Assembly: GCA_965655095.1 (NCBI GenBank)
Contig: OZ296650.1
Location: forward strand, 19,406,001 to 19,470,000
Source: Haplodiscus bocki
Taxonomy: Eukaryota
Direction: 5' to 3'
DNA length: 64,000 bases
Below, piece by piece: positions 1-64,000 of this stretch; within the stretch, counting starts at the first letter, position 1, and every line of letters starts with the position of its first letter. Below the pieces are notes generated by a model. That model saw only the letters and a program-made list of their open reading frames with translations, was not told where the DNA came from and did not search any database. The position numbers and the translations under genes were made by a program.

Positions 1-1360
1 AATCCCTACAAAATCAACGCTTTAGAGTATGGAAAGAAGGAACTGGTACCCATTCGTGTCAGCAAGAAATACGATACAGACTTTGACGTTGACTTATTGG
101 AGGATGGTCTAACTCATCACTATGTGCTCATAACAAACCTAAAAAATCTAATCTGCCGCGTAAATGATCGAACTCTGCCATCGGAAGATTGTCTGCCGAA
201 ACTGCTTTCATACATGTTCTTCAAAGGAATTATACGAGCGACACTTTGTGAGCCGTTTCAACAATGAACCTGCCTTGATACAGATGCCAAAGCCGGAGGA
301 AAACAATATGAAGGTCACGAACATTCAAAGTCGATGGTTCGCTCCAATAGTTATTGACTTTGATTTATAGTCCCTCTTTCAACCGGTTTTCAGTTGTTTA
401 CAGGATGGTGAAAAAGCCACTACCATTGAAATACACAAAGCTTGTGGGTTTTGCTTAGTGGGGGTTGAGCATGGTAATCCTACACCAGTTTTAATTCAAG
501 TTGATAGGTCAGAAGATTGCATGCGGAAATTAGTTGTGGCATTGAAATGAATTGCGCAAGATGTGCATGGTCAAAAGCATTCCAACAAGTATTTCAATGA
601 TTTCATTCCCGAAAGCCCGCAGACCTCTCGAAAGTGCTGGGTGTGCGACGGCTTATTTGTTGAAGAAAGTCAAGTAGAAAGAGAGCTAGACCATTGTCAC
701 TACGTTGGGGAATTCTTCGGCTATGCACACAACAAATGCAATCTCAAAAGAAGCACGCTCAATTCATTGCAATGATAGCACATATTCTCTCCAACTACGA
801 CCTACACGATTTGTTCAAAAAACTTCATCGGTTCGGGACAGAATGGAAAATGGAAGTTATTCAATCAACAGACGAGAAATACATCAATTTGTCAGCAGTC
901 GTACCGAAGCCAACGTACTAGGACAAGAACGGCGTAACAAAGACTGTATTTGGATATCTGAGGTTTGTTGTGTCCCTACGATTGATGTCATCACTCGACA
1001 AATTGGTTACCTTCCTTCCAGTAGACAACTTCTCATAACTGCACAGTCATTTCATCAGCGACTGTTCTGATGACCAAAAGCGTCTATTGCACCGCAAAGG
1101 TGTCTAGTATAACACCTATTTTGATGATCCTGGTAAATTGATGGCGCAATATTTACCACCGTTGAACTGTTGAAAAAATTCTCAACAGCAGGGAGAAGTA
1201 GGCATCAGTCGAGACGAATGGAATCACGCTAATGAGGTGTTTATTAGTTTTGATCGCAAAAAGCTTGGAGATTACCAGGAGCTATTCTTGGAACAGACAC
1301 TCTGTTACTAGCATGCGTGGTGGAGGAGTTCCCTAAATTGTGTAATGAGACCTTAAATCA
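1..1360 (+). pseudogene. U0, partial long monomer (A-type)
   Basis: Begins inside the vOTU region; contains the EndoVII segment. Confidence 0.88.
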
Positions 1361-2717
1361 TTGAACTGCTGACTCAACATTAGTGGCCACCATGATCACA
1401 ATTGTTGTAGATAATGCTTTCGCTGCAAGGCATTGAAGGTATGGTCCATCGCTACAGCCACCCGGTCAAGATATGCGTCGGTTGAAAACAAACCCGAGCA
1501 CGTATTACCCCTCTAACCCGCTGGCTCTTCAACCAGAAGGTGATTTTGAAATGCCGATAGGAATTGGACAGATGTCAAGATTTGAAGAAATGGATCTCAA
1601 AATCAACATTTTGGAATATGGAAACAAGGAACTGCTACCCAATCGTGTCAGCAAGAAATGCTATACTGACTTCGACGTTGACTTATTCTTATTGAGGAAA
1701 GGTTTAACTCATCACTATATGCTCATAACAAACCTAAAAAGTTTAATCTGCCGCGTAAATGGTCGAACTCTGTCATCGAGAGATTGTCACTGCCGAAACT
1801 GCTGTCATATATGTTCTTAAAAGGAAATATACGAGCGACACATTGTGAGCTGTTTCAACAACGAACCTACATTGGTACAGATGCCAAAGCCAGAGAAAAA
1901 CAAAATGCAGGTCACTAACATTCAAGATCGATGGTTTGCTCTAATATTTATTCACTTCGACTTGTAATCCTTCTATCAAACTGTTTCCCGTTGTTTACAG
2001 GATGTTGAAAAAGCCACTACCATTGAAATACACAAAGCTTGTGGGGTTTCCTTAGTGGGGATTGAGCATGGTAACGCTACACCAGTTTTAATTCAAGATG
2101 AAAGGTCAGAAATCTCTCCAACTACGACCTACACCATTTGTGCTAAAATCTTTCATCGATTCGCGGCAGAAAGCAAAATGGAAGTTGCCATTAAAAGGCA
2201 AGAAGTTCTTGCCATTAACAGGCGAGAAATAGATAAGCTTGTCAGCAGGCTTACCAATGCAAACGCACTCGGAAATGAACGGCCTTATAAAGACTGTCTT
2301 TGAATTTTGAATTTCTGAGGTTTGTTGAGTCCCTGCGAGTCATGTCATCATCACCCGACAAATTGGTTACCTTTCTTCCAGAAGACAACTTCTCATACCT
2401 GCACAGACATTTCAGGGACTGTTCTGACGACCAAAAGCGTCTATTGCACCGCAAAGGTTTCTATCCTTACACCTATTTTGATGATCGTGGTAAACTCATG
2501 GAAAAATTTTTACCACCGTTGAACTGTTGAAAAAATTCGCAACAGCAGGGATAAGTCAGCATGAGTCAAGACGATTGGAATCAGGCTTATCAGGTGTTCA
2601 AAGGCTTTGTTAGCAAAAACCTTGGAGATTACAATGACATATACTTAGAACAGACACTCTGTCACTAGCTTGCGTGGTGGAGGAGTTCCCTAATGTGTGT
2701 TATGAGACCTTAAGTCA
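1361..2717 (+). pseudogene. U1, short monomer, B head (1357 bp)
   Basis: EndoVII deletion junction at 2110/2111. Confidence 0.88.
2181..2226 (+). repeat. Imperfect ~21-bp tandem duplication (GAAGTT..GCCATTAA.AGGC.)
   Basis: Read directly; repeated at 5136-5181 and absent from other short units. Confidence 0.85.
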
Positions 2718-4315
2718 GTGAAGTGCTTACTCAACTTTAGAAGTCCAAATGATCACAATTGTTTTATATACTGCTTTATCGCTGCATGGCTTTCAAAGTA
2801 TGGTCCGTCGCTCCAGCCACCTGGTCAAGATATGCATCGGTTGAAAACAAACCCGAGCACGTACTCCCCCTCTAACCCGCTGGCTCATCAACCAAAAGGT
2901 GAATTTGAAATGCCGATGGGAATTTGACAGATGTCAAGAATGAAAGAAACGAATCCCTACAAAATCAACGCTTTAGAATATGGAAAGAAGGAACTGGTAC
3001 CCATTCGTGTCAGCAAGAAATACGATGCAGACTTTGACGTTGACTTATTCTTATAGGAGGATGGTCTAACTCATCACTATGTGCTCATAACAAACCTAAA
3101 AAATCTAATCTGCCGCGTAAATGATCGAATTCTGCCATCGGAAGATTGTCTGCCGAAACTGCTTTCATACATGTTCTTCAAAGGAATTATACGAGCGACA
3201 CTTTGTGAGCCGTTTCAACAATGAACCTGCCTTGATACAGATGCCAAAGCCGGAGGAAGACAAATTGAAGGTCACAAACATTCAAGGTCGATGGTTCGCT
3301 CCAATAGTTATTGACTTTGATTTATAGTCCCTCTTTCAACCGGTTTTCGGTTGTTTACAGGATGGTGAAAAAGCCACTACCATTGAAATACACAAAGCTT
3401 GTAGGTTTTGCTTAGTGGGGGTTGAGCATGGTAATCCTACACCAGTTTTAATTCAAGTTGATAGGTCAGAAGATTGCATGCGGAAATTAGTTGTGGCATT
3501 GAAATGAATTGCGCAAGATGTGCTTGGTCAAAAGCATTCCAACAAGTATTTCAATGATTTCATTCCTGAAAGCCCCCAGACCTCTCGAAAGTGCTGGATG
3601 TGCAACGGCGTCTTTAATGAAGAAAGTCAAGTAGATAAAGAGGTAGACCATTGTCACTACGGTGGGGAATTCCTCGGCTATGCACACAACAAATGCAATC
3701 TCAAAAGAAGAACGCTCAACTTCATTGCAATGATAGCACATATTCTCTCCAACTACGACATACACCATTTGTTCAAAAAACTTCATCGGTTCGGGGCAGA
3801 ATGGAAAATGGAAGTTATTCCATCAACAGACGAGAAATACATCAATTTGTCAGCAGTCGTACCGAAGCCAACGTACTAGGACAAGAACGGCGTAACAAAG
3901 ACTGTATTTGGATATCTGAGGTTTGTTGTGTCCCTACGATTGATGTCATCACTCGACAAATTGGTTACCTTCCTTCCAGTAGACAACTTCTCATACCTGC
4001 ACAGCCATTTCAGGGACTATTCTGTTGACCAAAAGCGTCGATTGCACCGCAAAGGTGTCTAGTATTACACCTATTTTGATGATCCTGGTAAATTGATGGC
4101 GCAATATTTACCACCGTTGAACTGTTGAAAAAATTCTCAACAGCAGGGAGAAGTAGGCATCAGTCGAGACGAATGGAATCACGCTAATGAGGTGTTTATT
4201 AGTTTTGATCGCAAAAAGCTTGGAGATTACCAGGAGCTATTCTTGGAACAGACACTCTGTTACTAGCATGCGTGGTGGAGGAGTTCCCTAAATTGTGTAA
4301 TGAGACCTTAAATCA
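2718..4315 (+). pseudogene. U2, long monomer, A head (1598 bp)
   Basis: KCLLNFRS head; EndoVII ORF at 3520-3879. Confidence 0.88.
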
Positions 4316-5672
4316 TTGAACTGCTGACTCAACATTAGTGGCCACCATGATCACAATTGTTGTAGATAATGCTTTCGCTGCAAGGCATTCAAGGTATGGT
4401 CCATCGCTACAGCCACCCGGTCAAGATATGCGTCGGTTGAAAACAAACCCGAGCACGTATTACCCCTCTAACCCGCTGGCTCTTCAACCAGAAGGTGATT
4501 TTGAAATGCCGATAGGAATTGGACAGATGTCAAGATTTGAAGAAATGGATCTCAAAATCAACATTTTGGAATATGGAAACAAGGAACTGCTACCCAATCG
4601 TGTCAGCAAGAAATGCTATACTGACTTCGACGTTGACTTATTCTTATTGAGGAAAGGTTTAACTCATCACTATATGCTCATAACAAACCTAAAAAGTTTA
4701 ATCTGCCGCGTAAATGGTCGAACTCTGTCATCGAGAGATTGTCACTGCCGAAACTGCTGTCATATATGTTCTTAAAAGGAAATATACGAGCGACACATTG
4801 TGAGCTGTTTCAACAACGAACCTACATTGGTACAGATGCCAAAGCCAGAGAAAAACAAAATGCAGGTCACTAACATTCAAGATCGATGGTTTGCTCTAAT
4901 ATTTATTCACTTCGACTTGTAATCCTTCTATCAAACTGTTTCCCGTTGTTTACAGGATGTTGAAAAAGCCACTACCATTGAAATACACAAAGCTTGTGGG
5001 GTTTCCTTAGTGGGGATTGAGCATGGTAACGCTACACCAGTTTTAATTCAAGATGAAAGGTCAGAAATCTCTCCAACTACGACCTACACCATTTGTGCTA
5101 AAATCTTTCATCGATTCGCGGCAGAAAGCAAAATGGAAGTTGCCATTAAAAGGCAAGAAGTTCTTGCCATTAACAGGCGAGAAATAGATAAGCTTGTCAG
5201 CAGGCTTACCAATGCAAACGCACTCGGAAATGAACGGCCTTATAAAGACTGTCTTTGAATTTTGAATTTCTGAGGTTTGTTGAGTCCCTGCGAGTCATGT
5301 CATCATCACCCGACAAATTGGTTACCTTTCTTCCAGAAGACAACTTCTCATACCTGCACAGACATTTCAGGGACTGTTCTGACGACCAAAAGCGTCTATT
5401 GCACCGCAAAGGTTTCTATCCTTACACCTATTTTGATGATCGTGGTAAACTCATGGAAAAATTTTTACCACCGTTGAACTGTTCAAAAAATTCGCAACAG
5501 CAGGGATAAGTCAGCATGAGTCAAGACGATTGGAATCAGGCTTATCAGGTGTTCAAAGGCTTTGTTAGCAAAAACCTTGGAGATTACAATGACATATACT
5601 TAGAACAGACACTCTGTCACTAGCTTGCGTGGTGGAGGAGTTCCCTAATGTGTGTTATGAGACCTTAAGTGA
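4316..5672 (+). pseudogene. U3, short monomer, B head (1357 bp)
   Basis: Near-identical to U1 at +2955. Confidence 0.88.
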
Positions 5673-7266
5673 GTGAAGTGCTTACTCAACTTTAGAAGTC
5701 CAAATGATCACAATTGTTTTATATACTGCTTTATCGCTGCATGGCTTTCAAAGTATGGTCCGTCGCTCCAGCCACCTGGTCAAGATATGCATCGGTTGAA
5801 AACAAACCCGAGCACGTACTCCCCCTCTAACCCGCTGGCTCATCAACCAAAAGGTGAATTTGAAATGCCGATGGGAATTTGACAGATGTCAAGAATGAAA
5901 GAAACGAATCCCTACAAAATCAACGCTTTAGAATATGGAAAGAAGGAACTGGTACCCATTCGTGTCAGCAAGAAATACGATACAGACTTTGACGTGGACT
6001 TATTGGAGGATGGTCTAACTCATCACTATGTGCTCATAACAAACCTAAAAAATCTAATCTGCCGCGTAAATGATCGAATTCTGCCATCGGAAGATTGTCT
6101 GCCGAAACTGCTTTCATACATGTTCTTCAAAGGAATTATACGAGCGACACTTTGTGAGCCGTTTCAACAATGAACCTGCCTTGATACAGATGCCAAAGCC
6201 GGAGGAAGACAAATTGAAGGTCACAAACATTCAAGGTCGATGGTTCGCTCCAATAGTTATTGACTTTGATTTATAGTCCCTCTTTCAACCGGTTTTCGGT
6301 TGTTTACAGGATGGTGAAAAAGCCACTACCATTGAAATACACAAAGCTTGTAGGTTTTGCTTAGTGGGGGTTGAGCATGGTAATCCTACACCAGTTTTAA
6401 TTCAAGTTGATAGGTCAGAAGATTGCATGCGGAAATTAGTTGTGGCATTGAAATGAATTGCGCAAGATGTGCTTGGTCAAAAGCATTCCAACAAGTATTT
6501 CAATGATTTCATTCCTGAAAGCCCCCAGACCTCTCGAAAGTGCTGGATGTGCAACGGCGTCTTTAATGAAGAAAGTCAAGTAGATAAAGAGGTAGACCAT
6601 TGTCACTACGGTGGGGAATTCCTCGGCTATGCACACAACAAATGCAATCTCAAAAGAAGAACGCTCAACTTCATTGCAATGATAGCACATATTCTCTCCA
6701 ACTACGACCTACACCATTTGTTCAAAAAACTTCATCGGTTCGGGGCAGAATGGAAAATGGAAGTTATTCCATCAACAGACGAGAAATACATCAATTTGTC
6801 AGCAGTCGTACCGAAGCCAACGTACTAGGACAAGAACGGCGTAACAAAGACTGTATTTGGATATCTGAGGTTTGTTGTGTCCCTACGATTGATGTCATCA
6901 CTCGACAAATTGGTTACCTTCCTTCCAGTAGACAACTTCTCATACCTGCACAGCCATTTCAGGGACTATTCTGTTGACCAAAAGCGTCGATTGCACCGCA
7001 AAGGTGTCTATCCTTACACCTATTTTGATGATCATGTTAAATTCATGGAAAAGTTTTTTTACCACAGTTGAACTGTTGGAAAAATTCTCAACATCAGGGA
7101 GAAGTAAGCATCAGTCGAGACGAATGGAATCACGCTAATGAGGTGTTTATTAGTTTTGATCGCAAAAAGCTTGGAAATTACCAGGAGCTATTCCTGGAAC
7201 AGACACTCTGTTACTAGCATGCTTGGTGGAGGAGTTCCCTAAAATGTGTTATGAGAGCTTAAATCA
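5673..7266 (+). pseudogene. U4, long monomer, A head (1594 bp)
   Basis: EndoVII ORF at 6469-6828. Confidence 0.88.
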
Positions 7267-8578
7267 TTGAACTGCTTACTCAACATTAGTGGCCACCATG
7301 ATCACAATTGTTGTAGATAATGCTTTCGCTGGAAGGCATTCAAAGTATGGTCCATCGCTGCAGTCACCTGGTGAAGGTATGCGTCGGTTGAAAACAAACC
7401 CGAGCACGTATTCCCCCTCTAACCCGCTGGCTCTTCAACCAAAAGGTGAGTTTGAAATGCCGATGGGAATTGGACAGATGTCAAGATTTGAAGAAATGGA
7501 TCTCAAAATCAACATTTTGGAATATGGAAACAAGGAACTGGTACCCAATCGTGTCAGCAAGAAATGCTATACTGACTTTGACGTTGACTTATTCTTATTG
7601 AGGAAAGGTTTAACTCATCACTATATGCTCATAACAAACCTAAAAAGTTTAATCTGCCGCGTAAATGGTCGAACTCTGTCATCGAGAGATTGTCACTGCC
7701 GAAACTGCTGTCATATATGTTCTTCAAAGGAAATATACGAGCGACACATTGTGAGCTGTTTCAACAACGAACCTACATTGGTACAGATGCCAAAGCCAGA
7801 GAAAAACAAAATGCAGGTCACAAACATTCAAGATCGATGGTTTGCTCTAATATATATTCACTTCTATTAAACGGTTTCCCGTTGTTTACAGGATGGTGAA
7901 AAAGCCACTACCATTGAAATACACAAAGTTTGTGGGGTTTCCTTAGTAGGGGTTGAGCATGGTAACGCTACACCAGTTTTAATTCAAGATGAAAGGTCAG
8001 AAATGTCTCCAACTACGACCTACACCATTTGTGCTAAAATCTTCGTCGACTCGAAGCAGAAAGCAAAATGGAAGTTTTTCCATCAACAGGCGAGAAATAG
8101 ATAAGCTTGTCTGCAGACTTACCAATGCAAACGCACTCGGAAAAGAACGGCCTAATAAAGACTGTCTTTGAATTTCTGAAGTTTGTTGATTCCCTGCGAA
8201 TCATGTCATCATCGCCCGACAAATTGGTTACCTTTCTTCCAGAAGACAACTTCTCATACCTGCACAAACATTTCAGGGACTGTTCTGACGACAAAAAGCG
8301 TCTATTGCACCGCAAAGGTTTCTATCTTTACACCTATTTTGATGATCGTGGTAAATTCATGGAAAATTTTTTACCACCGTTGAACTGTTGGAAAAATTCT
8401 TAACAGCAGGGATAAGTAAGAATGAGTCAAGACGCATTGAATCAGGCTTATCAGGTGTTCAAAAGCTTTGTTAGCAAAAACCTTGGAGATTACAATGACA
8501 TATACTTAGAACAGACACTCTGTCACTAGCTTGCGTGGTGGAGGAGTTCCCTAATGTGTGTTATGAGACCTTAAGTCA
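7267..8578 (+). pseudogene. U5, short monomer, B head (1312 bp)
   Basis: Extra 15-bp deletion at ExoI (~7864); retains FVDS. Confidence 0.88.
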
Positions 8579-10172
8579 GTGAAGTGCTTACTCAACTTTA
8601 GAAGTGCAAATGATCACAATTGTTTTCTGTACTGCTTTATCGCTGCATGGCTTTCAAAGTATGGTCCGTCGCTGCAGCCACCTGGTCAAGATATGCATCG
8701 GTTGAAAACAAACCCGAGCACGTACTCCCCCTCTAACCCGCTGGCTCATCAACCAAAAGGTGAATTTGAAATGCCGATGGGAATTTGACAGATGTCAAGA
8801 ATGAAAGAAACGAATACCTACAGAATCAACGCTTTAGAATATGGAAAGAAAGAACTGGTACCCATTCGTGTCAGCAAGAAATACGATGCAGACTTTGACG
8901 TTGACTTATTCTTATAGGAGGATGGTCTAACTCATCACTATGTGCTCATAACAAACCTAAAAAATCTAATCTGCCGCGTAATTGATCGAACTCTGCCATC
9001 GGAAAATTGTCTGCCGAAACTGCTTTCATACATGTTCTTCAAAGGAATTATACGAGCGACACTTTGTGAGCCGTTTCAACAATGAACCTGCCTTGATACA
9101 GATGCGAAAGCCGGAGGAAAACAATATCAAGGTCACAAACATTCAAGGTCGATGGTTCGCTCCCATAGTTATTTACTTTGTATTATAGTCCCTCATTCAA
9201 CCGGTTTTCGGTTGTTTACAGGATGGTGAAAAAGCCACTACCATTGAAATACACAAAGCTTGTAGGTTTTGCTTAGTGGGGGTTGAGCATGGTAATCCTA
9301 CACCAGTTTTAATTCAAGTTGATAGGTCAGAAGATTGCATGCGGAAATTAGTTGTGGCATTGAAATGAATTGCGCAAGATGTGCATGGTCAAAAGCATTC
9401 CAACAAGTATTTCAATGATTTCATTCCTGAAAGCCCCCAGGCCTCTCGAAAGTGCTGGATGTGCGACGGCTTCTTTGTTGAAGAAAGTCAAGTAGATAAA
9501 GAGCTAGACCATTGTCACTACGGTGGGGAGTTCTTCGGCTATGCACACAACAAATGCAATCTCAAAAGAAGCACGCTCAATTCATTGCAATGATAGCACA
9601 TATTCTCTCCAACTACGACCTACACCATTTGTTCAAAAAACTTCATCGGTTCGGGACAGAATGGAAAATGGAAGTTATTCCATCAACAGACGAGAAATAC
9701 ATCAATTTGTCAGCAGTCGTACCGAAGCCAACGTACTAGGACAAGAACGGCGTAACAAAGACTGTATTTGGATATCTGAGGTTTGTTGTGTCCCTACGAT
9801 TGATGTCATCACTCGACAAATTGGTTACCTTCCTTCCAGTAGACAACTTCTCATACCTGCACAGCCATTTCAGGGACTATTCTGTTGACCAAAAGCGTCG
9901 ATTGCACCGCAAAGGTGTCTATCCTTACACCTATTTTGATGATCATGTTAAATTCGTGGCGCAATATTTACCACCGTTGAACTGTTGAAAAAATTCTCAA
10001 CAGCAGGCAGAAGTAAGCATCAGTCGAGACGAATGGAATCACGCTAATGAGGTGTTTATTAGTTTTGATCGCAAAAAGCTTGGAGATTACCAGGAGCTAT
10101 TCTTGGAACAGACACTGTGTTACTAGCATGCGTGGTGGAGGATTCCCTAAAACGTGATGAGACCTTAAATCA
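8579..10172 (+). pseudogene. U6, long monomer, A head (1594 bp)
   Basis: Junction and EndoVII segment present. Confidence 0.88.
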
Positions 10173-11507
10173 TTGAACTGCTTACTCAACATTAGTGGCC
10201 ACCATGATCACAATTGTTGTAGATAATGCTTTCGCTGCAAGTCATTCAAGGTATGGTCCATCGCTACAGCCACCCGGTCAAGATATGCGTCGGTTGAAAA
10301 CAAACCCGAGCACGTATTCCCCCTCTAACCCGCTGGCTCTTCAACCAGAAGGTGATTTTGAAATGCCGATAGGAATTGGACAGATGTCAAGATTTGAAGA
10401 AATGGATCTCAAAATCAACATTTTGGAATATGGAAACAAGGAACTGGTACCCAATCGTGTCAGCAAGAAATGCTATACTGACTTTGACGTTGACTTATTC
10501 TTATTGAGGAAAGGTTTAACTCATCACTATATGCTCATAACAAACCTAAAAAGTTTAATCTGCCGCGTAAATGGTCGAACTCTGTCATCGAGAGATTGTC
10601 ACTGCCGAAACTGCTGTCATATATGTTCTTCAAAGGAAATATACGAGCGACACATTGTGAGCTGTTTCAACAACGAACCTGCATTGGTACAGATGCCAGA
10701 GCCAGAGAAAAACAAAATGCAGGTCGCAAACATTCAAGATCGATGGTTTGCTCTAATATATATTCACTTCGACTTGTAATCCTTCTATCAAACGGTTTCC
10801 CGTTGTTTACAGGATGGTGAAAAAGCCACTACCATTGAAATACACAAAGCTTGTGGGATTTCCTTAGTGGGGGTTGAGCATGGTAACGCTACACCAGTTT
10901 TAATTCAAGATGAAAGGTCAGAAATCACTCCAACTACGACCTACAGCATTTGTGCTAAAATCTTTCATCGATTCGGGGCAGAAAGCAAAATGGAAGTTTT
11001 TCCATCAACAGGCGAGAAATAGATAAGCTTGTCAGCAGGCTTACCAATGCAAACGCACTCGGAAATGAACGGCCTTATAAAGACTGTCTTTGAATTTTGA
11101 ATTTCTGAGGTTTGTTGAGTCCCTGCGAATCATGTCATCATCACCCGACAAATTGGTTACCTTTCATCCAGAAGACAACTTCTCATACCTGCACAGACAT
11201 TTCAGGGACTGTTCTGACGACCAAAAGCGTCTATTGCACCGCAAAGGTTTCTATCTTTACACCTATTTTGATTATCGCGGTAAATTCAACGAAATTTTTT
11301 TACCACCGTTGAACTGTTGAAAAAATTCTCAACAGCAGGCATAAGTAAGCATGAGTCAAGACGAATGGAATCAGGCTTATCAGGTGTTCAAAAGCTTTGT
11401 TAGCAAAAACCTTGGAGATTACAATGACATATACTTAGAACAGACACTCTGTCAGTAGCTTGCGTGGTGGAGGAGTTCCCAAATGTGTGTTATGAGACCT
11501 TGAGTCA
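10173..11507 (+). pseudogene. U7, short monomer, B head (1335 bp)
   Basis: Junction present; EndoVII deleted. Confidence 0.88.
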
Positions 11508-14500
11508 GTGAAGTGCTTACTCAACTTTAGAAGTCCAAATGATCACAATTGTTTTTTATACTGCTTTATCGCTGCATGGCTTTCAAAGTATGGTCCGTCG
11601 CTGCAGCCACCGGGTCAAGATATGCATCGGTTGAAAACAAACCCGAGCACGTACTCCCCCTCTAACCCGCTGGCTCATCAACCAAAAGGTGAATTTGAAA
11701 TGCCGATGGGAATTTGACAGTTGTCAAGAATGAAAGAAACGAATACCTACAGAATCAACGCTTTAGAATATGGAAAGAAGGAACTGGTACCCATTCGTGT
11801 CAGCAAGAAATACGATACAGACTTTGACGTTGACTTATTCTTATTGGAGGATGGTCTAACTCATCACTATGTGCTCATAACAAACCTAAAAATTCTAATC
11901 TGCCGCGTAAATGATCGAACTCTGCCATCGGAAAATTGTCTGCCGAAACTGCTTTCATACATGTTCTTCAAAGGAATTATACGAGCGACACTTTGTGAGC
12001 CGTTTCAACAATGAACCTGCCTTGATACAGATGCCAAAGCCGGAGGAAAACAATATCAAGGTCACAAACATTCAAGGTCGATGGTTCGCTCCAATAGTTA
12101 TTTACTTTGATTTATAGTCCCTCATTCAACCGGTTTCCGGTTGTTTACAGGATGGTGAAAAAGCCACTACCATTGAAATACACAAAGCTTGTAGGTTTTG
12201 CTTAGTGGGGGTTGAGCATGGTCATCCTACACCAGTTTTAATTCAAGTTGATAGGTCAGAAGATTGCATGCGGAAATTAGTTGTGGCATTGAAATGAATT
12301 GCGCAAGATGTGCATGGTCAAAAGCATTCCAACAAGTATTTCAATGATTTCATTCCTGAAAGCCCCCAGACCTCTCGAAGGTGCTGGATGTGCGACGGCT
12401 TCTTTGTTGAAGAAAGTCAAGTAGATAAAGAGCTAGACCATTGTCACTACGGTGGGGAGTTCTTCGGCTATGCACACAACAAATGCAATCTCAAAAGAAG
12501 CACGCTCAATTCATTGCAATGATAGCACATATTCTCTCCAACTACGACCTACACCATTTGTTCAAAAAACTTCATCGGTTCGGGACAGAATGGAAAATGG
12601 AAGTTATTCAATCAACAGACGAGAAATACATCAATTTGTCAGCCGTCGTACCGAAGCCAACGTACTAGGACAAGAACGGCGTAACAAAGACTGTATTTGG
12701 ATATCTGAGGTTTGTTGTGTCCCTACGATTGATGTCATCACTCGACAAATTGGTTACCTTTCTTCCAGAAGACAACTTCTCATACCTGCACAGACATTTC
12801 AGGGACTGTTCGGACGACCAAAAGCGTCTATTGCACCGCAAAGGTTTCTATCTTTACACCTATTTTGATGATCGTGGTAAATTCATGGAAAATTTTTTAC
12901 CACCGTTGAACTGTTGGAAAAATTCTTAACAGCAGGGATAAGTAAGCATGAGTCAAGACGAATGGAATCAGGCTTATCAGGTGTTCAAAAGCTTTGCTAG
13001 CAAAAACCTTGGAGATTACAATGACATATACTTAGAACAGACACTCTGTCACTAGCTTGCGTGGTGGAGGAGTTCCCTAATGTGTGTTATGAGACCTTAA
13101 GTCAGTGAAGTGCTTACTCAACTTTAGAAGTGCAAATGATCACAATTGTTTTATATACTGCTTTATCGCTGCATGGCTTTCAAAGTATGGTCCGTCGCTG
13201 CAGCCACCTGGTTAAAATATGCATCGGTTGAAAACAAACCCAAGCACGTACTCCCCCTCTAACCCGCTGGCTCATCAACCAAAAGGTGAATTTTAAATGC
13301 CGATGGGAATTTGACAGATTTCAAGAATGAAAGAAACGAATACCTACAGAATCAACGCTTTAGAATATGGAAAGAAGGAACTGGTACCCATTCGTGTCAG
13401 CAAGAAATACGATACAGACTTTGACGTTGACTTATTCTTATTGGAGGATGGTCTAACTCATCACTATGTGCTCATAACAAACCTAAAAATTCTAATCTGC
13501 CGCGTAAGTGATCGAACTCTGCCATCGGAAAATTGTCTGCCGAAACTGCTTTCATACATCTTCTTCAAAGGAATTATACGAGTGAAACTTTGTGAGCCGT
13601 TTCAACAATGAACCTGCCTTGATACAGATGCCAAAGCCGGAGGAAAACAATATCAAGGTCACAAACTTTCAAGATCGATGGTTTGCTCTAATATATCTTC
13701 ACTTCGACTTGTAATCTTTCTATTAAACGGTTTCCCGTTGTTTACAGGATGGTGAAAAAGCCACTACCATTGAAATACACAAAGCTTGTGGGTTTTGCTT
13801 AGTGGGGGTTGAGCATGGTAATCCTACACCAGTTTTAATTCAAGTTGATAGGTCAGAAGATTGCATGCGGAAATTGTGGCATTGAAATGAATTGCGCAAG
13901 ATGTGCATAGTCAAAAGCATTCCAACAAGTATTTCAATGATTTCATTCCTGAAAGCCCCCAGACCTCTCGAAAGTGCTGGATGTGCGACGGCTTCTTTGT
14001 TGAAGAAAGTCAAGTAGATAAAGAGCTAGACCATTGTCACTACGGTGGGGAGTTCTTCGGCTATGCACACAACAAATGCAATCTCAAAAGAAGCACGCTC
14101 AATTCATTGCAATGATAGCACATATTCTCTCCAACTACGACCTACACCATTTGTTCAAAAAACTTCATCGGTTCGGGACAGAATGGAAAATGGAAGTTAT
14201 TCAATCAACAGACGAGAAATACATCAATTTGTCAGCAGTCGTTACGATGCCAACGTACTAGGACAAGAACGGCGTAACAAAGACTGTATTTGGATATCTG
14301 AGGTTTGTTGTGTCCCTACGATTGATGTCATCACTCGACAAATTGGTTACCTTCCTTCCAGTAGACAACTTCTCATAACTGCACAGCCATTTCATCAGGG
14401 ACTGTTCGGACGACCAAAAGCGTCTATTGCACCGCAAAGGTTTCTATCTTTACACCTATTTTGATGATCGTGGTAAATTCATGGAAAATTTTTTACCACC

Positions 14501-16296
14501 GTTGAACTGTTGGAAAAATTCTTAACAGCAGGGATAAGTAAGCATGAGTCAAGACGAATGGAATCAGGCTTATCAGGTGTTCAAAAGCTTTGCTAGCAAA
14601 AACCTTGGAGATTACAATGACATATACTTAGAACAGACACTCTGTCACTAGCTTGCGTGGTGGAGGAGTTCCCTAATGTGTGTTATGAGACCTTAAGTCA
14701 GTGAAGTGCTTACTCAACTTTAGAAGTGCAAATGATCACAATTGTTTTATATACTGCTTTATCGCTGCATGGCTTTCAAAGTATGGTCCGTCGCTGCAGC
14801 CACCTGGTTAAAATATGCATCGGTTGAAAACAAACCCAAGCACGTACTCCCCCTCTAACCCGCTGGCTCATCAACCAAAAGGTGAATTTTAAATGCCGAT
14901 GGGAATTTGACAGATTTCAAGAATGAAAGAAACGAATACCTACAGAATCAACGCTTTAGAATATGGAAAGAAGGAACTGGTACCCATTCGTGTCAGCAAG
15001 AAATACGATACAGACTTTGACGTTGACTTATTCTTATTGGAGGATGGTCTAACTCATCACTATGTGCTCATAACAAACCTAAAAATTCTAATCTGCCGCG
15101 TAAGTGATCGAACTCTGCCATCGGAAAATTGTCTGCCGAAACTGCTTTCATACATCTTCTTCAAAGGAATTATACGAGTGAAACTTTGTGAGCCGTTTCA
15201 ACAATGAACCTGCCTTGATACAGATGCCAAAGCCGGAGGAAAACAATATCAAGGTCACAAACTTTCAAGATCGATGGTTTGCTCTAATATATCTTCACTT
15301 CGACTTGTAATCTTTCTATTAAACGGTTTCCCGTTGTTTACAGGATGGTGAAAAAGCCACTACCATTGAAATACACAAAGCTTGTGGGTTTTGCTTAGTG
15401 GGGGTTGAGCATGGTAATCCTACACCAGTTTTAATTCAAGTTGATAGGTCAGAAGATTGCATGCGGAAATTGTGGCATTGAAATGAATTGCGCAAGATGT
15501 GCATAGTCAAAAGCATTCCAACAAGTATTTCAATGATTTCATTCCTGAAAGCCCCCAGACCTCTCGAAAGTGCTGGATGTGCGACGGCTTCTTTGTTGAA
15601 GAAAGTCAAGTAGATAAAGAGCTAGACCATTGTCACTACGGTGGGGAGTTCTTCGGCTATGCACACAACAAATGCAATCTCAAAAGAAGCACGCTCAATT
15701 CATTGCAATGATAGCACATATTCTCTCCAACTACGACCTACACCATTTGTTCAAAAAACTTCATCGGTTCGGGACAGAATGGAAAATGGAAGTTATTCAA
15801 TCAACAGACGAGAAATACATCAATTTGTCAGCAGTCGTTACGATGCCAACGTACTAGGACAAGAACGGCGTAACAAAGACTGTATTTGGATATCTGAGGT
15901 TTGTTGTGTCCCTACGATTGATGTCATCACTCGACAAATTGGTTACCTTCCTTCCAGTAGACAACTTCTCATAACTGCACAGCCATTTCATCAGGGACTG
16001 TTCTGATGACCAAAAGCGTCTATTGCACCGCAAAGGTGTCTAGTATTACACCTATTTTGATGATCCTGGTAAATTCATGGCGCAATATTTACCACCGTTG
16101 AACTGTTGAAAAAATTCTCAACAGCAGGGAGAAGTAAGCATCAGTCGAGACGAATGGAATCACGCTAATGAGGTGTTTATTAGTTTTGATCGCAAAAAGC
16201 TTGGAGATTACCAGGAGCTATTCTTGGAACAGACACTGTGTTACTAGCATGCGTGGTGGAGGAGTTCCCTAAAATATGTTATGAGACCTTAAATCA
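11508..16296 (+). pseudogene. U8-U10, three long A-head monomers (1597, 1596, 1596 bp; starts 11508, 13105, 14701)
   Basis: U9 and U10 give identical ORF translations at +1596. Confidence 0.88.
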
Positions 16297-17631
16297 TTGA
16301 ACTGCTTACTCAACATTAGTGGCCACCATGATCACAATTGTTGTAGATAATGCTTTCGCTGCAAGGCATTCAAGGTATGGTCCATCGCTACAGCCACCCG
16401 GTCAAGATATGCGTCGGTTGAAAACAAACCCGAGCACGTATTCCCCCTCTAACCCGCTGGCTCTTCAACTAGAAGGTGATTTTGAAATGCCGATAGGAAT
16501 TGGACAGATGTCAAGATTTGAAGAAATGGATCTCAAAATCAACATTTTGGAATATGGAAACAAGGAACTGGTACCCAATCGTGTCAGCAAGGAATGCTAT
16601 ACTGACTTTGACGTTGACTTATTCTTATTGAGGAAAGGTTTAACTCATCACTATATGCTCATAACAAACCTAAAAAGTTTAATCTGCCGCGTAAATGGTC
16701 GAACTCTGTCATCGAGAGATTGTCACTGCCGAAACTGCTGTCATATATGTTCTTAAAAGGAAATATACGAGCGACACATTGTGAGCTGTTTCAGCAACGA
16801 ACCTACATTGGTACAGATTCCAAAGCCAGAGAAAAACAAAATGCAGGTCACTAACATTCAAGATCGATGGTTTGCTCTAATATTTATTCACTTCGACTTG
16901 TAATCCTTCTATCAAACGGTTTCCCGTTGTTTACAGGATGGTGAAAAAGCCACTACCATTGAAATACACAAAGCTTGTGGGGTTTCCTTAGTGGGGGTTG
17001 AGCATGGCAACGCTACACCAGTTTTAATTCAAGATGAAAGGTCAGAAATCACTCCAACTACGACCTACACCATTTGTGCTAAAATCTTTCATCGATTCGG
17101 GGCAGAAAGCAAAATGGAAGTTTTTCCATCAACAGGCCAGAAATTGATCAGCTTGTCAGCAGGCTTACCAATGCAAACGCACTCGGAAATGAACGGCCTT
17201 ATAAAGACTGTCTTTGAATTTTGAATTTCTGAGGTTTGTTGAGTCCCTGCGAATCATGTCATCGTCACCCGACAAATTGGTTACCTTTTTTCCAGAAGAC
17301 AACTTCTCATACCTGCACAGACATTTCAGGGACTGTTCTGACGACCAAAAGCGTCTATTGCACCGCAAAGGTTTCTATCCTTACACCTATTTTGATGATC
17401 GTGGTAAATTCATGGAAAAATTTTTACCAACGTTGAACTGTTGAAAAAATTCTTAACAGCAGGGATAAGTAAGCATGAGTCAAGACGAATGGAATCACGC
17501 TTATCAGGTGTTCAAAAGCTTTGTTAGCAAAAACCTTGGAGATTACAATGACATATACTTAGAACAGACACTCTGTCACTAGCTTGCGTGGCGGAGGAGT
17601 TCCCTAATGTGTGTTATGAGACCTTAAGTGA
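16297..17631 (+). pseudogene. U11, short monomer, B head (1335 bp)
   Basis: Junction present; EndoVII deleted. Confidence 0.88.
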
Positions 17632-19233
17632 GTGAAGTGCTTACTCAACTTTAGAAGTCCAAATGATCACAATTGTTTTATATACTGCTTTATCGCTGCA
17701 TGGCTTTCAAAGTATGGTCCGTCGCTGCAGCCACCTGGTTAAAATATGCATCGGTTGAAAACAAACCCGAGCACGTACTCTCCCTCTAACCCGCTGGCTC
17801 ATCAACCAAAAGGTGAATTTGAAATGCCGATGGGAATTTGACAGATGTCAAGAATGAAAGAAACGAATACCTACAGAATCAACGCTTGAGAATATGGAAA
17901 GAAGGAACTGGTACCCATTCGTGTCAGCAAGAAATACGATACAGACTTCGACGTTGACTTATTCTTATTGGAGGATGGTCTAACTCATCACTATGTGCTC
18001 ATAACAAACCTAAAAAATCTAATCTGTCGCGTAAATGATCGAACTCTGCCATCGGAAGATTGTCTCCGCCGAAACTGCTTTCATACATGTTCTTCAAAGG
18101 AATTATACGAGCGACACTTTGTGAGCCGTTTCAACAATGAACCTGCCTTGATACAGATGCCAAAGCCGGAGGAAAACAATATGAAGGTCACAAACATTCA
18201 AGGTCGATGGTTCGCTCCAATAGTTATTGACTTTGATTTATAGTCCCTCTTTCAACCGGTTTTCGGTTGTTTACAGGATGGTGAAAAAGCCGCTACCATT
18301 GAAATACACAAAGCTTGTGGGTTTTGCTTAGTGGGGGTTGAGCATGGTAATCCTACACCAGTTTTAATTCAAGTTGATAGGTCAGAAGATTGCATGCGGA
18401 AATTAGTTGTGGCATTGAAATGAATTGCGCAAGATGTGCATGGTCAAAAGCCTTCCAACAAGTATTTCAATGATTTCATTCCGGAAAGCCCCCAGACCTC
18501 TCGAAGGTGCCGGATGTGCGACGGCGTCTTTGTTGAAGAAAGTCAAGTAGATAAAGAGCTAGACCATTGTCACTACGGTGGGGAATTCCTCGGCTATGCA
18601 CACAACAAATGCAATCTCAAAAGAAGAACGCTCAACTTCATTGCAATGATAGCACATATTCTCTCCAACTACGACCTACACCATTTGTTCAAAAAACTTT
18701 ATCGGTTCGGGGCAGAATGGAAAATGGAAGTTATTCCATCAACAGACGAGAAATACATCAATTTGTCAGCAGTCGTACCGAAGCCAACGTACTAGGACAA
18801 GAATGGCGTAACAAAGACTGTATTTGGATATCTGAGGTTTGTTTTGTCCCTACGATTGATGTCATCACTCGACAAATTGGTTACCTTCCATCCAGTAGAC
18901 AACTTCTCGTACCTGCACAGCCATTTCAGGGACTATTCTGTTGACCAAAAGCGTCGATTGCACCGCAAAGGTGTGTATCCTTACACCTATTTTGATGATC
19001 ATGTTAAATTCGTGGAAAATTTTTTTTACCACCGTTGAACTGTTGGAAAAATGCTCAACATCAGGGAGAAGTAAGCATCAGTCGAGACGAATGAAATCAC
19101 GCTAATGAGGTGTTTATTAGTTTTGATCGCAAAAAGCTTGGATATTACCAGGAGCTATTCTTGGAACAGACACTCTGTTACTAGCATGCGTGGTGGAGGA
19201 GTTCCCTAAAATGTGTTATGAGACCTTAAATCA
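17632..19233 (+). pseudogene. U12, long monomer, A head (1602 bp), frameshift-free to ~19020
   Basis: ORFs at 17968, 18436 and 18844 are in the same frame as the head. Confidence 0.88.
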
Positions 19234-22200
19234 TTGAACTGCTTACTCAACATTAGTGGCCACCATGATCACAATTGTTGTAGATAATGATTTCGCTGCA
19301 AGGCATTCAAAGTATGGTCCATCGCTGCAGTCACCTGGTGAAGGTATGCGTCGGTTGAAAACAAACCCGAGCACGTATTCCCCCTCTAACCCGCTGGCTC
19401 TTCAACCAAAAGGTGAATTTGAAATGCCGATGGGAATTGGACAGATGTCAAGATTTGATGAAATGGATCTCAAAATCAATATTTTGGAATATGGAAACAA
19501 GGAACTGGTACCCAATCGTGTCAGCAAGAAATGCTATGCTGACTTTGACGTTGACTTATGCTTATTGGAGGATGGTCTAACTCATCACTATGCGCTCATA
19601 ACAAACCTAAAAAATCTAATCTGCCGCGTAAATGATCGAAATCTGCCATCGGAAAATTGTCTGCCGAAACTGCTTTCATCCATGTTCTTCAAAGGAATTA
19701 TACGAACGACACTTTGTGAGCCGTTTCAACAATGAACCTGCCTTGATACAGATGCCAAAGCCGGAGGAAAACAATATCAAGGTCACAAACATTCAAGGTC
19801 GATCGTTCGCTCCAATAGTTATTTACTTTGATTTATTGTCCCTCATTCAACCGGTTTTCGGTTGTTTACAGGATGGTGAAAAAGCCACTACCATTGAAAT
19901 AGACAAAGCTTGTAGGTTTTGCTTAGTGGGGGTTGAGCATGGTAATCCTACACCAGTTTTAATTCAAGTTGATAGGTCAGAAGATTGCATGCGGAAATTA
20001 GTTGTGGCATTGAAATGAATTGCGCAAGATGTGCATGGTCAAAAGCATTCCAACAAGTATTTCAATGATTTCATTCCTGAAAGCCCCCAGACCTCTCGAA
20101 GGTGCTGGATGTGCGACGGCTTCTTTGTTGAAGAAAGTCAAGTAGATAAAGAGCTAAACCATTGTCACTACGGTGGGGAATTCTTCGGCTATGCACACAT
20201 TAAATGCAATCTCAAAAGAAGCACGCTCAATTCATTGCAATGATAGCACATATTCTCTCCAAACGACCTACATCATTTGTTCAAAAAACTTCATCGGTTC
20301 GGGACAGAATGGAAAATGGAAGTTATTCAATCAACAGACGAGAAATACATCAATTTGTCAGCAGTCGCACCGAAGCCAACGTACTAGGACAAGAACGGCG
20401 TAACGAAGACTGTATTTGGATATCTGAGGTTTGTTGTGTCCCTACGATTGATGTCATCACTCGACAAATTGGTTACCTTTCTTCCAAAAGACAACTTCTC
20501 ATACCTGCACAGACATTTCAGGGACTGTTCTGACGACCAAAAGCGTCTATTGCACCGCAAAGGTTTCTATCTTTACCCCTACTTTGCTGATCATGGTAAA
20601 TTCATGGAAAATTTTTTTACCACCGTTGAACTGTTGGAAAAATTCTTAACAGCAGGGATAAGTAAGCATGAGTCAAGACGAATGGAATCAGGCTTATCAG
20701 GTGTTCAAAAGCTTTGTTAGCAAAAACCTTGGAGATTACAATGACATATACTTAGAACAGACACTCTGTCACTAGCTTGCGTGGTGGAGGAGTTCCCTAA
20801 TGTGTGTTATGAGACCTTAAGTCAGTGAAGTGCTTACTCAACTTTAGAAGTGCAAATGATCACAATTGTTTTCTGTACTGCTTTATCGCTGCATGGCTTT
20901 CAAAGTATGGTCCGTCGCTGCAGCCACCTGGTCAAGATGTGCATCGGTTGAAAACAAACCCGAGCACGTACTCCCCCTCTAACCCGCTGGCTCATCAACC
21001 AAAAGGTGAATTTGAAATGCCGATGGGAATTTGACAGATGTCAAGAATGAAAGAAACGAATACCTACAGAATCAACGCTTTAGAATATGGAAAGAAGGAA
21101 CTGGTACCCATTCGTGTCAGCAAGAAATACGATACAGACTTTGACGTTGACTTATTCTTATTGGAGGATGGTCTAACTCATCACTATGTGCTCATAACAA
21201 ACCTAAAAAATCTAATCTGCCGCGTAAATGATCGAACTCTGCCATCGGAAAATTGTCTGCCGAAACTGCTTTCATACATGTTCTTCAAAGGAATTATACG
21301 AGCGACACTTTGTGAGCCGTTTCAACAATGAACCTGCCTTGATACAGATGCCAAAGCCGGAGGAAAACAATATCAAGGTCACAAACATTCAAGGTCGATG
21401 GTTCGCTCCAATAGTTATTTACTTTGATTTATAGTCCCTCATTCAACCGGTTTCCGGTTGTTTACAGGATGGTGAAAAAGCCACTACCATTGAAATACAC
21501 AAAGCTTGTAGGTTTTGCTTAGTGGGGGTTGAGCATGGTCATCCTACACCAGTTTTAATTCAAGTTGATAGGTCAGAAGATTGCATGCGGAAATTAGTTG
21601 TGGCATTGAAATGAATTGCGCAAGATGTGCATGGTCAAAAGCATTCCAACAAGTATTTCAATGGTTTCATTCCTGAAAGCCCCCAGACCTCTCGAAGGTG
21701 CTGGATGTGCGACGGCTTCTTTGTTGAAGAAAGTCAAGTAGATAAAGAGCTAAACCATTGTCACTACGGTGGGGAATTCTTCGGCTATGCACACAACAAA
21801 TGCAATCTCAAAAGAAGCACGCTCAATTCATTGCAATGATAGCACATATTCTCTCCAACTACGACCTACACCATTTGTTCAAAAAACTTCATCGGTTCGG
21901 GACAGAATGGAAAATGGAAGTTATTCAATCAACAGACGAGAAATACATCAATTTGTCAGCAGTCGCACCGAAGCCAACGTACTAGGACAAGAACGGCGTA
22001 ACGAAGACTGTATTTGGATATCTGAGGTTTGTTGTGTCCCTACGATTGATGTCATCACTCGACAAATTGGTTACCTTTCTTCCAAAAGACAACTTCTCAT
22101 ACCTGCACAGACATTTCAGGGACTGTTCTGACGACCAAAAGCGTCTATTGCACCGCAAATGTTTCTATCTTTACCCCTACTTTGATGATCATGGTAAATT

Positions 22201-25200
22201 CATGGAAAATTTTTTTACCACCGTTGAACTGTTGGAAAAATTCTTAACAGCAGGGATAAGTAAGCATGAGTCAAGACGAATGGAATCAGGCTTATCAGGT
22301 GTTCAAAAGCTTTGTTAGCAAAAACCTTGGAGATTACAATGACATATACTTAGAACAGACACTCTGTCACTAGCTTGCGTGGTGGAGGAGTTCCCTAATG
22401 TGTGTTATGAGACCTTAAGTCAGTGAAGTGCTTACTCAACTTTAGAAGTGCAAATGATCACAATTGTTTTCTGTACTGCTTTATCGCTGCATGGCTTTCA
22501 AAGTATGGTCCGTCGCTGCAGCCACCTAGTCAAGATGTGCATCGGTTGAAAACAAACCCGAGCACGTACTCCCCCTCTAACCCGCTGGCTCATCAACCAA
22601 AAGGTGAATTTGAAATGCCGATGGGAATTTGACAGATGTCAAGAATGAAAGAAACGAATACCTACAGAATCAACGCTTTAGAATATGGAAAGAAGGAACT
22701 GGTACCCATTCGTGTCAGCAAGAAATACGATACAGACTTTGACGTTGACTTATTCTTATTGGAGGATGGTCTAACTCATCACTATGTGCTCATAACAAAC
22801 CTAAAAAATCTAATCTGCCGCGTAAATGATCGAACTCTGCCATCGGAAAATTGTCTGCCGAAACTGCTTTCATACATGTTCTTCAAAGGAATTATACGAG
22901 CGACACTTTGTGAGCCGTTTCAACAATGAACCTGCCTTGATACAGATGCCAAAGCCGGAGGAAAACAATATCAAGGTCACAAACATTCAAGGTCGATGGT
23001 TCGCTCCAATAGTTATTTACTTTGATTTATAGTCCCTCATTCAACCGGTTTCCGGTTGTTTACAGGATGGTGAAAAAGCCACTACCATTGAAATACACAA
23101 AGCTTGTAGGTTTTGCTTAGTGGGGGTTGAGCATGGTCATCCTACACCAGTTTTAATTCAAGTTGATAGGTCAGAAGATTGCATGCGGAAATTAGTTGTG
23201 GCATTGAAATGAATTGCGCAAGATGTGCATGGTCAAAAGCATTCCAACAAGTATTTCAATGGTTTCATTCCTGAAAGCCCCCAGACCTCTCGAAGGTGCT
23301 GGATGTGCGACGGCTTCTTTGTTGAAGAAAGTCAAGTAGATAAAGAGCTAAACCATTGTCACTACGGTGGGGAATTCTTCGGCTATGCACACAACAAATG
23401 CAATCTCAAAAGAAGCACGCTCAATTCATTGCAATGATAGCACATATTCTCTCCAACTACGACCTACACCATTTGTTCAAAAAACTTCATCGGTTCGGGA
23501 CAGAATGGAAAATGGAAGTTATTCAATCAACAGACGAGAAATACATCAATTTGTCAGCCGTCGTACCGAAGCCAACGTACTAGGACAAGAACGGCGTAAC
23601 AAAGACTGTATTTGGATATCTGAGGTTTGTTGTGTCCCTACGATTGATGTCATCACTCGACAAATTGGTTACCTTTCTTCCAGTAGACAACTTCTCATAA
23701 CTGCACAGCCATTTCATCAGGGACTGTTCTGATGACCAAAAGCGTCTATTGCACCGCAAAGGTGTCTAGTATTACACCTATTTTGATGATCCTGGTAAAT
23801 TCATGGCGCAATATTTACCACCGTTGAACTGTTGAAAAAATTCTCAACAGCAGGGAGAAGTAAGCATCAGTCGAGACGAATGGAACCACGCTAATGAGGT
23901 GTTTATTAGTTTTGATCGCAAAAAGCTTGGATATTACCAGGAGCTATTCTTGGAACAGACACTCTGTTACTAGCATGCGTGGTGGAGGAGTTCCCTAAAA
24001 TGTGTTATGAGACCTTAAATCATTGAACTGCTTACTCAACATTAGTGGCCACCATGATCACAATTGTTGTAGATAATGCTCTCGCTGTAAGGCGTTCAAA
24101 GTATGGTCCATCGCTGCAGTCACCTGGTGAAGGTATGCGTCGGTTGAAAACAAACCCGAGCAGGTATTCCCCCTCTAACCCGCTGGCTCTTCAACCAAAA
24201 GGTGAATTTGAAATGCCGATGGGAATTGGACAGATGTCAAGATTTGATGAAATGGATCTCAAAAGCAACATTTTGGAATATGGAAACAAGGAACTGGTAC
24301 CCAATCGTGTCAGCAAGAAATGCTATGCTGACTTTGACGTTGACTTATGCTTATTGGAGGATGGTCTAACTCATCACTATGCGCTCATAACAAACCTAAA
24401 AAATCTAATCTGCCGCGTAAATGATCGAAATCTGCCATCGGAAAATTGTCTGCCGAAACTGCTTTCATCCATGTTCTTCAAAGGAATTATACGAACGACA
24501 CTTCGTGAGCCGTTTCAACAATGAACCTGCCTTGATACAGATGCCAAAGCCGGAGGAAAACAATATCAATGTCACAAACATTCAAGGTCGATGGTTCGCT
24601 CCAATAGTTATTTACTTTGATTTATAGTCCCTCATTCAACCGGTTTTCGGTTGTTTACAGGATGGTGAAAAAGCCACTACCATTGAAATAGACAAAGCTT
24701 GTAGGTTTTGCTTAGTGGGGGTTGAGCATGGTAATCCTACACCAGTTTTAATTCAAGTTGATAGGTCAGAAGATTGCATGCGGAAATTAGTTGTGGCATT
24801 GAAATGAATTGCGCAAGATGTGCATGGTCAAAAGCATTCCAACAAGTATTTCAATGATTTCATTCCTGAAAGCCCCCAGACCTCTCGAAGGTGCTGGATG
24901 AGCGACGGCTTCTTTGTTGAAGAAAGTCAAGTAGATAAAGAGCTAAACCATTGTCACTACGGTGGGGAATTCTTCGGCTATGCACACAACAAATGCAATC
25001 TCAAAAGAAGCACGCTCAATTCATTGCAATGATAGCACATATTCTCTCCAACTACGACCTACACCATTTGTTCAAAAAACTTCATCGGTTCGGGACAGAA
25101 TGGAAAATGGAAGTTATTCATTCAACAGACGAGAAATACATCAATTTGTCAGCAGTCGCACCGAAGCCAACGTACTAGGACAAGAACGGCGTAACGAAGA

Positions 25201-28200
25201 CTGTATTTGGATATCTGAGGTTTGTTGTGTCCCTACGATTGATGTCATCACTCGACAAATTGGTTAACTTTCTTCCAAAAGACAACTTCTCATACCTGCA
25301 CAGACATTTCAGGGACTGTTCTGACGACCAAAAGCGTCTATTGCACCGCAAAGGTGTCTATCCTTACACCTATTTTGATGATCATGTTAAATTCATGGAA
25401 AAGTTTTTTTACCACAGTTGAACTGTTGGAAAAATTCTTAACAGCAGGGATAAGTAAGCATGAGTCAAGACGAATGGGATCAGGCTTATCAGGTGTTCAA
25501 AAGCTTTGTTAGCAAAAACCTTGGAGATTACAATGACATATACTTAGAACAGACACTCTGTCACTAGCTTGCGTGGTGGAGGAGTTCCGTAATGTGTGTT
25601 ATGAGACCTTAAGTCAGTGAAGTGCTTACTCAACTTTAGAAGTGCAAATGATCACAATTGTTTTCTGTACTGCTTTATCGCTGCATGGCTTTCAAAGTAT
25701 GGTCCGTCGCTGCAGCCACCTGGTCAAGATGTGCATCGGTTGAAAACAAACCCGAGCACGTACTCCCCCTCTAACCCGCTGCCTCATCAACCAAAAGGTG
25801 AATTTGAAATGCCGATGGGAATTTGACAGATGTCAAGAATGAAAGAAACGAATACCTACAGAATCAACGCTTTAGAATATGGAAAGAAGGAACTGGTACC
25901 CATTCGTGTCAGCAAGAAATACGATACAGACTTTGACGTTGACTTATTCTTATTGGAGGATGGTCTAACTCATCACTATGTGCTCATAACAAACCTAAAA
26001 AATCTAATCTGCCGCGTAAATGATCGAACTCTGCCATCGGAAAATTGTCTGCCGAAACTGCTTTCATACATGTTCTTCAAAGGAATTATACGAGCGACAC
26101 TTTGTGAGCCGTTTCAACAATGAACCTGCCTTGATACAGATGCCAAAGCCGGAGGAAAACAATATCAAGGTCACAAACATTCAAGGTCGATGGTTCGCTC
26201 CAATAGTTATTTACTTTGATTTATAGTCCCTCATTCAACCGGTTTCCGGTTGTTTACAGGATGGTGAAAAAGCCACTACCATTGAAATACACAAAGCTTG
26301 TAGGTTTTGCTTAGTGGGGGTTGAGCATGGTCATCCTACACCAGTTTTAATTCAAGTTGATAGGTCAGAAGATTGCATGCGGAAATTAGTTGTGGCATTG
26401 AAATGAATTGCGCAAGATGTGCATGGTCAAAAGCATTCCAACAAGTATTTCAATGGTTTCATTCCTGAAAGCCCCCAGACCTCTCGAAGGTGCTGGATGT
26501 GCGACGGCTTCTTTGTTGAAGAAAGTCAAGTAGATAAAGAGCTAAACCATTGTCACTACGGTGGGGAATTCTTCGGCTATGCACACAACAAATGCAATCT
26601 CAAAAGAAGCACGCTCAATTCATTGCAATGATAGCACATATTCTCTCCAACTACGACCTACACCATTTGTTCAAAAAACTTCATCGGTTCGGGACAGAAT
26701 GGAAAATGGAAGTTATTCAATCAACAGACGAGAAATACATCAATTTGTCAGCAGTCGCACCGAAGCCAACGTACTAGGACAAGAACGGCGTAACGAAGAC
26801 TGTATTTGGATATCTGAGGTTTGTTGTGTCCCTACGATTGATGTCATCACTCGACAAATTGGTTACCTTTCTTCCAAAAGACAACTTCTCATACCTGCAC
26901 AGACATTTCAGGGACTGTTCTGACGACCAAAAGCGTCTATTGCACCGCAAATGTTTCTATCTTTACCCCTACTTTGATGATCATGGTAAATTCATGGAAA
27001 ATTTTTTTACCACCGTTGAACTGTTGGAAAAATTCTTAACAGCAGGGATAAGTAAGCATGAGTCAAGACGAATGGAATCAGGCTTATCAGGTGTTCAAAA
27101 GCTTTGTTAGCAAAAACCTTGGAGATTACAATGACATATACTTAGAACAGACACTCTGTCACTAGCTTGCGTGGTGGAGGAGTTCCCTAATGTGTGTTAT
27201 GAGACCTTAAGTCAGTGAAGTGCTTACTCAACTTTAGAAGTGCAAATGATCACAATTGTTTTCTGTACTGCTTTATCGCTGCATGGCTTTCAAAGTATGG
27301 TCCGTCGCTGCAGCCACCTAGTCAAGATGTGCATCGGTTGAAAACAAACCCGAGCACGTACTCCCCCTCTAACCCGCTGGCTCATCAACCAAAAGGTGAA
27401 TTTGAAATGCCGATGGGAATTTGACAGATGTCAAGAATGAAAGAAACGAATACCTACAGAATCAACGCTTTAGAATATGGAAAGAAGGAACTGGTACCCA
27501 TTCGTGTCAGCAAGAAATACGATACAGACTTTGACGTTGACTTATTCTTATTGGAGGATGGTCTAACTCATCACTATGTGCTCATAACAAACCTAAAAAA
27601 TCTAATCTGCCGCGTAAATGATCGAACTCTGCCATCGGAAAATTGTCTGCCGAAACTGCTTTCATACATGTTCTTCAAAGGAATTATACGAGCGACACTT
27701 TGTGAGCCGTTTCAACAATGAACCTGCCTTGATACAGATGCCAAAGCCGGAGGAAAACAATATCAAGGTCACAAACATTCAAGGTCGATGGTTCGCTCCA
27801 ATAGTTATTTACTTTGATTTATAGTCCCTCATTCAACCGGTTTCCGGTTGTTTACAGGATGGTGAAAAAGCCACTACCATTGAAATACACAAAGCTTGTA
27901 GGTTTTGCTTAGTGGGGGTTGAGCATGGTCATCCTACACCAGTTTTAATTCAAGTTGATAGGTCAGAAGATTGCATGCGGAAATTAGTTGTGGCATTGAA
28001 ATGAATTGCGCAAGATGTGCATGGTCAAAAGCATTCCAACAAGTATTTCAATGGTTTCATTCCTGAAAGCCCCCAGACCTCTCGAAGGTGCTGGATGTGC
28101 GACGGCTTCTTTGTTGAAGAAAGTCAAGTAGATAAAGAGCTAAACCATTGTCACTACGGTGGGGAATTCTTCGGCTATGCACACAACAAATGCAATCTCA

Positions 28201-31200
28201 AAAGAAGCACGCTCAATTCATTGCAATGATAGCACATATTCTCTCCAACTACGACCTACACCATTTGTTCAAAAAACTTCATCGGTTCGGGACAGAATGG
28301 AAAATGGAAGTTATTCAATCAACAGACGAGAAATACATCAATTTGTCAGCCGTCGTACCGAAGCCAACGTACTAGGACAAGAACGGCGTAACAAAGACTG
28401 TATTTGGATATCTGAGGTTTGTTGTGTCCCTACGATTGATGTCATCACTCGACAAATTGGTTACCTTTCTTCCAGTAGACAACTTCTCATAACTGCACAG
28501 CCATTTCATCAGGGACTGTTCTGATGACCAAAAGCGTCTATTGCACCGCAAAGGTGTCTAGTATTACACCTATTTTGATGATCCTGGTAAATTCATGGCG
28601 CAATATTTACCACCGTTGAACTGTTGAAAAAATTCTCAACAGCAGGGAGAAGTAAGCATCAGTCGAGACGAATGGAACCACGCTAATGAGGTGTTTATTA
28701 GTTTTGATCGCAAAAAGCTTGGATATTACCAGGAGCTATTCTTGGAACAGACACTCTGTTACTAGCATGCGTGGTGGAGGAGTTCCCTAAAATGTGTTAT
28801 GAGACCTTAAATCATTGAACTGCTTACTCAACATTAGTGGCCACCATGATCACAATTGTTGTAGATAATGCTCTCGCTGTAAGGCGTTCAAAGTATGGTC
28901 CATCGCTGCAGTCACCTGGTGAAGGTATGCGTCGGTTGAAAACAAACCCGAGCAGGTATTCCCCCTCTAACCCGCTGGCTCTTCAACCAAAAGGTGAATT
29001 TGAAATGCCGATGGGAATTGGACAGATGTCAAGATTTGATGAAATGGATCTCAAAAGCAACATTTTGGAATATGGAAACAAGGAACTGGTACCCAATCGT
29101 GTCAGCAAGAAATGCTATGCTGACTTTGACGTTGACTTATGCTTATTGGAGGATGGTCTAACTCATCACTATGCGCTCATAACAAACCTAAAAAATCTAA
29201 TCTGCCGCGTAAATGATCGAAATCTGCCATCGGAAAATTGTCTGCCGAAACTGCTTTCATCCATGTTCTTCAAAGGAATTATACGAACGACACTTCGTGA
29301 GCCGTTTCAACAATGAACCTGCCTTGATACAGATGCCAAAGCCGGAGGAAAACAATATCAATGTCACAAACATTCAAGGTCGATGGTTCGCTCCAATAGT
29401 TATTTACTTTGATTTATAGTCCCTCATTCAACCGGTTTTCGGTTGTTTACAGGATGGTGAAAAAGCCACTACCATTGAAATAGACAAAGCTTGTAGGTTT
29501 TGCTTAGTGGGGGTTGAGCATGGTAATCCTACACCAGTTTTAATTCAAGTTGATAGGTCAGAAGATTGCATGCGGAAATTAGTTGTGGCATTGAAATGAA
29601 TTGCGCAAGATGTGCATGGTCAAAAGCATTCCAACAAGTATTTCAATGATTTCATTCCTGAAAGCCCCCAGACCTCTCGAAGGTGCTGGATGAGCGACGG
29701 CTTCTTTGTTGAAGAAAGTCAAGTAGATAAAGAGCTAAACCATTGTCACTACGGTGGGGAATTCTTCGGCTATGCACACAACAAATGCAATCTCAAAAGA
29801 AGCACGCTCAATTCATTGCAATGATAGCACATATTCTCTCCAACTACGACCTACACCATTTGTTCAAAAAACTTCATCGGTTCGGGACAGAATGGAAAAT
29901 GGAAGTTATTCATTCAACAGACGAGAAATACATCAATTTGTCAGCAGTCGCACCGAAGCCAACGTACTAGGACAAGAACGGCGTAACGAAGACTGTATTT
30001 GGATATCTGAGGTTTGTTGTGTCCCTACGATTGATGTCATCACTCGACAAATTGGTTAACTTTCTTCCAAAAGACAACTTCTCATACCTGCACAGACATT
30101 TCAGGGACTGTTCTGACGACCAAAAGCGTCTATTGCACCGCAAAGGTGTCTATCCTTACACCTATTTTGATGATCATGTTAAATTCATGGAAAAGTTTTT
30201 TTACCACAGTTGAACTGTTGGAAAAATTCTTAACAGCAGGGATAAGTAAGCATGAGTCAAGACGAATGGGATCAGGCTTATCAGGTGTTCAAAAGCTTTG
30301 TTAGCAAAAACCTTGGAGATTACAATGACATATACTTAGAACAGACACTCTGTCACTAGCTTGCGTGGTGGAGGAGTTCCGTAATGTGTGTTATGAGACC
30401 TTAAGTCAGTGAAGTGCTTACTCAACTTTAGAAGTGCAAATGATCACAATTGTTTTCTGTACTGCTTTATCGCTGCATGGCTTTCAAAGTATGGTCCGTC
30501 GCTGCAGCCACCTGGTCAAGATGTGCATCGGTTGAAAACAAACCCGAGCACGTACTCCCCCTCTAACCCGCTGCCTCATCAACCAAAAGGTGAATTTGAA
30601 ATGCCGATGGGAATTTGACAGATGTCAAGAATGAAAGAAACGAATACCTACAGAATCAACGCTTTAGAATATGGAAAGAAGGAACTGGTACCCATTCGTG
30701 TCAGCAAGAAATACGATACAGACTTTGACGTTGACTTATTCTTATTGGAGGATGGTCTAACTCATCACTATGTGCTCATAACAAACCTAAAAAATCTAAT
30801 CTGCCGCGTAAATGATCGAACTCTGCCATCGGAAAATTGTCTGCCGAAACTGCTTTCATACATGTTCTTCAAAGGAATTATACGAGCGACACTTTGTGAG
30901 CCGTTTCAACAATGAACCTGCCTTGATACAGATGCCAAAGCCGGAGGAAAACAATATCAAGGTCACAAACATTCAAGGTCGATGGTTCGCTCCAATAGTT
31001 ATTTACTTTGATTTATAGTCCCTCAATCAACCGGTTTCCGGTTGTTTACAGGATGGTGAAAAAGCCACTACCATTGAAATACACAAAGCTTGTAGGTTTT
31101 GCTTAGTGGGGGTTGAGCATGGTCATCCTACACCAGTTTTAATTCAAGTTGATAGGTCAGAAGATTGCATGCGGAAATTAGTTGTGGCATTGAAATGAAT

Positions 31201-34200
31201 TGCGCAAGATGTGCATGGTCAAAAGCATTCCAACAAGTATTTCAATGATTTCATTCCTGAAAGCCCCCAGACCTCTCGAAGGTGCTGGATGTGCGACGGC
31301 TTCTTTGTTGAAGAAAGTCAAGTAGATAAAGAGCTAAACCATTGTCACTACGGTGGGGAATTCTTCGGCTATGCACACAACAAATGCAATCTCAAAAGAA
31401 GCACGCTCAATTCATTGCAATGATAGCACATATTCTCTCCAAGTACGACCTACACCATTTGTTCAAAAAACTTCATCGGTTCGGGACAGAATGGAAAATG
31501 GAAGTTATTCAATCAACAGACGAGAAATACATCAATTTGTCAGCAGTCGCACCGAAGCCAACGTACTAGGACAAGAACGGCGTAACAAAGACTGTATTTG
31601 GATATCTGAGGTTTGTTGTATCCCAACGATTGATGTCATCACTCGACAAATTGGTTACCTTTCTTCCAAAAGACAACTTCTCATACCTGCACAGTCATTT
31701 CAGGGACTGTTCTGACGACCAGAAGCGTCTATTGCACCGCAAAGGTTTCTATCTTTACCCCTACTTTGATGATCATGGTAAATTCATGGAAAATTTTTTT
31801 ACCACCGTTGAACTGTTGGAAAAATTCTTAACAGCAGGGATAAGTAAGCATGAGTCAAGACGAATGGAATCAGGCTTATCAGGTGTTCAAAAGCTTTGTT
31901 AGCAAAAACCTTGGAGATTACAATGACATATACTTAGAACAGACACTCTGTCACTAGCTTGCGTGGTGGAGGAGTTCCCTAATGTGTGTTATGAGACCTT
32001 AAGTCAGTGAAGTGCTTACTCAACTTTAGAAGTGCAAATGATCACAATTGTTTTCTGTACTGCTTTATCGCTGCATGGCTTTCAAAGTATGGTCCGTCGC
32101 TGCAGCCACCTGGTCAAGATGTGCATCGGTTGAAAACAAACCCGAGCACGTACTCCCCCTCTAACCCGCTGGCTCATCAACCAAAAGGTGAATTTGAAAT
32201 GCCGATGGGAATTTGACAGATGTCAAGAATGAAAGAAACGAATACCTACAGAATCAACGCTTTAGAATATGGAAAGAAGGAACTGGTACCCATTCGTGTC
32301 AGCAAGAAATACGATACAGACTTTGACGTTGACTTATTCTTATTGGAGGATGGTCTAACTCATCACTATGTGCTCATAACAAACCTAAAAAATCTAATCT
32401 GCCGCGTAAATGATCGAACTCTGCCATCGGAAAATTGTCTGCCGAAACTGCTTTCATACATGTTCTTCAAAGGAATTATACGAGCGACACTTTGTGAGCC
32501 GTTTCAACAATGAACCTGCCTTGATACAGATGCCAAAGCCGGAGGAAAACAATATCAAGGTCACAAACATTCAAGGTCGATGGTTCGCTCCAATAGTTAT
32601 TGACTTTGATTTATAGTCCCTCTTTCAACCGGTTTTCGGTTGTTTACAGGATGGTGAAAAAGCCACTACCATTGAAATACACAAAGCTTGTAGGTTTTCC
32701 TTAGTGCGGGTTGAGCATGGTCATCCTACACCAGTTTTAATTCAAGTTGATAGGTCAGAAGATTGCATGCGGAAATTAGTTGTGGCATTGAAATGAATTG
32801 CGCAAGATGTGCATGGTCAAAAGCATTCCAACAAGTATTTCAATGATTTCATTCCTGAAAGCCCCCAGACCTCTCGAAAGTGCTGGATGTGCGACGGCTT
32901 CTTTGTTGAAGAAAGTCAAGTAGATAAAGAGCTAAACCATTGTCACTACGGTGGGGAATTCTTCGGCTATGCACACAACAAATGCAATCTCAAAAGAAGC
33001 ACGCTCAATTCATTGCAATGATAGCACATATTCTCTCCAACTACGACCTACACCATTTGTTCAAAAAACTTCATCGGTTCGGGACAGAATGGAAAATGGA
33101 AGTTATTCAATCAACAGACGAGAAATACATCAATTTGTCAGCAGTCGTACCGAAGTCAACGTACTAGGACAGGAACGGCGTAACAAAGACTGTATTTGGA
33201 TATCTGAGGTTTGTTGTGTCCCTACGATTGATGTCATCACTCGACAAATTGGTTACCTTCCTTCCAGTAGACAACTTCTCTTAACTGCACAGCCATTTCA
33301 TCAGGGACTGTTCTGATGACCAAAAGCGTCCATTGCACCGCAAAGGTGTCTAGTATTACACCTATTTTGATGATCCTGGTAAATTCATGGCGCAATATTT
33401 ACCACCGTTGAACTGTTGAAAAAATTATCAACAGCAGGGAGAAGTAAGCATCAGTCGAGACGAATGGAATCACGCTAATGAGGTGTTTATTAGTTTTGAT
33501 CGCAAAAAGCTTGGAGATTACCAGGAGCTATTCTTGGAACAAACACTCTGTTTCTAGCATGCGTGGTGGAGGAGTTCCCTAAAATGTGTTATGAGACCTT
33601 AAATCATTGAACTGCTTAATCAACATTAGTGGCCACCATGATCACAATTGTTGTAGATAATGCTTTCGCTGCAGGGAATTCAAGGTATGGTCCATCGCTA
33701 CAGCCACCCGGTCAAGATATGCGTCGGTTGAAAACAAACCCGAGCACGTATTACCCCTCTAACCCGCTGGCTCTTCAACCAGAAGGTGATTTTGAAATGC
33801 CGATAGGAATTGGACAGATGTCAAGATTTGAAGAAATGGATCTCAAAATCAACATTTTGGAATATGGAAACAAGGAACTGGTACCCAATCGTGTCAGCAA
33901 GAAATGCTATGCTGACTTTGACGTTGACTTATGCTTATTGGAGTATGGTCTAACTCATCACTATGCGCTCATAACAAACCTAAAAAATCTAATCTGCCGC
34001 GTAAATGATCGAAATCTGCCATCGGAAAATTGTCTGCCGAAACTGCTTTCATCCATGTTCTTCAAAGGAATTATACGAACGACACTTCGTGAGCCGTTTC
34101 AACAATGAACCTGCCTTGATACAGATGCCAAAGCCGGAGGAAAACAATATCAAGGTCACAAACATTCAAGGTCGATGGTTCGCTCCAATAGTTATTTACT

Positions 34201-35199
34201 TTGATTTATAGTCCCTCATTCAACCGGTTTTCGGTTGTTTACAGGATGGTGAAAAAGCCACTACCATTGAAATAGACAAAGCTTGTAGGTTTTGCTTAGT
34301 GGGGGTTGAGCATGGTAATCCTACACCAGTTTTAATTCAAGTTGATAGGTCAGAAGATTGCATGCGGAAATTAGTTGTGGCATTGAAATGAATTGCGCAA
34401 GATGTGCATGGTCAAAAGCATTCCAACAAGTATTTCAATGATTTCATTCCTGAAAGCCCGCAGACCTCTCGAAAGTGCCGGATGTGCGACGGCGTCTTTG
34501 TTGAAGAAAGTCAAGTAGATAAAGAGCTAGACCATTGTCACTACGGTGGGGAATTCCTCGGCGATGCACACAACAAATGCAATCTCAAAAGAAGAAAGCT
34601 CAACTTCATTGCAATGATAGCACATATTCTCTCCAACTACGACCTACACCATTTGTTCAAAAAACTTCATCGGTTCGGGGCAGAATGGAAAATGGAAGTT
34701 ATTCCATCAACAGACGAGAAATACATCAATTTGTCAGCAGTCGTACCGAAGCGAACGTACTAGGACAAGAACGGCGTAACAAAGACTGTATTTGGATATC
34801 TGAGCTTTGTTGTGTCCCTACGATTGATGTCATCACTCGACAAATTGGTTACCTTTCTTCCAGAAGACAACTTCTCATACCTGCACAGACATTTCAGGGA
34901 CTGTTCCGACAACCAAAAGCGTCTGTTGCACCGCAAAGGTTTCTATCTTTACACCTATTTTGATGATCGTGGTAAATTCATGGAAAATTTTTTACCACCG
35001 TTGAACTGTTGGAAAAATTCTTAACAGCAGGGATAAGTAAGCATGAGTCAAGACGAATGGAATCAGGCTTATCAGGTGTTCAAAAGCTTTGTTAGCAAAA
35101 ACCTTGGAGATTACAATGACATATACTTAGAACAGACACTCTGTCACTAGCTTGCGTGGTGGAGGAGTTCCCTAATGTGTGTTATGAGACCTTAAGTCA

Positions 35200-35580
35200 G
35201 TGAAGTGCTTACTCAACTTTAGAAGTCCCAATGATCACAATTGTTTCATATACTGTTTTGTCGCTGCAAGGCCTTCAAAGTATGGTCCGTCCCTGCAGCC
35301 ACCTGGTCGAGATATGCATCGGTTGAAAACGAACCCGAGCACGTACTCCCCCTCTAACCCGCTGGCTCATCAACCAAAAAGTGAATTTTAAATGCCGATG
35401 GGAATTTGACAGATGTCAAGAGTAAAAGAAACAAATCCCTACAAAATCAACGCTTTGGAATATGGAAAGAAGGAACTGGTACCCATTCGTGTCAACAAGA
35501 AATACGATACAGACTTTGACGTTGACTTCTTCTTATTGGAGGATGGTCTAACTCATCACTATGTGCTCATAACAAACCTA
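35200..35580 (+). other. vOTU-like cysteine protease domain remnant (example in U23)
   Basis: NDHNCF (D-x-x-C, Cys codon at 35242) and THHYVLI (His-Tyr at 35557-35562). Polinton pPolBs are known to carry a vOTU domain upstream of the exonuclease. Confidence 0.65.
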
Positions 35581-35787
35581 AAAAATCTAATCTGTCGCCT
35601 AAATGATCGAACTCTGCCATCGGAAGATTGTCTCCGCCGAAACTGCTTTCATACATGTTCTTCAAAGGAATTATACGAGCGACACTTTGTGAGCCGTTTC
35701 AACAATGAACCTGCCTTGATACAGACGCCAAAGCCGGAGGAAAACAATATGAAGGTCACAAACATTCAAGGTCGATGGTTCGCTCCA

Positions 35788-36790
35788 ATAGTTATTGACT
35801 TTGATTTATAGTCCCTCTTTCAACCGGTTTTCGGTTGTTTACAGGATGGTGAAAAAGCCACTACCATTGAAATACACAAAGCTTGTGGGTTTTGCTTAGT
35901 GGGGGTTGAGCATGGTAATCCTACACCAGTTTTAATTCAAGTTGATAGGTCAGAAGATTGCATGCGGAATTTAGTTGTGGCATTGAAATGAATTGCGCAA
36001 GATGTGCATGGTCAAAAGCATTCCAACAAGTATTTCAATGATTTCATTCCTGAAAGCCCGCAGACCTCTCGAAAGTGCCGGATGTGCGACGGCGTCTTTG
36101 TTGAAGAAAGTCAAGTAGATAAAGAGCTAGACCATTGTCACTACGGTGGGGAATTCCTCGGCTATGCACACAACAAATGCAATCTCAAAAGAAGAAAGCT
36201 CAACTTCATTGCAATGATAGCACATATTCTCTCCAACTACGACCTACACCATTTGTTCAAAAAACTTCATCGGTTCGGGGCAGAATGGAAAATGGAAGTT
36301 ATTCCATCAACAGACGAGAAATACATCAATTTGTCAGCAGTCGTACCGAAGCCAACGTACTAGGACAAGAACGGCGTAACAAAGACTGTATTTGGATATC
36401 TGAGGTTTGTTGTGTCCCTACGATTGATGTCATCACTCGACAAATTGGTTACCTTCCTTCCAGTAGACAACTTCTCGTACCTGCACAGCCATTTCAGGGA
36501 CTATTCTGTTGACCGAAAGCGTCGATTGCACCGCAAAGGTGTCTATCCTTACACCTATTTTGATGATCATGTTAAATTCATGGAAAATTTTTTACCACCG
36601 TTGAACTGTTGGAAAAATTCTTAACAGCAGGGATAAGTAAGCATGAGTCAAGACGAATGGAATCAGGCTTATCAGGTGTTTAAAAGCTTTGTTAGCAAAA
36701 ACCTTGGAGATTACAATGACATATACTTAGAACAGACACTCTGTCACTAGCTTGCGTGGTGGAGGAGTTCCCTGATGTGTGTTATGAGAC
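35788..36790 (+). other. DnaQ-like 3'-5' exonuclease region of pPolB, disabled (example in U23)
   Basis: ExoI D-L-stop at 35803-35811; ExoII H-I-L-S-N-Y-D at 36223-36243; RKGVYPY at ~36532; ExoIII Y-L-/-T-D at ~36724-36740, frameshifted. Confidence 0.8.
36076..36189 (+). other. Endonuclease VII (His-Me finger) domain inserted in the exonuclease (example in U23; long units only)
   Basis: Translates to CRMC...ELDHCHYGGEFLGYAHNKCNLK, with the CxxC, DHCH and H-x-x-C-N motifs of the EndoVII family. Confidence 0.85.
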
Positions 36791-38400
36791 CTTAAGTCAG
36801 TGAAGTGCTTACTCAACTTCAGAAGTCCCAATGATCACAATTGTTTCATATACTATTTTGTCGCTGCAAGGCCTTCAAAGTATGGTCCGTCCCTGCAGCC
36901 ACCTGGTCAAGATATGCATCGGTTGAAAACGAACCCGAGCACGTACTCCCCCTCTAACCCGCTGGCTCATCAACCAAAAAGTGAATTTTAAATGCCGATG
37001 GGAATTTGACAGATGTCAAGAGTAAAAGAAACAAATCCCTACAAAATAAACGCTTTGGGATATGGAAAGAAGGAACTGGTACCCATTCGTGTCAACAAGA
37101 AATACGATACAGACTTTGACGTTGACTTCTTCTTATTGGAGCATGGTCTAACTCATCACTATGTGCTCATAACAAACCTAAAAAATCTAATCTGTCGCGT
37201 AAATGATCGAACTCTGCCATCGGAAGATTGTCTCTGCCGAAACTGCTTTCATACATGTTCTTCAAAGGAATTATACGAGCGACACTTTGTGAGCCGTTTC
37301 AACAATGAACCTGCCTTGATACAGACGCCAAAGCCGGAGGAAAACAATATGAAGGTCACAAACATTCAAGGTCGATGGTTCGCTCCAATAGTTATTGACT
37401 TTGATTTATAGTCCCTCTTTCAACCGGTTTTCGGTTGTTTACAGGATGGTGAAAAAGCCACTACCATTGAAATACACAAAGCTTGTGGGTTTTGCTTAGT
37501 GGGGGTTGAGCATGGTAATCCTACACCAGTTTTAATTCAAGTTGATAGGTCAGAAGATTGCATGCGGAATTTAGTTGTGGCATTGAAATGAATTGCGCAA
37601 GATGTGCATGGTCAAAAGCATTCCAACAAGTATTTCAATGATTTCATTCCTGAAAGCCCCCAGACCTCTCGAAAGTGTCGGATGTGCGACGGCGTCTTTG
37701 TTGAAGAAAGTCAAGTAGATAAAGAGCTAGACCATTGTCACTACGGTGGGGAATTCCTCGGCGATGCACACAACAAATGCAATCTCAAAAGAAGAAAGCT
37801 CAACTTCATTGCAATGATAGCACATATTCTCTCCAACTACGACCTACACCATTTGTTCAAAAAACTTCATCGGTTCGGGGCAGAGTGGAAAATGGAAGTT
37901 ATTCCATCAACAGACGAGAAATACATCAATTTGTCAGCAGTCGTACCGAAGCGAACGTACTAGGACAGGAACGGCGTAACAAAGACTGTATTTGGATATC
38001 TGAGGTTTGTTGTGTCCCTACGATTGATGTCATCACTCGACAAATTGGTTACCTTCCTTCCAGTAGACAACTTCTCGTACCTGCACAGCCATTTCAGGGA
38101 CTATTCTGTTGACCGAAAGCGTCGATTGCACCGCAAAGGTGTCTATCCTTACACCTATTTTGATGATCATGTTAAATTCATGGAAAATTTTTTTACCACC
38201 GTTGAACTGTTGGAAAAATTCTCAACATCAGGGAGAAGTAAGCATCAGTCGAGACGAATGGAATCACGCTAAAGAGGTGTTTATTAGTTTTGATCGCAAA
38301 AAGCTTGGAGATTACCAGGAGCTATTCCTGGAACAGACACTCTGTTACTAGCATGCGTGGTGGAGGAGTTCCCTAAAATGTGTTATGAGAGCTTAAATCA

Positions 38401-41400
38401 TTGAACTGCTTACTCAACATTAGTGGCCACCATGATCACAATTTTTGTAGATAATGCTTTCGCTGCAAGGCATTCAAAGTATGGTCCATCGCTGCAGTCA
38501 CCTGGTGAAGGTATGCGTCGGTTGAAAACAAACCCGAGCACGTATTCCCCCTCTAACCCGCTGGCTCTTCAGCCAAGAGGTGAATTTGAAATGCCGATGG
38601 GAATTGGACAGATGTCAAGATTTGATGAAATGGATCTCAAAATCAACATTTTGGAATATGGAAACAAGGAACTGGTACCCAATCGTGTCAGCAAGAAATG
38701 CTATGCTGACTTTGACGTTGACTTATTCTTATTGAAGAAAGGTTTAACTCATCACTATATGCTCATAACAAACTTTAAAAATTTAATCTGCCGCGTAAAT
38801 GATCGAACTCTGCCATCGGAAGATTGTCTCTGCCGAAACTGCTTTCATACATGTTCTTCAAAAGAATTATACGAGCGACACTTTGTGAGCCGTTTCAACA
38901 ATGAGCCTGCCTTGATTCAGATGCCAAAGCCGGAGGAAAACAATATGAAGGTCACAAACATTCAAGGTCGATGGTTCGCTCCAATAGTTATTCACTTTGA
39001 TTTATAGTCCCTCATTCAACCGGTTTTCGGTTGTTTACGGGATGGTGAAAAAGCCACTACCATTGAAATACACAAAGCTTGTGGGTTTTGCTTAGTGGGT
39101 GTTGAGCATGGTAATCCTACACCAGTTTTAATTCAAGTTGATACGTCAGATTGCATGCGGAATTTAGTTGTGGCATTGAAATGAATTGCGCAAGATGTGC
39201 ATGGTCAAAAGCATTCCAACAAGTATTTCAATGATTTCATTCCTGAAAGCCCCCAGACCTCTCGAAAGTGTCGGATGTGCGACGGCGTCTTTGTTGAAGA
39301 AAGTCAAGTAGATAAAGAGCTAGACCATTGTCACTACGGTGGGGAATTCCTCGGCGATGCACACAACAAATGCAATCTCAAAAGAAGAAAGCTCAACTTC
39401 ATTGCAATGATAGCACATATTCTCTCCAACTACGACCTACACCATTTGTTCAAAAAACTTCATCGGTTCGGGGCAGAGTGGAAAATGGAAGTTATTCCAT
39501 CAACAGACGAGAAATACATCAATTTGTCAGCAGTCGTACCGAAGCGAACGTACTAGGACAGGAACGGCGTAACAAAGACTGTATTTGGATATCTGAGGTT
39601 TGTTGTGTCCCTACGATTGATGTCATCACTCGACAAATTGGTTACCTTCCTTCCAGTAGACAACTTCTCGTACCTGCACAGCCATTTCAGGCACTATTCT
39701 GTTGACCGAAAGCGTCGATTGCACCGCAAAGGTGTCTATCCTTACACCTATTTTGATGATCATGTTAAATTCATGGAAAATTTTTTTACCACCGTTGAAC
39801 TGTTGGAAAAATTCTCAACATCAGGGAGAAGTAAGCATCAGTCGAGACGAATGGAATCACGCTAAAGAGGTGTTTATTAGTTTTGATCGCAAAAAGCTTG
39901 GAGATTACCAGGAGCTATTCCTGGAACAGACACTCTGTTACTAGCATGCGTGGTGGAGGAGTTCCCTAAAATGTGTTATGAGAGCTTAAATCATTGAACT
40001 GCTTACTCAACATTAGTGGCCACCATGATCACAATTTTTGTAGATAATGCTTTCGCTGCAAGGCATTCAAAGTATGGTCCATCGCTGCAGTCACCTGGTG
40101 AAGGTATGCGTCGGTTGAAAACAAACCCGAGCACGTATTCCCCCTCTAACCCGCTGGCTCTTCAGCCAAGAGGTGAATTTGAAATGCCGATGGGAATTGG
40201 ACAGATGTCAAGATTTGATGAAATGGATCTCAAAATCAACATTTTGGAATATGGAAACAAGGAACTGGTACCCAATCGTGTCAGCAAGAAATGCTATGCT
40301 GACTTTGACGTTGACTTATTCTTATTGAAGAAAGGTTTAACTCATCACTATATGCTCATAACAAACTTTAAAAATTTAATCTGCCGCGTAAATGATCGAA
40401 CTCTGCCATCGGAAGATTGTCTCTGCCGAAACTGCTTTCATACATGTTCTTCAAAAGAATTATACGAGCGACACTTTGTGAGCCGTTTCAACAATGAGCC
40501 TGCCTTGATTCAGATGCCAAAGCCGGAGGAAAACAATATGAAGGTCACAAACATTCAAGGTCGATGGTTCGCTCCAATAGTTATTCACTTTGATTTATAG
40601 TCCCTCATTCAACCGGTTTTCGGTTGTTTACGGGATGGTGAAAAAGCCACTACCATTGAAATACACAAAGCTTGTGGGTTTTGCTTAGTGGGTGTTGAGC
40701 ATGGTAATCCTACACCAGTTTTAATTCAAGTTGATACGTCAGATTGCATGCGGAAATTAGTTTTGGCATTGAAATGAATTGCGCAAGATGTGCATGGTCA
40801 AAAGCATTCCAACAAGTATTTCAATGATTTCATTCCTGAAAACCCCCAGACCTCTCGAAAGTGCTGGATATGCGACGGCTTATTTGTTGAAGAAAGTCAA
40901 GTAGATAAAGAGCTAGACCATTGTCACTACGTTGGGGAATTCTTCGGCTATGCACACAACAAATGCAATCTCAAAAGAAGAACGCTCATCTTCATTGCAA
41001 TGATAGCACATTTTCTCTCCAACTACGACCTACACCATTTGTTCAAAAAACTTCATCGGTTCGGGACAGAATGGAAAATGGAAGTTATTCAATCAACAGA
41101 CGAGAAATACATCAATTTGTCATTAGTCGTACCGAAGCCAACGTACTAGGACAAGAACGGCGTAGCAAAGACTGTATTTGGATATCTGAGGTTTGTTGTG
41201 TCCCTAGGATTGATGTCATCACTCGACAAATTGGTTACCTTTCTTCCAGAAGACAACTTCTCATACCTGCACAGACATTTCAGGGACTATTCTGTTGACC
41301 AAAAGCGTCGATTGCACCGCAAAGGTGTCTATCCTTACACCTATTTTGATGATCATGTTAAATTCGTGGAAAATTTTTTTACCACCGTTGAACTGTTGGA

Positions 41401-41586
41401 AAAATTCTCAACATCAGGGAGAAGTAAGCATCAGTCGAGACGAATGGAATCACGCTAATGAGGTGTTTATTAGTTTTGATCGCAAAAAGCTTGGAGATTA
41501 CCAGGAGCTATTCTTGGAACAGACACTCTGTTACTAGCATGCGTGGTGGAGGAGTTCCCTAAAATGTGTTATGAGACCTTAAATCA
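38401..41586 (+). pseudogene. U25-U26, two long B-head monomers (1593 bp each)
   Basis: Identical 194-aa ORFs at 38423 and 40016. Confidence 0.88.
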
Positions 41587-44500
41587 TTGAACTGCTTACT
41601 CAACATTAGTGGCCACCATGATCACAATTGTTGTAGATAATGCTCTCGCTGTAAGGCGTTCAAAGTATGGTCCATCGCTGCAGCCACCTGGTCAAGATAT
41701 GCGTCGGTTGAAAACAAACCCGAGCACGTATTCCCCCTCTAACCCGCTGGCTCTTCAACCAAAAGGTGAATTTGAAATGCCGGTAGGAATTGGACAGATG
41801 TCAAGATTTGAAGAAATGGATCTCAAAATCAACATTTTGGAATATGGAAACAAGGAACTGGTACCCAATCGTGTCAGCAAGAAATGCTATACTGTCTTTG
41901 ACATTGACTTATTCTTATTGAAGAAAGGTTTAACTCACCACTATATGCTCATAACAAACTTTAAAAATTTAATCTGCCGCGTAAATGGTCGAACTCTGTC
42001 ATCGAGAGAATGCCACTGCCGAAACTGCTTTCATATATGTTCTAAAAAGGAAATATACGACCGACACATTGTGAGCTGTTTCAACAACGAACCTGCATTG
42101 GTACAGATGCCAAAGCCAGAGAAAAACAAAATGCAGGTCACAAACATTCAAGATCGATGGTTCGCTCTAATATTTATTCACTTCGACTTGTAATCCTTCT
42201 ATCAAACGGTTTCCCGTTTTTAAAGGATGGTGAAAAAGCCACCACCATTGAATTACAAAAAGCTTGTAGGTTTTGCTTAGTGGGGGTTGAGCATGGTAAC
42301 GCTACACCAGTTTTAATCCAAGATGAAAGGTCAGAAATCTCTCCAACTACGACCTACACCATTTGTGCTGAAATCTTCGTCGATTCGGGGCAGAAAGCAA
42401 AATGGAATCAACAGGCGAGAAATAGATAAGCTTGTCAGCAGGCTTACCAATGCAAACGCATTCGGAAATGAACGGCCTTATAAAGACTGTCTTTGAATTT
42501 CTGAGGTTTGTTGAGTCCCTGCGAATCATGTCATCATCACCCGACAAATTGGTTACCTCTCTTCCAGAAGACAACTTCTCATACCTGCACAGACATTTCA
42601 GGGACTGTTCTGACGACCAAAAGCGTCTATTGCACCGCAAAGGTTTCTATCCTTACACCTGTTTTGATGATCGTGGTAAATTCAGGGAAAATTTTTTACC
42701 ACCGTTGAACTGTTGAAAAAGTTTTTAACAGCAGGGATAAGTAAGCATGAGTCAAGACGAATGGAATCACGCTTATCAGGTGTTCAAAAGCTTTGTTAGC
42801 AAAAAAACCTTGGAGATTACAATGACATATACTTAGAACAGACACTCTGTCACTAGCTTGCGTGGTGGAGGAGTTCCCTAATGTGTGTTATGAGACCTTA
42901 AGTCAGTGAAGTGCTTACTCAACTTTAGAAGTCCAAATGATCACAATTGTTTTTTATACTGCTTTATCGCTGCATGGCTTTCAAAGTATGGTCCGTCGCT
43001 GCAGCCACCTGGTCATGATGTGCATCGGTTGAAAACAAACCCGAGCACGTACTCCCCCTCTAACCCGCTGGCTCATCAACCAAAAGGTGAATTTGAAATG
43101 CCGATGGGAATTTGACAGATGTCAAGAATGAAAGAAACGAATACCTACAGAATCAACGCTTTAGAATATGGAAAGAAGGAACTGGTACCCAATCGTGTCA
43201 GCAAGAAATGCTATACTGACTTTGACGTTGACTTATTCTTATTGAAGAAAGTTTTAACTCATCACTATATGCTCATAACAAACTTTAAAAATTTAATCTG
43301 CCGCGTAAATGGTCGAACTCTGTCATCGAGAGATTGCCACTGCCGAAACTGCTTTCATATATGTTCTTAAAAGGAAATATACGACCGACACATTGTGAGC
43401 TGTTTCAACAACGAACCTGCATTGGTACAGATGCCAAAGCCAGAGAAAAACAAAATGCAGGTCACAAACATTCAAGATCGATGGTTCGCTCTAATATTTT
43501 TTCACTTCGACTTGTAATCCTTCTATCAAACGGTTTCCCGTTTTTAAAGGATGGTGAAAAAGCCACTACCATTGAAATACACAAAGCTTGTGGGTTTTGC
43601 TTAGTGGGGGTTGAGCATGGTAATCCTACACCAGTTTTAATTCAAGTTGATAGGTCAGATTGCATGCGGAAATTAGTTTTGGCATTGAAATGAATTGCGC
43701 AAGATGTGCATGGTCAAAAGCATTCCAACAAGTATTTCAATGATTTCATTCCTGAAAACCCCCAGACCTCTCGAAAGTGCTGGATGTGCGACGGCTTATT
43801 TGTTGAAGAAAGTCAAGTAGATAAAGAGCTAGACCATTGTCACTACGTTGGGGAATTCTTCGGCTATGCACACAACAAATGCAATCTCAAAAGAAGAACG
43901 CTCAACTTCATTGCAATGATAGCACATTTTCTCTCCAACTACGACCTACACCTTTTGTTCAAAAAACTTCATCGGTTCGGGGCAGAATGGAAAATGGAAG
44001 TTATTCCATCAACAGACGAGAAATACATCAATTTGTCAGGAGTTGTACCGAAGCCAACGTACAAGGTAAGAACGGCGTAACAAAGACTGTATTTGGATAT
44101 CTGAGGTTTGTTGTGTCCCTGCGATTGATGTCATCACTCGACAAATTGGTGTTCTTCCTTCCAGTAGACAACTTCTCATACCTGCACAGACATTTCAGGC
44201 ACTATTCTGTTGACCAAAAGCGTCGATTGCACCGCAAAGGTGTCTATCCTTACACCTATTTTGATCATCATGTTAAATTCGTGGAAAATTTTTTTACCAC
44301 CGTTGAACTGTTGGAAAAATTCTCAACATCAGGGAGAAGTAAGCATCAGTCGAGACGAATGGAATCACGCTAATGAGGTGTTTATTAGTTTTGATCGCAA
44401 AAAGCTTGGAGATTACCAGGAGCTATTCTTGGAACAGACACTCTGTTACTAGCATGCGTGGTGGAGGAGTTCCCTAAAATGTGTTATGAGACCTTAAATC

Positions 44501-47500
44501 ATTGAACTGCTTCTCAACATTAGTGGCCACCATGATCACAATTGTTGTAGATAATGCTCTCGCTGTAAGGCGTTCAAAGTATGGTCCATCGCTGCAGCCA
44601 CCTGGTCAAGATATGCGTCGGTTGAAAACAAACCCGAGCACGTATTCCCCCTCTAACCCGCTGGCTCTTCAACCAAAAGGTGAATTTGAAATGCCGGTAG
44701 GAATTGGACAGATGTCAAGATTTGAAGAAATGGATCTCAAAATCAACATTTTGGAATATGGAAACAAGGAACTGGTACCCAATCGTGTCAGCAAGAAATG
44801 CTATACTGTCTTTGACATTGACTTATTCTTATTGAAGAAAGGTTTAACTCACCACTATATGCTCATAACAAACTTTAAAAATTTAATCTGCCGCGTAAAT
44901 GGTCGAACTCTGTCATCGAGAGAATGCCACTGCCGAAACTGCTTTCATATATGTTCTAAAAAGGAAATATACGACCGACACATTGTGAGCTGTTTCAACA
45001 ACGAACCTGCATTGGTACAGATGCCAAAGCCAGAGAAAAACAAAATGCAGGTCACAAACATTCAAGATCGATGGTTCGCTCTAATATTTATTCACTTCGA
45101 CATGTAATCCTTCTATCAAACGGTTTCCCGTTTTTAAAGGATGGTGAAAAAGCCACCACCATTGAATTACAAAAAGCTTGTAGGTTTTGCTTAGTGGGGG
45201 TTGAGCATGGTAACGCTACACCAGTTTTAATCCAAGATGAAAGGTCAGAAATCTCTCCAACTACGACCTACACCATTTGTGCTGAAATCTTCATCGATTC
45301 GGGGCAGAAAGCAAAATGGAATCAACAGGCGAGAAATAGATAAGCTTGTCAGCAGGCTTACCAATGCAAACGCATTCGGAAATGAACGGCCTTATAAAGA
45401 CTGTCTTTGAATTTCTGAGGTTTGTTGAGTCCCTGCGAATCATGTCATCATCACCCGACAAATTGGTTACCTCTCTTCCAGAAGACAACTTCTCATACCT
45501 GCACAGACATTTCAGGGACTGTTCTGAAGACCAAAAGCGTCTATTGCACCGCAAAGGTTTCTATCCTTACACCTGTTTTGATGATCGTGGTAAATTCAGG
45601 GAAAATTTTTTACCACCGTTGAACTGTTGAAAAAGTTTTTAACAGCAGGGATAAGTAAGCATGAGTCAAGACGAATGGAATCACGCTTATCAGGTGTTCA
45701 AAAGCTTTGTTAGCAAAAACCTTGGAGATTACAATGACATATACTTAGAACAGACAGTCTGTCACTATCTTGCGTGGTGGAGGAGTTCCCTAATGTGTGT
45801 TATGAGACCTTAAGTCAGCGAAGTGCTTACTCAACTTTAGAAGTGCAAATGATCACAATTGTTTTCTGTACTGCTTTATCGCTGCATGGCTTTCAAAGTA
45901 TGGTCCGTCGCTGCAGCCACCTGGTCAAGATGTGCATCGGTTGAAAACAAACCCGAGCACGTACTCCCCCTCTAACCCGCTGGCTCATCAACCAAAAGGT
46001 GAATTTGAAATACCGATGGGAATTTGACAGATGTCAAGAATGAAAGAAACGAATACCTACAGAATCAACGCTTTAGAATATGGAAAGAAGGAACTGGTAC
46101 CCAATCGTGTCAGCAAGAAATGCTATACTGACTTTGACGTTGACTTATTCTTATTGAAGAAAGGTTTAACTCATCACTATATGCTCATAACAAACTTTAA
46201 AAATTTAATCTGCCGCGTAAATGGTCGAACTCTGTCATCGAGAGATTGTCACTGCCGAAACTGCTTTCATATATGTTCTTAAAAGGATATATACGAGCGA
46301 CACATTGTGAGCTGTTTCAACAACGAACCTGCATTGGTACAGATGCCAAAGCCAGAGAAAAACAAAATGCAGGTCACAAACATTCCAGATCGATGGTTTG
46401 CTCTAATATTTATTCACTTCGACTTGTAATCCTTCTATCAAACGGTTTCCCGTTGTTTACAGGATGGTGAAAAAGCCACTACCCTTGAAATACTCAAAGC
46501 TTGTGGGTTTTCCTTAGTGGGGGTTGAGCATGGTAACGCTACACCAGTTTTAATTCATGATGAAAGGTCAGAAATCTCTCCAACTACGACCTACACCATT
46601 TGTGCTAAAATCTTCATCGATTCGGGGCAGAAAGCAAAATGGAAGTTTTCCCATCAAGAGGCGAGAGATAGATAAGCTTGTCAGTAGACTTACCAATGCA
46701 AACGCACTCGGAAATGAACGGCCTTATAAAGACTGTCTTTGAATTTCTGAGGTTTGTTGAGTCCCTGCGAATCATGTCATCATCCGACAAATTGGTTACC
46801 TTTCTTCCAGAAGACAACTTCTCATACCTGCACAGACATTTCAGGGACTGTTCTGACGACCAAAAGCGTCTGTTGCACCGAAAAGGTTTCTATCCTTACA
46901 CCTGTTTTGATGATCGTGGTAAATTCATGGAAAATTTTTTTACCAAAGTTGAACTGTTGAAAAAATTCTTAACAGCAGGGATAAGTAAGCATGAGTCAGG
47001 ACGAATGGAATCACGCTTATCAGGTGTTCAAAAGGTTTGTTAGCAAAAACCTTGGAGATTACAATGACATATTTTTAGAACAGACACTCTGTCACTAGCT
47101 TGCGTGGTGGAGGAGTTCCCTAATGTGTGTTATGAGACCTTAAGTCAGTGAATTGCTTACTCAACTTTAGAAGTCCAAAAGATCACAACTGTTTCATATA
47201 CTGCTTTATCGCTGCATGGCTTTCAAAGTATGGTCCGTCGCTGCAGCCACCTGGTCAAGATATGCCTCGGTTGAAAACAAACCCGAGCACGTACTCCCCC
47301 TCTAACGCGCTGGCTCATCAACCAAAAGGTGAATTTGAAATGCCGATGGGAATTTGACAGATGTCAAGAATAAAAGAAACGAATCCCTACAAAATCAACG
47401 CTTTGGAATATGGAAAGAAGGAACTGGTACCGTTTCGTGTCAGCAAGAAATACGATACAGACTTTGACGTTGACTTATTCTTATTGGAGGATGGTCTAAC

Positions 47501-50500
47501 TCATCACTATGTGCTCAGAACAAACCTAACAAATCTAATCTGAACCTAACAAATCTAATCTGCCGCGTAAATGATCGAACTCTGCCATCGGAAGATTGTC
47601 TCTGCCGAAACTGCTTTCATACATGTTCTTCAAAAGAATTATACGAGCGACACTTTGTGAGCCGTTTCAACAATGAACCTGCCTTGATTCAGATGCCAAA
47701 GCCGGAGGAAAACAATATGAAGGTCACAAACATTCAAGGTCGATGGTTCGCTCAAATAGTTATTTACTTTGATTTATAGTCGCTCATCCAACCGGTTTTC
47801 GGTTGTTTACAGGATGGTGAGAAAGCCACTACTTTTGAAATACACAAAGCTTGTGGGTTTTGCTTAGTGGGGGTTGAGCATGGTAATCCTGCACCAGTTT
47901 TAATTCAAGTTGATAGGTCAGATTGCATGCGGAAATTAGTTGTGGCATTGAAATGAATTGCGCAAGATGTGCATGGTCAAAAGCATTCCAACAAGTATTT
48001 CAATGATTTCATTCCTGAAAGCCCCCAGACCTCTCGAAAGTGCTAGATGTGCGACGGCTTCTTTGTTGAAGAACGTCAAGTAGATAAAGAGCTAGACCAT
48101 TGTCACTACGGTGGGGAATTCCTCGGCTATGCACACAACAAATGCAATCTCAAAAGAAGAACGCTCAACTTCATTGCAATGATAGCACATTTTCTCTCCA
48201 ACTACGACCTACACCATTTGTTCAAAAAACTTCATCGGTTCGGGGCAGAATGGAAAATGGAAGTTATTCCATCAACAGACGAGAAATACATCAATTTGTC
48301 AGGAGTTGTACCGAAGCCAACGTACAAGGTAAGAACGGCGTAACAAAGACTGTATTTGGATATCTGAGGTTTGTTGTGTCCCTGCGATTGATGTCATCAC
48401 TCGACAAATTGGTGTTCTTCCTTCCAGTAGACAACTTCTCATACCTGCACAGACATTTCAGGGACTATTCTGTTGACCAAAAGCGTCGATTGCACCGCGA
48501 AGGTGTCTATCCTTACACCTATTTTGATGATCATGTTAAATTCGTGGAAAATTTTTTTACCACCGTTGAACTGTTGGAAAAATTCTCAACATCAGGGAGA
48601 AGTAAGCATCAGTCGAGACGAATGGAATCACGCTAATGAGGTGTTTATTAGTTTTGATCGCAAAAAGGTTGGAGATTACCAGGAGCTATTCTTGGAACAG
48701 ACACTCTGTTACTAGCATGCGTGGTGGAGGAGTTCCCTAAAATGTGTTATGAGACCTTAAATCATTGAACTGCTTACTCAACATTAGTGGCCACCATGAT
48801 CACAATTGTTGTAGATAATGCTTTCGCTGTAAGGCGTTCAAAGTGTGGTCCATCGCTGCAGCCACCTGGTCAAGATATGCGTCGGTTGAAAACAAACCCG
48901 AGCACGTACTCCCCCTCTAACCCGCTGGCTTTTCAACCAAAAGGTGAATTTGAAATGCCGGTAGGAATTGGACAGATGTCAAGATTTGAAGAAATGGATC
49001 TCAAAATCAACATTTTGGAATATGGAAACAAGGAACTGGTACCCAATCGTGTCAGCAAGAAATGCTATACTGTCTTTGACATTGACTTATTCTTATTGAA
49101 GAAAGGTTTAACTCACCAGTATATGCTCTAAACAATCTTTAAAAATTTAATCTGCCGCGTAAATGGTCGAACTCTGTCATCGAGAGATTGCCACTGCCGA
49201 AACTGCTTTCATATATGTTCTTAAAAGGAAATATACGACCGACGCATTGTGAGCTGTTTCAACAACGAACCTGCATTGGTACAGATGCCAAAGCCAGCGA
49301 AAAACAAAATGCAGGTCACAAACATTCAAGATCGATGGTTCGCTCTAATATTTATTCACTTCGACTTGTAATCCTTCTATCAAACGGTTTCACGTTGTTT
49401 AAAGGATGGTGAAAAAGCCACCACCATTGAATTACAAAAAGCTTGTAGGTTTTGCTTAGTGGGGGTTGAGCATGGTAACGCTACACCAGTTTTAATTCAA
49501 GATGAAAGGTCAGAAATCTCTCCAACTACGACCTACACCATTTGTGCTAAAATCTTCATCGATTCGGGGCAGAAAGCAAAATGGAATCAACAGGCGAGAA
49601 ATAGATAAACTTGTCAGCAGGCTTACCAATGCAAACGCATTCGGAAATGAAGGGCATTATAAAGACTGTCTTTGAATTTCTGAGGTTTGTTGATTCCCTG
49701 CGAATCATGTCATCATCACCCGACAAATTGGTTACCTCTCTTCCAGAAGACAACTTCTCATACCTGCACAGACATTTCAGGGACTGTTCTGACGACCAAA
49801 AGCGTCTATTGCACCGCAAAGGTTTCTATCCTTACACCTGTTTTGATGATCGTGGTAAATTCAGGGAAAATTTTTTACCACCGTTGAACTGTTGAAAAAA
49901 TTCTCAACAGCAGGGATAAGTAAGCATGAATCAAGACGAATGGAATCACGCTTATCAGGTGTTCAAAAGCTTTGTTAGCAAAAACCTTGGAGATTACAAT
50001 GACCTATACTTAGAACAGACACTCTGTCTCTAGCTTGCGTGGTGGAGGAGTTCCCTAATGTGTGTTATGACACCTTAAGTCAGTGAAGTGCTTGCTCAAC
50101 TTTAGAAGTCCCAATGATCACAATTGTTATATATACTGCTTTATCGCTGCATGGCTTTCAAAGTATGGTCCGTCGCTGCAGCCACCTGGTCAAGATATGC
50201 ATCGGTTGAAAACAAACCCGAGCACGTACTTCCCCTCTAACCCGCTAGCTCATCAAGTAAAAGGTGAATTTGAAATGCCGATGGGAATTTGACAGATGTC
50301 AAGAATAAAAGAAACGAATCCCTACAAAATCAACGCTTTGGAATATGGAAAGAAGGAACTGGTACCATTTCGTGTCTGCAAGAAATACGATACAGACTTT
50401 GACGTTGACTTATTCTTATTGGAGGATGGTCTAGCTCATCACTATGTGCTCAGAACAAACCTAACAAATCTAATCTGAACCTAACAAATCTAATCTGCCG

Positions 50501-51701
50501 CGTAAATGATCGAACTCTGCCATCGGAAGATTGTCTCTGCCGAAACTGCTTTCATACATTTTCTTCAAAAGAATTATACGAGCGACACTTTGTGAGCCGT
50601 TTCAACAATGAACCTGCCTTGATTCAGATGCCAAAGCCGGAGGAAAACAATATTAAGGTCACAAACATTCAAGGTCGATGGTTCGCTCCAATAGTTATTT
50701 ACTTTGATTTATAGTCCCTCATCCAACCGGTTTTCGGTTGTTTACAGGATGGTGAGAAAGCCACTACCTTTGAAATACACAAAGCTTGTGGGTTTTGCTT
50801 AGTGGGGGTTGAGCATGGTAATCCTACACCAGTTTTAATTCAAGTTGATAGGTCAGATTGCATGCGGAAATTAGTTGTGGCATTGAAATGAATTGCGCAA
50901 GATGTGCATGGTCAAAAGCATTCCAACAAGTATTTCAATGATTTCATTCCTGAAAGCCCCCAGACCTCTCGAAAGTGCTGGATGTGCGACGGCTTCTTTG
51001 TTGAAGAACGTCAAGTAGATAAAGAGCTAGACCATTGTCACTACGGTGGGGAATTCCTCGGCTATGCACACAACAAATGCAATCTCAAAAGAAGAACGCT
51101 CAACTTCATTGCAATGATAGCACATATTCTCTCCAACTACGACCTACACCATTTGTTCGAAAAACTTCATCGGTTCGGGGCAGAATGGAAAATGGAAGTT
51201 ATTCCATCAACAGACGAGAAATACATCAATTTGTCAGCAGTCGTACCGAAGCCAATGTACTAGGACAAGAACGGCGTAACAAAGACTGTATTTGGATATC
51301 TGAGGTTTGTTGTGTCCCTACGATTGATGTCATCACTCGACAAATTGGTTACCTTCCTTCCTTCCAGTAGACAATTTCTCGTACCTGCACAGCCATTTCA
51401 GGGACTATTCTGTTGACCAAAAGCGTCGATTGCACCGCAAAGGTGTCTATCCTTACACCTATTTTGGTGATCATGGTAATTTCATGGAAAATTTTTTACC
51501 ACCGTTGAATTGTTGAAAAATTCTTAACAGCAGGATAAGTAAGCATCAGTCGAGACGAATGGAATCACACTAATCAGGTGTTTATTAGTTCTGATCGCAA
51601 AAAGCTTGGAGATTACCACGAGCTATTCTTGGAACAGACGCTCTGTTACTAGCATGCGTGGTGGAGGAGTTTCCTGAAATGTGTTATGAGACCTTAAATC
51701 A
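41587..51701 (+). repeat. U27-U33, mixed zone: S(B) L(A) S(B) S(A) L(A) S(B) L(A); 1319, 1596, 1316, 1330, 1617, 1318, 1619 bp
   Basis: Junction positions and presence or absence of the 271-bp segment. Confidence 0.88.
47523..47562 (+). repeat. Perfect 20-bp tandem duplication AACCTAACAAATCTAATCTG x2
   Basis: Read directly; the same duplication is at 50458-50497. Confidence 0.95.
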
Positions 51702-54700
51702 TTGAACTGCTTACTCAACATTAGTGGCCACCATGATCACAATTGTTGTAGATAATGCTTTCGCTGCAAGGCATTTAAAGTATGGTCCATCGCTGCAGCC
51801 ACCTGGTGAAAGTATGCGTCGGTTGAAAACAAACCCGAGCACGTATTCCCCCTCTAACCCGCTGGCTCTTCAGCCAAGAGGTGAATTTGAAATGCCGATG
51901 GGAATTGGACAGATGTCAAGATTTGAAGAAATGGATCTCAAAATCAACATTTTGGAAGATGGAAACAAGAAACTGGTACCCAATCGTGTCAGCAAGAAAT
52001 GCTTTACTGACTTTGACGACTTATTTTTATTGAAGAAAGGTTTAACTCATCACTATGTGCTCATAACAAACCTTAAAAACTTAAATGGTCGAACTCTGTC
52101 ATCGAGAGATTGTCATTGCCGAAACTGCTTTCATATATGTTCTTCAAAGGAAATATACGAGCGATACATTGTGAGCTGTTTCAACAACGAACCTGCATTG
52201 GTACAGATGCCAAAGCAGAGAAAAGCAAAATGCAGGTCACAAACTTTCAAGATCGATGGTTTGCTCTAATATTTATTCACTTCGACTTGTAATCCTTCTA
52301 TCAAACGGTTTCCCGTTGTTTACAGGATGGTGAAAAAGCCACTACCATTGAATTACACAAAGCTTGTGGGTTTTGCTTAGTGGGGGTTGAGCATGGTAAC
52401 GCTACACCAGTTTTAATTCAAGATGAAAGGTCAGAAACCTCTCTAACTACGACCTACACCATTTGTGCTAAAATCTTTCATCGTTTCGGGGCAGAAAGCA
52501 AAATGGAAGTTTTTCCATCAACAGGCGAGAAATAGGTAAGCTTGTCAGCAGGCTTACCAATGCAAACGCACTCGGAAAAGAACGGCCTAATAAAGACTGT
52601 CTTTGAATTTCTGAGGTTTGTTGAATACCTGCGAATCATGTCATCATCACCCGACAAATTGGTTACCTTCCTTTCAGAAGACAAATTCTCATACCTGCAC
52701 AGACATTTTAGGGACTGTTCTGACGACCAAAAGCGTTTATTGCACCGCAAAGGTTTCTATCTTTACACCTATTTTGATGATCGTGGTAAATTCATGGAAA
52801 TTTTTTTACCACCGTTGAACTGTTGAAAAAATTCTCAACAGCAGGGATAAGTAAGCATGAGTCAAGACGAATGGAATCACGCTTATCAGGTGTTGAAAAG
52901 CTTTGTTAGCAAAAACCTTGGAGATTACAATGACATATACTTAGAACAGACACTCTGTCAGTAGCTTGCGTGGTGGAGGAGTTCCCTAATGTGTGTTATG
53001 AGACCTTAAGTCAGTGAAGTGCTTACTCAACTTTAGAAGTCCCAATGATCACAATTGGTTTATATACTGCTTTATCACTGCATGGCTTTCAAAGTATGGT
53101 CCGTCGCTGCAGCCACCTGGTCAAGATATGCATCGGTTGAAATCAAACGAGCACGTACTCCCCATCTAACCCGCTGGCTCTTCAGCCAAGAGGTGAATTT
53201 GAAATGCCGATGGGAATTGGACAGATGTCAAGATTTGAAGAAATGGATCTCAAAATCAACATTTTGGAAGATGGAAACAAGGAACTGGTACCCAATCGTG
53301 TCAGCAAGAAATGCTTTACTGACTTTGACGACTTATCTTTATTGAAGAAAGGTTTAACTCATCACTATGTGCTCATAACAAACCTTAAAAACTTAAATGG
53401 TCGAACTCTGTCATCGAGAGATTGTCACTGCCGAAACTGCTTTCATATATGTTCTTCAAAGGAAATATACGAGCGATACATTGTGAGCTGTTTCAACAAC
53501 GAACCTGCATTGGTACAGATGCCAAAGCCAGAGAAAAGCAAAATGCAGGTCACAAACATTCAAGATCGATGGTTTGCTCTAATATTTATTCACTTCGACT
53601 TGTAATCCTTCTATCAAACGGTTTCCCGTTGTTTACAGGATGGTGAAAAAGCCACTACCATTGAATTACACAAAGCTTGTGGGTTTTGCTTAGTGGGGGT
53701 TGAGCATGGTAATGCTACACCAGTTTTAATTCAAGATGAAAGGTCAGAAACCTCTCCAACTACGACCTACACCATTTGTGCTAAAATCTTTCATCGTTTC
53801 GGGGCAGAAAGCAAAATGGAAGTTTTTCCATCAACAGGCGAGAAATAGGTAAGCTTGTCAGCAGGCTTACCAATGCAAACGAACTCGGAAAAGAACGGCC
53901 TAATAAAGACTGTCTTTGAATTTCTGAGGTTTGTTGAATACCTGCGAATCATGTCATCATCACCCGACAAATTGGTTACCTTTCTTTCAGAAGACAACTT
54001 CTCATACCTGCACAGACATTTCAGGGACTGTTCTGACGACCAAAAGCGTTTATTGCACCGCAAAGTTTTCTATCTTTACACCTATTTTGATTATCGAGGT
54101 AAATTCAGCGAAATTTTTTACCACCATTGAACTGTTGAAAAAATTCCCAACAGCAGGGATAAGTAGGCATGAGTCAAGACGAATGGAATCACGCTTATCA
54201 GGTGTTGAAAAGCTTTGTTAGCAAAAACCTTGGAGATTACAATGACACATACTTAGAACAGACACTCTGTCACTAGCTTGCGTGGTGAAGGAGTTCCCTA
54301 ATGTGTGTTATGAGACCTTAAGTCAGTGAGGTGCTTACTCAACTTTAGAAGTCCCAATGATCACAATTGTTTTATATACTGCTTTATCGCTGCATGGCTT
54401 TCAAAGTATGGTCCGTCGCTGCAGCCACCTGGTCAAGATATGCATCGGTTGAAAACAAACCCGAGCACTTACTCCCCTCTAACCCGCTGGCTCATCAACC
54501 AAAATGTGAATTTGAAATGCCGATGGGAATTTGACAGATGTCGAGATTTGAAGAAATGAATCCCTACAAAATCAACGCTTTGGAATATGGAAAGAAGGAA
54601 CTGGTACCCATTCGTGTGAGGAAGAAATACGATACTGACTTTGACGTTGACTTATTCTTATTGGAAGATGGTCTAACTCATCACTATGTGCTCATAACAA

Positions 54701-57700
54701 ACCTAAAAAATCTAATCTGCTGCGTAAATGATCGAACTCTGCCATCGGAAGATTGTATCTGCCGAAACTGCTTTCATATTTGTTCTTCAAAGGAATTTTA
54801 CGAGCGACACATTGTGAGCTGTTTCAACAATGAACCTGCCTTGATACAGATGCAAAAGCCGGAGGAAAACAATATTAAGGTCACAAACATTCAAGGTCGA
54901 TGGTTCGCTCCAATAGTTATTTACTTTGATTTATAGTCCCTCATCCAACCGGTTTTCGGTTGTTTACAGGATGGTGAGAAAGCCACTACCATTGAAATAC
55001 ACAAAGCTTGTGGGTTTTGCTTAGTGGGGGTTGAGCATGGTAATGCTACACCACTTTTAATTCATAATGAAAAGTCAGAAATCTCTCCAACTACGACCTA
55101 CACCATTTGTACAAAAATCTCCATCGAATCGGGGCAGAAAGCAAAATGGAAATTATTTCTTCAACAGACGAGAAATAGATAAGCTTGTCAGCAGGCGTAC
55201 CAATGCAAACGCACTAGGAAAAGAACGGCTTAATAAAGACTGTATTTGGTTTTCTGATGTTTCTTGAGTCCCTGCGAATCATGTCATCATCACCCGACAA
55301 ATTGGTTACCTTTCTTCCAGAAGACAACTTCTCATACCTGCATAGCCATTTCAGGGACTGTTCCGACAACCAAAAGCGTCTGTTGCACCGCAAAGGTTTC
55401 TCTCTTTACACCTGTTTTGATTATCATGGTAATTTCATGGAAAATTTTTTACCACCGTTGAATTGTTGAAAAAATTCTTAACAGCAGGGATAAGTAAGCG
55501 TGAGTCAAGACAAATGGAATCACGCTTATCAGGTGTTCAAAAGCTTTGTTAGCAAAAACCTTGGATATTACAATGACACATACTTAGAACAGACACTCTG
55601 TCACTAGCTTGCGTGGTGGAGGAGTTCCCTAATGTGTGTTATGAGACCTTAAGTCAGTGAAGTGCTTACTCAACTTTAGAAGTCCCAATGATCACAATTG
55701 TTTTATATACTGCTTTATCGCTGCATGGCTTTCAAAGTATGGTCCGTCGCTGCAGCCACCTGGTCAAGATATGCATCGGTTGAAAACAAACCCGAGCACT
55801 TACTCCCCTCTAACCCGCTGGCTCATCAACCAAAATGTGAATTTGAAATGCCGATGGGAATTTGATAGACGTCGAGATTTGAAGAAATGAATCCCTACAA
55901 AATCAACGCTTTGGAATATGGAAAGAAGGAACTGGTACGCATTCGTGTGAGCAAGAAATACGATACTGAATTTGACGTTGACTTATGCTTATTGGAGGAT
56001 GGTCTAACTCATCACTATGCGCTCATAACAAACTTAAAAAATCTAATCTGCTGCGTAAATGATCGAACTCTGCCATCGGAAGATTGTCTCTGCCGAAACT
56101 GCTTTCATTCATGTTCTTCAAAGGAAATATACGAGCGACACATTGTGAGCTGTTTCAACAATGAACCTTCATTGATACAGATGCCAAAGCCAGAGTAAAA
56201 CAAAATGAACGTCACAAACTTTCAAGCTCGATGGTTCGCTCCATCAGTTATTTACTTCGACTTGTAATCCTTCTATCAAGCGGTTTCCCGTTGTTTACAG
56301 GATGGTGAAAAAGCCACTACCAGTGAAATACACAAAGCTTGTGGGTTTTCCTTAGTGGGGGTTGAGCATGGTAATGCTACACCACTTTTAATTCATGATG
56401 AAAAGTCAGAAATCTCTCCAACTACGACCTTCACCATTTGTACAAAAATCTTCATCGAATCGGGGCAGAAAGCAAAATGGAAATTATTTCTTCAACAGAC
56501 GAGAAATAGATAAGCTTGTCAGCAGGCGTACCAATGCAAACGCACTAAGAAAAGAACGGCTTAATAAAGACTGTATTTGGTTTTCTGAGGTTTGTTGAGT
56601 CCCTGCGAATCAGGTCATCATCACCCGACAAATTGGTTACCTTTCTTCCAGAAAACAACTTCTCATACCTGCACAGACATTTCAGGGACTGTTCTGATGA
56701 CCAAAAAGCGTTTATTGCACCGCAAAGGTTTCTATCTTTACACCTGTTTTGATGATCATGGTAATTTGATGCAAAATTTTTTACCACCGTTGAACTGTTG
56801 AAAAAATTCTTAACAGCAGGGATAAGTAAGCGTGAGTCGAGACAAATGGAATCACGCTTATCAGGTGTTCAAAAGCTTTGTTAGCAAAAACCTTGGAGAT
56901 TACAATGACACATACTTAGAACAGACACTCTGTCACTAGCTTGCGTGGTGGAGGAGTTCCCTAATGTGTGTTATGAGACCTTAAGTCAGTGAAGTGCTTA
57001 CTCAACTTTAGAAGTCCCAATGATCACAATTGTTTTATATACTGCTTTATCGCTGCATGGCTTTCAAAGTATGGTCCGTCGCTGCAGCCACCTGGTCAAG
57101 ATATGCATCGGTTGAAAACAAACCCGAGCACGTACTCCCCCTCTAACCCGCTGGCTCATCAACCAAAAGGTGAATTTGAAATGCCGATGGGAATTTGACA
57201 AATGTCAAGATTGAAAGAAACGAATCCCTACAAAATCAACGCTTTGGAATATGGAAAGAAGGAACTGGTACGCATTCGTGTCAGCAAGAAATACGATACT
57301 GACTCTGACGTTCACTTATTCTTATTGGAAGATGGTCTAACTCATCACTATGTGCTCATAACAAACCTGAAAAAATCCAATCTGCCGCGTAAATGATCGA
57401 ACTCTGCCATCGGAAGATTGTCTCTGCCGAAACTGCTTTCATTCATGTTCTTCAAAGGAAATATACGAGCGACACATTGTGAGCTGTTTCAACAATGAAC
57501 CTGCATTGATACAGATGCAAAAGCCAGAAGAAAACAAAATGAACGTCACAAACTTTCAAGCTCGATGGTTCGCTCCATTAGTTATTTACTTCGACTTGTA
57601 ATCCTTCTATCAAGCGGTTTCCCGTTGTTTACAGGATGGTGAAAAAGCCACTACCAGTGAAATACACAAAGCTTGTGGGTTTTCCTTAGTGGGGGTTGAG

Positions 57701-60700
57701 CATGGTAATGCTACACCACTTTTAATTCATGATGAAAATCAGAAATCTCTCCAACTACCACCTACACCATTTGTACAAAAATCTTCATCGAATCGGGGCA
57801 GAAAGCAAAGTGGAAATTATTTCTTCAACAGACGAGAAATAGATAAGCTTGTCAGCAGGCGTACCAATGCAAACGCACTAGGAAAAGAACGGCTTAATAA
57901 AGACTGTATTTGGTTTTCTGAGGTTTGTTGAGTCCCTGCGAATCATGTCATCATCACCCGACAAATTGGTTACCTTTCTTCCAGAAGACAACTTCTCATA
58001 CCTGCACAGCCATTTCAGGGACTGTTCCGACAACCAAAAGCGTCTGTTGCACCGCAAAGGTTTGTATCGTTACACCTATTTTGATTATCGCGGTAAATTC
58101 AGCGAAATTTTTTTACCACCGTTGAACTGTTGAAAAAATTCGCAACAGCAGGGATAAGTAAGCATGAGTCAAGACGAATGGATTCACGCTTATCAGGTGT
58201 TGAAAAGCTTTGTTAGCAAAAACCCTGGAGATTACAATGACACATACTTAGAACAGACACTCTGTCACTAGCTTGCGTGGTGGAGGAGTTCCCTAATGTG
58301 TGTTATGAGACCTTAAGTCAGTGAAGTGCTTACTCAACTTTAGAAGTCCCAATGATCACAATTGTTTTATATACTGCTTTATCGCTGCATGGCTTTCAAA
58401 ATATGGTCCATCGCTGCAGCCACCTGGTCAAGATATGCATCGGTTGAAAACAAACCCGAGCACGTACTCCCCGTCTAACCCGCTGGCTCATCAACCAAAA
58501 GGTGAATTTGAAATGCCGATGGGAATTTGACAAATGTCAAGATTTGAAGAAATGAATCCCTACAAAATCAACGCTTTGGAATATGGAAAGAAGGAACTGG
58601 TACCCATTCGTGTGAGCAAGAAATACGATACTGAATTTGACGTTGACTTATGCTTATTGGAGGATGGTCTAACTCATCACTATGCGCTCATAACAAACTT
58701 AAAAAATCTAATCTGCTGCGTAAATGATCGAACTCTGCCATCGGAAGATTGTCTCTGCCGAAACTGCTTTCATTCATGTTCTTCAAAGGAAATATACGAG
58801 CGACACATTGTGAGCTGTTTCAACAATGAACCTTCATTGATACAGATGCCAAAGCCAGAGTAAAACAAAATGAACGTCACAAACTTTCAAGCTCGATGGT
58901 TCGCTCCATTAATTATTAACTTCGACTTGTAATCCTTCTATCAAACGGTTTCCCGTTGTTTACAGGATGGTGAAAAAGCCGCTACCATTGAAATACACAA
59001 AGCTTGTGCGTTTTCCTTAGTGGGGGTTGAGCATGGTAACGCTACACCAGTTTTAATTCATGATGAAAGGTTAGAACTCTCTCCAACTACGACCTACACC
59101 ATTTGTGCAAAAATCTTCATCGAATCGGGGCAGAAAGCAAAATGGAAATTATTCCTTCAACAGACGAGAAATAGATAAGCTTGTCAGCAGGCGTACCAAT
59201 GCAAACGCACTAGGAAAAGAACGACTTAATAAAGACTGTATTTGGTTTTCTGAGGTTTGTTGAGTCCCTGCGAATCATGTCATCATCACCCGACAAATTG
59301 GTTACCTTTCTTCCAGAAAACAACTTCTCATACCTGCACAGACATTTCAGGGACTGTTCCGACAACCAAAAGCGTCTGTTGCACCGCAAAGGTTTCTATC
59401 GTTACACCTATTTTGATTATCGCGGTAAATTCAGCGAAATTTTTTTACCACCGTTGAACTGTTGAAAAAATTCGCAACAGCAGGGATAAGTAAGCATGAG
59501 TCAAGACGAATGGATTCACGCTTATCAGGTGTTGAAAAGCTTTGTTAGCAAAAACCCTGGAGATTACAATGACACATACTTAGAACAGACACTCTGTCAC
59601 TAGCTTGCGTGGTGGAGGAGTTCCCTAATGTGTGTTATGAGACCTTAAGTCAGTGAAGTGCTTACTCAACTTTAGAAGTCCCAATGATCACAATTGTTTT
59701 ATATACTGCTTTATCGCTGCATGGCTTTCAAAATATGGTCCATCGCTGCAGCCACCTGGTCAAGATATGCATCGGTTGAAAACAAACCCGAGCACGTACT
59801 CCCCGTCTAACCCGCTGGCTCATCAACCAAAAGGTGAATTTGAAATGCCGATGGGAATTTGACAAATGTCAAGATTTGAAGAAATGAATCCCTACAAAAT
59901 CAACGCTTTGGAATATGGAAAGAAGGAACTGGTACCCATTCGTGTGAGCAAGAAATACGATACTGAATTTGACGTTGACTTATGCTTATTGGAGGATGGT
60001 CTAACTCATCACTATGCGCTCATAACAAACCTAAAAAATCTAATCTGCTGCGTAAATGATCGAACTCTGCCATCGGAAGATTGTCTCTGCCGAAACTGCT
60101 TTCATTCATGTTCTTCAAAGGAAATATACGAGCGACACATTGTGAGCTGTTTCAACAATGAACCTTCATTGATACAGATGCCAAAGCCAAAGTAAAACAA
60201 AATGAACGTCACAAACTTTCAAGCTCGATGGTTCGCTCCATTAGTTATTAACTTCGACTTGTAATCCTTCTATCAAACGGTTTCCCGTTGTTTACAGGAT
60301 GGTGAAAAAGCCACTACCATTGAAATTTACAAAGCTTGTGGGTTTTCCTTAGTGGGGGTTGAGCATGGTAACGCTACACCAGTTTTAATTCATGATGAAA
60401 GGTTAGAAATCTCTCCAACTACGAACTACACCATTTGTGCAAAAATCTTCATCGAATCGGGGCAGAAAGCAAAATGGAAATTATTCCTTCAACAGACGAG
60501 AAATAGATAAGCTTGTCAGCAGGCGTACCAATGCAAACGCACTAGGAAAAGAACGACTTAATAAAGACTGTATTTGGTTTTCTGAGGTTTGTTGAGTCCC
60601 TGCGAATCATGTCATCATCACCCGACAAATTGGTTACCTTTCTTCCAGAAGACAACTTCTCATACCTGCACAGACATTTCAGGGACTGTTCTGACGACCA

Positions 60701-63700
60701 AAAGCGTCTATTGCACCGCAAAGGTTTCTATCTTTACACCTATTTTGATTATCGCGGTAAATTCAACGAAATTTTTTTACCACCGTTGAACTGTTGAAAA
60801 AATTCTCAGCAGCAGGCATAAGTAAGCATGGGTCAAGACGAATGGAATCAGGCTTATCAGGTGTTCAAAAGCTTTGTTAGCAAAAACCTTGGAGATTACA
60901 ATGACATATACTTAGAACAGACACTCTGTCACTAGCTTGCGTGGTGGAGGAGTTCCCAAATGTGTGTTATGAGACCTTGAGTCAGTGAAGTGCTTACTCA
61001 ACTTTAGAAGTCCAAATGATCACAATTGTTTTTTATACTGCTTTATCGCTGCATGGCTTTCAAAATATGGTCCATCGCTGCAGCCACCTGGTCAAAATAT
61101 GCGTGGGCGGAAAACAAACCCGAGCACTTACTCCCCTCTAACCCGCTGGCTCATCAACCAAAATGTGAATTTGAAATTCCGATGGGAATTTGACAAATGT
61201 CAAGATTGAAAGAAACGAATCCCTACAAATCAACGCTTTGGAATATGGAAAGAAGGAACTGGTACCCATTCGTGTCAGCAAGAAATATAATACTGACTTT
61301 GACGTTCACTTATTCTTATTGGAAGATGGTCTAACTCATCACTATGTGCTCATAACAAACCTAAAAAAATCCAATCTGCCGCGTAAATGATCGAACTCTG
61401 CCATCGGAAGATTTTCTCTGCCGAAACTGCTTTCATTCATGTTCTTCAAAGGAAATATACGAGTGACACATTGTGAGCTGTTTCAACAATGAACCTGCAT
61501 TGATACAGATGCCAAAGCCAGAGGAAAACAAAATGAACGTCACAAACTTTCAAGCTCGATGGTTCGCTCCATTAGTTATTTACTTCGACTTGTAATCCTT
61601 CTATCAAGCGGTTTCCCGTTGTTTACAGGGTGGTGAAAAAGCCACTACCAGTGAAATACACAAAGCTTGTGGGTTTTCCTTAGTGGGGGTTGAGCATGGT
61701 AATGCTACACCACTTTTAATTCATGATGAAAACTCAGAAATCTCTCCAACTACGACCTACACCATTTGTGCAAAAATCTTCATCGAATCGGGGCAGAAAG
61801 CAAAATGGAAATTATTTCTTCAACAGACGAGAAATAGATAAGCTTGTCAGTATGCGTACCATTGCAAACGCACTAGGAAAAGAACGGCCTAGTAAAGACT
61901 GTATTTGAATTTCTGAGGTTTGTTGAGTCCCTGCGAATCATGTCATCATCACCCGACAAATTGGTTACCTTTCTTCCAGAAGACAACTTCTCATACCTGC
62001 ACAGGCATTTCAGGGACTGTTCCGACAACCAAAAGCGTCTGTTGCACCGCAAAGGTTTATCGTTACACCTATTTTGATTATCGCGGTAAATTCAGCGAAG
62101 TTTTTTTACCACCGTTGAACTGTTGAAAAAGTTCTCAACAGCAGGGATAAGTTAGCATGAGTCAAGACGAATGGAATCACGCTTATCAGGTGCTGAAACG
62201 CTTTGTTAGCAGAAACCTTGGAGATTACAATGACATATACTTAGAACAGACACCCTGTCACTAGCTTGCGTGGTGGAGGAGTTCCCTAATGTGTGTTATG
62301 AGACCTTAAGTCAGTGAAGTGCTTACTCAACTTTAGAAGTCCCAATGATCACAATTGTTTTATATACTGCTTTATCGCTGCATGGCTTTCAAAATATGGT
62401 CCATCGCTGCAGCCACCTGGTCAAGATATGCATCGGTTGAAAACAAACCCGAGCACGTACTCCCCGTCTAACCCGCTGGCTCATCAACCAAAAGGTGAAT
62501 TTGAAATGCCGATGGGAATTTGACAAATGTCAAGATTTGAAGAAATGAATCCCTACAAAATCAACGCTGTGAAATGTGGATAGAAGGAACTGGTACCCAT
62601 TCGTGTCAGCAAGAAATACGATACTGACTTTTACGTTGACTTATTCCTATTGGAGGATGGTCTAACTCATCACTATGCGCTCATAACAAACCTAAAAAAT
62701 CTAATCTGCTGCGTAAATGATCGAACTCTGCCATCGGAAGATTGTCTCTGCCGAAACTGCTTTCATTCATGTTCTTCAAAAGAATTATACGAGCGACACT
62801 TTGTGAGCCGTTTCAACAATGAACCTGCCTTGATTCAGATGCCAAAGCCAGAGTAAAACAAAATGAACGTCACAAACTTTCAAGCTCGATGGTTCGCTCC
62901 ATTAGTTATTAACTTCGACTTGTAATCCTTCTATCAAACGGTTTCCCGTTGTTTACAGGATGGTGAAAAAGCCACTACCATTGAAATTTACAAAGCTTGT
63001 GGGTTTTCCTTAGTGGGGGTTGAGCATGGTAATGCTACACCACTTTTAATTCATGATGAAAACTCAGAAATCTCTCCAACTACGACCTACACCATTTATG
63101 CAAAAATCTTCATCGATTCGGGGCAGAAAGCAAAATGGAAATTATTTCTTCAACAGACGAGAAATAGATAAGCTTGTCAGTATGCGTACCATTGCAAACG
63201 CACTAGGAAAAGAACGGCCTAGTAAAGACTGTATTTGAATTTCTGAGGTTTGTTGAGTCCCTGCGAATCATGTCATCATCACCCGACAAATTGGTTACCT
63301 TTCTTCCAGAAGACAACTTCTCATACCTGCACAGGCATTTCAGGGACTGTTCCGACAACCAAAAGCGTCTGTTGCACCGCAAAGGTTTATCGTTACACCT
63401 ATTTTGATTATCGCGGTAAATTCAGCGAAGTTTTTTTACCACCGTTGAACTGTTGAAAAAGTTCTCAACAGCAGGGATAAGTTAGCATGAGTCAAGACGA
63501 ATGGAATCACGCTTATCAGGTGCTGAAACGCTTTGTTAGCAGAAACCTTGGAGATTACAATGACATATACTTAGAACAGACACCCTGTCACTAGCTTGCG
63601 TGGTGGAGGAGTTCCCTAATGTGTGTTATGAGACCTTAAGTCAGTGAAGTGCTTACTCAACTTTAGAAGTCCCAATGATCACAATTGTTTTATATACTGC

Positions 63701-64000
63701 TTTATCGCTGCATGGCTTTCAAAATATGGTCCATCGCTGCAGCCACCTGGTCAAGATATGCATCGGTTGAAAACAAACCCGAGCACGTACTCCCCGTCTA
63801 ACCCGCTGGCTCATCAACCAAAAGGTGAATTTGAAATGCCGATGGGAATTTGACAAATGTCAAGATTTGAAGAAATGAATCCCTACAAAATCAACGCTGT
63901 GAAATGTGGATAGAAGGAACTGGTACCCATTCGTGTCAGCAAGAAATACGATACTGACTTTTACGTTGACTTATTCCTATTGGAGGATGGTCTAACTCAT
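51702..64000 (+). repeat. U34-U43: nine consecutive short monomers (1312, 1312, 1331, 1332 x4, 1329, 1330 bp) plus a partial unit
   Basis: All complete units lack the EndoVII segment. A heads from 53014 onward. Confidence 0.92.
54760..54822 (+). other. C2HC/C2H2-type zinc finger remnant (example in U36)
   Basis: Translates to CRNCFHICSSKEFYERHIVSC. Present in all units; the last Cys is Arg in A-type middles. Confidence 0.75.

Follow-up and report, generated by a model that had tools for sequence, protein, structure and literature searches.

The window analysed here, 64,000 bases of the Haplodiscus bocki sequence C3, is the middle of a long tandem array. With one natural unit as query, 63,961 of its 64,000 bases were covered, all on the + strand, and every break in the coverage was shorter than 30 bases. 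As a preliminary description of this DNA had proposed, the 44 units touching the window (U06 to U49; 42 of them whole and 19 of the short class) lie in the same orientation with no other sequence between them. The same description placed the array beyond 64 kb, and rightly so. It spans C3:19,398,300-19,521,809, i.e. 123.5 kb with 84 units head to tail, and extends past the window by 7.7 kb to the left and 51.8 kb to the right. We found no N, no gap of at least 100 bases and no minus-strand piece across these 123.5 kb. Tandem Repeats Finder, with a period limit of 500, did not detect the array.

Table 1. Features of the array in the window, with positions counted from its first base.
Feature	Position	Strand	Remark
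Array middle (U06-U49)	1..64000	+	84-unit, 123.5-kb head-to-tail array inside pPolB of one Polinton
Alternating long/short dimers, ~2.93-2.95 kb, U06-U13	1..11504	+	Run begins left of the window at U02
Stretch of long unit U08 absent from all 40 short units	3471..3741	+	One shared deletion
Trimer of long units, ~4.79 kb, three times, U19-U27	19231..33603	+	Unit comparison
Representative long unit U21, 1,600 bp	22420..24019	+	Match to P0010 residues 244-774
Endonuclease-VII-like zinc-binding motifs (CxxC ... HxxC) of U21	23297..23404	+	Motif pattern
U21 region with the exonuclease II-like to III-like motifs	23443..23964	+	Placed by pattern
Example tail-to-head junction	24009..24031	+	Exact junction pattern, matches in this array alone
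Start of short-unit run, ~1.33 kb each, U40-U68 (29 units)	51699..64000	+	Run continues right of the window

Units, blocks and coding content

The array comprises 44 long and 40 short units. Short units lack about 275 bases through a single deletion common to all 40, which takes out the endonuclease-VII-like motifs, and the claim that every unit carries the same slice therefore fails for 40 of the 84. Neighbouring units also form blocks. Between U06 and U13 adjacent units are 13-15% apart and next-but-one units 0.1-4%. In the trimer run (U19 to U27) zero substitutions separate U21 from U24 and U22 from U25, with the monomers inside the trimer 3-7% apart. In the higher-order repeats of primate alpha satellite, multi-unit blocks are more alike than adjacent units and are repeated hundreds of times over megabases. 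Here blocks are likewise more alike than neighbours, but they recur 2-6 times across stretches of a few to 20 kb and differ between parts of the array, and a comparison of all 84 units found no one block repeated many times across it. The higher-order structure is local, and calling it alpha-satellite-like overstated what amounts to a few local dimers and one trimer present three times.

The 1,467-residue database relative P0010 is matched by U21 in four pieces and three frames at 49-68% identity, and all 84 units match it within residues 240-775 only. The repeated slice is the endonuclease-VII-like and exonuclease region of pPolB, not the polymerase core. The preliminary assignment to Polinton pPolB thus stands on relatives and collinear flanks, but its placement in the catalytic coding core does not. 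The exonuclease II-like to III-like motifs of U21 were located by their pattern. DNA_pol_B_2 was matched neither by 10 natural unit frames (0/10) nor by the three frames of U21 translated with X at stops (0/3), and P0010 and P0012 had no match to this model either. No OTU domain was seen in the Pfam searches, which included the three U21 frames. The endonuclease-VII-like region of three other units gave weak PF02945 matches below the cut-off (E 0.0035-0.017). Since U21 frames match no DNA_pol_B_2 model, the identity of the unit rests on relatives and flank. The longest open frame in any unit takes up 247 of about 530 codons, and no homologues of a 200-aa unit frame were found among longer proteins.

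The Polinton around the array

The array is not a free-standing satellite but is enclosed by the gene for the protein-primed family B DNA polymerase (pPolB) of a single defective Polinton. This host element spans about C3:19,388,750-19,527,280, that is 138.5 kb with the array and about 16.6 kb if the extra units are left out. Left of the array, outside the window, lie its ATPase gene, the candidate capsid and protease genes and the start of pPolB; to the right, also outside the window, the catalytic polymerase part of pPolB is present once. The left flank matches P0010 residues 52-230 and the right flank residues 777-1440, which include polymerase motifs A, B and C of P0010 (at 853, 1015 and 1111), so that flank, unit and flank are collinear with the 1,467-aa protein in a gene that is itself broken. 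Translated with X, the right flank gave a weak match to DNA_pol_B_2 (E 0.0011) and one to DNA_pol_B (E 0.0082), neither reaching the cut-off. A younger relative on C4 has a corresponding natural frame that matches DNA_pol_B_2 (PF03175) at E 5e-15. The C4 relative's frame has 1,466 protein matches, none of them named among the 120 listed, and no solved structure matching it by sequence was found. The parent element itself, still surrounding the array, had been missed by the preliminary description.

The other genes were traced through relatives. The host ATPase (C3:19,391,904-19,392,598) is 55-63% alike to the ATPase frame of the C4 relative, which matches Pox_A32 at E 3e-4, just under the cut-off. 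The frame of the candidate double jelly-roll major capsid protein, matched by the host copy at 44-83% in pieces, has no Pfam match; its Atlas features reach 0.98 to clusters with 15-30% PF21738 DJR-like members, at a recognition value below the tool's threshold. After the capsid candidate comes a 168-aa frame without Pfam match, to which the host copy matches at 37-48%. By eye it has a His...Gln...Cys pattern, which may be the motif of an adenovirus-like cysteine protease. A retroviral-like integrase is present in four of five older relatives and in both young ones, and in the host copy no tblastn match to it was found at E up to 1. Because of this loss we file the host as a defective copy of a Polinton family and not as an intact element.

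Terminal inverted repeats of about 160 bp, 71-88% alike, lie at C3:19,388,750 and 19,527,280 and match the element ends of relatives on C1, C2, C5 and C10. The 6-bp target-site duplication and the AGT-AGT / ACT-ACT ends are absent from the host copy; the C4 relative has both a 6-bp duplication and the expected ends. The flanks of the host copy are inverted copies of each other. Dating the insertion by its terminal inverted repeats was rejected, since the repeat reaches into the host flank and includes a 1.3-kb stretch more than 99% identical, and has thus been overwritten.

In all five older dispersed relatives that we fetched the slice is single-copy. The nearest dispersed relatives of the unit are broken, and the distance to the closest one is 18-20%.

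Divergence, exchange and origin

Divergence among units ranges smoothly from 0 to 16% (median 10.8% over 3,486 pairs), and increases along the array from 5.7-6.9% at lags 1-2 to 11.4% at lag 40. The frequency of four-gamete incompatibilities rises from 0.21 for sites less than 50 bp apart to 0.57 beyond 600 bp, and 14 pairs of units differ by at most 1% in one segment and by at least 9% in another, i.e. they are mosaics. Variants among units fall on the three codon positions in numbers of 394, 341 and 393 (p 0.08), second positions being slightly spared, and pN/pS is 0.89, not 1. It is 0.33 and 0.35 in the two most distant relatives and 0.64-0.73 in the other three, a control that is partial, as past purifying selection is clear in only two of the five. 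These values suggest that units decay almost neutrally, without protein-coding constraint. None of the 43 codon columns holding a stop is fixed for it in all units, and relative to the relatives no indel is common to 95% or more of 22 sampled units. Amplification would therefore have begun while the gene was little decayed.

The word CTACA occurs at both breakpoints of the host copy, and among the five relatives on both sides in three and on each side in four. All 83 junctions have the length expected for a join through CTACA and none retains the word exactly; because it has changed in every one of them, we infer microhomology from the flanks and the spacing. The exact junction pattern has 54 matches in the 1.5-Gb assembly, 54/54 of them in this array. 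The array probably originated in a duplication through microhomology and then grew by unequal exchange. In the first duplication the CTACA words at the two breakpoints would have been joined, rather early after insertion of the element. Unequal crossing-over and gene conversion may then have expanded blocks of one to three units at various times up to very recently, and the array would now drift as one of many kilobase-unit repeats tolerated by the genome. We hold it to be quite probable that the array arose where it stands, by tandem amplification of the middle 1.6 kb of pPolB in one defective Polinton, with a start by microhomology and growth by unequal exchange both likely, and with no function. 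Going by its sequence, the array is likely to have no function. Yet, that 123.5 kb stay so free of later insertions in an element-rich region needs either steady turnover or some constraint.

One might argue that a single event made the first block, through template switching or rolling-circle copying (perhaps during protein-primed replication of the element itself, or from an excised circle), and that unequal exchange only reshaped it later. This would account for the whole-number copy count and the clean ends, for the lack of a fixed stop or near-universal indel, and for a deepest divergence among units (16%) that nears the distance to the nearest dispersed relative. Yet, whole numbers are also maintained by unequal exchange, and the units form a layered tree instead of a star, in which internal branches are long and the short units make up a single clade; divergence also spreads smoothly. 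We consider a one-step origin unlikely. An assembly artefact, in which a few copies would have been written out repeatedly, was a concern of the preliminary description itself and is hardly credible. Three pairs of units are identical, the four public runs belong to a single study, with the assembled sample possibly among them, and no contig from them reaches 31 bases on both sides of the flank-unit junction. Yet, just 13 of the 3,486 pairs are less than 1% apart, the tail-to-head and deletion joints occur in 4/4 runs from two samples, and contigs covering the unit add up to 47, 62, 73 and 97 times the depth of the single-copy flank contig, ratios that by the tool's own warning give no exact copy number. 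We regard the artefact reading as largely refuted.

Function and known satellites

Structural heterochromatin or centromeric DNA had been suggested for this array, and we find no support for either. In such a case the array would be all or part of the functional centromere or pericentromere of C3, like chromosome-specific repeats in chicken, where chromosome-specific arrays binding CENP-A exist (PMC11602149) and some are entered as CR1-derived in Table 1 of PMC6947457. The 330 kb to the right hold three more kilobase-unit arrays (periods of about 1.4, 0.9 and 0.7 kb) as well as three 200-N gaps, and the array itself carries no insertions. But it is a single locus of 123.5 kb, less than 0.01% of the assembly, and read depth and assembled copy number are of similar order, which leaves no large collapsed array hidden. 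Kilobase-period repeats are common in this genome, occurring also in five of 40 evenly spaced control stretches. Since chromosome-specific centromeric repeats exist, the single locus lowers the centromere case without closing it, and we judge such a role very improbable. It is equally doubtful that a polymerase fragment was recruited as C3-specific centromeric or pericentromeric-boundary DNA, which would make it a young centromere repeat that its viral parent still encloses. Methylated heterochromatin might show up as CpG decay, but there was no excess of transitions at CpG (39 of 100 sites, compared with 217 of 564 for the remaining C/G sites; p 0.91), which is a weak argument if the organism leaves repeats unmethylated; CpG observed/expected is 0.80 in the array and 0.90-0.94 elsewhere. 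The neighbouring and control arrays were considered as further Polinton or coding pieces and discarded as such, with no Polinton-protein match and 0/54 frames matching Pfam.

The host might instead retain the array as a piRNA-cluster-like silencing template against its Polintons. The genome does contain a possible target, a young family of Polintons whose copies are 98% identical and have long open frames, and all units lie on one strand. But the unit has no blastn match at E 1e-6 in the unit region of the two young copies fetched, unit pieces reach 40-62% protein identity to them, and the nearest dispersed relatives are broken and 19-29% away, so small RNAs from the array would have few matching targets. 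There is little reason to expect this role.

Our results fit what is known of satellites derived from transposable elements: a piece of an element forms a long array, with local homogenisation and exchange and without coding constraint. Such satellites include those from cetacean L1, potato Sobo, rye E3900, maize CRM1TR, pea PisTR-A and the CR1-derived Cen repeats of chicken (PMC6947457), as well as a Chenopodium satellite from the CACTA tnp2 domain (PMC7320549). As is likely for this array too, such families start from a duplicated part of an element that unequal crossing-over then expands, and short direct repeats at the ends have been proposed as a trigger (PMC6947457). Table 1 of that paper lists no Polinton, and most families it treats have spread and grown far past their parent, whereas this array is still at its birthplace. 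Satellite DNA from Polinton coding sequence is nevertheless already known. LmiSat34-299 of Locusta migratoria, homologous to the coding sequence of Polinton-1_LMi and also clustered at one chromosomal site, has a 299-bp unit obtained from short reads, against 1.3-1.6 kb here, and the passages on it name no gene and show no parent element around the array, whereas here parent, breakpoints and unamplified relatives are all visible (PMC4935994). The preliminary view that a kilobase satellite of coding origin is unusual was overstated, since satellites from element coding DNA, Polinton included, have been published; what stands out here is how well the array is preserved inside its parent. That parent has the pPolB and ATPase genes and short terminal inverted repeats of Polinton/Maverick elements, with candidates for their capsid and protease genes, and its roughly 16.6 kb without extra units compare with a reported mean of 16.9 kb for intact vertebrate copies (PMC8097293); unlike these, it is a 138.5-kb fossil with broken genes and neither integrase nor target-site duplication.

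Most satellites have lost their starting sequence and first breakpoints. With the parent, both breakpoints, 84 ordered units and five unamplified outgroups at hand, models for the birth of a satellite, with duplication through microhomology, unequal crossing-over, turnover of blocks and the spread of a deletion variant, can be tested at one locus, in an array for which no new function is shown. For annotators, the 84 pPolB matches found here are one insertion and not 84 Polintons.

The array and its units

We showed that the tandem array claimed in the preliminary description is real: the 44 units touching the window are all on the same strand, and blastn with a single natural unit as query aligns to 63,961 of the 64,000 bases, on the + strand only. 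Composition is uniform (GC 0.40-0.42 throughout). Inspection of the window and 200 kb to each side extends the array to 123.5 kb of C3, a 135-Mb sequence of this 1.5-Gb eukaryote assembly on which the window occupies positions 19,406,001-19,470,000, with no N, no gap of 100 bases and no inverted piece across this length. It divides into 84 whole units (U01-U84), 44 long (1,588-1,619 bp) and 40 short (1,312-1,357 bp). Every unit had been described as the same slice of coding sequence; they do come from one source region, but an identical stretch of about 275 bases is absent from all 40 short units. Long and short units alternate in the left part of the array, a trimer occurs three times in the middle (with two pairs of identical units), and 29 short units followed by 16 long ones lie to the right of it.

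Public reads (four runs from two samples of a single study, which may be the source of the assembly) bear on whether the array is an artefact. Contigs of all four runs contain both the tail-to-head joint and the deletion joint, and the summed depth of the unit averages 47, 62, 73 and 97 times that of a single-copy flank contig, a ratio that is not a copy number. No contig of these runs reaches 31 bases both ways at a flank-unit junction. The order of magnitude of the depth fits 84 copies, with neither false expansion nor large collapse.

The parent element and the repeated slice

The array lies within the pPolB gene of one defective Polinton (Maverick). This host copy aligns with older relatives from C3:19,388,750 to 19,523,990, a span holding ATPase, capsid, protease and pPolB; the alignment resumes at the short right end, close to C3:19,527,280. 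Without the 83 extra units the host copy would measure about 16.6 kb, to be compared with the mean of 16.9 kb given for intact vertebrate Mavericks in PMC8097293. Its genes are broken by stops and frame changes, and it has neither an integrase nor a target-site duplication. The sequences that flank the array on the left and right recur at six other loci (on C1, C2, C6, C8 and twice on C10, other sequences of the assembly), about 1.6-1.7 kb apart in unchanged orientation, and the slice is single-copy in all five older relatives examined (C1, C2, C5, C6, C10). What the family looks like is shown by two young copies, on C4 and C7, which are 98% identical; the former has a 6-bp target duplication and an AGT-AGT end. 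The young polymerase carries C2H2 fingers at its N-terminus, and its gene is followed by a 27-bp minisatellite of variable length that reads Lys/Arg-rich. Polinton-type elements are frequent in the assembly, and remnants also occur near the array and in one control stretch.

An inverted repeat frames element and array, and joins the end of the Polinton to about 1.65 kb of host sequence that is unique apart from this. The arms are >99% identical over 1.3 kb, dropping inward to 88% and 71% and outward to about 84%, as if conversion or template switching had recently acted on this tract between arms that are themselves old. The 3.1-kb segment from the end of the polymerase to the right terminus has no match in the seven relatives examined.

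Coordinates of the array, its neighbours and related elements
Feature	Location	Description
pPolB array	C3:19,398,300-19,521,809	84 units
Inverted repeat arms	C3:19,387,095-19,388,909 and 19,527,126-19,528,932	1.8 kb
Segment before right terminus	C3:19,523,990-19,527,126	3.1 kb
Second array	C3:19,534,425-19,627,000	~55 units of 1.4 kb, dimer structure, 70-99% identity
Third array	C3:19,630,000-19,642,000	period ~0.86-0.96 kb, built of 62-bp subrepeats
Fourth array	about C3:19,792,000-19,804,000	period ~0.71 kb
Young Polinton copies	C4:85.53-85.55 Mb, C7:21.21-21.23 Mb	~19-21 kb each
Polinton remnants	C3:19,294,800-19,299,600	near the array
Control stretch, array	C3:95.0 Mb	986-bp units
Control stretch, array	C3:29.0 Mb	1.1- and 1.5-kb units

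The identity of the unit is settled by the flanks; unit frames alone give only weak Endonuclease_7 matches (3 of 10 natural frames, E 0.0035-0.017). A C2H2-finger-like frame and further pPolB-like sequence precede the array on its left, and the polymerase motifs follow on its right. Along P0010, a 1,467-residue database relative, the left flank aligns to residues 52-230, the representative long unit U21 to 244-774 and the right flank to 777-1440, and the matches of all 84 units are confined to 240-775. Motifs A, B and C of P0010, placed by pattern, are at 853, 1015 and 1111. The right flank, translated with X at stops, matches DNA_pol_B_2 and DNA_pol_B weakly; the younger C4 relative matches DNA_pol_B_2 with an E of 5e-15, and its unit-equivalent part covers just the beginning of that profile. 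The slice is therefore the region ahead of the polymerase core, and its predicted content is an unnamed domain, an endonuclease-VII-like insert and an exonuclease. The assignment to a Polinton pPolB stands, the flanks being collinear with P0010, but not that to its coding core, as the slice precedes motifs A, B and C.

Birth and growth of the array

CTACA stands directly at both breakpoints of the host copy, and at both in three of five relatives. The 83 junctions are four variants of one length, equal to that expected for a CTACA join, and CTACA is unchanged in none of them. The simplest reading is that the array started by a duplication guided by this microhomology. No stop codon is fixed across all units (0 of 43 stop-holding codon columns, five of which reach half or more), no indel relative to the relatives is common to 95% of units (22 sampled), and divergence between units, up to 16.3% (median 10.8%), nears the 18-20% that separates flanks and units alike from the nearest dispersed relative. 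We therefore infer that amplification set in while the insertion was still fairly young, a date blurred by exchange between units.

Units are more alike when close, 5.7-6.9% apart at lags 1-2 vs 11.4% at lag 40. In a FastTree topology of the 84 units and five relatives (no support values), the units group apart from the relatives and the short ones form one clade. Among 164 informative columns, four-gamete incompatibility rises from 198 of 937 pairs at <50 bp to 3,460 of 6,111 at >600 bp, and 14 unit pairs combine near-identity in one segment with a difference of at least 9% in another. The units are thus mosaic. A 20-bp tandem duplication common to U37 and U39 (window 47523-47562 and 50458-50497) falls in the same columns as an insertion in U50, to the right of the window, and these columns are a likely marker of exchange between the long and short classes. 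Mosaicism and similarity of neighbours form the pattern expected of unequal crossing-over and conversion between units, by which the array would have grown; both are reviewed as mechanisms for satellites derived from transposable elements (PMC6947457).

The array is real and explained, and its kind is already known. The locust satellite LmiSat34-299, with its homology to Polinton coding sequence according to PMC4935994, resembles it in this relation, and PMC7320549 reports a satellite of Chenopodium that arose from the CACTA tnp2 domain. Our search of literature covering few subscription journals turned up no description of an array with kilobase-long units within its own parent Polinton. The value of the array is a full record of the birth of a satellite, rather than a new function.

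Function and the centromere question

The three codon positions share the variants among units evenly (394/341/393, p 0.08). Over 459 codons pN/pS is 0.89, against 0.33 and 0.35 for the two most distant relatives and 0.64-0.73 for the three nearer ones, all counted in the same way. Open frames of the units reach 247 codons at most. By these counts, the units are under no appreciable coding constraint.

The preliminary description had raised heterochromatin or centromeric DNA, and nothing favours the array being the centromere of C3. An exact junction pattern has 54 matches in the assembly, all inside the array (a control pattern has none), though it fits 54 of the 83 junctions, so that diverged arrays at other loci may have escaped it. 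CpG sites show no excess of transitions (39/100, vs 217/564 at other C/G sites). Kilobase-period tandem repeats of at least 3 kb occur in 5 of 40 evenly spaced 10-kb control stretches, two as multi-copy arrays spanning the stretch and three as few-copy duplications; such repeats are thus ordinary here, and the assembly seems rich in kilobase-unit macrosatellites. Yet the centromere reading, though unlikely, is kept alive by chromosome-specific repeats bound by CENP-A in chicken, as described in PMC11602149, and by three other kilobase-unit arrays within 330 kb to the right. The second array, found at one place only, is unrelated to the pPolB array, and two features break it up: the remnant of a different Polinton polymerase (C3:19,572,700-19,575,700) and an 8.8-kb duplication.
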